From Eledone cirrhosa (taxonomy: Eukaryota): a stretch of DNA of 64,000 nucleotides. The notes beneath the pieces are model-generated. The model saw only the letters and a list, made by a program, of their open reading frames with translations, ran no database searches and was not told where the DNA came from. Within the stretch, counting starts at the first letter, position 1; every line of letters starts with the position of its first letter. Both the position numbers and the translations under genes were made by a program. The stretch spans positions 1,116,001 to 1,180,000 of the forward strand of contig OZ024762.1 in NCBI GenBank assembly GCA_964016885.1. Direction: 5' to 3'. Below, piece after piece: positions 1 through 64,000 of this stretch.

Positions 1-228
1 GTATACATATATTGTATATAATATATATATATATATATGTGTGTATGTATGTATATTGATAGGTAGATTGGCAGTAGTGACCACTAGGTCAACAAAAAAC
101 ACATCAAACTTTGTGTGTATATATATACACATATATATATACATATATACACATATATATATACACATACATATATATATACACACACATATATATATAT
201 ATATATATACACATAGTGAGTAGCGAAC

Positions 229-296
229 CTGTATGTAATATTCCACAAGATATCTGGCCATGTTGAAGTGTCGATCGGCTGGAGCAGGCATTCCAT
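229..296 (-). CDS. Possible first coding exon of a gene running off the left edge (MECLLQPIDTSTWPDILWNITYR)
   Basis: Short unique, CpG-richer stretch between microsatellites. ATG at 296 (minus), weak AG|gttcgc donor at 229/228, YY1-like CAAAATGGCG at 404-413. No recognisable homology. Confidence 0.25.
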
Positions 297-499
297 AGAC
301 GAGGAGTTATGAGGCGGGAAATAGTAAAACAACAAAACAACATAAAGAAGAAGAAACAAACAAAAGTACAACAAAACAAAAAAAAACAAGGTGGAATCTT
401 CGTCAAAATGGCGAGTTTTTGAGAGAGAAGAGGGACAGTGGTGACGAGATTCACGTTAGAAGTCTCGGAGTCTCGTTGTTACGACGATAGAGACGAAAG

Positions 500-1180
500 T
501 GAAGGAGGAAGGGGAGGAGATAATGGGGAGAAAGGAAGAGTAAGAGAAAAAAGGACAGAGAAAAGAGGAGTAGGGAGAGTAGATAAAGAGGTGAGAGAAA
601 GATAAGAGCGAAAGGAGAAGTAGGCAGAGGAGATAAAGAGGATAGAGGAAGAGAGAGAGAAAGATAGAGACGAAGGAGGAGAAGTAGGGGAGGAGATATA
701 GGGGGAAAGGAGGAGGAAGAAGGAGTAGGGAGGAGAAGGAGGAAAAGGAAGTTAGTGACGAAGGGTAGAAGGGAGAGGAGAGGAAAGAGACGAGGCAGAG
801 AGAAGGGAAGAAGAGGAGAGAGAGAGAAAGATAGAGAAAAAACAAGGAGAAAGGGAGCAGAGTGAGGAAGAGAAAGAGAGAGACGAAGCGAAGTAGGGAG
901 AGGAGAGGGAAGGAAGAGGCGTTGTGGTATATTTTTTCAGTGATGACGATGGGAAAAGAAAGAACAAGTATGATTTGGGAGGAGTAGGAGGGAGAGAGAG
1001 AGAGATTAAGACTAAAAGGAGTAGCAGAGAGAGAAAGAGTATAGAACTAAGAGAGGAGGTAGCAGAGAAAGAGAGAGTAAGAAACTGAAAGGAGTAGCAG
1101 AGAGAGAGATAGAGAAACATATTAAACCGAAGGAGTAGTGGAGAGAGAGAGGGGGAGTATGGAACTGGAAGAAAGAAAGA
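500..1180. repeat. Purine-rich (GA) low-complexity tract
   Basis: Almost only G/A on the + strand; it explains the S/L/F-rich spurious minus-strand ORFs. Confidence 0.85.
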
Positions 1181-1387
1181 TCAAAGTCATTTTGTTATCA
1201 CACACGATGACTGATGACTGATGCGTACGACTATAAATATATATGTGTGTGTATATATATATATATATATGTGTGTGTATATATATATATATGTGTGTGT
1301 GTATATATATATATATATGTGTATGTGTATATATATATATATGTGTGTATATATAAATATATATATATATATATATGTGTGTTTGTG

Positions 1388-1442
<55 letters not shown>

Positions 1443-1511
1443 ATATATAAATATATATATATATATATGTGTGTTTGTGTATATATATATGTGTGTATAT
1501 ATATATATATT

Positions 1512-1565
<54 letters not shown>

Positions 1566-1813
1566 TATTAAAACAATGAAATTAAACACAAAACGGTTAA
1601 TTCATATAAAACTCATTATTTTACGATCGTTTCTGGGGGGTAGTTCCCCGTTTTAAACTTCGCTTCACGACATCTTCTACATACGGATTACATTGAGTTC
1701 TTCATACGTTTTAGACCCTACCATTGATTGGTAGATTTATTTGTGCGTATATATATATAAAAGGGCGGTGCCCGAGCATGGCCTCAGCCAGATGGCTGAC
1801 ACCGGTAAAAGAG

Positions 1814-1849
<36 letters not shown>

Positions 1850-2267
1850 TGAGGGTGGCGTCGTAACTTTCTATCTTTCTACCTCTCCCTGTCATCTCGA
1901 AAACACACGGCATTCCCTTTTCTCTCTCTCTTTCTCTCTCTTTCCCTCTCTCTATATATATAAAGTGAGCGTGACGGACGAACAGACAGACAGACAGACA
2001 GTGCTCTTATTATAATACAGAAGATTAAGTTCATACACACACACGCACACATACACACACACGCGCGCGCACACACACACATACACGCGCGCACACACAC
2101 GCACATATATTATCATGTATTTTAGGAAATATGGTAAAAAAGGCTCCCAGTTCACACTGTAATAGTGGTTGGTGTTAGGAATGGCCTCCAGCTGTAGAAG
2201 ACCTGCCATACAGTTCTGTACAAGTGAGACACGGTCATCTGATCAATCTTGCCACAAGTGGAACATA

Positions 2268-3360
2268 TTACCTCACATAATATCTCACATAACATTTACA
2301 TTACTCTATATATACTATTATATTTTCACAGTAAAGGCTTTACCTCACATAATATCTCACATAACATTTACATTACTCTATATATACTATTGTATTTTCA
2401 CAGTAAAGGCTTTACCTCACATAATATCTCACATAACATTTACATTACTCTATATATACTATTGTATTTTCACAGTAAAGGCTTTACCTCACATAATATC
2501 TCACATAACATTTACATTACTCTATATATACTATTATATTTTCACAGTAAAGGCTTTATCTCACATAATATCTCACATAACATTTACATTACTCTATATA
2601 TACTATTGTATTTTCACAGTAAAGGCTTTACCTCACATAATATCTCACATAACATTTACATTACTCTATATATACTATTATATTTTCACAGTAAAGGCTT
2701 TATCTCACATAATATCTCACATAACATTTACATTACTCTATATATACTATTGTATTATCACAGTAAAGGCTTTACCTCACATAATATCTCACATAACATT
2801 TACATTACTCTATATATACTATTGTATTTTCACAGTAAAGGCTTTACCTCACATAATATCTCACATTACATTTACATTACTCTATATATACTATTATATT
2901 TTCACAGTAAAGGCTTTACCTCACATAATATCTCACATAACATTTACATTACTCTATATATACTATTGTATTGTCACAGTAAAGGCTTTACCTCACATAA
3001 TATCTCACATAACATTTAGATTACTCTATATATACTATTATATTTTCACAGTAAAGGCTTTACCTCACATAATATCTCACATAACATTTACATTACTCTA
3101 TATATACTATTGTATTTTCACAGTAAAGGCTTTACCTCACATAACATCTCACATAACATTTACATTACTCTATATATACTATTATATTTTCACAGTAAAG
3201 GCTTTACCTCACATAATATCTCACATAACATTTAGATTACTCTATATATACTATTGTATTTTCACAGTAAAGGCTTTACCTCACATAACATCTCACATAA
3301 CATTTACATTACTCTATATATACTATTGTATTTTCATGGTAAAGGCTTTACCTCACATAA
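2268..3360 (+). repeat. 72-bp tandem repeat (about 15 copies) derived from a TTAA-flanked MITE
   Basis: Unit ttacctcacataatatctcacataacatttacattactctatatatactattgtattttcacagtaaaggct recurs every 72 nt (2340, 2412, ...). The rest of the MITE follows, ending aaaaggttaa at about 3493. Confidence 0.95.
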
Positions 3361-4444
3361 TATTGAATCTATGAGGTTTTAAAAGTATTTATTTTGAAAA
3401 CAATACCTTAACATAAGTTTGAGCGACTGGTTACAGCCAGTTTGAACAGATAGAGGTAGATAATTCTGGCCACTTTGAACATTAAAAGGTTAACCTGAAA
3501 TTGGCCAGTTTCTCGAGACTATAAACCAGAGATTAAAGAATAATAACACCCAGGTATAATTTGGAGGTCAGTTTGTGTGGAGAGATGTTGCTCCAACTAT
3601 TGCTGTAGATTGACATGCCGTCATCTCTGTACAGTGCACACTTTCAAACCCATCACAATACTTGCGGAGGCTGGGGTGGAATGGTCCTTCAGAACACTCT
3701 AGATGGGGCACTCTTTCACGAGCAAAGTATTTCAGGATATTTCTTCTTCTTCTTCTTCTTCTTCTTCTTCTTTTTCTTCTTCTTCTTCTTGGAAGAGTCG
3801 TGGGGGCAAAGTTCTTCTTCTCCCACTTATTCTTGAGAGGGTTGTGAGGGGGCAGAGTCCTCAAACACTCCTTCCAGTAGATCTTGGCAGAAGTATCCGT
3901 CTCCAACTGATGCAGCTGGATCCCCAAGTAAGACCAACCAAGCTCATGGATGTTATCCAAACATCTTGCTCAGGGTGGTTCTACCTCTGGATTTCCTGCC
4001 AGTTGGTTTTACCTGTAAAATCTCTCCATCTCTTTCTCACTTCACCTCTTACTCTCTCACTTCTTCCCTGGAAAAAAAAAATCGTCTGTGTTCAGACCTG
4101 GAGAAGAGGAGATGATTAGCTCCGCTGGGTTTTAGATATCCAGTATACGTCATATGTTACCACTGCGCTCTATCAACCCCACTAGGAGCTACGGTCGCTC
4201 TCCAACAGGTTTACGATCGTGCCCTTGGCAGTGGAGACTTTTGGTGTCCTTGGCCCTAGGGTTACCTCCCTACTCACCCCCATAGGTGCTGAGCTACCCA
4301 GCCGCAGGTGCATTTCCTCCGGGAAAACGCCTTCTCCATCCTGTCCGCCGGGGCTGTGGGGAGGTCAGCACGTGGGACCCCATTTGCTCACCATACAAAT
4401 TAATAGGCAAAGTTATAAACTATTGTAAATAAACCTATTTAATT

Positions 4445-4670
4445 TTCAGACATGTGATGCGCATGGAGGATGACCGCTGGATGAAGAAGTGCTAAGAAAT
4501 GCCAGTAGTAGAGGAAGACCACGAAAAACATGGGCGGAGGTGGTGAGATCTGACCTCAGATTGCTGAAGCTCACGAAGGACCGTGACAAGTGGAGAGATG
4601 CTGTGCTGAATAGGACCCGTCCCGTCCTTGCAAGCAGGGAAAAGCAGACGTAAAATGATAATGATGATGT
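4445..4670 (+). mobile_element. Short 3' fragment of an RTE-type LINE (related copies at about 21583-21866 and 46880-47146)
   Basis: Degenerate HVMRMED...WRDAVL coding remnant followed by an (ATG)n tail; near-identical copies elsewhere in the window. Confidence 0.7.
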
Positions 4671-5172
4671 AAAAGTGGGTTATATAAAGATAAGGAATCA
4701 AATTGACAGCTTTTGGAACTAGAAACATCACAGTATGTAAGGAATGTATTCATCACATTTTGAAATGGTTTAACTAATGTAACTACTTCTATAACAACAT
4801 CGATGGTGTAGCAAGTAACGCCAGTTCAGTGAAATTCAACGAGAGAAAAATTTAGTCAGTTAAGGGGAAATAACTCTTCTAATAGCATTTTTTTTTTTTT
4901 TACGTAGTTTTCAGAATTTTAACTAAGGAAAAGATCTCCATGGAAGATATTAATTAAGTTTTTGTGTGAATGAAATCCAATATTTTCCATGGCTATTGTT
5001 AAAGAATTATACTTCAAATTACTCTTATGTTGCTATTACATGAATAAGTCAATCCATTAAATGACTGTGTGTCCGTGAAATATATATATATATATATATG
5101 TATGAATGAAGTAATTCCGTCGGAAAAGTGCAGGAAAAAAGAGTGCTCTATGTAGTTAACAGAGCTTAATAG

Positions 5173-5203
<31 letters not shown>

Positions 5204-5248
5204 CATCAATACCATAAACACAGAGCTGGCATATCTAAGAACTGACTA

Positions 5249-5304
5249 ACTGCCTGATGAGGTCATAGCCATTCAATGGCTATCATCGAAATATATATAG
5301 CAGT
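5249..5304 (+). ncRNA. Minimal type I hammerhead ribozyme motif (Penelope-like retroelement type)
   Basis: ACTGC-CTGATGA-GGTcATAGCCA/TTCAA/TGGCTATcATC-GAAA-TATATA-TA-GCAGT: stem I ACTGC/GCAGT, intact core boxes, paired stem II, palindromic minimal stem III. Confidence 0.7.
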
Positions 5305-6450
5305 AAATAAAGGTTATGAGTTCGTGCAATTGACTTATGTTTCGTCACTATATATATACAAGCAAAAAGGATATTTAATTTATTGGTAATTCAACAAATA
5401 TAAATGTTTATAACTGATTCGAAGCACTTGACAAGTTTTCTGGAGTATAATATCAATGATATTAAATAAATGGAAACTATATTTATAAAACCATATTTAT
5501 CCTATTATTTATTCTATCAAGGGTACCAAAACTTTGGTACGCCCTCATCAGATAAAATACAAAGATTGTTTTATAAATATTGACATATCCAGGAAGAAGA
5601 TCTTAACAATTCAAGTTTTTCCTGGATTGTAAATGGAAAGAAGGGAAAGAGAAGAAAAGTCAAATATTTCAAATTATTAAGATGAGTATGCAAATGAGGT
5701 TGAGGTATAGGGCTGAAAAAAAACAACGTTATTTTTAGATGCTAGGTAGATTTAAATAATCATTAGGATATCTGTATGTATGTGTAGGAAGAAGAAAGAG
5801 AAAGAAAGAAGAGCTTGTATTTACGTGAATTTAAAAAGAATTAACAGTTTGTAGGAATGGTGGAATATGATTCCAGAATTAAAAAAATTATTTAGCTATA
5901 TTATAAGTTATATTATATATATAATCAATTAAATTAAATGAAGAATTATGGTTGTAAGTACATTTTATCTTATTACATTGCAACAGGTTTTAAGTATATA
6001 AATATCTATATCAATTAACACCAAACACTCTACCTCTCTATATCTACACGCACGCAGGCGCACGCACTTTCACACATGTTAAATCTTCATTACGTTTATT
6101 GAGGTGTGACGCATGTTTCGCGATTGATCAGCTCAAGGTTCGATCTGTATCGATCTGGCCTGACTCTGGAATCAAAAGCTCGTCGGACGTATGTTACTCC
6201 CCCACCCCACCCCACCCACACACACATATATACAGTGGCGGACTAGTCTAAAATTATTGGCTGCCAGGAGATGAAGGGGGCCCACCTACATATAGAATGC
6301 TATCATTTAATGTTTATAATGAATAAATAACATTTCCGAAAAATAAGTGGTAACAAAACAGTGCAATCAAATTTTTGCGCGAAAATAGCTTACCTTCTCC
6401 AATAAAAAAATATGTATTTTGCGAAATCCAGAGACTTTCAGTAATGACCA

Positions 6451-6877
6451 GAAGTTGACCCTTAATATTACTAATAGCTCTAGGAAAGTCATGAACGCCA
6501 TCACATCTTTTTAACTTTGATTTTGAAAGTAGGTTTATAATTATAATTTTTCATTATACTTTTGTAGCTGTCTCGGTGGCTTAGTTGGAGGAGTCATAGA
6601 CGGTGGTGATCCTGGTCTGAAGTTCGATCCTGGTCAGTTTTTTTCTATTGGTTGTAAAATAAAAACAGAAAAAGGTTACATGTATCTCTAGACCAGGATT
6701 GAACCCAAGCTCAGGATCTCCACCGTCTCTAGTACCTACCACTAGGCCACAGAGAGAACTACAAAATACTTATGAAAATTCATACTTATAAACCTATTTT
6801 CAAAATTTTCAATACAAAGTGCTGTGGTGTTGTTCATGTCTTTCTTAATGTTATTGCTCCTACTTAAGGTCGACTTC
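6451..6877. mobile_element. Imperfect palindromic (fold-back/MITE-like) element of about 430 bp with two inverted tRNA-like heads
   Basis: Arms pair from gaagttgacc...gtaggtttataa to ttataaacctat...ggtcgacttc. The left arm has A-box-like TGGCTTAGTTGG and B-box-like GTTCGATCC, mirrored on the right arm. Confidence 0.6.
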
Positions 6878-7098
6878 TAAATCATTTGGGTGTTCCATAA
6901 ACTACATCCTCGTTTTGTTTCACATCTATCTAGACTATATTTTAACCTGTAATACATGTTTCATTTCTGTTGCACCTCATTTCTAACCCCCTCACTCTCT
7001 CTCTCTTTCTCTGTGATATTTGAATGTACTATGATTTGGGCTTACTTTATTCATATATATATGTTTTTGCATGTCAGATTCACACTTACAATGATTGG

Positions 7099-7153
<55 letters not shown>

Positions 7154-7310
7154 AAAAGGTATGACCCCGACGGAAGAGCTCAAGCCGTTTTGACGGCTAT
7201 TTCTAGACTATATATATATATATATATATATATTACCCACTCTACTACCAAAAGTATCGAATACTCTGGGGCGTTATGGTCCACCTGGTTACTTACCACA
7301 CTTCCTTCGT

Positions 7311-7369
<59 letters not shown>

Positions 7370-7371
7370 GT

Positions 7372-7456
<85 letters not shown>

Positions 7457-7957
7457 ACGTGTGTATGTGGCTGTGTGTCCGTGTTTGTGTGTTTACGTTT
7501 ACTGTTTGTTTATGTCCCGTAACTTCGCAGTTCGACACACAGAGATCGATAAAAGAAGTACTAGATTTAGTTTTTTTCTTTCTTTCTTTTTTTTTTTGTT
7601 AATGTGTTCTGGGTGTCGGATATGATCGACTAAATCTCTTGAAGCCTTGCTGCAGCTTGGGCGCATTCTCGTGACTGAAACCAGTCAAGAAGCTAAAGAA
7701 AGAAGCATACATTACATATCTGTCGTGCACACAACAAACGTTAGTTCCCTTAAGCGTGTATATAAACATAATATACACGCTTGCAATTGTGTTCTTTGTA
7801 AAGAAATATTGACATATCATCGCGTACCAATACATTAGTTAAATACTATATATATATATACTGTATAGCATAGAGCGTAGCGTAACATATATACAGGTTC
7901 CTGTATAAAAAGTACACACATCATCATCTCTCTCACTCTCTCTCTCTATATATATAT

Positions 7958-8011
7958 ACAGGGTGTCCCTACAAATGCTATTGAAGAGTGTATACATTTC
8001 TAGGGACACCC

Positions 8012-8044
<33 letters not shown>

Positions 8045-8130
8045 GTATACAGGGTGTTCCTTAAAAATGTATACACACTTCAACAGCAGATAACTCAAAG
8101 TGTGTATACACTTTTGGGGGACACCTTGTA
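7958..8130. mobile_element. Two tiny Tc1/mariner-like MITEs (TA-CAGGGTGTCCC...GGGACACCCTG-TA); more at about 24043-24121 and 28366-28620
   Basis: Terminal inverted repeats CAGGGTGT(C/T)CC inserted in TA microsatellites. Confidence 0.65.
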
Positions 8131-8199
8131 TATATTCACATTACACACACAAATACCGTAAATATACCACACACATATATATATATATATATTGTGTTT

Positions 8200-8237
<38 letters not shown>

Positions 8238-8562
8238 CATCTGCTGTCAGCACACCTAGCGGCCCCACACACTTAATCAGGTTAACATTGCATATTTATG
8301 TTAATAGAATCTGAGCATACACGATGCAGCAGTCGTCGTGATATATATACATATATATATATAGAAATATATGTATATATATATACATGAACGATGTGCA
8401 ATTTACGCATATAAACGACAGCACCATCGTCTTCAGCATCAGCCGTTTTATCAACGACACTATTAGCACCACACCCACCACACACATTACACACCGGATC
8501 CACCACCACCATCTCTACTGCTGCGTCTAGATATAGTCAATCAATCAGAAGGCACTTCCCTC

Positions 8563-8576
8563 GTTGCTAAGGAAAC
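8563..8576. promoter_or_regulatory. RFX X-box-like site in a candidate promoter for the HHCC variable exon
   Basis: GTTGCTAAGGAAAC matches the X-box pattern GTYNCY-N(0-3)-RGNAAC, in a locally GC-richer unique stretch. Confidence 0.35.
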
Positions 8577-9543
8577 TGGCCCGGGCCTCTGTATGCTGTA
8601 AGAGCGAACAGCCTACATTTCATGAATTTCACCAGCTGTGAACTTTATCACATTCAACCTACTTACTCTATATTTGTCGTATGTAATGATCGTATTTCAC
8701 AATATAGAAGCTAGCCAAGCTAACCAAGGAACTAAACAAACTCTGGATAACTTAAATATCTGAGAAAATAACGGAAGAAAACTAGAAGAAAGAAAGTATC
8801 TGCTTAAACAAAATATTTTTAATAATAACAGACTTTCACCATTGTATTTCACGCACATATTTCCACCTCGTATATAATATTTTCTGGCATTTTAACTTCC
8901 ATTATATTTAATGGAGACGAAATATTTTCCTCCCTTATTTTATTTCATCTTATGGAATTAAGACTGTTTGTGATTTTTAGTGAAAAATCATGACTTATTC
9001 CCTGAAAACCATACATTTTCTACATGTGATTCATATATTACATGGCTGAGTATTGATTTAAAGCAAGCATATTCTTTTTAAAAGCTTATCCACTCATCGA
9101 TCCTTCTCTTCATTTTCTCCAAACGTATGTGTGAAGATTTAATGCTTACATTACATAAACTACACAGGAATATACCATATATATTATCAAATATTATAAA
9201 TTGGTCAGAGAAAAAGACAAAACCACACAAATGTTGCCTTATTGCAGTGAATTTCACGATCTTGGATATTATACAGCATTTTTAGTCACCTCGTATAATT
9301 CATATTTTCTATTTACCCCAAATAGATAAAACTTCATTTCCCGCCTTACTCGTATATATATATACACTTTCAAATCTAAACCATCTCATGTAAAATATAT
9401 CTTTATTTACTAATATATATTTGTTTACTTTTGAAATTATTGATGTCATTCTTGTATAGCAAATTATATATATGTCTATATATATATGTATAGTTCGATA
9501 TATTTGGATTACGATTTAATTATCCGTGTATACATACATATAG

Positions 9544-9636
<93 letters not shown>

Positions 9637-10202
9637 CAAACCCAGCAATCTGAATCTAACAATAAGTCGGCAAACTTTAAAACTTCCTTTCTTTACACAT
9701 ATATATACACACATAAATGTATGTGTTGTGTATATGTCCGGATCCCGCTGTGTATACAGAATGTATATCTATAAATATATATATTGTATAAAATAAACAA
9801 TCGAATTTATCTTGTGTGTGTTTGTGTGGTATATAACTTGAAATTGTTTGACCATCACCTGCTGGTTTTAAACCTGACCCAGGGTTAAAAATAACAACAA
9901 CAGCACCAACAATAACAACAGCACCAACAACAACAGCAACAACAATAACAACACTCGAAATATTACCAGTAATATTTAATTGACTTCCTCCTCCCCCACC
10001 AAAAAAAGAATTGCTTGCCTTGTGCTTAAAGTAGAAACAATTATTATTATTATTATTATTTGCCTTTCATCCTTACGGGGGTCGATAAAATAAAGTACCA
10101 GTAACGCACTGGGGTCGATTTAATCGACTTTCTCCTCTCCTTCAAATTACTGGTCTTGTGCCTAAAGTAGAAACAATTATTTTTATTATTATTATTTTTT
10201 TA

Positions 10203-10796
10203 ATGATGATGATGGCCGAAGAAGAATTTCTGAGAACATGGAGAGTGAAGAAAAAAGAGAAGATTGGTAAAAACGTTGTAAGCATGACCAAGGAACAATA
10301 CAACAAGTATTTGCTTATTCTGAAGGGAGCTTGGGAGAAAAAAACCGCTTGGACAGGGGAAGAATATAATGTCACTCGTCGTTTTGATTTGGTCGCTAAT
10401 GACCAAGGGACGAAGCTGATTAAGAAACGAAGACTGAGGGACTCGGACACAACTATTCGTCCTTATATTGCCGACGAGGATCTATTCCGTGCTTTGAAAG
10501 CTGTCCATTTGACCCATTCCCATGCTGGTATCAACCGTATGCAGAACATAACCCGTCAGTTGTATGCTAATGTGACGGCAGAGGCTATTAAAATCTATAT
10601 TTCTTTGTGTCCGAGGTGTAGCAGTCGTAGACATGGAAACTACAAGATCCATCCTGGTAGGAGCAGCTTCAATAAATGTTCGGTTAAATCGGTCAACACT
10701 TTACCGGTCAGACGAAACGACGAGAAATGCCAGACACAATCGGATTTGTTTATGCTGGGATTATTAAAAAATGAGGAAGATTTGGTGATGAACAAT
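10203..10796 (+). CDS. Variable exon A1: integrase-type HHCC zinc-binding domain (KRBA2/SCAND3/NOL4-like, Ginger/retroelement-integrase derived)
   Basis: Motif HLTHSHAGINRMQNITRQLYANVTAEAIKIYISLCPRC (H-x4-H...C-x2-C), preceded by MTKEQYNKYL and IADEDLFRALKAVH. No DDE core follows. Ends at phase-0 donor AAT|gtaagt (10796/10797). Confidence 0.8.
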
Positions 10797-10854
10797 GTAA
10801 GTTTATACGTATTTGTCTCCCTTGGACTGTCTTGTTTCTTATCGCTGACTCTTA

Positions 10855-11135
10855 AGCGTGGCTTAGTAGTAAGGGTGTTGGACTTCGACTATAATATCGT
10901 GGGTTCGATTCCTGGGCTGGGTCGTGTTGTGTTCTTCAGCAAAACACTTCATTTCATGTTGCTCCAGTATAATCAGTTGTAAAGGAGTACCAGCTGTAAT
11001 ATATGGGGATTTAACCCTGTGATGGACTGGCGTCCTGTCTAGGGGGAAGTCTTGTGCTCTCAGTTGCTTCACATCACGGAAACTTGGGTACGTACCGGCC
11101 TGGTGAGCTTCTGGCTTCGAGACAGACTTTAGACT
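10855..11135 (+). mobile_element. tRNA-derived SINE (related copies at about 20500-20780, 32115-32440, 57250-57480 minus, 61830-61990 minus)
   Basis: A box TGGCTTAGTAGT, B box GGTTCGATTCC, followed by a conserved body gtgttgtgttctt..gcaa.acact..atttca.gttgctccag. Confidence 0.8.
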
Positions 11136-11378
11136 TTATATATATAATCGGGGGAAACCACAGCAAGGTACTCAATACATTAGTAGAGTGTAAACATAAT
11201 GTTTAATATAGAAATGGCTTCTACAGGACTAGAACTGTTTCAAAAAAAATCATCAGAAAAGATTTCCTGATGATTTCTTTTGAATATATATATGTGCGTG
11301 TGAGTAATTGTTTACTAATGTAAAAATATATATATGATTAAAATCGATCTTCTATTTGGTATATATATCTCTTTGTAG

Positions 11379-11435
11379 CTTGAAACCCTTGTGAAAGTGG
11401 AACACACAGAAACTTCTGGTCTAACTGAACATCAG
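11379..11435 (+). CDS. Variable exon A2: 57-nt in-frame micro-exon (LETLVKVEHTETSGLTEHQ)
   Basis: ctttgtag| acceptor and CAG|gtaaac donor; phase 0/0, open, and containing a VKVE SUMO-consensus motif. Confidence 0.7.
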
Positions 11436-11914
11436 GTAAACATCTTCGCTCACTTATTCCTTCAAACACTCCCTCTAGTGGGTCCTGTCAGAAGCAATCA
11501 ACTCCAACTGATCCGGCTAGATCCCTCAAGTGTGACCAGCCAAGGCTCATGGATGTTATCCATCCATCTTGTTCGGGGTCTACCCCTGGGTCTCCTACCT
11601 GTTGATTTCGCCTGTAAAATCTATTTTGGTTTTTAATTCATCTTTTTTTAACTAAAAATTTATTTAACGTTTGTTTGTGAGGTGGGAGTAATAATTAGTT
11701 TTAAAAAACTCCACAATAATAATGGTAAATTTGTACGGGTTTTGTGGGAGGAGGTTATCAAAATTTCATTTCATTTTCAACGTATGATGGGTGTAAATTG
11801 TAAAAGTTGCTGCTGTTATAGTTAGTATATAAAAACACGTGTATTCGTTGAGGAGTGATTAACATGTTTGGTAAAACTGGAGAATCGCGGCGGCACAGTT
11901 AAAATTATATAGGG

Positions 11915-12230
11915 AAATAATAATTGTTTGTACTTTCGGCACAAGGCCAGCAATTATCTCAGTGTATTACTGGTTCTTTATCGACCCTTAAGGATGAAAG
12001 GCAAAGTTAACCTCGGCAGGATTTGAACTCAGAATAATAATGATTTCTAGTATAGGCACAAGGCCAGTTATTTGGGGGAAGGGGAAAGTCGATAAAATCG
12101 ACTCCAGTGTATTATTGGTACTTTATTTTGTCGACGCTAACCGGCGGAATTTGAACTCAGACTGTAAAGAGCCGTAACTCTATGCTGCAAAGCATGTTAT
12201 CCGACGCTCTACCGATTATATTGCCAATCC
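11915..12230 (-). mobile_element. Second tRNA-derived SINE family (gagttcaaat.ccgccgagg.taactttgcctttcatcc...gtcgataaaataaagtaccag); many copies, e.g. 28690-29190, 48510-48690, 54655-54840, 62030-62400
   Basis: Repeated dispersed sequence with B-box GAGTTCAAATCC and an (ATT)n tail. Confidence 0.75.
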
Positions 12231-12259
12231 GTCCTAAATATCGTAAATATTGACTTTTC

Positions 12260-12552
12260 TGAATTACCGGAACATAAATTTAGTTTTTACTCCGCTCACA
12301 TTTCCTATTTTTATTGTTTTAAACTTCCTCGTGTGACAGAACATATATGGAGAGCCGGCGGTACCTTTATGGCAAACCCCTCCCATCCTTAGGGCGCATT
12401 TCTATAATTAAATTAAATATATTGAATATATAACAATTTCCTCAGCGATGAATAATCACTAAATATTTTTTCCGTGTAGCAGCGTTATGGAAATATCCAA
12501 AGTGGTGGAGAGGGTTGTATGGTGTTATGACCTGTTACATGATTTGGCGTGG
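12260..12552 (+). promoter_or_regulatory. Candidate promoter and non-coding first exon for the FLYWCH variable exon
   Basis: ETS-like ACCGGAAC at 12266, unique sequence, strong donor GG|gtgagt at 12552/12553, and an acceptor ttatag| at 13256, 13 nt before the FLYWCH ATG. The start coordinate is approximate. Confidence 0.4.
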
Positions 12553-13269
12553 GTGAGTGTGTATCGTGTTGTGGAAAATGCAGGCTCAGTAAATATTCTT
12601 AGTGTGGTCAAGAAACTAGATTTGTCAGTTTGACAAACTTTAAGTTGAAATAACTTACATAGAAATCGAATTGTGATCAAAGCATAGGAAATAAGAAAAA
12701 AAAAGCTATAAAACTTAAGTTTCGTTCCGTTTTGTTCAATCTAAGTTTTATGATCTAGTTACAAATTAATACAACTGTACTATTTGTTGTGGTTATATAA
12801 CTTAAGGTTAAAAATCAGCGTGTTAAAGTATTAATAAATTTATACTGGCCATTTGTATTTGTTGTTTAAGAGATAGAAAATTAAATTTTATAGTTTGTAA
12901 TGTATCGGGCTGAATTTAGTTGGTAAAAATAGATTCTTTCTCTCCCAATGTGAATGTTTTAAAAGATTGTCGTTTCGCCTGTCGTGTTTCGCCTTGTCCT
13001 AATTTTGCCTTAATTCGCCTTCAACTTTCCTATTTATTGAGTACCTGTCTGATACACCGGTTTTAAACATACAAAACAGAGCTATACATAGCTATATATC
13101 TGTATATAGTTATAAATATATCACATCTATTTATATATATATATAATTATCTATCTATATAATATATATATATATATATAATATATCTATATATATATAT
13201 ACATACACACAGTCGGTTTATCTAGAGTTCAGTAGAAGTATTTGTATTTGTTATAGGGCAATTGTTACT

Positions 13270-13845
13270 ATGGCGAACGATCCGTTTCTTAATAATGTTG
13301 ACGATGATTTTAAACTAAATAAAAAAAGCCAGGCATTGAAACCGAACCAACCCGAGTATGAACTGATATTAACGACTAGAGGCGGCCAACTTTTGGCCTT
13401 AAATGGTTATTTATTTCGACTTAACTATAAACGTAAAGACAGAATTTACTGGAAATGCAGAACGTTGGGTTGTCTCTCGAGTGCGATTATGTCTAGCGAA
13501 AAAAAACTAATTTCGTTTAGGGAAAACCACAACCACAACAACGATAGGTCTTCGATACGTAACAGGTCGACTTATAGAACTTCAAAGCGAATATCATCAT
13601 CTAGGCCGACGAAACGAGCACCTAAGATCTCAACGGTTGAAGGGTTTCTCTCAAAATTTCCACAGGGTGACCCACAAAATATTCATGCTATCCTACCGTC
13701 GGAACATACCATCAAGACAGAGATTTTCGCAGCTGGTATAAACTGTGCTTATGAATCTCTGGCCTCGTCTTATTTATCTGGAATTCCCTGGGATGCAGCA
13801 GCACCCCAACAAATTGCGACCATAACTGATATCAAGTTTGGCAAG
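13270..13845 (+). CDS. Variable exon B: FLYWCH-type zinc finger (Mutator/MULE-related)
   Basis: TTRGGQLLALNGYLFRLNYKRKDRIYWKCRTLGCLSSAIMSSEKKLISFRENHNH has the L/Y-F/W-x-C/C/H-x-H pattern. Ends at phase-0 donor AAG|gtatgt (13845/13846). Confidence 0.85.
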
Positions 13846-14719
13846 GTATGTCTAAACCATTTATCAGAAAGAGGGGCCCCACTCCCCTTTATGGTGGTAC
13901 CATTGTTGTTGTCTCATGTTTTTGTTTTTTGTAAATATTTTAATGTTTCACTTGTAGAATTCGGTGCTTTGCAGGTGAAAGTTGTTTTTTTTTAAATCGC
14001 CAAAGATTGTTTTTATTCAAATGAGAAAGTTTTTGTTAACTAATGATACACGGATTTGACATCCTTAAATAATTTATATATATATATATATATATAAAAG
14101 ATCTATATTTTAACTTCGATTAATTTCCTATTTCAAAACAGTTCGATGTCTGTACCTTTCAACATTATAACTTGCAGAAGATTTCACATTAATGTTAACA
14201 CGAATGTAGAAAATATGGGATTTTCGTGTAAGGTGTGTGTATTGTTTTATAAAGTACCAGTAATACACTGGAGTCAATTTAATTGACTTTCCCCTACACA
14301 AAAAATTGTTGGCTTTGTGCCTAAATCAGAAACAATTATTATTATTATTATTATATTTTCATTGTTAAATTAGTCTTGCCATTGTGCACTTTTACTCGAC
14401 CTTATTGTAAACCCCCACTGTCCCTGTCTTTGTATTGTCCCCTACATGTCGGCCCTTGTGGCTAATAAATGAAATCATTATTATTATTATTATTATTTCT
14501 GAGACTGTGGGGTTAAGGAGTAACCACGTGTTCAGTCCCACTGAGTGGCACCTTGGGCAAGTTCCTTTCATTTATAGCTTTGGGTGAACGGATCAAACAA
14601 CTGCTGAAAAGGGTAAACAAAAAAACATCCAGAAATAAACAAACCTCTATGTGGTTGATTGACCTGCTAAAAATAGCTGCCAAATGTTTATATTTACCTA
14701 AAAAAAAAAAACCTTCCAT

Positions 14720-15197
14720 CATAATTTTATTTAAGGATCTATGTTAAGTTATGTTCCAAACAGCAGTCTAAAAATGAGAAAGTTAATTATATTTACTAAA
14801 TCCTTCCAAATTCTTGATTATTTTTCAAAATTATTCAAAAATTTTAAGAAAGTCTTTCATTAGAAATATGGTAACGAAAGGGTTAGTGTTTATATTTAAA
14901 ATCATGGTTTTATATAAGAACTTTTCTTAAGTTATGTTCCAAACTACTAAATCCTTTCAAATTCTTCCTCTATTTTCAAAAATTATTTGGAAATTTTAAA
15001 GCAGTTTTTCATTAAGAATATGGTAAAGAAAATTTATATTTATTTAAAAAGCACCATTAAATTATGTTCCAAACACCAACTAAAAACGAGAAAGTTAATT
15101 ATATTTAATAAATCCTTCCAAAATTCTTGATTATTTCCAAAATTATTTGAAAATTATAAAAAGTCTCTCATTAGAAATATGGTAACGAAAGGTTAAA
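14720..15197. repeat. About three diverged tandem copies of an AT-rich dispersed repeat
   Basis: ttatgttccaaac...aaatccttccaaattcttg...aatatggtaacgaaagg recurs three times. Confidence 0.6.
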
Positions 15198-16251
15198 CCT
15201 GAGAAAGTTAAGGAGAACGATAAAAAACCAGCCCAGCATTTAAAGGTGTGTGGCATTGCTATAAAGTTATAAGGTTTCTACCAAGGTGGCCGTTTATATA
15301 TAGTAACTGCTGTTCTATTAAGAAACAGTAGACGGCATTATAGAGCAATTTAAAGGCCGAGAGAGAAATATACATGTGTGTGTCTGTTTAGCTATCTAGT
15401 GTCCGTGTGTCCGTCTCCTTTTTATATATTTTCTCTCTAAATAGATGTGTACTAGCGGAATGGCCCGGCGTTGCTCGGGATTCTAAACATAGATTGGCAT
15501 GTTTATTCCTCTTTTCTGAAACATTACAGAGAAGTACGGAATACTTCGGCCTGGGGATGGTGTCTACATTTTGTGCTTACAAAAAAAATTTGTTGTAGAT
15601 TACCAGGGGTTTAACTTAATTGGGTGCCTGAGAGTAAAATGTTCAACCCACGAAAGCCAAGATGATAGGGTTAAGTAAAAAGGCATTCGACAAACCGAAC
15701 ATGTATTTGTTGTGCTATGGTACAATGAAAGCAATAGTTACAGAGCAGTAAGCATGTCGGACTGCAGTGGTGGAGAGCATGAAGGAATTTAGTTGGATAC
15801 TTTTAAGGTTACAGGCCCTAATGCAACCAAAATGCTAAACAATGCGGTTCCCGGGCAAAAATTTGAAATCCTTTTCAGTCAAGAAAATTTGTGAAACATA
15901 AGTAATCCATATGCAAAGTTTTTAAAAAATCGGTTGGGTACTTCTCGAGTTACAGGCCCTAATGCAACCAAAATGCTTAAAAAAAATTGGCTTTTCGCCT
16001 AATATATGGTTTCGATCATACTGTGAACACACTGAGTTCTAACTACAATATAGACCCTACTGCGAAAGGTAAACCACATTGAATATATATATATATATAT
16101 ACATATATATATACATACATATAGGAAAAAGTATGACCCCTTTTTCCTATTTCCAACTCTACTACCCTAAGTATTGAGTACTCTGGTGTGTTATGGTCCA
16201 TCTGGTTCCTTACCACAATTCCTTTGTTATACATATATATATATATATGTA

Positions 16252-16292
<41 letters not shown>

Positions 16293-16381
16293 TACGGTTC
16301 TGTTCAAATCATTTATTCGCTTACAATTGTTTCTTCCAAACCAAGGTTTGGAGTCTTCGGAGCAATTTTTTCAATGATTAT

Positions 16382-16880
16382 TTACATACATGACCTCCTT
16401 TTCAACACAAGAGACATACAGAAACATATGTATATATTGATGCACAGTGGGTTGACATCCATTATAATATTTAAGCATGGCAGTTTACATTCAAAGATTA
16501 AAGTCATATTAAAATGGCTGCGACTGTGGCTCCCGAGACCAGTTTTGCTCAAGTACATCTTTCCACACTCAGGGCACACCAATTCAATGGAGACGCTGAG
16601 CATTTCGAGAGATACACCGGGGCATTGCTTACACACATCCCGTTTGATCTTCTCGTGCTTTATGCATCTGTTCTCAAAATTATGGACCCCATCATTCACC
16701 ATTCCCCGCCAAGTTTCTCTTTCAAGAGCTTCTATCTCCCACTCAGTCATCATCAAACCACTTTTTTTTACACAATCCTTGAATCGGAGCCTTGGCTTGT
16801 GAGGTGGTCCCTTACCCTCACAAAGTCCGCCATACAAAAGTTGTTTTGGGAGTCGATCATCCTCCATTCTGCAGAGGTGT
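16382..16880 (-). mobile_element. 3' fragment of an RTE-clade LINE ORF with C-terminal C2H2 finger
   Basis: RMEDDRLPKQLLYG...GPPHKPRLRFKDCVKK...WE..A..R..WR...CPECGKMYLSKTGLGSHSRSH. Confidence 0.8.
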
Positions 16881-16914
16881 CCGGTTCAACACCCTTGGTG
16901 GATGATACTCTCAA

Positions 16915-16944
<30 letters not shown>

Positions 16945-16945
<1 letters not shown>

Positions 16946-18283
16946 CATCATCATCATCATCATCATCAGGTTTAGCGTCCGTGTTCCACGTTTGCATGGG
17001 TTTGGACGGGGGTAGTCCCACTTGAGGCAAGAGTGATTGTCTTGCTCGCATAGGACTGTCTGGCGGGTTTTCTACAGCTGGATGCCCTTCCTAACACCAA
17101 CCACATTTACAGTGTGGGGCTGGGAGGTTTTTACCGTGTTGCCTACACGGCCACATTACAGCGTGGACTGTGTGTTTTTTGTCGTGACACCTACACGATC
17201 TCATTTGTTTCGGCCTGGATGTTGTGGGACCAACATAACTTTACATAGAAGGGGGCGGTGTGGATGGGGTGGAGGTGGTGGGACGGGGGTGTGTTTTGAT
17301 AGAGATGCCTACTGACTGTAGTAGGTTTTTACTTTGTATTTAGGTAAGGCGGGTCTTCTCTATTACTGAGTACCGCCAAAGGTCTCGGTCCAGTGACATT
17401 GTCTTGGAGAGGTGTAAGCGTGTGAGGTCGGAATTTATCAGCTCGTCCCATGTTTTTCTGGGTCTGCCTACTCCGTGGCTACCGTCTATCTTTATTGCCC
17501 TGCACTTTGTTATACAGCTGTCGTCTTTCATGCGCATCACGTGACCCTACCAACGTAGCCTTCTCTCGAGTAAACAACATCTGATCCCTCTTATTTCTAA
17601 TTTTTTTTTTCCTTAGTTCGTTTATGCTTTGCCGTTCACGTATATTACTATTGCACATCCAGCGGAGCATGCAAGCTTCGTTCCTCTCTAGTCTGCGTAT
17701 ATCCTCTGCACACAATGCCCAGGTCTCACTGCCATGCAGCATTGCTGTTCGTATGCAGGCATCGTATAACCTGCCTTTCATTTTTAGGGAGAACCCTCTA
17801 GCAGCTAATAGTGGTATAAGCTCTCTGAACTTTTTCCATCCAGTTCTGACTCTAGCTACTGTACTTTCAGAGCACCCTCCCCCACTGCTGATTTTGTCAC
17901 CCAGATAACGGAAGCTGTCCACTATTTCTATAGAACCCTCTGCGCAGTTGAAGGAGCTAGTATTTTGTGGGCACTTGCTGCTACTTATTGCACCAGAGCA
18001 CCGGCCACATGTAAAATCTATGTTCTTAGTTAGCTTACCTGTGATCCCACTACATCTTTTATGCACCCATACTTTGCATTTGGGACATAAAATGGAGTTT
18101 CTACCTACGCCTTTCCTACACATTGAGCATGGCCATTTCCCAGATGGGACCGCCGCCTTATTTTCTTTCCTACAAACTAGAACCTTAGTCTTAGCCAGGT
18201 TAATTTTAAGGCCTTTTGATTCTAGGCCGTGCTTCCATGTTTGGAATTTCTTTTCTAGTTCGGTCATTGATTCAGCTATGAGC
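16945..18283 (-). mobile_element. 5'-truncated RTE-like LINE (RT C-terminus with Cys-rich insert, 3' UTR and (ATG)n tail)
   Basis: [12 protein letters not shown]...[31 protein letters not shown]...[11 protein letters not shown]...KGRLYDACIRTAMLHGSETW. Frameshift at the poly-T near 17600, then GRPRKTWDE. (CAT)n at 16945-16968. Confidence 0.9.
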
Positions 18284-18342
18284 TATATATATATATATAT
18301 ACACATATATATATATATATATACACATATATATATATATAT

Positions 18343-18381
<39 letters not shown>

Positions 18382-18388
18382 TATATAT

Positions 18389-18460
<72 letters not shown>

Positions 18461-18520
18461 GTATATATATAGATATAAATATACATTTAACATGGAAGAT
18501 AGACGTTAAACGATGATGAC

Positions 18521-18593
<73 letters not shown>

Positions 18594-18889
18594 AAAGAAA
18601 AGAGTCATGACCCCGACGGCTGAGCTCCGCCTGTTTCAACAGCCAGATCCGAACTATATAATATATATATATATATATATCAATGAAAAATTCGAGGCCA
18701 TATTGATTTGGTTCAGGTTTATTTAAAATCTGTTATATATTTCCCTAGTCGTTGAGCTCTTTCTCTTAACTACTTCACAACCGACAGACCATTATATAGT
18801 CCACACATCCTTATTTAGTTAACCTCTTACTATAAATATAGTAATAGTAATAAATGTGAAGACTAAAATCCGAAGAGAGCTCAATAAGG

Positions 18890-18931
<42 letters not shown>

Positions 18932-19010
18932 TATAAAAACTGTAGACCAAATATTTAAAATAACAGATTAAAGTTTAAGCAAAGAATCGCTGCTTTCACC
19001 CTTAATGGGA

Positions 19011-19049
<39 letters not shown>

Positions 19050-19087
19050 TTGCAAAGATTTTGATAGAAATCATGTGTTGAAACAAA

Positions 19088-19287
19088 TATTGTTATATCT
19101 GGGCGGTCACAATGTTATAATATTGCCAGAAATATATAATAAAACACACTCTGATTGGCAGCTAAATTAACTAGAGGGATATAAAATATACAGGAGTGAA
19201 AACCGACCCAAACCAAACAGTGACTGTGTTTTATTATATATTTCTGGTAATATTATAACAATATGACCCTCCCCAAATATAACAATA
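19088..19287. mobile_element. Palindromic MITE-like element
   Basis: Arms tattgttatat...ccagaaatatataataaaacac and gtgttttattatatatttctgg...atataacaata are reverse complements. Confidence 0.6.
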
Positions 19288-19572
19288 GATATATATGTAT
19301 GTAAAAGGTGTAACTATATATATATATATAATGGAGGTGAGGTAAGGAACCAGATGGACCATAACGCACCAGAGTACTCAATACTTAGGGTAGTAGAGTG
19401 GGTAATAGGAAAATGTTTGACCCCCGACAGCAGAGCTCAAGCCATTTCGACGGCTATTTCAGTCCAGAAATGGCCTAAGCTCTGCTGTCGGGGTCAAACA
19501 TTTTCCTATATATAAATATATATATACCAAGATAATAATAAATGATGGAAACTATATTTATAAAACCATATT

Positions 19573-19637
19573 TATTTTATTATATATATTTCAAGGGCGA
19601 CCAAGCAAAACTTGGTGCGCTTTCATCAGATAAAATA
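19573..19637 (-). ncRNA. Minimal type I hammerhead ribozyme motif (degenerate paralogue at 5503-5559, minus)
   Basis: Minus strand TATTTTAT-CTGATGA-AAGCGCACCAAG/TTTTG/CTTGGTCGCCCTT-GAAA-TATATA-TA-ATAAAATA, with an 8-bp perfect stem I. Confidence 0.7.
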
Positions 19638-19943
19638 CAAAATTTGTTTAATAAACAATGACATACACATGGAAATCACACCTTAACGGTCTGAAGATTC
19701 GCTTCCCTGGCTTACTCACTTTGTTCGCTTGTCCTGCATCTCATACACATTGAGGACACTGTCCCCCTCACTACTGGCTTAGAATTCTCAGAACTAATCA
19801 CATATTTCTCCTCTACGATTAGTTAATATACATACTTTTTGATATAATATATCTATATATATATATATATATATTTATTTATTTAGGTCTCTGATTTTCA
19901 GCCCCATGGATTTTGTCTATTATATTTCTTTGTTATATTTCGA

Positions 19944-20001
19944 ATACCTGATGATGTCACCGGATTCATACTGTACCCGGTCACTGAAATGATCATAGTA
20001 T
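19944..20001 (+). ncRNA. Minimal hammerhead ribozyme motif, probably impaired
   Basis: ATAC-CTGATGA-TGTcACCGG...CCGGTcACT-GAAA-TGATCA-TA-GTAT; the base of stem II is a U-U mismatch. Confidence 0.55.
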
Positions 20002-20045
20002 AACAAACCTTTTAAGGAATTACACCAGTCCAGCCTCCTGTTATT

Positions 20046-20083
<38 letters not shown>

Positions 20084-20360
20084 GATAGATAGAGAGAGAG
20101 AGAGAGAGAGATGTTTACATATCTCTCTACCTACTCTGAGTTCTCTCAACATTAGTGGTTTCCCTCGTCTCAGTATCACAGATATTCTATATATATAATA
20201 TATTATAATATATGTTGTTCTGAGCCACTTTCACATTTGCCAACTAACCAATGGTGTAAGACTAACCTTAAAAAAAAAAAGTAGGCCACTGTAGTTATAA
20301 ATTAATCAGTTTTTTTAATCTAATACACTCATTATTTAACATAGATATTTTATTTTCTTG

Positions 20361-20391
<31 letters not shown>

Positions 20392-22961
20392 AACAAATAA
20401 GAGTTTCTTTAGTCCATCCCGTTATTGAACAAAAAAAATATATATATATTTACACATATACGTATATATATATAAATTTACGTATGTTATATGTGAAGCC
20501 ACATGGCCTGATCGTTAGGATGGTTGCCGTACGATCGTAATGTCGTCGGTTCAATTCCTGGGCAGGCTGCTGTGTTGTGTTCTCGAGCCAAACACTTTAT
20601 TTCACGATGCTTCAGTACACTCAGCTGTGAGTGAGTACCAGCTGTAGCTGGGGAGTTAACCCTGCGATAGACCGGCGTCCTGTCCAGGGAGAGTATTGTT
20701 GTACTCTCAGTCGCTTAACGCCATGGAAACCGGGATAAGCACCGGCCTGATGAGCCTTCGGCTTGGAAGACTTTAACTTTTTCATATACATAATAATACT
20801 TCATGTTTGAGTGCATATATATGACTTTAAATCCTTAAAATAGACAGTTGTGTCAAAGGCATGACAACCTCTCCTGTTCATTCAGTGGAGTATCGAGCGT
20901 ACATGAAACCAGATGCCTGGCCTGCTTGGGAGATCAGTACTGACTTGGTCTATGTAAACCTCTCCAATCCTTGCTAGCAGATGTTAAAACGACAACGATG
21001 ATGATGATGATGATGAAAGACCTGCGTTCTAACCCTACACTTAAGTAAATAGTTATTTCTCCTAAATTGCTGATACATTTAATCCTTTTATGTAATTTTG
21101 TTGCTGCAGATAGTCACTACTTCTCCGAATTGAGAGATCACAGCTCTGATACTATGGACATGTGGTGAGAATGTCTCTGGGGAGAATCGCTGGACAGATT
21201 TTATGTGAAAAACCAACCGGCAGTAAACTCAGGGGTAGACCCTGAGCAAGATGGTTGGATAACATCCATCAGCTTGGCTGGTCATGCTTGGGGATGCAGG
21301 CAGATCCGTTGGAGACAGTTGCTTCTGACACGACCCACTAGAAGGAATAAATGGGCAAAAAAGATGTATGTGTATGTATATATATATAGATATATAGGAA
21401 CAAGTAGGACCCCGATGGCTGAGCTCAAGCCGTTTCGACAGCTAATTCTGGACTCAGCCGTCGGGGATCCTACTTGTTCCTATTACCCACTCTACTACCC
21501 TAAGTATTGAGTACTTTGGTGCATTATGGTCCATCTGGTTCCTTACCACTTTTCCTTCGTTATATATATATATATATAAAAGGAATAAACTGTAGTGTGC
21601 GGGAGAGAAGACTGCGTTGGTATGGACATGTGATGTGCATGAAAGATGTCAGCTGGGTGAAGAAGTGCCAAGAAATCCCGGTGGAAGGAAGACATAGTAG
21701 AGGAAGACCATGAAAAACATGGGCGGAGGTGATGAGAGCAGACCTCAGATCGCTGAGGCTCACAGAGGAGATGACGAAGGACCGTGACAAATGGAGAGAT
21801 GCTGTGCTGAATAGGACCCGTCCCACCCTTGCAAGCAGGGAAAAACGGACGTAAAATGATGATGATGGACTGGCGTCCTATCCAGGGGAAGTCTTGTACT
21901 TTCAGTCACTTCATGCCCCGGCCTGATGAGCTTCAGGGCTTGAGTCAGACTTTAAACTTGTAGATATATATGTGTGTAGTTTCTGTATACATTTGTGATC
22001 CTGTCTCTATTTTTGTACTCCTGAAGAAGGGCTGTAGCCTGACATGTCGCACTTTCTTTCCCCTTTAAAGTGTGAAACTAAGACTTTTTGTACCTCTGTT
22101 TCTTGTTTCCTTGAACTATATATATGTATATATATATATCCAGTCCAGCGTCCTGTTATTTTATAATAATTAACTCCGTACTCGCACCACCAACTACACT
22201 AACGAAGACGAGTGAGTTGCATTACGTTGAGTGCTCTCCATAATATTACATCCAGGTTGACCATACTGAGTGACCAGTTCTATCCAGTGGTCAACCAACA
22301 AACCTAAATATATATAGTTCTGTAGGAGCAAGATGCTCACCTGATCTAACACTGCCCATAACAGAACAACTCATCTACCTCTGCTAGATCAGAGCTCTTT
22401 TCCTATTTCCCACTCTACTACCCTAAGTATTGAGTACTCTGGTGCGTTATGGTCCACCTGCTTCCTTACCATACTTTCTTTGTTATATATATATATATAT
22501 ATGTGTGTGTGTCTGTGTCTGTATTTGTTGCGTGTGTGCCTATTTGTGCTGTCTATATGATCGTCAGTAAGCATCCCTGTATACCTGTGTGTTGGTTAGT
22601 CTCTAGTCTATACCATATATACAACATTTGAATTGGGATGCCCTCAGATGAGATTTTCGTTTTGTCTGACCAGGGCTGGAGATGGGTCTATAACATTAAT
22701 ATGGACTCGGAGCCAGCCATCCGTGAAACATGTGTAACTCAGTTTAATCAATGACAACCTTAATGTGAAACCTCATTTTGTTCTTAATATATATCTAATA
22801 TGTATGCATACATGTGTGCGTATATATATATATACGCATACATACATATATGTAAATATATACATGTGTGTGTATATATATACACTCACTCACATACACA
22901 TAAATATATAACATACACACACATATGCACATATGTATATATATATATGTATATATATATG

Positions 22962-22997
<36 letters not shown>

Positions 22998-23181
22998 TGT
23001 ATATATGTATGTATGGATATATGTATGGATGTATGGATATATATATATATATGTATATATATGTATTTGTATATATATGTAAATGATGATGTATATATAT
23101 ATGTATACATATATATATATATATAAATGAAAAGTATAGAAATTATTGTAGCAAGAAGCCAACAGTATTCCATAATATATA

Positions 23182-23740
23182 ACACACTATGTAAGCATTA
23201 TGGTGGACCGAGTCGTTAGAACGTCTCATAGAATGTTTTGTGTTCTTTACTCTGCTCTCTGAGTTCAAATCCTGCCGAGGTCAACTTTACCTTTCATCCT
23301 TTCGACGTCGATAAAAAAAGTGACAGTCTAGTACTGTGGTTGATTCTCTCTCTCCATCATCATCATAGTTTAACGTCCATCCTCCACGCTAGCATGGGTT
23401 TAGACGGGAATTGTCCCACTTGAGGCAAGCGTGGTTGTCCTGCTCGTATAGGACTGTCTGGCAGGTTTTCTACAGTTGGATGCCCTTCCTAACACCAACC
23501 ACGTTTACAGTGTGGGGCTGGGAGGTTTTTACCGTGTTGCCTACACGGCCACATTACAGCCTGGACTGTGTGTTTTTTTGTCGTGACACCTACACGACCT
23601 CATTTGTTTCGGACTGGATGTTGTGGTACCAACATAACTTCACACTGAAGGGGGTGGTGTGGATGGGGTGGGGGTAGTGGGACGGGGGTGTATTTTTGTT
23701 AGAGGTGCCTACTGACTGTAGGTTATATATATATCTCTCT

Positions 23741-23784
<44 letters not shown>

Positions 23785-23957
23785 AGAGAGAGAATCAACC
23801 ACAGTACTAGACTGTCACTTTTTTTTATCGACGTCGAAAGGATGAAAGGTAAAGTTGACCTCGGCAGGATTTGAACTCAGAGAGCAGAGTAAAGAACACA
23901 AAACATTCTATGAGACGTTCTAACGACTCTGTCCACCATAATGCTTACATAGTGTGT
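23182..23957. repeat. Near-perfect 176-bp inverted duplication of a SINE flanking an inserted LINE 3' UTR fragment
   Basis: 23182-23357 is the reverse complement of 23781-23957 (one mismatch seen). The loop resembles 16950-17325. Confidence 0.9.
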
Positions 23958-24601
23958 GTGTGTGCATAATTTCTCTGTCCCCCCTCTCTCTCTATATATA
24001 TGTGTGTGTGTATTTATATATATATATATATAAATACACATACAGGATGTCCCCCAAAAATATATACACACTTCCATAACCTTCTAATCAAAGTGTGTAT
24101 ATATTTTTGGGGACACCCTGTGTGTGTGTATATATATATATATATATTTATATGCATATATATAATTATATGCATATATATATATATATTAAACATAATA
24201 CGTACATGCACACACGCATTCTTTTATTGCTTACAGTCATTAGCCCGTGATCATGATGGGGCACCGTCTTTAAGGCATTCATTTAATCTCTCATATCGAA
24301 CCTGGATAATAAAATAATAATTTATAGTAATTTATAAAATATATATTTTTTAAAAAATCATCAATGAAATATATCGTTTAATTTTGTAGATATTGCTATT
24401 TGTATGAAAAAACAACAACAATCTAGGCTACAGTTAGTAGTTAAAGTTGTAGGCCTATATAAGATATAGAACAGCAGTAGCACCTAGAAAACATAGTTAT
24501 TTTCTTTTAAGAAGGAACTAATTCACCCCCTATCTTTCTCCACCCTTCTCTATGTCGACTAAACTAAAACTAAAACGACTTATGTTGCTATCTGAAGTTG
24601 G

Positions 24602-24936
24602 GCCGCCATTGGCGGAATGATCTTATTTATTTTATTTTTTTGTGTGAGTGAAGCGGTCAACCACATATATGGCTATAGTGATGTGTATGATAGACTGAGA
24701 GAGATAGTGGGAGCGGATGCTATCGACTATTAATTTTACTTCTATGGCTTTCATTAACAAACTCTAACTTGTCTGTTGCCAGAAATAAATCTCTATTTAA
24801 AAATTTGTAAACGGTGGGGAAAAAATCGTTGCAACTTGTCTAAAAAGCTGTAATATTTTGTTCGGCTTCTATAGTGTAGGGGCACTATGTCTTCTCGTAG
24901 TACTGTTCACTACGCATCTATGTTGCCGTGACGTCA
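24602..24936 (+). promoter_or_regulatory. Candidate promoter/5' region of the DUF3504 variable exon
   Basis: YY1-like GCCGCCATT at 24602 and a palindromic CRE TGACGTCA at 24929-24936, 40 nt before the ATG. In-frame stops lie upstream of the ORF. Confidence 0.45.
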
Positions 24937-24975
24937 CGCTACTAGAGCGTAGTGCCGTGCGGAAGAAGGTTACTA

Positions 24976-26286
24976 ATGGCTTCCAATCCACTAGATTCGT
25001 CGTCACCGACTCCTCCGCCGTGCACTTCTACTGCAAACTCTCTGCTTGCTAGCACTAACATTCCTCTACAATCGGCTGGAATTCTCCACGAAGATGTCCC
25101 CATATTGGTCATGCCCCCTCCATCGAAAGAACACCAGCAATATGACAGCAAGAAAACGAAAGAGGCCACCAAATATAGCGCGAAAATCTTCCGTGATTTC
25201 TGTCATAGCCGTGGCATCAATACTGCCATTGAAGATATGACCAAGAGTGACTTGGACGAACTGCTCTCTGACTTTTACATCAATGTCCGTACACAAGGCG
25301 GTCAGTTTTATAGTTTTTCATCGCTAGTTGCGCTTCGTCATGGATTAAACCGTTACCTGAAAACTGTGAACATCGTCAACGACCCGGCATTTCGTAAATC
25401 AAACATGTCTTTTAAAGTAGCTTTGAAACGGCTGAAGGAAGCTGGGAAAGGGTCGATCGAACACAAAGAGCCGATCAGTCAGACTGACATGGCTACGCTG
25501 TACTCACATAGTCAGGTTTTTAACCCTAACACACCGGAAGGCCTTCTAAATAAGGTCTGGTTCGAGATAACATTTTATTTCTTTCGTCGGGGACAGGAGA
25601 ACCAACGTTACCTCACCCCACACCATTTTGGTTTTGGCACAGACGAATACGGTCGAAAATATGTTTACAAACGGAAATCGTTGTCTCAGTTCACTAACGG
25701 GTGTAACATTGATTCGAACAGCTCCTCTTTGTCTCCAGACTCCAGTCGAAGTGCGAGGATGTATGCCACTGGAAATGCCGTGTGTCCAGTAGCCACATTC
25801 GAGCGATACCTTCGTAAGAGAAACCCACACGAGTTAGCTCTATTCCAGCATCCTCGGACCACATCTTTCCAGGACTCCATCTGGTATAATGCATCTCCCC
25901 TGGGGAAAGAAGCTTTGTCTACTATGATGAAAAGAATAGCACTGACGGCGAAACTCTCTCGTGTTTATACAAACCACTGCATCCGTGCTACTGCCAAGTT
26001 CGTCCTGTTTCAGGTGTTCGATGCATTTCAGTTCGATCCACAACAAGGCACCAGCAGTTCTCTAACCACACCATCTCAATCGATGGCTTTGCCAGGTATC
26101 AGTTCGATATCTGGTCTAAACACCCTCTCGTCCCACGATATACAACAGGCCGCCCACGATACAAATGTGACCCCGTTAAGTTACAACCCTCATCCGTCTG
26201 GCCTCCGTGTCTCTATGGTACAGTCCGAAAGTGACAATACATTCGCCCACCTGCCTAATTTAAGTGAAATAGCTCTAAACAGACAG
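24976..26286 (+). CDS. Variable exon C: Crypton-derived DUF3504 / tyrosine-recombinase-like domain (KCTD1/ZMYM/QRICH1/KIAA1958-like), catalytically incomplete
   Basis: LDELLSDFYINVRTQGGQFYSFSSLVALRHGLNRYL...TPEGLLNKVWF...FFRRGQENQRYL...CPVATFERYLRKR...WYNASPLGKEALSTMMK...YTNHCIRATA, then an S/T/P-rich linker. Phase-0 donor CAG|gtaagt (26286/26287). Confidence 0.88.
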
Positions 26287-26389
26287 GTAAGTGGTGTTGT
26301 CCTTTCGTTACTAATATCGAATCATCCCCTTTTAAAATTGTCCTGACGTCAGTAAAATAAATTGATATGTGTATCAATCACTTCACACA

Positions 26390-26830
26390 TATCTAGCTAT
26401 CTATATATATCTATCGATCTATATCTGACTAACTATCTATAAATATGTCTGACTATCTAGCTATCTATATATATACCTATCTAGCTATCTATATATATAT
26501 CCCTATCAATCGATCTATCATCTATCTATATATCTCAATCGATCTAACATCTATCTATCTATCCCTATCAATCGATCTATCATCTATCTATATATCTCAA
26601 TCGATCTAACATCTATCTATATATATTTCTATCAATCGATCTATCTGACTATATACGTATATATCCCTAGCTATCGATCTAACTATATGTCTGGCTATCT
26701 ATATACACATATATATGCATCCCTATATATCGATATATCTGTCTGTCTATATATATATATATCCATATGTATCGATCTATTTATCTCTCTCTCTATATAT
26801 ATATATCCCTAGCTATTTATCTATCGAACT
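26390..26830. repeat. Degenerate (ATCT)n microsatellite
   Basis: Repeated tatc/atct units. Confidence 0.8.
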
Positions 26831-26911
26831 ACTTGTCTATATATATATATATTATATAATACATCCTTCAACACACACATGCGCCTTTGTTTATAATATA
26901 TACACTTTCGA

Positions 26912-26947
<36 letters not shown>

Positions 26948-27009
26948 GCCTTAAACTAATATATCTCTTCACTGTACCGTGTAATTTGCTTTATTTCTGT
27001 TTACACACT

Positions 27010-27071
<62 letters not shown>

Positions 27072-27139
27072 TCAATGGTTAATTAGTCACTAATTATAAA
27101 TATTTAATTGCCTCCTGTGTTTGTTTATTTTCAACTATA

Positions 27140-27428
27140 TATATGTGTATATATATATATGTGTATATATATATATATAGTAGAATAATCGAGTATCGAA
27201 AAATCGGCGCACGAGTTCACGTTTATATATATATGTGTATATATATATGTGTGTGTATATATATATGTGTGTGTATATATATATGTGTGTGTATATATAT
27301 ATATATGTGTGTATATATATATATGTGTGTATATATATATATATGTGTGTATATATATATATGTGTGTGTATATATATAGATATATATATATGTGTATAT
27401 ATATGTGTATATATGTATATATATATAT

Positions 27429-27462
<34 letters not shown>

Positions 27463-27465
27463 ATG

Positions 27466-27514
<49 letters not shown>

Positions 27515-27660
27515 GTATATATATATGTATATATATATATATAATGTATGTATATATATATATGTATATATATATATATAATGTATGTATATATATATAT
27601 GTATATATATATATATAATGTATATATATATATATAATGTATATATATATATATACCCAC
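27140..27660. repeat. Long compound (TA)n/(TG)n microsatellite, representative of many in the window
   Basis: Pure TA/TG dinucleotide sequence; source of the YIYI/CVCV pseudo-ORFs. Confidence 0.95.
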
Positions 27661-27762
27661 CAGAATATTACTAAACCGTCAAATTACTATTATATATATT
27701 TTTGCTCTATTTCCTTCCTATGATACAAGACTATAATACATTATAATTCTATAACCTATAAT

Positions 27763-27806
<44 letters not shown>

Positions 27807-27845
27807 CTGCTGGGTAGTAACGAGATTTTGGGCTTATTTTGTCAT

Positions 27846-27882
<37 letters not shown>

Positions 27883-28464
27883 ATGAATGTCTATATTTAT
27901 TAATATTTTGAAGTAATATATATATATATATATGTGTGTGTATATATATATATGGTTTTAGAAAACGATCCTAAAATAGCAATATTTCAAGGTATATATA
28001 GATGTGTGTGTATGTGTTTATATATATATATATATGCATGCCTGTATATATATATATATATATGTCTGTCTGTCCCAAATATATTTTATCATCCTGTATT
28101 TGAAATGGAAAATAAACATTATTTAGGGTCCTTTGTGTATGTATGGTGGAGTTGGGGGGTGATAGGTTGTGTATGTATGGTGGAGGTGGGGGGTGATAGG
28201 GTTTAGGATTAGGGATTCAATTTGAAATGCAAGGAAGGGAAAATAACCAAGAAGCTACTTCACTCTGAAGACCATCCTGTCGTCTCTCTCTGTTGTATAT
28301 CTAGGAAGAAATACGCACACACACCTTTAAGGTGTGTGTGTGTATTTATACATATATATATATAGTGTACCCCAAAAAAATTGTATACACACTTCAACAG
28401 CATTCTAATATTGCCTGTACAGGTAATCACTGTGTATACATTTTTGGGGGACACCCCGTGTGTT

Positions 28465-28498
<34 letters not shown>

Positions 28499-29771
28499 CA
28501 CACACATACACATATATATATACAGGGTGTCCCAACAAATATATACACACTTCAGCATTCTAATGAATATTGCCTGTACTGGTAATCACAGTATGTATAC
28601 ATTTTTGGGGGACACCCTGTATATATATAGTTAACTGATACTTTCACTGGACTTAGCTCCCTCTTAACAGTCACCCTTATGAAAGTTAAGGGCAGTGGAT
28701 TGGTAGAGCATCGGACACCTTGCTCCATGGCATAGAGTTATGTCCCTTTATGTTCTGAGTTCAAATCCCGCCGAGGTTAACTTTACCTTTCATCCTTACG
28801 GGGTCGATAAAATAAAGTACCAGTCATACATTGGGGTCAATTTAATTGACTTTCCCCTCCCCCAAAACTGTTGACCCTGTGCCTATAATAGAAAATTATT
28901 ATTAATCCTTTCATCCTTAAGGGTCGATAAAATAAAGTACCAGTCATACACTGGGGTCGATCTAATCGACTTTCTCCTCTCCCCTCAAATAAAGAAAAAA
29001 AACTGTTGGCCTTGTGGTTAAATCTGAAACTTATTATTATTGTCGGACGCCATGCTTTGCAGCATAGAGTCACGGCCCTTTACGCTGTAAGTTCAAATCC
29101 CGCCGAGGTTAACTTTACCTTTCATCCTTACGGGGTCGACAAAATAAAGTACCAGTAATGTACTGAGGTAATTACTGGCCTTGTGTAAGTGATATGGTTG
29201 TGTTGGTTTATTTGTAGTGTTGTATTTTGACATTTCTAGTTTGTTTACATTTTATGTTGTGTGGGGTGGGGGGGGCTAACTTTGAAATAACAGCCCCCCT
29301 CCCCCCTCTTGCCGACGTCCACCTTTCGTCATTACCTTATTAATAATGTAGATTTAATGAAATTTAGCACACATACCTTTTCTATAATGGAGATTACCAT
29401 TGTGTTGGTGAAATTGAAAATACTTCCATGATTGTGTCTATATCAAATATAGACACAATCGATATATAGGAAATTACAAAATAGGAGGAAATAATTCCAA
29501 CTGCAGTTTCACCCATCCGTGTGCAACCATTTCTGTACTATAAAAATGCATCATCACTGTGAGTTTGATATGGCTTATCAAGAGACCCCTCAGTAAAAGG
29601 ATTGTTTCTTATCCCTCTGTGTGTGTGTGTGTATATATATTTATATATATAGGAACGAGTAGGACCCCGACGGCTGGGGTCCTACTCGTTCCTATTACCC
29701 ACTCTACTACCCTAAATATTGAGTACTTTGGTGCGTTATGGTCCACCTGGTTCCTTACCACATTTCCTTCG

Positions 29772-29814
<43 letters not shown>

Positions 29815-30156
29815 AGAGGGGGGGGGGGTAAAAACTCGACTGGCATCCTGATGGTTTCAGCTATGTATTCAACAAGCCTTTATATATACATATACAAGGT
29901 GTCTCCAGAGTGTACACACACTTTGATTGCCTGTACAGGTAATATATATTAGAATGCACAGCCTTTCCCCAAAATAAAAGGATCAGACATAATTCAATCA
30001 TATATATATATATGATGATGATGATATAGAGTTGTTTCCCCTGTATTAGCAGGGGTTACATTGCTAGAGCACCCGCGAAGAGTGAAAAACCACGAATATT
30101 GGACGTGGTCCATAAAAATCCTATAAACGTTCAAATATAATACAAAAAGAGGAAGT

Positions 30157-30383
30157 GTTTCCACTAACAATAATTAGTTAGACACTAAGGAAAATTCCAC
30201 GAATAACTGAGACGGCAAATGCCGGGTGTACACTATATCATCATCATCATCATCATCATCGTTTAACGTCCATCTTCCACGCTGGACGTTAAACGATGAT
30301 GATATAGTGTACACCCGGCATTTGCGGTCTCGGTTATTCGTGGAATTTTCCTTAGAGTCTAACTAATTATTGTTAGTGGAAAC
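30157..30383. repeat. Fold-back hairpin A (arms about 105-115 bp)
   Basis: gtttccactaac...cgtttaacgtcc / short loop / ggacgttaaacg...gttagtggaaac. Confidence 0.9.
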
Positions 30384-30453
30384 CACACATATATATATAT
30401 ATATATGTGTATATATATATATGTGTGTATATATATATATATATGTATGTGTG

Positions 30454-30691
30454 TGTAATCTGAGTTTTTCGAATATTAATAATAACATTCAATTTGTTTG
30501 CAATTATGCAAACAAGCCTCAATTTTATAGCCATGTCAGTAGGATGAACACTTCATTCTTGCTCTTGTGTTGGCATGCGAACAGAGCAAGAATGAAGTGT
30601 TCATTCTACTGACATGGCTATAAAATTGAAGCTTGTTTGCATAATTGCAAACGAATCGAATGTTATTAATATTCGAAAAACTCAGATTACA
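30454..30691. repeat. Fold-back hairpin B (arms about 110 bp)
   Basis: tgtaatctgagtttttcgaat...cattcttgctct / loop / agagcaagaatg...attcgaaaaactcagattaca. Confidence 0.9.
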
Positions 30692-30724
30692 TTTATTGTA
30701 TTCAGCCATGTAGAGTGAAATTTT

Positions 30725-30770
<46 letters not shown>

Positions 30771-31295
30771 TTCAACCTATTTGTATCTATTGTTGTGGTA
30801 TCAGTATAGCCACTGACTTTGGTCACTTTTCTTGCTGTCACGCTTTTTTAACTTTTGTGTTTACTCTGGATGATAATGTATTAACTTGTTGCTCCACTGA
30901 GTGCTTTGTGATTGCCTCAAACGATTCGATTAGTATCTTCTATATTGCGGCTACAACTTCGATTTATATCCAATATTAAATATATATATAGTGGGCCGAA
31001 ACATCCATGACCCGTAGTAAACTACAAAGGGAGACTGTCCATCTCTTGTTTGTGTCACCTTACCAACACTTGTTATCAGTAACCACACATCCCTTCCTCC
31101 CAATCCATATATATATATATATATATATGGTGGTGATGGTGAGGGTAGCGTCAATAATGGCGAATAAGAATATTTTAATGATGAATTTGTTTTTATATAG
31201 TTCAATGATGAACTAAATCGATTATAGAATTCTCTAGAATTCTTCCAAAAAACTTAACAGATTTGTTGACTGTTTGCTTTAATATTTTCTCAAAG

Positions 31296-31444
31296 GAGGC
31301 AATGGAAGTTCAGTCAGCCGTCGCTGCAGCTACCAGTAATATCATGGGCCAAGCAGCTGAAGTTGAGACTTATGAACCAGAGCCAGTTCATACCATCCAG
31401 AATCCCAAGATTAGAATAAACCAGGATAAAGATTTGTCTGTCAG
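31296..31444 (+). CDS. BTB module, constant exon 1 (EAMEVQSAVAAATSNIMG...DKDLSV)
   Basis: Acceptor ttttctcaaag|GAG is phase 0 (the NAGNAG alternative at 31299 is also phase 0). In-frame ATG at 31302. Phase-2 donor AG|gtaaga. Confidence 0.8.
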
Positions 31445-32530
31445 GTAAGAATGTTATCTATATGCCATATCAGATGGCCGTGTTTTACTCATATAGAAAA
31501 GTTTCTAGCTTGGTTTCTATGGCTGCATGCCCTTCCTGATGCTAACCACATTTATAGTGAGTACTGGGTGCTTTTTGTCATGTCACAAACACAAACCCTT
31601 TACAGTGTGGACTGGGAGCTTTTTATCATGTCACCAAACGACTATAATATATATCATATGTCCACTTATTCCTGAGAGGGTCAGTTCTCTAGCGCCCTTT
31701 TCAGTGGGTCCTGTCAGAAGCAACCATTTCCAACTGATCTGGCTGGATCCCCAACCGAGATCAACTGAGCTCATGGAGGTTATCCAACTATCTTGCTCTG
31801 GGTCTCCTGCCAGTTGATTTTGCCCATAAAATCTGTCCAGCAATTCTTTCTTGAGACATTCTAACCACATGTCCATAGTATCGGAGCTGTGATTTCTTAA
31901 TTCAGAGAAGTAGCAGCTCTACCAGGAGTGACTCTCTCATCTCTGAGCTAAGCATTCAATCGATTAATGTTAGTCCAAAGACCCTTCAGAGAATCACATT
32001 TCAGCCCCTTGTATTTACAATCGTATTCTTTCGGTCATTACCCAAGTTTCATGACCATAGGGAAGGGTTGGCACAAATACCATATTGAAGATATGTGCAT
32101 TATGTTGTTAAGACGCATGGCTTAGTGGTTACAGAGTTAAGCTTACAATTGTGAGGTTGTGAGTTTGATTCTCGGACCGGGCTTTCCGTTGTCGTCTTGG
32201 GCAAGACACTCTATTTCACGTTGCTCCAGTTCACTCAGCTGTAGTGTTACAATGTCACTGGTGCCAAGCTGTATCGGCCATTGCCTCTCCCTTGGACAAC
32301 ATCGGTGGCGTGGAGAGGGGGAGACTGGTATGCCTGGGTGACTGCTGGTCTTCCACAAACAACCTTGCCTGAACTTGGGCTTCGGAGAGGAAGGTTCTAG
32401 GTCCAAATCCCTAGGTTATTTGTGACTGAAGGGGGTCTTTTGTGTATAAATATTTGTGTGTGTCTGTGTGTCTTTCATTGGATTTCTAGAGTTTTATTTA
32501 TTACTAATTGATATTTATTTTCATTAACAG

Positions 32531-32681
32531 TTTCTCTGCATCATCGCGGCCTGCAACTGTCTTCAAAAAAACCTATGTTGACCCCGAACATGCAGATGGT
32601 ATGATGAAGTCACTGGCAAGTTTATGGAGGAAGAGACGGCTGTGTGATGCTAAGATTTGTAGTGGAAACAAGAATGTCACT
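32531..32681 (+). CDS. BTB module, constant exon 2 (start of BTB/POZ: HADGMMKSLASLWRKRRLCDAKICSG)
   Basis: ttaacag|T phase-2 acceptor matches the previous donor; phase-0 donor ACT|gtaagg. Confidence 0.88.
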
Positions 32682-33036
32682 GTAAGGATTGAGATTTTAC
32701 AAGTTTTACTTTTAAATTTATTGTTAAATTACAGCCTCTTACAAGTTTTAGTGATTACATACTGGCCATGCTGGAGCACCACACTCTCTGTCAATAGACT
32801 GAGGCCATGTTGGGGCACCACACTCTCTTACTGGTTTCAGTCATTAGACTCTGGCCATGCTGGAGCACCACGCTCTCTTACTGGTTTCAGTCATTAGACT
32901 CTGACCATGCTGGGGCACTATTTTCAATCATTGTTCTATAGCCAGGTAATATTTCTGGCAATTTTCTCTCAATTTATTTCCCAGAACAATTATTTACAAT
33001 ATTTCTAATGTTTTCTTCTATAAATTTCCATTTCAG

Positions 33037-33981
33037 TTACATCGTTTGGTTCTGTTTGCTGCTAGTCCTCACTTGATGGAGAAGAACATCACTGATGGAG
33101 CTGACTTGGAGGTGAATCTTCCACCAGGGATTAGTGAAGATGGACTGAAAATATTTGTCAGCTTTCTCTACGACGGGGTCCTCAATCTTAACGAGCACCT
33201 CTACAAGGATGTCGAACGAATATCGAATCTTTTAAAAGTCGATAAAATTCAGAAACATTGTCGTGAGTTTGCTGCCAGTTTTAACGAACACAAACAAATG
33301 ACGAGCTCCTCTACGACGCTGACACCACGCCGACGAGATTCCCTTCCCAAGTCACACAAACAAAACAATCGGCAAACGGTCGTTCTGACGTTGAGCGACG
33401 ATTCCAATCCTGCAGACATTAGCTTCGACAGCCATGAACAGGACGTGGGCTTGTCCCATTCTCAACTGGAAGAAGTTCATAATTCTCTGCTCGACGAAAG
33501 ACTCCAAACATTGAATGAACAGCACAACTATTTAACTTCTCACCAAAATCAGTTCCCTTCCACTTCACAAGCCTCTTCGATGTCTCTGCAGAGCGGCAGT
33601 GGCTCAGTGAACGCCATTTCTTCTGAATGTGGTATCAAAACTGAACCGATAGAGATCTTAGACGACGACATCGCTGATTACAACTTAGCTCAGGAGGACA
33701 TTAAACAGTGTAAGCCTTCTATGAATCAGAGTAGCGGCAAAAGTTACTGCGAGGACAGTTCCAACTCTGAAGCTCATAGACGTTCATCACAAGGACATAT
33801 CTCAAGTAAACTCTCACGAACTTACATGACACCTAGTAAATGTGAATCAGGCATAGAGTTATCCCAAATAGAAAGTATATCGACTTGTGCCGGCACTGGC
33901 GCGTCCCCTTATCCTGTCAGTTTAGTAGCTTCTTCCGGAGAGACGTTCCCTCTATATACTTTATCATCCAACCAATCCTGA
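33037..33981 (+). CDS. BTB module, terminal exon (rest of BTB/POZ plus Ser-rich tail; no zinc fingers)
   Basis: tttcag|TTA CAT CGT gives LHRLVLFAASPHL...GLKIFVSFLYDGVLNL...ISNLLKVDKIQKHC. IKTEP SUMO motif; TGA at 33979-33981. Confidence 0.9.
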   Translation, partial: LHRLVLFAASPHLMEKNITDGADLEVNLPPGISEDGLKIFVSFLYDGVLNLNEHLYKDVERISNLLKVDKIQKHCREFAASFNEHKQMTSSSTTLTPRRRDSLPKSHKQNNRQTVVLTLSDDSNPADISFDSHEQDVGLSHSQLEEVHNSLLDERLQTLNEQHNYLTSHQNQFPSTSQASSMSLQSGSGSVNAISSECGIKTEPIEILDDDIADYNLAQEDIKQCKPSMNQSSGKSYCEDSSNSEAHRRSSQGHISSKLSRTYMTPSKCESGIELSQIESISTCAGTGASPYPVSLVASSGETFPLYTLSSNQS

Positions 33982-35047
33982 CACTGCCTGAAATTTGTCC
34001 AAACTCATCTTAGAGATATTCTGTACTTACTTCAGTCTGTAGAGTATATAATAATGTTTCTAGGGCTCATTGTAATGTCAACCGAATGGGATCTCGTTAA
34101 GAGATGTGTGTGGAGGAGATGTCGGTAAAGGGGAGGACATGACAAGACTTATGAGTGAGTACTTTCACTACAAAACCTTAAAGAAGTGTCTGGAAAGGTG
34201 TTTCGTGCTGCCACTCTACAAAATGGTTAAAACTTTATTATTGCTGCCTTAGATTTTAATTAAAGAAAATATCCACGCCTGGCTAGAATATTCCATCAGT
34301 GAAAACAAAAACATATATCTGCATGATATTCACAATACGTATGTGTGTTTGTGAGTATATGTGTGTATGTATGTTTGTGTGAGTATATATATATATATAT
34401 ATATGTATGTTTGTGTGAGTGAGTATATGTATATGTGTACGTATGTGTATGTAGGCATCTATAGGCTCATTCTTATGCTGACTGAATGCAGATTCACCCA
34501 CACCCCAACACGCTACCACCCTCCAAAAAAATTTACTATATTTTGTCTGTTCTGTAGGATTTGTTTAAAACAACATATATATATATATATATATGTGTGT
34601 GTATGTATCATCTTCAAAGCAATATGTATTAATTTTTTGGTGTGTTAATGAAGAAGGAAAAAAAGTCTATTTTATTTACTTTAAGTACACCAGCAATACA
34701 ACCTAATACCCAAAGTACTTGACAAGCCAGACATTATATGTTCGTATAATGTCGGACACCTTTCTCATATATTTTCTTCAATTTTAATCCAGTAGTGACT
34801 TAGAAAGAGAATTTCTTTCATTCCCCACCAAGTGATCTTAGAAGTAATCTTTTGTGGTTGGCAGCTCTGAATACCTTTAACCCCCCCATCCCCATCCCAC
34901 GAACCCCTTGCATCCCATAACCTTCTCATACCCATTCCAACCTCAAAACCCCCAAGATTTATGTCTATTGTCAGGGCTCTGGAAAAACTGTCCATAGCAA
35001 ACATACATTTTTACAAATATATATATATCTAAATACACACACACAAG

Positions 35048-35078
<31 letters not shown>

Positions 35079-35683
35079 CACTCACACACACAAGATACAT
35101 ATTTAATTTGTCGATCGACTTTCATCAAATCGGACCGAGGAAACAATGTTTCCGTTGGTCTTTCCAATTGCTAATACTATCTATCGGTCACAACTCCAGG
35201 TAGAAGGAGCAACGTGAAATAAAAAGGTGTCTTGCTCAAGGACATATCACATTACCTGGTCCAGGAATTGAACTCACAACTTCACGATTGCGAATCCAGT
35301 TCTCTAACCAATCAGCCACACGCCTTCACTATATATATATGTGTGTGTGTTTTTGTATATGTATGCATATATGTATATGTATATACTTTATGAATTATCA
35401 AAGTGTTGTGTTTGAAAATTGAAAATGTGTGAGTCCCAAATGTAGAAAATAGCTGTAATAACAGCGAATCACTATAGATTATAGTTGAGAAAATTGGACA
35501 GACTCCTCCAGAGGACGGGAGATAAGTAGACAGAGGGACACCTTTGACCCCTTTTCTTCCATCTCTAAATGTAATGGACCCAATTTTCCTTGCGCATTTT
35601 CAAATATGGTTATTATACATGATTCTACTTCATTAACAGTGAGGGTTCATAGCTAAAGATTTCAGTTTTCTCTTACTTTAACT

Positions 35684-35833
35684 CAGGTAGGGGCAACCTT
35701 TTTTGGGGCAGTGGGTTGTGGACTGCATAGGATCATAAGGCAGGCCGCTGTATTAAAAATATTCAAAGCAATTTTGAACTTAGGTGTGCCATTCAGAAAG
35801 CCAAATGGACAGACTGCAGTTTGCCCATAACTG
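35684..35833. mobile_element. hAT-like MITE (related copies at about 40060 and 61290-61440)
   Basis: CAGG..GGGCAAC...TTTGCCCA.AACTG terminal inverted pattern, with a shared internal sequence among copies. Confidence 0.45.
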
Positions 35834-37372
35834 CTTTAACCCTTTACCATTTACATTCCTCTATATATACTATTGTATTTTCCTGGGGAAGGCTTTACCA
35901 CACATAATATCAAATCTATGAGATTTTGATATTTTTGATTTTGAGAACAATACCTTAACATCAGTATGAGTAGCCAGTTACAGCCAGTTAGAATAGAAAG
36001 TAGTGAGAGCCCCCAGTTCTATCATGAAGAGCAATGTGAAATGAAGAATCACACGGGTCCCAGTTTGCCCTATCTGCTTTAGATAGTTTATTAAATAAAG
36101 TTACAAGAGAAAGGTGGGTTGGCAGCAATCGGTGGAGCGTCAGATAAAATGTAGAAATATTTGTTCTGGTTCTTTACATTCTGATATCAAATCCCACCAA
36201 TGTCAACTTCGCATCTCTAGGGACCCTAGAATAAAGTACTGGGGGTTTTTACTGAATAACCATTATATAGGTATAGTAAATATATATAGTATAGTAAAGT
36301 ATATATAGGTAAAGTGAAGTAATAATTTACTTTTCCTTCTTTCAAGGTCAATTTTAAAAAAAAGAAAAAAAAGGTACCAGTCCAGTACTAGGGTCGATTC
36401 TCCTATATATCTCTTGCTCTTAATTCCTGTTTCTCAGGAAAAGAGGGATAATCTCTGCTAGGCTTACCTGGCCAACATGCTGTATATATCACAACGGACC
36501 CCCTTCCACGCGAGGAATTTAGAGTTCCATGGCATGGTAAAGTAAAAATTTCTATTTTTTGGCACAAGGCCAACAATTTTTGTGTTGGGGGAGGGAACGG
36601 TTGATTATATCAATCACAGTATTTTAGGGTTTTTTGTTATTGATTTTTGTTATTTGACTGAGGCCATGATGTTTTATTTTATAAACCTTGGTAGGAGGTA
36701 AGGCTAAGTTGATCCCTCCCCCACGCTCCTTCTCTGGAAGAAATCTGGCTGTGTTCAGGCCTGGAGAGAGAAGAGATGGACTCTTCTAGATTTAAATCTT
36801 CCGAAGACATGGTATCCATCAGGAATTACAAGTGCATAAATATATACATATATATATACATACATATATACACACATGCATACCAACAAACAGATACATT
36901 TACACACACACATACAATCTGTATATGCTGGCGTACAGGTCGATATTTGGAGCCTTAAAATATCTCTCCAAAACCAGGGGTCGACTTGTCCGCCCAATAT
37001 AAGATGTGAAGTATGCCTGCTGCTTCACCTGAACTACACCTCACAATTTTAGAGGTCGACTTATAAGCCGGAATATACGCTATATACACATATATACATA
37101 CAAATTACAATATATATATATATATATATATTGAGCATATATTTTAGTCCTAATGCCTGCTAAGTATTGAATTATTAGCATTAAAAACAAAACAGTATCA
37201 CCCTAGAGCATAAAAACCAAATAATCTCCACCAACTTCCACCCTTGGTACCTTACAATGATGTCTATTTAATCATCTTTGTTGTCTTTTAACCCTTTACC
37301 ATTTTACATGCCTCCTGTATTTTTTGATCTCAGAAAGAGGTGAGAGAATTCTGTCGGATACAGCCGGTTTAA

Positions 37373-38174
37373 CCCTTTAGCATTTAAACTGTCTGTTTCT
37401 GGCTAGAATTATCTCACCTCTTTCTGTTCAAACTGGCCATAACTGGCTGCTCATACTTATGTTAGAGTATTGTTCTCAAATTAAATCATAGATTCGATAT
37501 TATGTAAGATAAAGCCTTTACCACAAAAATACAATAGTATATATAGAGTAATGTAAATGTTATGTGAGATATTATGTGAGGTAAAGCCTTTACTGTGAAA
37601 ATACAATAGTATATATAGAGTAATGTAAATGTTATGTAAGGTAAAGACTTTACTGTGAAAATACAATAGTATATATAGAGTAATGTAAATGTTATGTAAG
37701 GTAAAGACTTTACTGTGAAAATACAATAGTATATATAGAGTAATGTAAATGTTATGTAAGGTAAAGACTTTACTGTGAAAATACAATAGTATATATAGAG
37801 TAATGTAAATGTTATGTAAGGTAAAGACTTTACTGTGAAAATACAATAGTATATATAGAGTAATGTAAATGTTATGTAAGGTAAATACTTTACTGTGAAA
37901 ATACAATAGTATATATAGAGTAATGTAAATGTTATGTAAGGTAAAGACTTTACTGTGAAAATACAATAGTATATATAGAGTAATGTAAATGTTATGTAAG
38001 GTAAATACTTTACTGTGAAAATACAATAGTATATATAGAGTAATGTAAATGGTATGTGAGGTAAAGACTTTACTGTGAAAATACAATAGTATATATAGAG
38101 TAATGTAAATGGTATGTAAGGTAAAGACTTTACTGTGAAAATACAATAGTATATATAATGTAGATGGTAAAGGG
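37373..38174 (-). mobile_element. TTAA-flanked MITE expanded internally by about ten copies of a 60-bp unit
   Basis: TTAA-CCCTTTAGCATTTA...TGGTAAAGGG-TTAA, with exact 60-nt periodicity from about 37560 to 38160. Confidence 0.9.
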
Positions 38175-38201
38175 TTAATTTTTTTTGTTCATTAACTATG
38201 G

Positions 38202-38242
<41 letters not shown>

Positions 38243-39442
38243 CCTCTCTTCAAATAGTCACCCAAAGCTACTCAGTACATATGCTGACTTTAGTCTGCTA
38301 TTTAGTCAACTAAAACTAAACTAAACTGGTTTTGACAGTCTTGACATAGCAGACGATATTTTGACAATCAGAAATTAAAAAAAAATAAAATAAAAATGAA
38401 AAAAGAAGTGTCTTTCCTTAGAAACAGCCGGGGTTGGGAGGGGAGCCACAGAAAACCCCTTTTTTTTCTCTAAGATGGAAAAAGGAAGAATCTGTGGTCT
38501 TCTTATCTTTGGATGTAATAATAATAATATATATATAAAACAAAACCAAAAAAAAAAAACTTCGAGAAAAATTACACGACTAACAAAAATAATAATAATA
38601 AAAATCGTATTTATTTTTAAATTATATTTTGTATTTAATCACTGTGTGTGCCACAGTGCTGCGATACAGCCCCAACAATTGGGGCAAGGGGACGCGAGGG
38701 GACAGGGGAGGGGTTGTTGTATGATCCAGGTTTAATTTCCGAACTGGAACTCTGCTTTACTTGGATTATAATAATAATAATAATAATAATGCCTTTTGTA
38801 AGAGGCATCAATGTCACAACATCCAGTTTTCCCACCCAACCAACCAACCTGGATGTCTGTTGCCTCCTGTGTAAAAGAAAAAGTATATATGTTTATATAT
38901 TTATATATGTGTGTATATATATGTATACATAGATACATATATATGTATGTATACATACATGTACATATATATACACATATATATATATGATATTTTTTAA
39001 TAGAAATGCTATTATTCCCTTTTTTTCTTTAGCCCTAAATAAATAGCCCCTAATAGGGTTTGGGGGTATGTTAATCATCACCCCGGTTAACACCACCCCT
39101 GCTTCTTCGACATGGATCAACAAAACTATAACTCTATATGTCACACACATATATATACACATACATACATTCATATACTATATATATATACATATACACA
39201 CACAAATATTCTCACATTCACAATCACTCTCACACACATGCATTCAAATACACACTCTCACACACATACATTCATATACACACTCTCACACACATACATT
39301 CACAATTTTATCAGATTCATGCAAACACACACACATACATATACATTCATATATGCACATTCGCGCATATTCATACACACACACATACTCATGCATTCAG
39401 TCTTGTTGGATTCATACACACACACACATATACATTCATATG

Positions 39443-39476
<34 letters not shown>

Positions 39477-40367
39477 CATATGTATATACACACATACATT
39501 TGTATACATTCATATATGCAGTCACACATATTCATACACATACACACATACAGTCACACAATTTTGTCAGATTCATACACTCACACAATCACCATTTTGT
39601 CAGATTCATATTTATTCTCTTAAAGATTCTGATTTTAACCTAAAAGGATGCAAAAGAAAAGAATGTGATATTAAAACTATTTCATTTATTTTTTTATATT
39701 CTCTCCCAATTCCTTGGTAATAGTTGTCTTATATACACCATATACACCTGTCCTATATATACACACACTCTAGAATTCTGTGTATATAAGACATTTGTTC
39801 GTCCCCTAAACATCTGTTTTGTCACTTTTGTTTTCTCTCCATCTTGTTTTCATGTCTATCTCTTAAAAAATAGTTGATACCTTATTCAATGTGTTCCTCC
39901 TTGGAGTTTGATTTGAGAGAGATTTAACTGCTTTTTCTAGCAGGTTGATTAACTGCAGAGGCTTCATCATTGGTGTGTAAGTGTGTGCTATAGCAGGTTT
40001 ACAAGTAGTGTTGCATACTTTCCAATATAAGATTTTGGTGCCTTAGAATTTAGAGCAAACATGGGGCAACCTTTTTTTTTTTTTCAAGCAGTTAGCTGCA
40101 TAAGATATGGCTCATCATAAGCTGGGTCGTCTTCTATTTATTCCTGGTAGTGTCATGGGAGCAAAGTCCTCAAACTCACCCTCCAGCGGGTCCTGTCATG
40201 CAACCATTTCCAACTGATCCAGCTGGATCCCCAACCATCTTGCTCTGGGTCTCCTACCTGTTGATTTTGCCCCTAAAATCTGTCCAGCGATTCATTTTCC
40301 TGAAACATTCTAACTACATGTCCGTAACATTGGAAGTGAACCACACTACTAAAAAAAGGGGGATTTC

Positions 40368-41275
40368 ATTAGACATGTCATTCAGAAAGCCACATGTGCT
40401 GTAGTTCCTCCATGACTACCATTAGACATGCCATTCAGAAAGCCACATGTGCTGTAGTTCCTCCATGACTACCATTAGACATGTCATTCAGATAGCTACA
40501 TGAGATGTAGTTCCTCCATGACTGCCATTAGACAAGTCATTCAGAAAGCCACACGTGCTGTAGTTCCTCCATGACTACCGTTAGACATGCCATTCAGAAA
40601 GCCACACGTGCTGTAGTTCCTCCATGAGTTTCTCCATGACTACCATTAGACATGCCATTCAGAAAGCCACACGTGCTGTAGTTCCTCCATGAGTTTCTCC
40701 ATGACTACCATTAGACATGCCATTCAGAAAGCCACACGTGCTGTAGTTCCTCCATGACTACCATTAGACATGCCATTCAGAAAGCCACATGTGCTGTAGT
40801 TCCTCCATGACTACCATTAGACATGCCATTCAGAAAGCCACATGAGCTGTAGTTCCTCCATGACTACCATTAGACATGCCATTCAGAAAGCCACACGTGC
40901 TGTAGTTCCTCCATGAGTTTCTCCATGACTACCATTAGACATGCCATTCAGAAAGCCACACGTGCTGTAGTTCCTCCATGACTACCATTAGACATGCCAT
41001 TCAGAAAGCCACATGTGCTGTAGTTCCTCCATGACTACCATTAGACATGCCATTCAGAAAGCCACATGTGCTGTAGTTCCTCCATGACTACCATTAGACA
41101 TGCCATTCAGAAAGCCACACGTGCTGTAGTTCCTCCATGAGTTTCTCCATGACTACCATTAGACATGCCATTCAGAAAGCCACACGTGCTGTAGTTCCTC
41201 CATGAGTTTCTCCATGACTACCATTAGACATGTCATTCAGATAGCCACATGAGCTGTAGTTCCTCCATGACTGCT
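40368..41275. repeat. 53-bp minisatellite with 65-bp variant units (about 16 copies)
   Basis: ccattagacatgccattcagaaagccacacgtgctgtagttcctccatgacta; some units carry an extra gtttctccatga. Confidence 0.95.
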
Positions 41276-43639
41276 TTAGCGCTTAATTTATTGGTTATGT
41301 CTCCTGGCATCAAGGAAGCTGGAAAATGTTTAGGTTCTAAGGAGCCCTTTAATGTAAAATAGTGACCATACTGTGTCATCATTGCTGGTTGTTTAGGTTC
41401 TAAGGGGCCTCAATTTAAAATGGCGGCAGTGGTGTGTCATCTTTGTTAGTTGTTTAGGTTGTAAGGGGCCTCAATTTAAAATGGTGGCAGTGCTGTGTCA
41501 TTACTGGTTGTTTAATATGATTATTATTGTGTATGGTACTCGGGTGGGACCCCTTATTCTAGAATGGTGTCAGATCTACTTGTTCTGTTTACAGAACTGT
41601 CTATAGAGAAATTGTGACATTTTCCAGCAAAAGAGGAGGGACAAGAGTTGGTAGTGTGTTGGACAACAAAGCTTTGTAGGATTTGTTCTGGTTCTTTACG
41701 TTGTTGAGGTCAACTTTGTCTTTCATCCTAACCCACCCCCCCCAGGGGTTGTTAAAATAAAGTACCAGTTAAGTACTGGGGTGGGGGTCAATGTAACCAA
41801 TTTTTTCTCCTTGTTCCTTAACCTTCTGGGCGCTGGAGGCGACTTGTTACCGATTGAGTAATCTCCCCTTTAACACATCAGTGTCAAGAGAAGTAATTCA
41901 TAAAAACAATTCAGTGTGCTGAAGATTAAGTCACGAGAGTGGAGGTAACAGAACCTTGTCTGATTTGCTCTGTGGATGTTACTGGTATGTGTGTCTTAGA
42001 TAGTTTACTCACATTCTCGGCTGTCATTTTATTCGCCCCCACCCCTCCACCCCATCATTGTATATCTTCTCTTCTATCTGAACAGTATTTAGTTCTCAGT
42101 TTATCAAATGGTATATACATATGTGTGTATATACTTATAACAAGTATATAACACATGTGTATTTACAATTGATATCTTTTCATGGTGTCCTGTTAAAATA
42201 AACTATACAAGAAAAAAAAAAACAACAAAAAAAAATATCAACTTATTTTATATAAACTCTGAATATAATATTAGTTTTATGGACCCAGTTTATATGGTTC
42301 GTTTTATAGTTATAATAAAAAAGGATATCACACATTATTGTATCCGATATCATCACTACAAAAAAAAACTAAGTGTTTATTTCTTGTTCGACACATTTTT
42401 TTCTATTTTCTGCTTGTGTGGTCATTACAGGTATTATTAGTGTGTCTGTGTGTGGTCATTACAAATATATCCGTTCAGATATTGGTAGTGATGCTGGTGG
42501 TCAGTGTACTATATACACACATATATATATATTAAATCTAAATTTAATTCCAAAGAGAAGAAATCAGAACATTTTTCTCTGAGAAGGGAAGTTTAAGTCC
42601 AAAATATTAGGACAAAAAAAAAAAAAACAGATTACCAGGTAACTTTTTCATTACCTCCATCTTACTGTCAACAACCAAAACAAATATGAAGTACACCAAA
42701 TCCAATGCTCCTAAGGGCGGCCCTGGTTCTTCTTATTTGCGAGTGTAAACTTGGCCAGATTAAGATTCGATCTTACTGTCCATTTTACGTTGTTTAGCCG
42801 TATATCATTATATATACACACACACACACATTGTCCAGGTAAACATCATTGCGGTAGTGGTGCTGTTGGTCTTTATATACTCTTATATTGTCATCATTGT
42901 TGCTAGTGTATATAGATGGCATCATCATCATGTGAGGTTAGTCTTCACAACCTGACTATCTAGAGCCACCAACCTCTAGGATGATCCAGAGGCTTACATA
43001 CTCTCATGGACTGACCAAATGAGGATTGGTCGAGTAGTTCGTTTTTCAACGTAGTCCGCGGGAAAGAGAGAATGCAGTTATTAATACATGCAAGATTTCA
43101 CATCTCTAGCATCACTCTTACATAAGCAGACCAAGATACTCTCATGCAATGATCAAATGAGGTTTATATTTCAACATAGTCCCTGGAAAGAAACAATGCA
43201 GTTATTGATAAGAGTTGAAATTAGTACATGCATGATTTCACAGCTCTAGCATCTCAACCGAGATCCATGTGTATATATGAGGGTAGGCTGACCAAGATAC
43301 TCTCATGGAATGATCAAATTTTATTTTTCAACAACATAGTCACCAGAAAGAAACAATGCAGTTATTAATAAGAGTTGAAATTAACGCAAGCAAGATTTCA
43401 CAGCTCTAGCACCACTCCATTTTCAGCTGACCCTCGTAGTACAAAAAAGGAAACCATCCATCAAAACAAGAGTAAAAGGTAATTTAAAATCCATATTTTT
43501 TCATTTTTAAATATTTCACAATGACAAAGAAAAACAATGTTTTAAAATTTATTTACATATATTGGAACAAACTGCTGCAGTGAGATGGAACTGCAGGACA
43601 ATGATCTTTATAAACATTTACAAGATTGTTTTTCTTTAA

Positions 43640-43827
43640 CCCTTTAGCATTTAAATTGGCCGTAGATGACCAGAATTCTGTTCTGACCAACCGTAACAAG
43701 CCATAACTTGCTACTCATACTGATGTTAAAGTATTGGTATCAAAATCTCAGATTCGATATTATGTGAGATAAAGCCTTTACCACAAAAATACAATACTAT
43801 ATATAGAGTAATGTAAATGCTAAAGGG
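43640..43827. mobile_element. Unexpanded piggyBac-like MITE of about 190 bp (other copies 51169-51376, 51875-52063, partial at 35840 and 48070)
   Basis: TTAA on both sides, and terminal inverted repeats CCCTTTAGCATTTA / TAAATGCTAAAGGG. Confidence 0.85.
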
Positions 43828-44475
43828 TTAAATAAAGCATTTTGTATGCTGGTGTTGTGTTACACAGTTCTGCAGACTGATAGGGTGTGTGAGTGTGTAC
43901 ACCAACACACGTACAACAAAAACAATTGTCATAGTAATAATGATATAGAACATAGATTGCAGTGTCTATATATGTATTGGTGAGTGCATATGTACGTATA
44001 TATATATATATTAAAGAGGTAGAACTCCATTAGTGAACACTGCTGTTTGAATTTGTTCTCAAGCTTTTTAAAGCCCCTTTCATTTCAACACGCTTCGAAA
44101 ATGCTTGTGAGGGCAAGTTCACTTGACAGGGCTCACCATCAGAATTCTAATTCTTCAGTATACCCTCTCTGCATTTCATCGAATACTACCCTGAATTGTG
44201 GTCTTTGCACGCATGTGCAGTTTTGTTTCTATGTGCACTTTCATAAATGTAGAAAATTTTACAAGTTCCAACATAAGGTGAGAATTTAGGAAGATTTGCA
44301 GAGATGGTTCAACAAAAAATGCTACTCTGTAAAAACGGTTGAATCAGCGGCAGTTTCATCATGTGTGGGAGAACGCACCAATTTAACTTGATCACAGTTC
44401 CTTAATTCTTTCAGTTTGCTTTTGGTTGTGTCTCTCCTCTTACTTTGGTTCGTCAAGAAATGAAATCACAAAGTC

Positions 44476-46826
44476 TCAAATACTGTCTTCTATTGATCTG
44501 AACTCCTCGGTGAGTTTCTGCTGATTGCGGAGATACTCTGAGTAAAGATTCCTTGCTTGGTGAAGTACTTTGTGAACATTTTGTTTGCGAGTTAGTCTTT
44601 GGAAATACATGTCAATTTCTTCACACTCCAGCTTCTTGTTGATAATGAAGTCTCGGTGCTGGAGGAGAATGGTGAGACAGAGAAACATTAGAAAAGGGTT
44701 ACCAGCACCGAAATCCTCAGGTGGAGGCAGTTTCTGGGACCGATCCAATGTCCCATTATCACTTACGGGAGTAGTAGCAGCACTAGTAGTAGTTGTATTA
44801 TTAGCAGTGGTGGTGGTAGAGGTATGGTTTGTTGGAGAAGCAGGATCAGAAATGGTGGCATTTATACCACTGGAACCATTTACATCAGCGGGTTGGGGGG
44901 GTGAGCTGGTGTCGAGGGAAGAATGGGTTGAGACAGAGTCCGTTGCCGGGGGAACGAAAGGAGGGGAAGACAATGAGGACGATGATGTTGAAATGTTGGA
45001 AGGGCGCAACGGAAGTGGAGGTATGTCTGGATGTTGTGGTGATTGCAAGGGACAGGGGACCCCAGAAAGGGTGTGAGACGCGTCACCGCTGGCGGGGGAC
45101 TCACTTGGGGTCACCATCTGTGATGAAGCCACTGACGAGGAGGAGGAAGTAGAGTCAGTGTGTACCTTTTGTAGTTGTAATGTTGGTGGCGGGGGTAGTG
45201 TTAGTGGTAAGGGGGGGTGGTTATTTGTAGATGGACTTCTAACTGTTGGTCTCAAGTTTGGACACTGTTGGTCATGTGATGTCGGGGTGACACTCTGACC
45301 ATCAGTGGCATCAACATAGTTATTATCATCAGCTTGACCTTTATCACAGTTTGGTGAAGTAAGAGTGACCATCGGTTTGGTCAGATTTAGGGTCAACTGA
45401 GCTGGTTTAGGCTTCACTTTTGTTTTAGTTTTTACAGTTCCTGTAATTGGAGATTGGGGTGAAGTACATGGCTCAGTGGTTTTTCTTCTCTCTACAGTCT
45501 CCAGAGACAAATGGAACTGGGTGTCTTCATACAAACCACTTTCTTTCATTGCTTCTGTCTCTGTTTTGCAACACGTATTCACGTTTAACTTGGCTTTAAC
45601 CAAGCTCGGAGAACTTGCAAACGCAAACACAGAATCGTCCTCTTTTTCACAAGTTTGCAGCTGAGGAGGTGGAGAGCTGCACAACGATTTATCGATGCTT
45701 GAAGACCGAGCCTGCATCATCTTGGCAGTGGCGTCTTCCATAGCTGGGAAATCTCCACCAGAGTAGCTTTCTTCCATAGGCGACACATCATGGTGGTTAA
45801 TCTGGATGTTGATACAGTTGGAAGATTTCTTCATTCCATTCAGTCTTACGTTTGAGTCTGTTCCACTCGTCTTGTTGGAATCATGGCTATTCGAATGCGT
45901 CGCGTTCCGAGCTTTGGCAGCATCTTTTAAGCGAAGTGCAAGGAAATTAGCGTACATACTCTGAGGAAAATTAAGAGTCGGTGATGCTGGTGAAGAGGAA
46001 ATTAAACTAGGGGAGTAGTGAGGGTCAGTTAGTTGAAGTTCAAAAGGTGGGGGGTCTGGCGGTAAGGTACTCCACATCACCTCCAGCATATAGAGGGCAT
46101 CGTCTAAGGGAAATTCACGCTTCAACTCGAGAAGAAGCCATCGGAAGCAGAAAAGATGGTTTGGACTGCTTTCACAGAGGTAAGCGTAGAATTCAGGATC
46201 ATAAAGTTGAAGAAGCAGAGACAAATGTTGCAGCTTTATCTGCATTGCTTGCCCGCTCGGATGAAAGTTTATCTTCATGTGTTTCATCAAGCCACAGAAA
46301 CAAAGATATGCATAAGATTCGTCTTTCTGAACGACAAGTAACGGTGAGGCTAAATCACTCATACCTTGGCAGTAGGAAACGTCGGGATGTGTCACAGCGT
46401 AGGTTACTAATATGTGAATTAATGACAGAATATTGTTGCTCTCGTCAGACCCTGCATAAAACTTATAAGTCCTGTCTGTCCTTAATACGTCCTTTTTCAC
46501 CACTGAAATGATGTTTTTGATCTCATCGGAGGCCGTGTCTGTCTCTAAATGTGCCTTCCATTGTTTCCGCACCTTGTAGTATTCCTGCTCCTTTCGTTTC
46601 AAGTAGTCGTATCGCTCCTTCCCCGACATGTTATCAGGGAAAATATTTAGAAGATGTCTCCAGACAACCTTACGCAGCGATGGTTCAATTCCTCCTTGGT
46701 AGATACTCAACCGAAGTTCCTGGGGTCGGATTAGGTGTCCATTACCGTCTAGGTAGTTATGAAATTCCATATCAGTCATTGCTGGTTTTAATGCTTTCAC
46801 AGAATTGTCTTCATAAGATTTAAGAC
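44476..46826 (-). CDS. TBC1D25: TBC1 domain family member 25 (Rab-GAP), coding exon 5 (terminal)
   Basis: KPAMTDMEFHNYLDGNGHLIRPQELRLSIYQGGIEPSLRKVVWRHLL; KDVLRTDR (R finger); YCQGMSDL (Q finger); FCFRWLLLELKREF; PPPEDFGAGNPFLMFLC. Phase-1 acceptor ttttctctatttcag|GT. Confidence 0.93.
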
Positions 46827-47535
46827 CTGAAATAGAGAAAATATAGACATTATATATATATATAATGAAGCAAGCATGCTCCATTGGATGTGCGTGAACG
46901 ACCAAGCATAGACGAGTTGAGAGAGAAATGGTATGGACATGTGATGCGCATGGAGGATGACTTGAGTAAAGAAGTGCCAAGAAATCCTAGTGGAAGGAAG
47001 ACCATGAAAAACATGGGCGGAGGTGGTGAGTGCAGACCTCAGATCGCTGAAACTCACGGTGGAGATGACAAGTGGAGAGATGCTGTGCTGAATAGGACCC
47101 GTCCCACCCTTGCAAGCAGGGAAAAGCGGACGTAAAATGATGATGATATCATATATATATATATATTTGTATGTGTTGGCAAGCATGGAACAGCAGACAT
47201 CTGATGACGATATGTTTTTAAGCAATACTGACAATACTTTATATTTGCTCACCAAGGGATTAAAATTTGATTCACTATATTGTAAAAACACTTGATCGAC
47301 AAGATCCCAGACCTCATTTGCAGAGTGTGGTGGAGCTCGTCAAATCGGACCGAGGAGCCAATGTTTCTATTGGTCGCAACTCCAGGCAGCAGGAGCAATG
47401 TGAAATAAAGTGTCTTGCTCAAGGACATAATGCATTGCCCAGTCTGGAAATCAAAATCACAACCTCACGATTGCTAATCCAATTCTCTAACCACTCAGCT
47501 ACAATATAGTACACCCCTAAATAATGAATACATAC

Positions 47536-47688
47536 CCATAACTTTCTGGACCTGGGATAAAGTCTTCTCTACTTGGCTTGTGATGCTGCCTGTCAAGCTA
47601 CCAAGGAAAGAATTCTTTTCAAACATACTCGATGTCACCTTCAACTGAGGAATGTCCCCGGCTGTTATAATATCCCAGTCTTCCAGAC
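47536..47688 (-). CDS. TBC1D25: TBC1D25 coding exon 4 (LEDWDII LIR motif)
   Basis: tttcag|GT...ATG G|gtatgt, phase 1/1; GLEDWDIITAG...SQVEKTLSQVQKVM. Confidence 0.9.
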
Positions 47689-48263
47689 CTGAAACAAAAC
47701 CCAAACAAAAACATTTAAATTTTTATTCTCTTAACCTCTTCAGTGCCGTAGACGAGATAACTCGTCCTAACACGTTTGAACTCTTTTCCAACAGTTCATA
47801 ACTTCAAAGTTATGAACTCGTTTCCAACTAAAAAGCAGTCGAACAAGTTAGACAGAAAAGGCCCTAGAGAGAGAAAAAGTAGATTTAAACAAACATACTT
47901 TTAATCCTTTCCCGACTGCATTTCTAATGAAATACACTATTTTAATTAATTAATGGAGAATTTTGAAAGGTTTACTAAAATTATTATTTCATTACTGAGA
48001 TAGAAACTTAATGTTAGGTTCTTATATAAAATTATGTTGGAAGATTTTAATTTAAATTGGAAACCTTTAATCCTTTACATTACTCTATATATACTATTGT
48101 ATTTTCACAATAAAGCCTTTACTGTGAAAATATAATAGTATATATAGTGTAAAGTAAATGTTAAAAATCCAATTCATCCATCTTGAATATAGTTTATTTT
48201 TTGTGTCCACAAGCTATTGATTTATTGGTTTCTGCTTAAAGAGAAGAAATGATTGCCACAAAC

Positions 48264-48412
48264 CTTCCTCGAATGGTTTTAAGTCGACTTTCAGCTTGAG
48301 ATATGGTTCTGAAGCACACTGGCAGGCAGCATCCATATCCCAGTCAGACAACATACTGAGGTAAATCTCCTGGCCATCAGAGGCTTTGGCCAAGTAGCTT
48401 GTAGAAAAGTCA
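48264..48412 (-). CDS. TBC1D25: TBC1D25 coding exon 3
   Basis: ttgcag|T...G|gtttgt, phase 2/1; GQEIYLSMLSDWDMDAA...PYLKLKVDLKPFEE. Confidence 0.9.
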
Positions 48413-51026
48413 CTGCAAAGGAACAAATAGAAAAATGTACATCATAATGACCATGTATTCATTTTGTATTTCTGCCTAAGTAATGAAAAACAAAACTTAC
48501 CATAATAATAATTGTTTCTACTATTGGCACAAGGCCAGCAATTATCCAGTGTATTACTGGTACTTTATTTTATCAACCCCGTAAGGATGAAAGGCAAAGT
48601 TAACCTCGGCGGGATTTGAACTCAGAATGGCAAGGGCCGTAACTCTATCCTGCAAAGCATGGCATCCGACCCTCTACCGATACTGCCAAAATGTACAAAT
48701 GTCAGGAAAGTGAACAGTGTATGAGTGATGATATACACACAGACACACACATGCATGCATATATATGGAGGGGGAATATCAGGTGTAGTGTTGGCGAATT
48801 TCTGGTGGTTTTAAAGGATGCAGTGTCCCAACAGCTAACAACTGTAAATTTTTGTTCTTCAAATATTGCCTCCATTTTCACAACTAGACATAGAAGTTAA
48901 ACACTAAATAAAAAATATTGACTCCATTTTAACACCTAAACATGAAGAAGGGAGATTATTAAATAAAAAATAAATAAAAACATACCTGTAAACATTATAA
49001 TAATTGTTTAATGAAAATGATTGTGTACAGTGCTCAGGTGCACTACAACTCATCAAAGGTGCATGTATAGTGCATAAAATAATGTACAAATGTCAGAAAA
49101 GGGAAGAGTGTATGTAATTATGTAATTACTCATTTTATAAAATATCTGCTTGTGAAAATTTGGTTCTTAAATGCTTTTATAAAAAGAAAATTATCTAAGA
49201 ATGCTTCACCAAGGTATAAAGTTCATAGGCTGACTAAGATGGAGTGATGCTAGAGCTATGAAATCTTGCAAATATCAATTTCAATTCTTATTAATAACAG
49301 CATTTTTTAGGGACTATGTTGAAAAACAAACATTTGGTCATTCCATGGAGTGATGCTAGAGCTGTGAAATCTTGCCAACATCAATTTCAATTCTTATTAG
49401 TAAGCTTTTTTTCTGTTTATATTTCTGCTGTCAATCGGAATCAGTGAAAGTTAGTAACTTTTGTTAACACGACAACAGTGTTGTGTTAGCGTCACACCAA
49501 TGTATTGATGTCTTGAATTTAGCAAACTACTACATCATACAAACACAACAACAGCGACAACAGCAACAACACCAACTGGATGAAATATAAAACAAAAACG
49601 AGAGAAAGAAACTAAAAAAAACTATAACTACAATGAAAAAGAAAACAATGGAATAATGTGAATGACTTATTTTGTTGTCTTTTCCACATTCAACGAAATC
49701 TATTTAACCTGGAACTATAAATATACAACAAACTATAAATATATTTAAATACAAACAATGTCACATTTAGTCACAATTGGGTGTAATTCCAATTATGTTT
49801 GTATGTGAGTGTGTGTGTGTATGCGTGTGTGTGTAGATTATAGCTGCGTAAAGAAATGCAGAGAATCTCCATGGCTGGGACCCTTGGAAGATAACAACTG
49901 CTTGAAGAAATACAGAGAAACTCCAGTGGTTGGGACCCTTGTAAAAGGGAGACCCAGGAATACATGGGATGAGGTTTGAAGACTGACCTTAAAAAACTAA
50001 ACCTCACAACAGAAATGACAAAAGACCACAATGCTGGCCCTATACAGAGCTAAAGAAGACCCGACCTGTAGGTTACAATGTGGCCTAACCTACCCCCTAG
50101 CATTCACTAACAGCTATTTTCAACATCACTATACAAAACTCCACTGCTCCCCCGCACACATTCTTAACAGCTGCTCCCCTGTGAAGTTGTTGGTGATGGG
50201 AAGGGCATCCAGCCTAGGAGCGCTTGCCAAACAAAGGGTTGGGAAGACCTTTCAATCATGTCTAGGACATGACACCCTCCCCCTCTAGTGTTGGTGATCT
50301 ACATGATAAATGCACCCAGTACATGCTGTAAAGTGGTTGGTGTTAGGTAGGGCATCCAGCTGTAGAAAATCTGCCAAACAAAAAGTTGGGAGGACTGTCA
50401 GTTGTTTCATAGATATGACAACCTCTCCTGTGCACTTGGTGGAACGTTGAACATACATAAGCAAGACACAGATTCCTGGCCTCTCTGGAAGATCAGTGGC
50501 TCTGCTTCAGTACTGATCTCCCATAGACCATATACTGGTCTATGAAGACCCATCAAACCTTTGCTTGCAAGGAAGCAGACGTTATAACAACGATGATGAT
50601 GATAGATTGGAGATTCCTGATCTATATCAAGAGATGACCACAGTTAAAACGGTACTCAATGTATTAGTTGAGTATAGGCATCTTTCCTGATGATTTCAGG
50701 CAAAACCAACCGGGGGATAGACCTCCGAGTAAGATGGTTGGATAACATCCATAAGCTTGGCTGGTCTCACTCGGAGGAGGATCCAGCTGGATCATTTGGT
50801 GATGGTTGCTGCTGACAGGATCCGTGGAACCCTGCCCCCACGACCCTGTCCAGAATAAGAGGGCGAAGAAGAACTTCAGTTGTTGAGAGAAGTTCCTCCA
50901 CACATATACACCCAGGATCAGTTGAAGACGGTTGCTTCTGACAGGACCTGCTGGGAGGAGTGTCTGAGGGACTCTGTCCCCACGACCCTCTCGGGAACAA
51001 GTGGGCGAAGAAAAGAAGTTACTTAC

Positions 51027-51136
51027 CTTTTTATATTAAATGCTTTAGCCAAAATTCCTTGTAACATTTCAAAGGATGTTATTTGTGGATCAATGGAGAA
51101 CTTCTTGTACTCTGGTTGTACAAGGCCATCACATTT
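51027..51136 (-). CDS. TBC1D25: TBC1D25 coding exon 2
   Basis: ttttccag|AAA...AG|gtaagt, phase 0/2; KCDGLVQPEYKKFSIDPQITSFEMLQGILAKAFNIK. Confidence 0.9.
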
Positions 51137-53114
51137 CTGGAAAACAAACATTTCAACATGTTATTTAACCATTTAGCATTTACATTACTCTATATATACT
51201 ATTGTATTTTCACAGTAAAGGCTTTACCTCACATAATATCATATCTATGAGGTTTTGATATTATTTATTTTGAGAACAACACCTTAACATCAGTATGAGC
51301 AGTCGGTTACAGCCGGTTTGAACAGAATGAGGTAAGATAATTCTGGCCAGATGCGGCCAGTTTAAATACTAAATGGTTAACTGTGTAACAGCTTATAAAA
51401 GTTACATACGATAAACTCTAATAACCTCATTCTCTTCTCAGAATCAATAAGAATGTCACAAGAAATACCTGATAACAATTTAGTGTTTATTCAATTTTTA
51501 TATCGATTAAATCCTGCAGAGTTATGGCTTGGCTATTAACGTTATAAAATGTTTCTAGAGTTTAAACTAACATTAATAACCAGTGTGTATAGTGTAGTGT
51601 ATATATTGTGTATATATTGTGTATAGATAGTGTATATATTGTGTATAGATAGGGTATAGATATAGTGTATATATTGTATATAGATATTTAGATAGTGTAT
51701 ATATTGTGTATAGATATTATAGTGGATATATAGGGTATATATATTATAGTGGATATATAGTGTGTATAGATATAGTGCATATATTGTGTATAGATATTAT
51801 ATTGTATATAGATATTTACAATATATTAGATGTGGTAATACTAAACACCATATACTATATTTACAATGTGTTAACCCCTTAGCATTTACATTACTCTATA
51901 TATACTATTGTATTTTTGTGGGAAAGGCTCACATAATATATCTACAAGATTTTGATGTTATTTATTTTGGGAATAATACCTTAATGTCTGTATGAACGGC
52001 CAGTTTGAACAGAAAGAGGGGAGAGAATTCTGGCCGGATATGGCAGGTTTAAATGCTAAAGGGTTAAATATGATATCTCTTAACACCATATATTATATTT
52101 ACAATATATTAAAAATGGTATCTCTATACACTATATACTATATTTACAATATGGTAAACGTGGTATCTCTAAACACCACTTCATCCAGTGTTTTCTGACA
52201 CAACCTTATGTGTAGAAAGTATCATGTAGTATCAATTCATAGAATGAATTTCTTTCCTGATAAAAACTGTTTCACTGCTATCAGTGTGAAATTATATTTT
52301 CTGAATAAACAATTATTGAGGAAAACATTGGTTTGTTTAGCTGTTGGACATTAGCCAATACTGCTTCTGATGTGAGTATATTTATTAAATATATATATAT
52401 AATATTTAATATATTATATATACCAGTATGGTTTCTGATGTCAGTGTACTTATTAAATATATATACTTATATATATAGCATTTAATATATCGTGTATACT
52501 TATTATATATATATAGCATTTAATATATCGTGTATACTTATTATATATATATAGCATTTAATATATTGTATATACTTATTATATATACCAATATATCTGA
52601 TGAGTGTACTTATTAAATATGTATAAGGCATTTAATATATTGTATATACCAATACCCAGTCACTAACAACTCTACCACCACCCCAGCCCTAACATCTCTA
52701 CCACCACCCCAGCCCTAATTAACAGCTAACTCCACCCCTCATCACAACTGAACCACACATTCTATATAAACAATGTGACACAAGGGTAAAAAATAGAAAT
52801 TAAGAAACATTTTAAAAAAGGTCATTTTGTGAAACAATTATCAATCAAAGTATTTACTGACAGATGTCCTTTTAGTAAGATATATTAATTTCTGACTTAG
52901 ACTGAAGTGTGGGTTGGGGAGACGTCAGGGAGAGGGTGGGGGTGTCGTGGAACAGAATCGAGATTTTGTGACATGACTTTTCCAAAGGCAACACTGATGT
53001 CATCCTCATCACTGTGGCCCCTAAACCCTTTTTTTCAGGGTCATCGGAACACACTGCAGTGTTGTTGAATGCTGCTCCAATTGCCTCCATAGGAGTTTCT
53101 GACAGTAATGTCTA

Positions 53115-53490
53115 CCATGGAGGAGGTGAGACAGTTTCTGATAAAGTTACCTTGGTGTAGGTGGTGCCAGATGTACAATAACATGTGGAGGTGAGACAGG
53201 TGTACCAAAGTTACCTTGGTGTAGGTGGTGCCAGATGTACAATAACATGTGGAGGAGGTGAGACAGGTGTACCAAAGTTACCTTGGTGTAGGTGGTGCCA
53301 GATGTACAATAACATGTGGAGGAGGTGAGACAGGTGTACCAAAGTTACCTTGGTGTAGGTGGTGCCAGATGTACAATAACATGTGGAGGAGGTGAGACAG
53401 GTGTACCAAAGTTACCTTGGTGTAGGTGGTGCCAGATGTACAATAACATGTGGAGGAGGTGAGACAGGTGTACCAAAGTTACCTTGGTGT
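53115..53490. repeat. 67-bp tandem repeat (about 5.5 copies) in TBC1D25 intron
   Basis: ggaggtgagacaggtgtaccaaagttaccttggtgtaggtggtgccagatgtacaataacatgtgga repeats at a 67-nt spacing (53345, 53412, 53479). Confidence 0.92.
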
Positions 53491-54177
53491 AAAAGTAACA
53501 AGGTAGAACCTAAAGTTTGTTCTCATTAACATCATTTTCAAATGGTCCCCTTAAATATCCAAGTTGTCCCCCCTGTGTGGGGTGTGCGCCCCACGTTGGG
53601 AATCTGTGTGTTATAGGGTTATAAATGGTGAAACTAGTTCGTGGGGCTCCAGCAAAGATAACCCCTCCTATGGCAGTGAAAATACTTGTTGTTGTTATAT
53701 AAATCTTTATATTATATACAGAGCCAAGGTAATGTTTACAAAACCATTAATCATTGAAATATTTGTCCGTTTATTTTGATAAAAAAAACTATCTTAAACT
53801 ATTATATTTAGTTCTGAATAAATCCATATTTATAGCCTGTCTAACCCATACTGGCGGGGAAGGAGGACGTTAAATGATGATGATGATGATGGTGGTGATA
53901 ATGATAGTGGTGCTGGTGATAGTGGTGGTGCTGGTGGTGATAGTGGATGAGGGGGATGGTGGTGATAGTGGATGAGGGGGATGGTGGTGAGAAGGAGGAG
54001 GGATGGTAGTGATGATGATGATATACACAATGACGTTTGGAGGTTCATTTATTTTTAGTTTATATTTAAAAAAATATTTTTGAGGAATTTTGAATGTTTA
54101 GAGGAGATATTTTGTGTGTGTGTGCATCTGTGTATGTCTGTGAGTGTGTTTGTGTGAATTAGTGTATGTATCTGAGT

Positions 54178-54640
54178 GTTTGTGTATGTATGTGTTTATT
54201 TGTCTATATATTTGTGTGTATGTGTTTATTTGTCTATATATTTGTGTGTATGTATGTGTTTATTTGTCTATATATTTGTGTGTATATGTGTTTATTTGTC
54301 TATATTTGTGTGTATGTATGTGTTTATTTGTCTATTTGTGTGTATGTATGTGTTTATTTGTCTATATATTTGTGTGTATGTATGTGTTTATTTGTCTATA
54401 TATTTGTGTGTATGTGTTTATTTGTCTATATTTGTGTGTATGTATGTGTTTATTTGTCTATATATTTGTGTGTATGTATGTGTTTATTTGTCTATATTTG
54501 TGTGTATGTATGTGTTTATTTGTCTATATATTTGTGTGTATGTATGTGTTTATTTGTCTATATATTTGTGTGCATGTATGTGTTTATTTGTCTATATATT
54601 TGTGTGTATGTATGTGTTTATTTGTCTATATATTTATGTG
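54178..54640. repeat. Minisatellite of about 30-34 bp built from microsatellite units
   Basis: tgtgtgtatgtatgtgtttatttgtctatatatt repeated with small length variants. Confidence 0.9.
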
Positions 54641-56194
54641 TGTGTCTATGAGGCGGTGTTTGGCAGTATCGGTAGAGCATCAGACTCCTTGTTTTGCAGC
54701 ATAGAGTTATGGCCCTTTCTGTTCTGAGTTCAAATTCCGCTGAGGTTAACTTTGCCTCTGATCCTTACGGGGTCGATAAAATAAAGTACCAGTAATGCAC
54801 CGGGGTAATCGCTGGCCTTGTACCAAAAGTAGAAACTATTTATGAGGCAAGAGTTAGTAAATTTAAACTATATTTTAAATGTTATTGTCTTCTTCTTCAT
54901 CATTAAATTGGTGGCAGTAGAACATCGGACAAGATGTTCCATAGCTTTTAGTTACAGCCCTCCCCCACCTTTACATGATCTCAGAATGTGGAGAACCAGA
55001 ATGAATATCACATCATTCTATCCAATGTTCTCATGACTCTGTGACCGCCAATTTATTGCTTTGTATCGAAAATGAAAGAATTATGTTCTGGGCTGTGAAG
55101 TTGTTCTTCATCCACTTATTCCTGAGAGGGTCGTGGGGCCAGAGTCCTCAAACACTCCGTCCAGCAGGTCCTGTCAGAAGTAACCAACTCCAACTGATCC
55201 TCCTGGATCCACCACCAAGCAAGACTAGCCAAGCTTATGGACGTTATCCAACCATCTTGCTTGGGTTGTCTACTGCTGGGTCTCCTGCCGGTTAGTTTTG
55301 CTTGTAAAATCTGTCAGTGATTCTTTCCTGAGACATTCTAACCACATGTCCATAGTATCAAAGCTGTGATCTCTCAATTTGGAGAAGGAGCAGCTCTAAC
55401 TGGAGTGACTCTCTCAAGTAACATTATGCCAAAGACCTTTTGGATATAGTAAATACAGTGTGTCAATTGTAAAGTGTTACTGATGGATATTTTGTGTGTA
55501 TATATATATATATTGATGATTTCATATGAATGAAACAGTTCTAATCCTGTAGAAACTATTTCTATATTAAATAAATATATATATATATATATATATATGG
55601 TGGCTGCCAACTCGTTTTCGAGTACGGCCACTACTTTATATCCATATAGGAGAACCCCTACGGATGCGCTGAACGAGTGTGACTTTTTAGTCCAGCCAGC
55701 GACTTGAAAACTCTGGTACAAACACTACATCTGTGACAAATATTGACACATAGTGCTGGGCCCATGGTACCCTGTGACGACAAGTGCAGAGAGATCTCCA
55801 GATATAAAGCAATGCCTGAGCCATGAAGCTTTTATAGTGAGCAAAGGCACTGCACAAAGCCAGTCCCACTCTCTTAACCAAGATGATATTTACCAAAAAG
55901 AAGAACAAGTCAACATCATTGGATACCATCAGAGTTGCAGGTGTTATATCAGAGTTTTCCTTCTCCTAGAATTCTGCCTTGACAAAGGCTAAAGGGTCAT
56001 CTCTCCCGGTGATATATATATATACACACACATACATACAAACATACATATGTATATATTCAGATATAAATGCATACACATAGATATGCACACATATACA
56101 CACATTCATACAAATAAACACATACCTATATATATGTACATTGTCATTGTTTAACGTCCATCTTCCACACTAGCATACCTACACACACACACAC

Positions 56195-56230
<36 letters not shown>

Positions 56231-58657
56231 ATACACACACACAGTGTATTATATAGTTAATGTCAGTCTGACACAGCAGAGATGTTGTGGCACCAACGAA
56301 GAATGGTATCAAACCATCTTGTATGTTCTGGAATTCATTCTTTTATTAATTCATATGTTTTGATAATTTCTTGTAAGATACACAGTCGTCACCTGCTAGA
56401 AATAGCAGCTAAATGTTTCCTCAAACCGAAAGGAAACACGTTATTTGCTAGAAGTAGAAAATAGATTTCGTCTTTAAAAAAAAAATTGGCAAGGGTGGGA
56501 ATATAAGTGATCATGGGTTTATCTGAATAAGACTGACACAGGGTTAAACTATGACTGTGTGAAAGAAAGAGAAAGTGAGAGAATGAAAGAATGTGAGGGA
56601 CGGAGTGAAAAAAGGTGAGAGAGAGAGTGTGTGTGAAAGAAAGTGTGAGGGGCAGAGTGAAAAAAAAGAGAGAGGAAGATAGAGTGAAAGAAAGTGAGAG
56701 GGAGAAAGAAAGTGCGAGAGAGGGAGAGATTTTTGCAGAAGTATGGTAGGAAATAAACAGACAGAAGTATATTTGACAGATGAGAAAATGTATCTGGTTT
56801 AGAAATAACTACACCATATCCTCCCCTGTATGTCGTTAGAAGCGACTTAAAGGGTCGGTTGGTGCCAGGAAGGGTATCCGGCGACTGTAAAACATTGCCT
56901 CAGAACGTCTTGTCAAACCCATGCCAGCATGGAATAGTCGAAGTAAAGACGATGATGATGATGGGCCTTAAGAGATGGGGGGCCGTAGATTAAATCGACT
57001 CCAGCATCATCACGAAGTATGAAAGGACAGATTAAGAGATTAAAAGAACACAGGTATGAAAAAGATAGTCAACTTCCAGTGTGTGTGTGTGTGGGGGGGG
57101 GGGGGTTGCTTTAAACGGAGAAACTAAATAACGAGATTTAAATATCTCAGTCAACCCAGTTATGCGTTTCTATTTTAGGCGTAAGCCCAGCAAAACATTT
57201 AGAGGAAGGGCGCAGTTGATTAAATCAACCCCAGAACTTGTCTAAAAGAAAAAGTTTGCCTCAAGTCTGGAGACTCATCAGGCTGTTGCTTATCCCAGTA
57301 AAACGACTGAGAATACAAGACCGCACCCTGGACAGGACGTTAGTCCATCACACAGGTTAACTCTTCAACTATTGCTGTGTGTATTGGAGCAACGTGGAAT
57401 GAAGTGTTTTGCTCAAGAACACAACTCGGTGCAGGAATGAAACCCACGACATTATGATCATAAGTCCCAACACTAACAACTGGGGCACTTGACAGGGCAG
57501 GTACTTTATTTCATAGGACCCTGGAAGGACAAAAATAAGCAAAGTTGACTTAGGCGGATTTTGAACTGAGAATATACAGAGACAGAACAAATACCGGATG
57601 GCATTTTGCCTGACGCTCTACCAATTCTGCCAACGCAACATTAAAACATTGATTTGTAACAGACAGAGAGAGAATAGGCCACGTATTTTGTGGGGGCGGG
57701 TATAATTGACGAGACGGAGAGACTCCAGTGTTCCACTGGTACTTTATTTTATTGCTTGTTGAAAGATGAAAGGTAATAATTGGTGCTGGCTGGATTTTAA
57801 CTCATAACGGGTCTAAATACTACAAAGGTGTGGTTAGTAACAGAATCGGTAGAGCAACCGACATAGATTAGTTTGTAGTATTTAGTCAGCTTTTTAAATC
57901 GAAAATCTTGCCGTTGTCATCCTTTACGGATGTAAACTGACAAAAACTTCATTAAATATTTTCGCCCAGAGTTCTTTTGATTCTAATTCGTAAATAAATT
58001 TAAAAGGAATATATATATAAATATATATATACTTTGCTTTGTGCTTCAAACGACTCTATTCGGTAAAAATATGTTTACCCAGTTCTCAAAACCTTTCTAG
58101 TCCGTAAATATGTTTTGTCAAGTAGTATAAACTATTCTAGTCCATAAATATGTTTTGTCAAGTACTTCTAACGTTCCTAGTCCGGAAAAATGTTTATCCA
58201 TTGTTTCTAAAGATTTTATTCTGTAAATATGTTTATCCAATAGTTCCAACGATTTTATTCCGTAATATGCTTTGCCAAATGCTCTAATAATTATATTCCT
58301 CTATTTAAATTAACCCTTAAGAGGCACAGCCCCACCTAAAAATAGGGGGACAGGGTTTACCAGTTTATATTGATCTTAGTACTTAAGTAGTATTTTATTC
58401 TATCGAACCCCCGGCCGAGTAATAAGAAATAACGAAATAATACTTTTGTATATATTAATAATGATTTATAATGAAATAAAACAAAGTCCATATATATATA
58501 TGTGTGTCCCCCGGGTTCGGGGGTAACCACAGTAAGGTACTCAATACATTAGAGTAGAGTGTAAACACCAGGAAAGCCTTTCCTGGTGATTTCTTTTGAA
58601 TGAAACAGTTCTAGTCTAACAACTCGTCCTTTTTATCATATATATATATACACACAC

Positions 58658-58755
<98 letters not shown>

Positions 58756-58811
58756 AAAAGGAAAGCGGTGGTCAATTGGGAAGAGATCAGAAATATTATA
58801 TTAGCTTTCAT

Positions 58812-58950
58812 GACCCAATATTGACCATATCTCTAAAATGTGAGAGGGATCAAATTGTGACCTCATCTTATAAACTCGTATAAGGACCTCAAGATTAAGT
58901 CACAAATTTGATCCTTCTTACATTCTGGAGATATGGTCAATATTGGTTCT
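58812..58950. repeat. Imperfect inverted repeat just inside TBC1D25 intron 1
   Basis: ccaatattgaccatatctc...gatcaaattgtgac / gtcacaaatttgatc...gagatatggtcaatattgg. Confidence 0.75.
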
Positions 58951-59036
58951 TTGAAACCTTAAGTAGCGCTTTAGTTCCGCGTATGAACATAAATAAATAA
59001 TATATATATATGTATGTATGTATATATTTGACCTAC

Positions 59037-59090
59037 CTTCACTTTAATCCGAATCACCTCCTTGTTTTCCAAACCGTAATATCCTGCCAT
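59037..59090 (-). CDS. TBC1D25: TBC1D25 coding exon 1 (MAGYYGLENKEVIRIKVK)
   Basis: ATG at 59090 and phase-0 donor AAG|gtaggt. It joins exon 2 to give EVIRIKVKKC, like the recalled EVVRVRVKKC of vertebrate TBC1D25. Confidence 0.85.
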
Positions 59091-60434
59091 TGTTGATGTT
59101 ATTGGTGTCTTTATAAAAAAGATTTCCTTGTATATATATATATATTCTTAGAAGTATTGCGTGACAGTAATTTTTTCCATGGTGGTATTGGTACTTTCTA
59201 TAGTACCTGGGTATGTATGTATGTATGGGTACTTGTTGAAGACAGAGAGTGGGAGAGAAAGAGAGTATGTGTCTGTATGTGAAGTGTGGTCAAATAATTG
59301 TTTCTACTTTAGGCACAAGGCCAGCAATTACCCAGTGCATGGTCAAATAATAACAGTTAAAAGTAGTTTTGTAGGGTGGGTGGGTAGCGGATCAGATACA
59401 AGATACGGTTGGGTCGATATATCAATCAGCTAGTAAGAGAAGCGATGGTGGGCGGAATGTGACATATTGAGCAGATACCGACGGAGGGCCATCTGTAATG
59501 TCACAATTGTCAACTACCCTGCTAGAATATATAATAGTATTGACGAGGGTATCGTAGTAAAATATATTGGCAACTAATATATATATATATATGACAGGCG
59601 GCTTCTAGGTAGGGACTGGTGATAGAAGCCCGTTAATAATGGCCAGGTACCTGCACAAGACCGTAGTGGAGCTGTGACATTAAAATAAATAGGGTAGACT
59701 TGTTACCTGCTGAATGGTGATGTAAGGTAATGATGATGATGCTACTACTATTACTAGTTGTAGTTGTAGTTCTAGTGGTGGTACAAGGGTTAAAGTGTCC
59801 AGGTAGCTATGTATGGTGGTGGTGGTGGTGGAGATGTTATGTGAATGTTAGGGTGAAGGAGCCGCCGCAAAAGTGGCGTCTCAGCGACATTAAACGACAG
59901 CATTACCAAACCAGGAAGATTTGAAGCAGTTACTCCGGGAATTGGTGAGGCCAGTTTGACGATCTACTGTTGAGGTAGGGCGAAAGTAAGACAGAGAGAG
60001 AATGGTTATTAGGAGTTAGTTAATATTTGGTAGTGACAGGGAAAAACAAACAGTTGTTGTTTGTAGAATATATGAAAGGAGACGGTGTCATCTGTAGAAG
60101 GTAAGACAGCTGCTGCTGTTGTTGTTGTTGATAGTAGTGATAGTGAGAGTAAAGGTTAACATTGGAGTAGCAGTGGTGGGTGTAGTAGCAGAATCAACGG
60201 TGTCTGTATTGATTTCCAAGCGAGGCTGACACTAGGGAAAGATAACTCTTTGATCTTGTTCTATGTCTTATCAGTTAATCAATCGAGAGATATTGATCTA
60301 ATTAACAATATAATTGGTGTCGATTTAGCTAAAATAGTAATAATAATAATAAATAAAGGTAAAATGGGGCTTAACTCTTGAATGTAGTCGTAGGGGCGCT
60401 ATCGGCTATACGGTGGTGTTGTGTCTTCAGCATT

Positions 60435-60655
60435 TAAAACCTGGCGGAGCCCATCTGCTCTGTAGGTTTGAACACAGATGATTTCTCCCAGGGGAGAGAG
60501 AGAGCGACAGAGGTTTTGAACCTGGCGGAGCCGATCTCTTCTGTAGGTTTGAACATAGACGATTTCTTCCAGAGGAGAGAGATTTAAAACCTAGTGCAGC
60601 CCATTCCCTCTATGTCTGAACACAGACGATTTTTTCCAGATGAGAGAGAACGAGA
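60435..60655. repeat. Three diverged tandem units of about 80 bp
   Basis: aacctggcggagcc...gtaggtttgaacacaga.gattt...agagag occurs three times. Confidence 0.75.
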
Positions 60656-63092
60656 AATATATATATAGAGTTTGAAAGGCAAAGTTGGCCTGGTTGAATT
60701 TGAATCCAGAGATCTGGAACAAAAAGAGCAAAATACTTTTATCTTACGTTCTAAGTACTTTGCTAGTAAGCCTGAAAAAGGAAACACCACGATTAGAACG
60801 CCTTGAGGATTTTGCTTTAAATGAAAATCTTCCAGAATAACTTTCTGGTGCCTTTGGCCCACCTCCCTAATCACCACCATCCGCACGGAGTTGGATAGCC
60901 GCAGGTGTGAGCCTTGTCAGCTGGGATGGTTCTTCCCTCACCATCCTCCAGGGAAATACTTTCTCTAGTCTGTCTGCAAGGGTCGTGGGGCGGCCAGCGC
61001 GTGAGCCCCCATTTGCTCATAATAGTGAGAGTTGGGGAGAATAGGAAAGACGGAGGGAGTGAAAGTAGGAGTTTGGTTCCTTGGTGTATATGTATACATT
61101 TATTTACCACACCACACACATCAACACACCAACTATATAACTGTATACTTTATATAAAAAACAAAACAAATGTGTTAAGTTACTATCAAGTAATCCCCCT
61201 CCCCCCACCCCAGTAAAACCCTCTAAATGTTTAAAATAAATAATCAAAATAGAGTGTATTTCATCAAGAATACCTCTATGAAAGGCTTAAAGCAGGCATG
61301 GGTATCTTTTTTCAAGCAGTGAGCCGCATCGGATGTTGCTCATCATAAGGCGGGCCGCACTACTACAAAACATTCAATGCAATTTTGAAATTAGGCGTAC
61401 CATTAAGAAAGCCAAACGGGCCGCACTTTGCCCATAGTTTACTTCAAGCAAAATTATATGAAAAATGCATTGAATTTGTGTAATTTTCAAACAATTTCTA
61501 AGTTCTGCTTTTGATTCTATCTCGCAATGTGAAATATTTCACCTCATTAAAATCAATATCAATGTTTTTATTAGATAAGATAAGATAAGATCTTGTTATT
61601 TGTTCACTGCAGTGGCAGCAGCTGTTACTACTACTACTACTGCCACCACCATTACTACTACTACTACAATAGGTAGTCGTTTCTAACATAGGCCCAAGGC
61701 CAGCAGTTTGAAGAGGCGGTAAAGAAAAGCTGATTATATCGATCCCAGTACATGACTGGTACTTTATCTTAACGATTCCTCAAGGGTGAAATGCGAACTT
61801 GACCCCGCCACAGCTGGATATGTACACGCCAGTCCATCACAGGGCTAACACCCAGCTATTGTTGGTACCCATTTACAACTGAGTATACTGGAGCAACGTG
61901 AAATGAAGTGATTTTCTCAAGAACGCAACAGACAATTCGGTCCTGGAATCGAACCCACGACATTATGATCGTAAATCGAATTACCCTAAGCAGAGCCGGA
62001 ACTAAATACCACAAGTCTTAATAATCAGTTTCTGATTTAAACACAAGGCCAACCGTTTTAGGGGAGGGAAAGTCGATTGAATCGACCCCAGTGCGTTACT
62101 GGTACTTTATTTTATCGACTTCGTAATGATGAAAGGCAAAACTAACCTCGGCAGGATTTGAGCTCAGAACGTAAAGGACCATAACTCTATGCCTCAAAGC
62201 ATGGTGTCCGACGCTCCACCGATTATACTGCCCTAATGGTAATAATAATGGTTTCTGATTTAAGCACACGGTAAAATATTTTTGTATGGAGGGGAAAAGT
62301 CGATTAAATCTCCCCCAGTTGGTGGCTGGTACTTTATTTTATCGACCCTGAAAGGACGAAAGGCAAAGTCGATCTCGGAAGGATTTGAAACCAGAATGTA
62401 ATGGGCCTGAGTAGCAGCAGCTGTAGCTGGGAGTTAACCCTGCGATGGACTGGCGTCATGTCCAGGGGTGTTTGTACTCTCAGTCAGTTAACGGAGAGGA
62501 AATCGGGTTGAGCGTCAATCATGGCAATCAATGATGGGCGAGCCTTCAGGCCTGGGACAAACTTTAACTTTAAAGTTCTCAGGAGAGATCCAGCTGGGGC
62601 GGATCAACGTCGCATTTCAACACCTTAACAGTTGTCAATTCACCAGAGTAAGGGTTTCATTAATAATCATGTAGGTAGCAGAGTCGTTAAAACGTCGGTC
62701 AAATATACTTAGCAATATTTGTCCTGAGTTTATATCACGTCGAGGTTGATAAAATTAACCACCAGTAAAATACTAGGGTTCGATATAATAGACATTCTCC
62801 CTTCCTAACAATTGCTGGTCTTGTGTCAAATTTAATAACCATGAGTTGCTTCCCCTTATTCAGTCATGAAAACATTTTTTCCCCTTAAACCAGATCCATT
62901 ATTTCAAACAATTTGCAGAAATATAAAAATATCTAACTCATGTCTTCACATTTAAAAGAACATCAAGCTGAATTATATTGAAATAAATAAAAGAAAAAGA
63001 AGCATTTTTGATTTATCAAACCTGGATAAAGTTTTGATTATATTATAAATCATTATTTTATTTCTTGAAATAAAATTTAAAAAAATAAATGT

Positions 63093-64000
63093 TTAATAAT
63101 CTCCAAAGTGCTTAATTCTGTAAAGTAAAGCTTGTCCTTTGTTGTTAGCGATAGTGATATATCCGCTGTTTGGAGAAATGTCCACAAGTTGGGGATATTG
63201 TAGAGTTGTATCTAATGTGTCTGGGAAATTTCTGAAAACTGTCATGGAAGGTAAGTGTATTAACTTGACACCTTTTTCTGAATGACGAGAGGCAGCAGCA
63301 AGGATCTCGTTAGAATGGTTAAACAGTAATGGTTTACAGACTGTTGTGAGGTTCATTATAGCTTTTAAAGGTTGTGGGGTTGTGGAGGACATACATGTAT
63401 CCACATCGTAAATATTTACCACACCAGTATCAGAACCACATGCTAAATATTTGTTGTTAGGTGATACAGACAGAGCTGTACCATTAACGCAGCCTTCGTC
63501 GTAGAATCTGTGAATGCAACATCGGTTATCCATATCCCAAACATAAACCTGGCCATCACTCCCGAAAGAAAACATCCTACGACCGTCTTTGGAGAAGCCT
63601 GCAGCATCGACTGAACCGTTCATTTTAAGACTAGTAAGATATTCTTTGGAAGTTGAAGAGACCAGATGCATATAACCGTATTGGCCGAAAAACACGATAT
63701 AACGACCGTCCGGCGAGAGGATAAACTCTGATAGTTTATTATTATCAAGAGAATTAAATTTATTAACTCTGATCAATTTAGCTGACTCCATGTCAAAGTA
63801 AGAAAAATAATTATAACCAGACCCTAAAACAATCTGGAGACCATCACTACTGAAATGACTACATTTAATAGGAAGACGATCAACAAAAATTGTATGAATT
63901 TTCCGGTTTTTTTCTCCGTCGACCTGGAAAAGGTTAAAACGGAAATCATTTCCAGCAGTCAAAACAACTGTAGATTTCGGATGAAATTCCAAAGCAGTTA
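63093..64000 (-). CDS. UTP18: U3 snoRNA-associated protein 18 (WD40 repeat), C-terminal part; the 5' end lies beyond the window
   Basis: FHP...LTAG.D...LFQVDG..N.KI; LKMNGSV; FYDEGCVNGTAL; LACGSDTGVVNIYD; PLKAIMNLTT; KLIHLPSMTVFRNFP; SPNSGY...NNKGQALLYRIKHFGDY*. AATAAA on the minus strand at about 63057-63062. Confidence 0.93.
   Translation of the reverse strand, partial: TALEFHPKSTVVLTAGNDFRFNLFQVDGEKNRKIHTIFVDRLPIKCSHFSSDGLQIVLGSGYNYFSYFDMESAKLIRVNKFNSLDNNKLSEFILSPDGRYIVFFGQYGYMHLVSSTSKEYLTSLKMNGSVDAAGFSKDGRRMFSFGSDGQVYVWDMDNRCCIHRFYDEGCVNGTALSVSPNNKYLACGSDTGVVNIYDVDTCMSSTTPQPLKAIMNLTTVCKPLLFNHSNEILAAASRHSEKGVKLIHLPSMTVFRNFPDTLDTTLQYPQLVDISPNSGYITIANNKGQALLYRIKHFGDY

Follow-up and report, generated by a model that had tools for sequence, protein, structure and literature searches.

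Alternative first coding exons of transposon-derived families likely share one BTB module at an Eledone cirrhosa locus

A 64,000-nt stretch of the Eledone cirrhosa genome (GCA_964016885.1, contig OZ024762.1, forward-strand positions 1,116,001–1,180,000; here called the window) likely holds one gene whose alternative first coding exons are spliced to a common BTB module, and which belongs to a cephalopod family of genes with the domain first and the BTB last. All three of its variable modules are of transposon-derived families and the locus is the small member of a gene family, both of which were overlooked in an earlier, sequence-only reading of this DNA. As a variable-exon gene it resembles mod(mdg4) in output, with the order of the parts inverted.

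Results

Exon anatomy of the locus

Three ATG-started modules (H2C2/KRBA2-like with a micro-exon, FLYWCH and DUF3504), each with a phase-0 donor, lie upstream of a single BTB module, and a Pfam scan placed them in three unrelated families. The features are as follows (window positions).

10203..10796, + strand: variable module 1, main exon; ATG at 10203, 198 codons, phase-0 donor after 10796
11379..11435, + strand: variable module 1, micro-exon; 57 nt, AG/GT borders, VKxE motif, phase-0 donor
13257..13845, + strand: variable module 2, FLYWCH exon; ATG at 13270, 576 nt to the phase-0 donor after 13845
24590..24975, + strand: possible promoter with 5' leader for module 3; rich in CpG, motifs resembling CRE and YY1 sites, putative function
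24976..26286, + strand: variable module 3, single-exon DUF3504; ATG at 24976, 1311 nt, phase-0 donor after 26286
31296..31444, + strand: constant exon 1; shared phase-0 acceptor, ends in phase 2
32531..32681, + strand: constant exon 2, in which the BTB domain starts; ends in phase 0
33037..33981, + strand: constant exon 3; rest of the BTB, low-complexity region, IKTE motif, conserved C-terminal tail, stop

Re-checking exons and phases bore out the earlier claims that the modules end in phase-0 donors at 11435, 13845 and 26286 and that the BTB module has internal phases of 2 and 0 and stops at 33981; retranslation likewise confirmed that chaining 11435 to 13257 fails, with a stop after 11 codons. 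The open frame claimed upstream of the first BTB ATG is present, yet it comprises just two codons and is a weak argument alone. Of the two acceptors proposed for the BTB module, 31296 and 31299, homologues use the former and not the latter. Further phase-0 variable exons, for which a scan of the flanks had been proposed, were not found at this locus among the ORFs of at least 90 aa listed in 200 kb upstream, nor with local profiles over 264 kb, which short exons or those of unknown families could escape. The segments 14500–23500 and 27650–30600 of the window read as repeats and LINE remnants.

The variable modules

Module 1 matched Pfam Integrase_H2C2 weakly (E 0.001, 19.6 bits, under the cut-off of 25.5), it goes with H2C2 clusters (0.91–0.92), and it corresponds to a KRBA2-like N-terminal region without the integrase catalytic domain. 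Its main exon has one match only in the genome. A search of solved-structure sequences with modules 1 and 3 gave no matches. Module 2 matched FLYWCH with E 1e-11, and its AlphaFold model, of low confidence overall, places six strands at residues 30–87, the remainder also being of low confidence.

Module 3 is a single-exon DUF3504 (Pfam E 5e-11) of the Crypton-derived type with a tyrosine-recombinase fold; its model (pLDDT 77) gave Foldseek matches to QRICH1 (9hjt; 1.5e-7) and Cre (4e-6). Conservation across six DUF3504 paralogues stops just past the H-x-x-R motif, which suggests, from a comparison confined to paralogues, that the final catalytic segment of the tyrosine recombinase is missing from these modules. 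The region upstream of module 3 contains 17 CpG in 400 nt, and 24907–24987 is conserved in cuttlefish record P0007 (E 3e-8). Eight of nine genomic DUF3504 matches lie upstream of a BTB of this gene family, on the same strand.

The constant BTB module

The claim that the BTB module has no DNA-binding domain of its own held: the last BTB exon, the only one scanned here, matched BTB (E 1.5e-5) and no DNA-binding family above cut-off, and the precomputed Pfam annotation of the full orthologue P0001 lists DUF3504 and BTB only. Comparison of residues 85–199 of Logan protein P0028 with the BTBs of gigaxonin, BACH1 and BCL6, in an alignment that includes the N-terminal helix region, identifies a full ZBTB/KLHL-type domain. 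Its best solved-structure relatives are gigaxonin, Miz1/BCL6 and BACH1, with no KCTD chain among 45 solved-structure matches, and its Atlas neighbours are ZBTB-named clusters; one cuttlefish record carries the name KCTD1_15. The FxLRWN motif is absent from the aligned BTB. The C-terminal tail of constant exon 3 is common to four paralogues, and constant exon 2 is also present in the paralogue C2.

Joins in homologues

In O. sinensis, LOC115223832 has two isoforms, X1 (XP_029650369.1; DUF3504 and BTB) and X2 (XP_029650370.1; H2C2 module and BTB), which are identical except before the residue coded at 31296. The main exon of module 1 is 80% identical to the N-terminus of X2, in which a segment resembling the micro-exon precedes the BTB module. 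The DUF3504–BTB join recurs in P0001–P0005, P0007, P0008, P0015 and P0017, from O. bimaculoides, Argonauta and Sepia (cuttlefish) records and from Logan contigs; those contigs are 3–4.5 kb long and intron-less (36 of them for P0008) where the genome has introns, and therefore appear to derive from spliced RNA. P0028 carries a third N-terminus at the same BTB residue, one with no match in 264 kb around the window locus, so that three different N-termini converge on the constant exon 1 residue in homologues. Read-through forms (P0006, P0009–P0013, P0029) part from the modules exactly at the donor. The joined RefSeq/GenBank entries are automated models whose read support is not visible. The proposal of alternative N-terminal modules on one BTB is thus upheld for H2C2 and DUF3504, joined at the predicted residue in public models, whereas a FLYWCH–BTB join of this locus was not found.

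A family of arrays with matching donors

BTB modules paralogous to that of the window, and sharing its tail, stand behind two larger arrays. In the array C4, 22 domain exons of mixed families, some paralogous to each other, precede one BTB and 4 more precede a second; in C11, 6 domain exons lie upstream of the BTB. The C4 orthologue in O. bimaculoides, LOC106877732, combines 16 different N-termini with a single constant part (gene models, not reads), and 13 donors agree with the O. bimaculoides models of that locus (supplement of PMC10027918). Since XP_014782194 of O. bimaculoides chains THAP and psq, the modules of the large locus are not strictly exclusive. The paralogue C1 lacks both the shared tail and any domain exon within 58 kb upstream; upstream of C2 there is just an unclassified multi-exon segment and then >130 kb of satellite.

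The phase-0 donor match of the modules exceeds chance. Among 34 modules, 32 had their highest-scoring donor past the domain in phase 0, compared to 53 of 144 control ORFs (three regions; Fisher p 3e-10), and at the control's score cut in 22 of 23 modules (again vs 53/144), with donor weights that are approximate and with 28 of the 35 modules having seeded their own profiles. Modules before a phase-1 shared exon carry phase-1 donors.

Weighing of alternative explanations

No FLYWCH–BTB protein of the window locus was present among 544 candidates in a search for longer FLYWCH relatives, or in the five of 148 phmmer matches examined (the top two and three others), X1 and X2 are the only isoforms seen, and the window locus was not found in the tables or supplement of PMC10027918, of which cells were read to 400 characters so that a DUF3504 isoform might be missed. 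These results favour a BTB joined by two modules only, with the FLYWCH exon either forming a small gene of its own or mostly cut short by intronic polyadenylation, a reading that we consider unlikely. Against it, the donor after 13845 scores 6.0 in phase 0, similarity of the orthologue P0029 to module 2 reaches this donor and then ends, the orthologue P0030 likewise ends in a similar IKFxx|V, and paralogous loci have FLYWCH–BTB gene models (LOC106879774, XP_029634403). For each of the FLYWCH, DUF3504 and BTB orthologues P0030, P0013 and P0020 the source is an ENA contig 221,079 bases long, which is probably one and the same and would place the three parts in synteny. The conserved donor position and this probable synteny point to splicing of the FLYWCH module to the window BTB. 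One candidate for the join, P0043, has an EAMEMQS stretch after its FLYWCH, but the following sequence is unlike the constant exon and the stretch was taken as chance.

The same joined proteins could also arise if a shared non-coding leader spliced to one module at a time, the modules being mutually exclusive cassettes, as in Dscam, that lack promoters of their own. Such a design would explain the acceptor-like AG at 13257, 13 nt upstream of the FLYWCH ATG at 13270, the mild enrichment of acceptors scoring at least 14 before module ATGs (8 of 31 modules vs 13% of 799 control ATGs, p 0.007), the pyrimidine run and AG ahead of the ATG in several O. bimaculoides cDNA starts, and the upstream exons of psq2 in that species. 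However, CpG is mildly enriched upstream of modules too (median 11 vs 7 per 400 nt in the control, p 3e-4), the leader of module 3 is conserved and CpG-rich and bears motifs resembling CRE and YY1 sites, no good acceptor lies close to the ATG of module 1, and the O. bimaculoides cDNA starts examined have no common leader; we regard this design as quite improbable. Its further variant, trans-splicing, is not needed, because all 35 modules and 4 BTB matches lie on one strand and cis-splicing suffices. Least credible, and very improbable, is a set of adjacent single-exon genes or transposon remnants whose joins are annotation artefacts or rare read-through. Module 1 is indeed modelled as a stand-alone protein of 224 aa in O. 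vulgaris (CAI9739955.1), chaining of such domain exons by gene predictors does occur, as in KOF74710, and four read runs over 10100–14000 showed no exon joint, crossing introns as genomic DNA does and leaving gaps over part of module 2 that are uninformative. Yet the join is identical in octopod and decapod contigs, the strong phase bias follows the phase of the shared acceptor, the modules are intact, conserved and near single-copy rather than repeats, and their order is kept in O. bimaculoides.

Discussion

We favour a single gene that has alternative first coding exons. Each transcript would begin at one variable module, the donor of which would be spliced, presumably in cis, past the other modules to the shared acceptor at 31296, giving a product with one N-terminal domain (H2C2/KRBA2-like, FLYWCH or DUF3504), the common BTB and the tail. 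Most modules would have separate promoters, the modules would bind DNA or chromatin, and the BTB would dimerise. The modules probably originated by transposon capture: the cephalopod family would have collected DNA-binding exons of transposon families upstream of a constant module, those with a donor phase suited to the shared acceptor being kept.

A few loci of octopus and its relatives may thus make dozens of transcription factors. Tentatively, and with rather more doubt than confidence, we suggest that coleoids have a protocadherin-like transcription factor system: a BTB gene family with independently promoted first exons from many DNA-transposon families, in which promoter choice would set DNA-binding specificity cell by cell, shared exons would complete half-domains (split THAP), identical or related BTBs would pair isoforms into mixed dimers, and these few loci would account, through their isoforms, for most THAP and DUF3504 domains of the animal. 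Cephalopods have expansions of protocadherins and zinc fingers, beside which this would be an overlooked source of regulatory diversity. The BTB gene may act as a landing pad, where an upstream exon with a fitting donor would gain a dimerising tail that probably binds co-repressors, and offers a natural test of transposon domains turning into transcription factors. Exon choice is directly testable in existing cephalopod RNA-seq, single-cell and long-read data.

Table 1 of Mukherjee and Moroz 2023 (PMC10027918) includes isoforms of LOC106877732 and other domain-first BTB genes (THAP-, CENPB-, psq- and FLYWCH-BTB), treats each as a factor of its own and describes BTB as a component of transposons; the words "alternative" and "isoform" do not occur in its main text. 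In our reading, the THAP, CENPB and psq factors of Octopus that were counted there separately would be isoforms of one gene. We found no description of a domain-first, BTB-last variable-exon architecture in the literature covered, subscription papers lying outside it. The claim that the architecture is undescribed therefore stands for its full form and fails for a one-exon version, which PMC3212892 gives for vertebrate KCTD1.

Comparison with known systems

In clustered protocadherins, UGT1A and chelicerate sDscam, variable 5' exons lie in tandem and are spliced to constant 3' exons; these variable exons arose by duplication of a single ancestral exon and encode surface or enzyme domains. The cephalopod loci resemble protocadherin and UGT1 clusters in their tandem 5' coding exons, whose donors match the shared acceptor in phase; unlike these and sDscam, their variable exons encode unrelated nuclear domains, and the large locus has nested shared exons.

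The BTB of KCTD1, which we take to be of the KCTD/T1 type, differs from the cephalopod BTB, which resembles gigaxonin, BACH1 and BCL6. In KCTD1 isoform b a single-exon, Crypton-derived DUF3504 upstream of the BTB gene serves as an alternative N-terminus, as in the cephalopod locus, and KIAA1958 has two alternative DUF3504 exons (PMC3212892). KCTD1 captured one exon, whereas cephalopod loci have three to >20 alternatives, and the likeness is probably convergent. KRABINER-type fusions (bioRxiv 10.1101/2020.05.07.082677) also bring a transposon-derived DNA-binding domain together with a host effector domain by splicing; in them the N-terminal position belongs to the host domain, often KRAB, and an acceptor leads into the transposase exon, whereas the cephalopod domain exon comes first and exits via a donor, repeatedly at one gene.

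The closest parallel in output is mod(mdg4)/lola, where one locus places one BTB on many isoforms with differing DNA-binding-type domains, including FLYWCH (PMC11426971 and PMC13490949), as the cephalopod gene models do. There the BTB is N-terminal and of the TTK type, which is marked by the FxLRWN motif (PMC11426971), and the variable exons are 3' and joined by trans-splicing. Unlike this arrangement, the cephalopod variable exons, drawn from six or more unrelated families, are 5', the BTB comes last and without FxLRWN, and all parts are ordered on one strand. The cephalopod family would mirror mod(mdg4) in an independent lineage.

Anatomy of the locus

At C23:1,116,001-1,180,000 of the 3.0 Gb genome, re-reading of the sequence showed the coordinates of the sequence-only reading to be correct. 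Three alternative 5' coding modules precede a constant part that codes the BTB domain and C-terminal tail and begins at a shared phase-0 acceptor.

Features of the window locus (window positions)
ATG 10203, donor after 10796, micro-exon 11379-11435; +; module 1, 217 aa coded
ATG 13270, donor after 13845; +; module 2, FLYWCH (Pfam)
ATG 24976, donor after 26286; +; module 3, DUF3504 (Pfam)
31296-31444, 32531-32681, 33037-33981; +; constant part, three exons

The terminal donors were phase 0 in all three modules, as had been claimed, and chaining module 1 to 13257 indeed reached a stop after 11 codons. Module 1 gave a weak Integrase_H2C2 match, under the Pfam cut-off; its Atlas neighbours were H2C2 clusters, and UniRef names its orthologue KRBA2-like. 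In a protein search, the last BTB exon was 88% identical to an Octopus vulgaris/sinensis protein and 77% to that of Argonauta, which places the animal among the octopods.

Psi-K-x-E motifs, the consensus for SUMO sites, were seen towards the ends of modules 1 and 2 (11379-11435 and 13711-13722) and in the constant exon (33634-33660), where the acidic, hydrophobic stretch that follows is invariant across cephalopods. The last ~25 residues (33920-33981) hardly vary between octopods and decapods, have counterparts in four paralogues, and are possibly a partner-binding motif. Between modules 2 and 3 lie degraded LINE ends with zinc-finger-like matches (16382-16885 and 17479-18282, both -), which are not part of the BTB gene. 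Convergent with this gene is a long RabGAP-TBC gene exon (44476-46986, -; Pfam E 6e-35), and a 301-aa open frame of WD40-like look (63096-63998, -) presumably resembles UTP18. The variable region is bounded 33-97 kb upstream of the window (L012-L018) by exon fragments that, by eye, we take to resemble PPP6R/SAPS (-), RPB6 (+), MYCBP (+) and UBE4A (-).

Joins between modules and the BTB

Searching longer proteins with the last constant exon gave 4 matches among 6,277 candidates, all four of them DUF3504 plus BTB. In these and in cluster members ...ALNRQ is joined to EAMEVQ..., exactly as donor 26286 to acceptor 31296 would give; joined records comprise O. sinensis XP_029650369.1 (isoform X1 of LOC115223832), O. 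bimaculoides XP_014789876.1, Argonauta GAB1609177.1, Sepia CAE1277972.1 and Logan contigs. The whole 862-aa protein lies inside Logan contigs of 3-4.5 kb (protein record P0008, 36 contigs) which, because the gene has introns, most simply represent spliced RNA. Four sequencing runs aligned to the locus were genomic in behaviour.

In isoform X2 of the same O. sinensis gene (XP_029650370.1), the orthologue of module 1 is followed by the identical BTB residue. Counting against this join, O. vulgaris CAI9739955.1 consists of module 1 only and reads through its donor. A third N-terminus of 21 residues meets the shared residue in P0028, a cuttlefish-type Logan protein (one contig); no match to it was found within 264 kb around the E. 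cirrhosa locus. Similarity to the FLYWCH orthologue P0029 reaches the donor and then diverges, and the orthologue P0030 ends in a motif like that at the donor. The source of P0030, P0013 (DUF3504) and P0020 (BTB) is in each case a 221,079-base ENA contig, probably the same for all three. The earlier proposal of alternative modules on one BTB stands in public models for DUF3504 and H2C2; a FLYWCH-BTB protein of this locus was not found in the protein searches.

A family of domain-first BTB loci

Two BTB queries of the genome gave 4 and 20 matches. Five constant modules share a similar Y/F-P-V/I-x-L tail at their end: those of the window, C2 and C11 and both of those on C4.

Related loci in the E. 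cirrhosa assembly
C4:234,567,853-234,784,808 (L083, L093-L094, L045-L053); +; large paralogous locus, nested shared exons and a constant BTB behind 22 domain exons
L049:1823-2143, 3304-3633, 5242-5490, with shared exon near C4:234,758,190; split THAP exons, last zinc ligand from shared exon
C4:234,803,452-234,841,636 (L055-L058, L097); +; second array, four modules (Brinker/Tc5, FLYWCH, HTH, CENPB), then BTB
C11:580,396-761,085 (L059-L077); +; four FLYWCH (two weak) and two DUF3504 before BTB, 180 kb of repeats
C581:27,462-65,660 (L105-L108); unplaced scaffold, one FLYWCH and four THAP exons
C2:363,431,139-363,442,572 (L030-L031); closest of the paralogues, 68% over the BTB, with a KRKRGRP stretch resembling an AT-hook
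C4:285.94-286.08 Mb, C4:297.95-298.33 Mb, C10:2.71-2.73 Mb, C21:7.74-7.76 Mb, C7:11.26 Mb, C23:6.42-6.43 Mb; further BTB paralogues

Local profiles over 234.57-234.78 Mb placed 22 single-exon modules before the first C4 BTB: 12 THAP (including one that looks broken), 4 CENPB, 3 psq and 3 DUF3504. This locus, the orthologue of O. bimaculoides LOC106877732, has one phase-1 and one phase-0 nested shared exon. Several of its THAP exons end at the last cysteine region and a shared exon gives the final histidine segment; therefore, splicing completes the domain. A psq exon also uses that shared exon. The second C4 BTB is a duplicate, 84% identical to the first; at 234,796,573 there is also an incomplete copy of the first constant exon.

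Most array modules were confirmed by Pfam, in a scan of 138 selected ORFs taken almost entirely from the strand of the gene. Among 10,336 ORFs in 804 kb (5,075 plus, 5,261 minus), the plus strand carried all 35 module hits and all 4 BTB hits. As 28 of the 35 were themselves profile seeds, independent evidence comes only from the other 7 hits and from the lack of hits on the minus strand. Strand-blind genome searches found 8 of 9 DUF3504, 10 of 18 THAP and 8 of 18 FLYWCH matches upstream of such a BTB on the same strand, which are lower bounds because only the best candidates were scored.

The C2 BTB is preceded by short ORFs whose helical-looking domain is unclassified and gave no Pfam match, and then by >130 kb of one satellite. 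Several further paralogues have a FLYWCH, THAP or DUF3504 match close upstream in the same orientation, and six BTBs cluster at C4:285.95-286.08 Mb.

In the consulted part of Mukherjee and Moroz 2023 (PMC10027918), supplement Table 1 has 16 distinct entries in which differing N-terminal THAP/CENPB/psq/FLYWCH domains stand on the same constant BTB part, and 10 carry the label LOC106877732. Thirteen are matched by an E. cirrhosa orthologue whose donor falls where the model places the join (nine on C4, including one second-ranked donor, and four on C581), and one model chains THAP and psq. The C581 THAPs are orthologues absent from the C4 array, with O. bimaculoides order kept where positions are given, and the array holds an N gap and satellite at their place; C581 thus probably belongs in that gap. 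Its THAP donors are three phase 1 and one phase 0, as the models require. In the same portion of PMC10027918, the BTB is treated as a transposon part and the 16 Table 1 entries as separate factors; further BTB genes of the domain-first kind appear in its tables, among them the orthologues of the C11 locus and of the second C4 locus, and the domain-first cases among 22 of 30 BTB mentions and further rows are all Octopus.

Donor phase

The best GT after each domain, scored with approximate weights, was phase 0 for 32 of the 34 modules with a GT (the thirty-fifth module lacked one) versus 53 of 144 control ORFs, kept only at donor score ≥3 (Fisher p 3e-10). At that score, a hand count gave 22 of 23 modules. 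The exceptions were a broken THAP copy and a CENPB upstream of the phase-1 shared exon, whose phase-1 acceptor it fits.

Proposed mechanism

Alternative modules, matched phases and modelled joins are shown, and we regard a variable first module as a likely explanation. Transcription would start at or near one module, whose donor would then be joined to the shared acceptor by cis-splicing that passes over the modules further downstream. Signals for a promoter at each module are mixed: upstream CpG was higher at module than at control ATGs (median 11 vs 7; 31 vs 799, p 3e-4), but so were upstream acceptor scores (same sets, p 0.007). Module 3 comes closest to a genuine first exon, and a short non-coding exon may precede module 2.

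By solved-structure comparison and Atlas neighbours, the BTB belongs to the gigaxonin/BACH1/BCL6 kind, whose known examples dimerise, and the predicted DUF3504 structure resembles Cre, as well as QRICH1 in a DNA-bound complex. Since the BTB is identical, mixed dimers between isoforms are plausible, but this step is uncertain because co-translational assembly can favour homodimers (consulted part of PMC11426971). THAP, CENPB, psq and FLYWCH are described as transposon-derived (PMC10027918) and DUF3504 as Crypton-derived (PMC3212892) in the parts consulted.

Relation to known systems

The joined isoforms are already present in automated annotation and the observation is real. The sequence-only reading knew of no published description, and we likewise found no account of a domain-first variable-exon BTB architecture in the literature searched. 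Protocadherin and UGT1 clusters build variable 5' exons onto a constant part; the build is similar, but the variable exons here are unrelated to one another. Against the consulted parts of PMC13490949 and PMC11426971, the locus works like mod(mdg4)/lola as regards its output yet falls outside that type, having reversed order, no TTK motif and no need of trans-splicing. In the portions of the sources used, KCTD1 isoform b is a one-exon precedent (PMC3212892), and host-transposase fusions usually have the opposite order to this locus (bioRxiv 2020.05.07.082677).

Follow-up and report, generated by a model that had tools for sequence, protein, structure and literature searches.

The Drosophila mod(mdg4) locus produces at least 31 isoforms in which a constant BTB domain is combined with mutually exclusive DNA-binding exons, FLYWCH modules included, according to the sections of the source used here (PMC4667647). 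In the excerpted account of DUF3504 genes, isoform b of vertebrate KCTD1 carries a single-exon Crypton DUF3504 module upstream of a BTB domain as an alternative N-terminus, and KIAA1958 a and b use two alternative DUF3504 exons (PMC3212892). Vertebrate KRAB fusion genes, as described in the main text of the relevant study, join transposase DNA-binding domains to a host domain by alternative splicing, and in 8 of 9 cases the transposase was captured downstream through its own acceptor (10.1101/2020.05.07.082677).

For cephalopods, Mukherjee and Moroz (2023) list octopus THAP-BTB, CENPB-BTB and FLYWCH-BTB proteins, which belong to the gene family studied here, and their Table S1 includes orthologues of the cassettes that we designate C4 and C11. 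In the excerpts that we drew on, BTB figures as a component of transposons, each entry counts as a factor of its own, and neither common exons nor alternative first exons are described; DUF3504 and HHCC heads fall outside their six families (PMC10027918). The gene described below was not found in the supplements of that paper by short-motif or accession search (first 400 characters per cell). While such fusions were thus listed in 2023, we found no description of a cassette architecture with variable 5' heads in the open cephalopod literature, as far as the sources were available in part.

The window analysed here is a 64,000-nt stretch of Eledone cirrhosa contig OZ024762.1 with one BTB gene inside. 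We consider it highly probable that this gene has three alternative first coding exons of likely transposon origin (A, B and C), with splicing to the BTB exons seen for C and likely for A and B. The original prediction had placed modules of three unrelated transposon lineages in one gene; they are alternative 5' coding exons, not domains within one protein. Each lies in an intact frame, as had been claimed, with an ATG start and a terminal phase-0 GT donor of its own, upstream of the common exons D, E and F; the acceptor of D is likewise of phase 0 (Table 1). The mini-exon a2 and the common exons had been overlooked. The predicted HHCC-BTB (A+a2+D+E+F), FLYWCH-BTB and DUF3504-BTB products comprise 631, 606 and 851 aa. 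Pfam finds no zinc fingers, BACK or Kelch domain in the D-E-F product, and orthologues end at the same residue. The BTB domain matches those of gigaxonin, BACH1 and BCL6, and its best PDB sequence match is gigaxonin, a Cul3 adaptor.

Table 1. Features of the BTB gene and its surroundings (positions within the window)
Feature	Position	Strand	Description
Exon A	10203..10796	+	alternative first coding exon, intact frame of 198 codons, integrase-type HHCC module, phase-0 donor 10797
Mini-exon a2	11379..11435	+	57 nt, phase 0-0, likely A-to-D linker
Exon B	13257..13845	+	acceptor 13257, ATG 13270, intact frame 13270-13845, FLYWCH finger at residues 34-89, phase-0 donor 13846
LINE remnant	17343..18282	-	intronic, outside the exons of the gene; young, truncated, frameshifted
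Promoter-like unique DNA before C	24602..24966	+	motif scan, consensus matches only
Exon C	24976..26286	+	alternative first coding exon, intact frame of 437 codons, DUF3504 fold, phase-0 donor 26287
Exon D	31296..31444	+	common phase-0 acceptor exon
Exon E	32531..32681	+	BTB domain, N-terminal third
Exon F	33037..33981	+	last coding exon, remaining BTB and low-complexity tail, stop 33979-33981

Published work has established that DUF3504 and FLYWCH, taken as domain classes, descend from transposons; for these particular exons such a descent is likely. The predicted FLYWCH domain of exon B was confirmed by Pfam (45.1 bits, cut-off 23.6), with C-C-H-H zinc ligands at C63, C68, H87 and H89. The HHCC call for exon A holds in part: its motif, H102-x4-H107-x28-C136-x2-C139 (ligands at about 10506-10619), fits the canonical integrase spacing HX3-7H(X23-32)CX2C given in the excerpt of the ZBTB11 study (PMC5384227), while the Pfam Integrase_H2C2 score stays under the cut-off (19.6 against 25.5 bits, E 1e-3). 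In the ESM Atlas, 14-33% of the cluster members for A carry Integrase_H2C2 (Atlas 0.96-0.97). A PDB sequence search with A gave no match at E<=5, and its single-sequence AlphaFold model reaches pLDDT 37. No rve/DDE domain was found in or after exon A (Pfam, ORFs), and A falls outside the GINGER2 group as defined by a DDE integrase core grouping with GINGER2 (PMC3575427). No longer-protein homologues of A were found, and neither this search nor that of the PDB gave a KRBA2 or GINGER2 sequence. Presumably, A resembles the N-terminal part only of GINGER2/KRBA2.

Exon C scores 43.3 bits for DUF3504 (cut-off 29.7), again as predicted. The accompanying claim that the modules retain only a DNA- or zinc-binding part, with no catalytic core, fails for this exon, which has kept the Arg of the first catalytic motif (204/205) and H334-x-x-R337, and whose predicted structure (pLDDT 63) resembles Cre over both domains. 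The ten top Foldseek matches are all Cre/Tre, at E 3e-3 to 9e-3 with probabilities of 0.98-1.0 and none at E<=1e-3. A G-H-S...Y-like segment is the distal motif of tyrosine recombinases, and none follows the R, H and R of C in the alignment; the R-H-R-Y tetrad is incomplete and its nucleophile Tyr lost. Judged from the alignment, C appears to have preserved the catalytic domain of a Crypton recombinase for the most part, with only the distal His/Tyr end missing, and it retains more catalytic residues than the human DUF3504 genes, as far as these are described in the excerpt (PMC3212892).

The exons appear to be old domestications rather than recent insertions, as originally proposed. In the 3.0-Gb genome, A and B give one match each, by protein and by DNA, and 8 intact paralogues of C were found, none a near sister (identities of 29-40%), these copy counts being lower bounds. 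Among 30 codon differences listed for A, 27 are synonymous and 2 non-synonymous; the core of C is 90-98% identical across coleoids. C is single copy, conserved and present in a same-species RNA-like contig, as is typical of a domesticated Crypton. None of the three exons shows the near-identical copies, termini and intact core of an active transposon, and the prediction of no visible TIRs or LTRs held, the inverted repeats around the modules being SINE or microsatellite copies only. The neighbouring LINE is indeed truncated and frameshifted (near 17605), and is 92-97% identical to other copies. The CpG profile of the region was uninformative. The unique DNA before C contains what we take to be YY1-like (24602), CRE (24929) and ETS-like core (24960) motifs.

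Splicing through the BTB acceptor at 31296, which had been proposed, is borne out for C. C, D and E are joined in a contig of the same-species run X24, contigs of D in three related runs begin 2-3 nt before the acceptor, and NCBI proteins from O. sinensis/vulgaris, O. bimaculoides, Argonauta hians and Sepia pharaonis show the same C-D junction, as do Logan transcripts; P0001-P0005, P0007, P0008 and P0015 are C-BTB fusion proteins. We infer that the FLYWCH and HHCC exons are very probably joined to D as well, because their donors are conserved and the contig ends add up exactly. RNA-like contigs of runs X5, X11 and X24, guessed to be RNA, cover A. Contig-end lengths at A are 144+30 and 144+57+27: the X5 contig of A extends 228 nt (144+57+27) beyond 10652, while the X5 contig of D begins 3 nt before D, and the 30-nt overlap ends at D+27. 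This A-a2-D path is deduced from lengths rather than letters, as SINE contigs swamped the read contigs there, and the sum assumes zero net indels in the tail of A; like the sum for B below, it would also fit another exon with a like intron end. An acceptor and a donor flank a2, whose sequence is non-repetitive. For B, the X11 contig extends 292 nt (264+28), where 264 nt equals the 88-residue tail of the orthologue P0018, and the X11 contig of D begins 2 nt before D. P0018 (64% identity) and a second orthologue, P0019 (58% over half), both run off at the same donor position. Among the reads, contigs and proteins examined, none spells out an a2-D or B-D junction.

Within a far larger family of cassette-array loci, this gene is one of the small ones. 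The same genome holds about 18 paralogous split-BTB genes, and many of these have an array of ATG-started exons upstream on their own strand, up to about 20 per array, with THAP, CENP-B/pogo, pipsqueak, FLYWCH, DUF3504, CG-1 and Brinker domains. In the fetched regions, 13 of 13 second exons of split-BTB genes have the same phase-0 intron, and all cassettes seen lie on the BTB strand. Transposase-type DNA-binding Pfam matches (E<=0.01) occur in 34 of 67 same-strand upstream ORFs vs 1 of 56 on the opposite strand, where the 67 were chosen by eye from 103 (a recount of the five paralogous regions gave 85 same-strand ORFs). Some of the 34 matches lie under the gathering score or may be plain transposon remnants (e.g. 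Mos1 HTH). The best donor is of phase 0 in 31 of 38 cassettes, and in 17 of 18 in the largest array, for which a null of 1/3 is generous, since a phase-2 GTAA makes a stop. No cassettes were found in about 93 kb upstream of C2, the closest BTB paralogue, none was seen by eye in 50 kb at the C1:146.5 Mb paralogue, and no further ones were seen in 100 kb upstream of the window. As far as the excerpt goes, Table S1 of Mukherjee and Moroz lists 10 RefSeq isoforms of O. bimaculoides LOC106877732, and 6 more entries share its C-terminus, with CENP-B, THAP, psq or FLYWCH heads (PMC10027918). For two of the junctions, at codons 59 and 69, the position is exactly that of a donor predicted in G000, and these isoforms confirm head-to-BTB splicing at one paralogue.

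We suggest that each transcript would place another predicted DNA- or chromatin-binding head on one BTB body, the choice of head being made by separate promoters or by 5' UTR exons. If the BTB domains dimerise, unlike heads could be brought together and co-repressors recruited, as ZBTB/BACH proteins do, and the gene may serve to regulate transcription or chromatin. As to origin, a DNA transposon that inserts ahead of the BTB exons would supply promoter, ATG and N-terminal binding domain. A donor of suitable phase would truncate the transposase before or within its catalytic part and fuse it to BTB, and the resulting arrays may grow, shrink or move by duplication together with their BTB.

Other arrangements of the same exons have to be weighed against this. 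On paper, every piece has a length divisible by three, and a single long protein with A, B, C and BTB can be assembled without a stop. We dismissed this as very improbable: the good acceptor of B is out of phase with its phase-0 donor and the in-phase AGs before B are poor, the ATG of C is not preceded by a pyrimidine-rich acceptor, and most orthologous proteins start at that ATG, none having a FLYWCH or HHCC head. It is less far-fetched, though still improbable, that only C belongs to the BTB gene and that A (with a2) and B are domesticated small genes in their own right, or else upstream transcripts without a product. Proteins fusing A or B to BTB were not found (a search with exon F among proteins of 551-2000 aa gave 4 matches, all DUF3504-BTB), the B homologues are read-through forms that stop inside the intron, and own-species coverage of A and B amounts to two short contigs. 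Against this stand the conserved phase-0 donors and fitting contig ends, the lack of any other conserved coding exon in the unique stretches between 14.1 and 24.3 kb, and the FLYWCH-first BTB isoforms annotated at paralogous loci in the part of the annotation covered. Recent neutral transposon insertion has a practically negligible probability; 60% of the region is repeat-derived, but we dismissed this explanation on single copy, synonymous bias and coleoid conservation, along with the lack of termini.

The alternative first exons that we favour need not have been captured here. The three cassettes could be the remnant of a duplicated ancestral array or have moved between paralogues, a serious possibility if not quite an even one. 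Repeated capture by this locus, as originally proposed, is not established because DUF3504 cassettes of different BTB loci are each other's closest relatives (C11b with C4a1, 100/100; C21 with C4a2, 95/91) in a poorly resolved tree of cephalopod rows only, without active Crypton or outgroup rows. By these pairings part of the cassette repertoire would have been inherited by duplication, and FLYWCH and DUF3504 cassettes recur at several BTB loci; C, however, has no close sister (<=39% identity to paralogues), and A has no paralogue in the genome at all. Unlikely, in our view, is that the BTB domain serves as a Cullin-3 adaptor or scaffold whose heads bind proteins rather than DNA. QRICH1 acts on C2H2 zinc fingers that are bound to DNA, and C2H2 fingers are plentiful in octopus. 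The gigaxonin match would suit an adaptor role, the DUF3504 head may act like QRICH1, which the fold search lists in the Zincore-ZFP91-DNA structure at rank 11 (E 0.011), and a transposase HTH is reused as a protein-interaction platform in F-box genes, according to the excerpt consulted (PMC12062965). Yet no BACK or Kelch domain follows BTB, the repertoire consists almost wholly of known sequence-specific DNA-binding classes, and the ZBTB11 HHCC is needed for repression in the excerpted study (PMC5384227).

Beyond this gene, we tentatively propose that coleoid BTB genes, acting as splice traps, may have gathered heads of at least six transposon superfamilies (P/THAP, pogo/CENP-B/psq/Brinker, Mutator/FLYWCH, Crypton, Tc1-type and Ginger-like integrase) into promoter-selected arrays, and that BTB dimerisation might turn these into a combinatorial transcription factor code, possibly silencing the source elements. 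When transposon-derived factors are counted as genes in octopus, part of the count reflects isoforms of a few loci; gene predictors misjoin or miss cassette exons, and single-cell data could be re-read at the isoform level. With these arrays, the way in which transcription factors arise in a genome rich in transposons becomes a testable model: the common phase, the common acceptor, the binding sites specific to each head and the choice of promoter by cell type are all measurable.

Compared with known systems, the arrays would be a third, likely independent route to one BTB with many DNA-binding domains, using 5' cassettes vs 3' ones in insects. We dismissed membership in mod(mdg4), ZBTB and KCTD (BTB lies 3', fingers are absent and the BTB type differs). 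The gene would be like mod(mdg4)/lola if its head exons are mutually exclusive on one BTB; the joining of a head to BTB is shown here for C, inferred for A and B, and annotated for the paralogue LOC106877732. Its polarity is reversed, with 5' heads that have their own ATGs. The heads represent a range of transposase classes rather than chiefly FLYWCH, the same-strand cassettes need no trans-splicing, and the nearest solved relatives of the BTB are gigaxonin, BACH and BCL6. As in KCTD1b, a module supplies start and donor; the BTB there is KCTD-type and here ZBTB/BACH/Kelch-type, which makes convergence likely, and a single head there compares with the three of this gene and the roughly 20 or more of its paralogues. 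Like the predicted isoform A, ZBTB11 has an integrase-like HHCC finger N-terminal to BTB in the excerpts available (PMC5384227, PMC12062965), although with HX6H spacing and a C2H2 array after BTB, whereas the gene here has HX4H in an alternative exon and lacks the C-terminal C2H2 fingers of ZBTB proteins. Two vertebrate fusions, KCTD1b and ZBTB11, would thus be repeated inside one gene by likely convergence. The original analogy with KRAB fusions holds for the joining of transposase and host domain, not for the polarity, which is reversed; KRAB fusions also number one per gene, and BTB occurs 0 times in the main text (10.1101/2020.05.07.082677). One could perhaps see in the BTB cassette system an inverted invertebrate counterpart of mod(mdg4) and of the KRAB fusions alike.

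Profile searches against Pfam, run on the three intact frames A, B and C, placed FLYWCH in B (45.1 bits) and DUF3504 in C (43.3 bits) above the cut-off, so these two domain calls of the original prediction stand. For the integrase HHCC domain it had placed in A, the motif residues are present (H102-x4-H107-x28-C136-x2-C139), with a spacing inside the canonical integrase spacing according to the available part of PMC5384227, but Integrase_H2C2 itself scored below the cut-off (19.6 bits, E 1e-3). In the ESM Atlas, residues 1-150 of A score 0.96-0.97 to clusters whose members carry Integrase_H2C2 in 14-33% of cases. Module A presumably resembles the N-terminus of KRBA2/SCAND3.

Exons in the window: A, B and C, three putatively transposon-derived modules read as alternative first coding exons; a2, which probably links A to D; and D, E and F, which carry the BTB domain
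Exon	Position	Strand	Description
A	10203-10796	+	intact frame, ATG start, phase-0 GT donor end
a2	11379-11435	+	mini-exon, 57 nt
B	13270-13845	+	intact frame, ATG start, phase-0 GT donor end
C	24976-26286	+	intact frame, ATG start, phase-0 GT donor end
D	31296-31444	+	shared exon
E	32531-32681	+	shared exon
F	33037-33981	+	shared exon

The window (G000:C23:1,116,001-1,180,000) belongs to an octopod, since Octopus, Argonauta and Sepia supply its nearest named proteins. In the 3.0-Gb genome assembly of the same species (G000), where counts are lower bounds, A and B each gave one match by protein as well as DNA search, and C has 8 intact paralogues of 29-40% identity. About 60% of the 8-34 kb stretch of the window is repeat-derived; for A, a2, B, C, D and E, matches to 1.39 Mb of DNA from other loci cover 0-2%. 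As predicted, the modules keep their frames with no terminal repeats bracketing A, B or C, and the neighboring LINE is degraded, its nearest piece being truncated and frameshifted, yet 92-97% identical to other copies. A 177-bp near-perfect inverted repeat (98.9%) at 23182-23957 flanks a repeat remnant within the intron that precedes C; it does not bracket C, since both arms lie upstream. Among the 30 listed of the 60-68 differences in A, 26 fall at third codon positions, and 27 of the 29 affected codons are synonymous. The modules are a real, old and conserved feature, and their proposed domestication is borne out by the single-copy state of A and B, the synonymous bias in A and a core of C conserved across coleoids.

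The modules lie 5' of the BTB, since D, E and F are downstream, and have their own ATG and donor, which is not the KRAB-fusion polarity that had been expected. D, E and F together encode 414 residues. A linker comes first, then a BTB interrupted by a phase-0 intron, then a low-complexity tail; no zinc fingers follow the BTB. Among solved structures, gigaxonin, BACH1 and BCL6 come closest to this BTB. The suggested splicing into a shared BTB acceptor is seen in a contig of a same-species run (X24) that joins C-D-E. The C-D junction also occurs in 4/4 long homologues and further cluster members of O. bimaculoides and Sepia pharaonis; homologues are 90-98% identical to the window in the recombinase core, 96-100% in the BTB and 58-86% in the tail. 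Because junction and identity are kept, the C-BTB fusion is older than the octopus-cuttlefish split of ~270 Myr.

DUF3504 is itself a degenerate recombinase domain, according to the available part of PMC3212892. The claim that only DNA-binding parts were retained is wrong for C, which keeps Arg 204/205 and H334-x-x-R337, and whose model (pLDDT 63) has Cre/Tre as its top ten fold matches (E 3e-3 to 9e-3); the distal Tyr segment is absent. A DUF3504 cassette on C21 (L109:1528-2709; G000:C21:7,741,528) retains the R, the HxxR and, further downstream, a segment that has Tyr at its end and that we take to resemble the recombinase nucleophile motif; this cassette may lie nearer to catalytic competence than the paralogous ones do.

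Searching with F gave no long protein headed by A or B, and searching with A gave no longer protein containing it. Both modules lie under RNA-like contigs of X24 and of two related runs, X5 and X11 (all presumed RNA), and two orthologues of B (64%; 58% over half length) lose homology at B's donor position. The D contigs of three related runs all begin 2-3 nt before the D acceptor, as expected if several upstream paths merge there. If contigs are taken to overlap by 30 nt, given Logan's 31-letter words, the X5 A contig extends 228 nt beyond 10652, or 144 (rest of A) + 57 (a2) + 27, where 27 nt is the value predicted by the X5 D contig; by the same arithmetic the X11 A contig ends at 144+30 and the X11 B contig at 264+28, where the 88-residue tail of the B orthologue P0018 accounts for 264 nt and 28 nt is the value predicted by the X11 D contig. 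These lengths could instead reflect splicing to a different downstream exon giving equal numbers, but the stretch from 14 to 24 kb yielded no such exon. A, B and C are unlikely to form one polyprotein, as the good acceptor of B does not fit the phase and C lacks one.

We propose that A, B and C are alternative heads of one BTB gene, the joins of A and B to the shared exons being probable and that of C directly seen. Transcription would begin at or upstream of one cassette (an ATG-started exon with one head), whose ATG and domain would be translated; its donor would join the shared acceptor, and cassettes further downstream would be removed as intron, with predicted products in the window of 631, 606 and 851 aa. 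BTB dimerization and co-repressor recruitment are established for ZBTB/BACH proteins, and by analogy this BTB would dimerize, combine different heads and recruit co-repressors. The gene might instead serve as a Cul3 adaptor or co-regulator, and the fold search does list QRICH1 of the Zincore complex, a match known by title.

Unique DNA at 8416-9346, with X11 contig cover at 8537-8815 and a box at 8563 that we take to be RFX-like, may serve A/B as a promoter or 5' UTR exon. Elsewhere in the window, a Rab-GAP TBC-domain gene convergent with the BTB gene has a large exon at 44476-46884 (minus strand), and an ORF with WD40 repeats lies at 63096-63791 (minus strand). Tandem satellites occupy 2260-3360, 37500-38160, 40380-41280 and 53130-53490; the 60-bp-type unit of 2.3-3.4 kb is present again in inverted orientation at 37.5-38.2 kb, and single copies of it occur in other parts of the window.

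Searches with the BTB turned up paralogues that are split alike: intron position and phase are identical in 13/13 split BTBs of the fetched regions, and 5 further split-BTB loci were returned. Seven of the 8 C paralogues, and 9 of 18 THAP genome matches, have a split BTB downstream on their own strand; 4 more of the 18 are on an unplaced contig, C581, with cassettes matching isoforms of one locus, LOC106877732. The scanned paralogue regions hold 103 non-repeat same-strand ORFs, of which 67 were chosen by eye for Pfam; 34/67 match THAP, CENP-B/Tc5, psq, FLYWCH, DUF3504, Brinker, CG-1 or transposase-HTH at E<=0.01, in some cases with less than the gathering score, against 1/56 opposite-strand ORFs of the same five regions at that threshold. 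Of 38 cassettes, 31 have a phase-0 donor as the best-scoring one after the domain (17/18 in the biggest array), a bias whose significance is overstated by a 1/3 null. Table S1 of PMC10027918, covered at all 30 places of 'BTB' (cell text up to 400 characters), gives O. bimaculoides LOC106877732 as 10 RefSeq accessions and 6 more entries with differing heads and one C-terminus, LOC106879774 with two FLYWCH heads and LOC106877745 with CENP-B and FLYWCH heads; two of its junctions (codons 59, 69) coincide with donors predicted in G000. No cassette was found in ~93 kb upstream of the closest BTB paralogue (G000:C2:363,431,139-363,433,800, L032; 67%, same split), and none was seen by eye within 50 kb at one C1 paralogue.

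A very large array precedes one BTB at G000:C4:234,669,000-234,785,000 (L139, L062-L073), with 18 cassettes scored in 234.706-234.781 Mb (THAP, CENP-B, psq, DUF3504 x3, others). Contig C581 (L143-L146) is probably a missing piece of this locus, because its FLYWCH and THAP cassettes match the LOC106877732 isoforms in the same order. A shared exon in mid-array (L070:8172-8366; G000:C4:234,758 kb) starts His-Phe. In three isoforms of O. bimaculoides it appears to complete a THAP finger, whose earlier part sits in the variable exon, by adding the final zinc ligand; if so, a domain is divided between variable and shared exons. At G000:C4:285.92-286.09 Mb (L084-L100), six split-BTB genes in tandem are interleaved with FLYWCH, THAP, CENP-B and CG-1 cassettes, and a phase-1 best donor in 5/9 scored cassettes suggests a locus-specific phase.

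As to origin, the shared acceptor may have captured 5' ends of transposons, which would explain both the variety of superfamilies and the common phase. Repeated capture at this locus, as originally envisaged, is hypothetical: in a poorly resolved, long-branched tree of 13 rows without transposon outgroup, DUF3504 cassettes pair across loci (support 100/100 and 95/91), and the arrays thus grew by duplication too.

Octopus THAP-BTB and CENPB-BTB proteins have been reported, with the BTB taken as transposon-derived, in PMC10027918, the available part of which makes no mention of shared or alternative exons; the accessible portions of PMC13465315, PMC12111275 and PMC5753468 hold nothing on a 5'-cassette BTB design, and we found no paper describing it in the open literature (subscription titles being outside reach). 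The component proteins are already in public annotation; neither the cassette architecture nor its scale in cephalopods appears to have been described so far. Going by the accessible text of each source, KCTD1b (PMC3212892) is a parallel to isoform C and ZBTB11 (PMC5384227, PMC12062965) to isoform A, KRAB fusions mostly have their acceptor in the transposon (10.1101/2020.05.07.082677), and KRBA2/SCAND3 descend from GINGER2 (PMC3575427); unlike these two, A is without the DDE core. The design is like mod(mdg4), with at least 31 variable ends (PMC4667647, available part), in joining a constant BTB to variable ends, but its polarity is reversed, and the gene is therefore not a member of that system.
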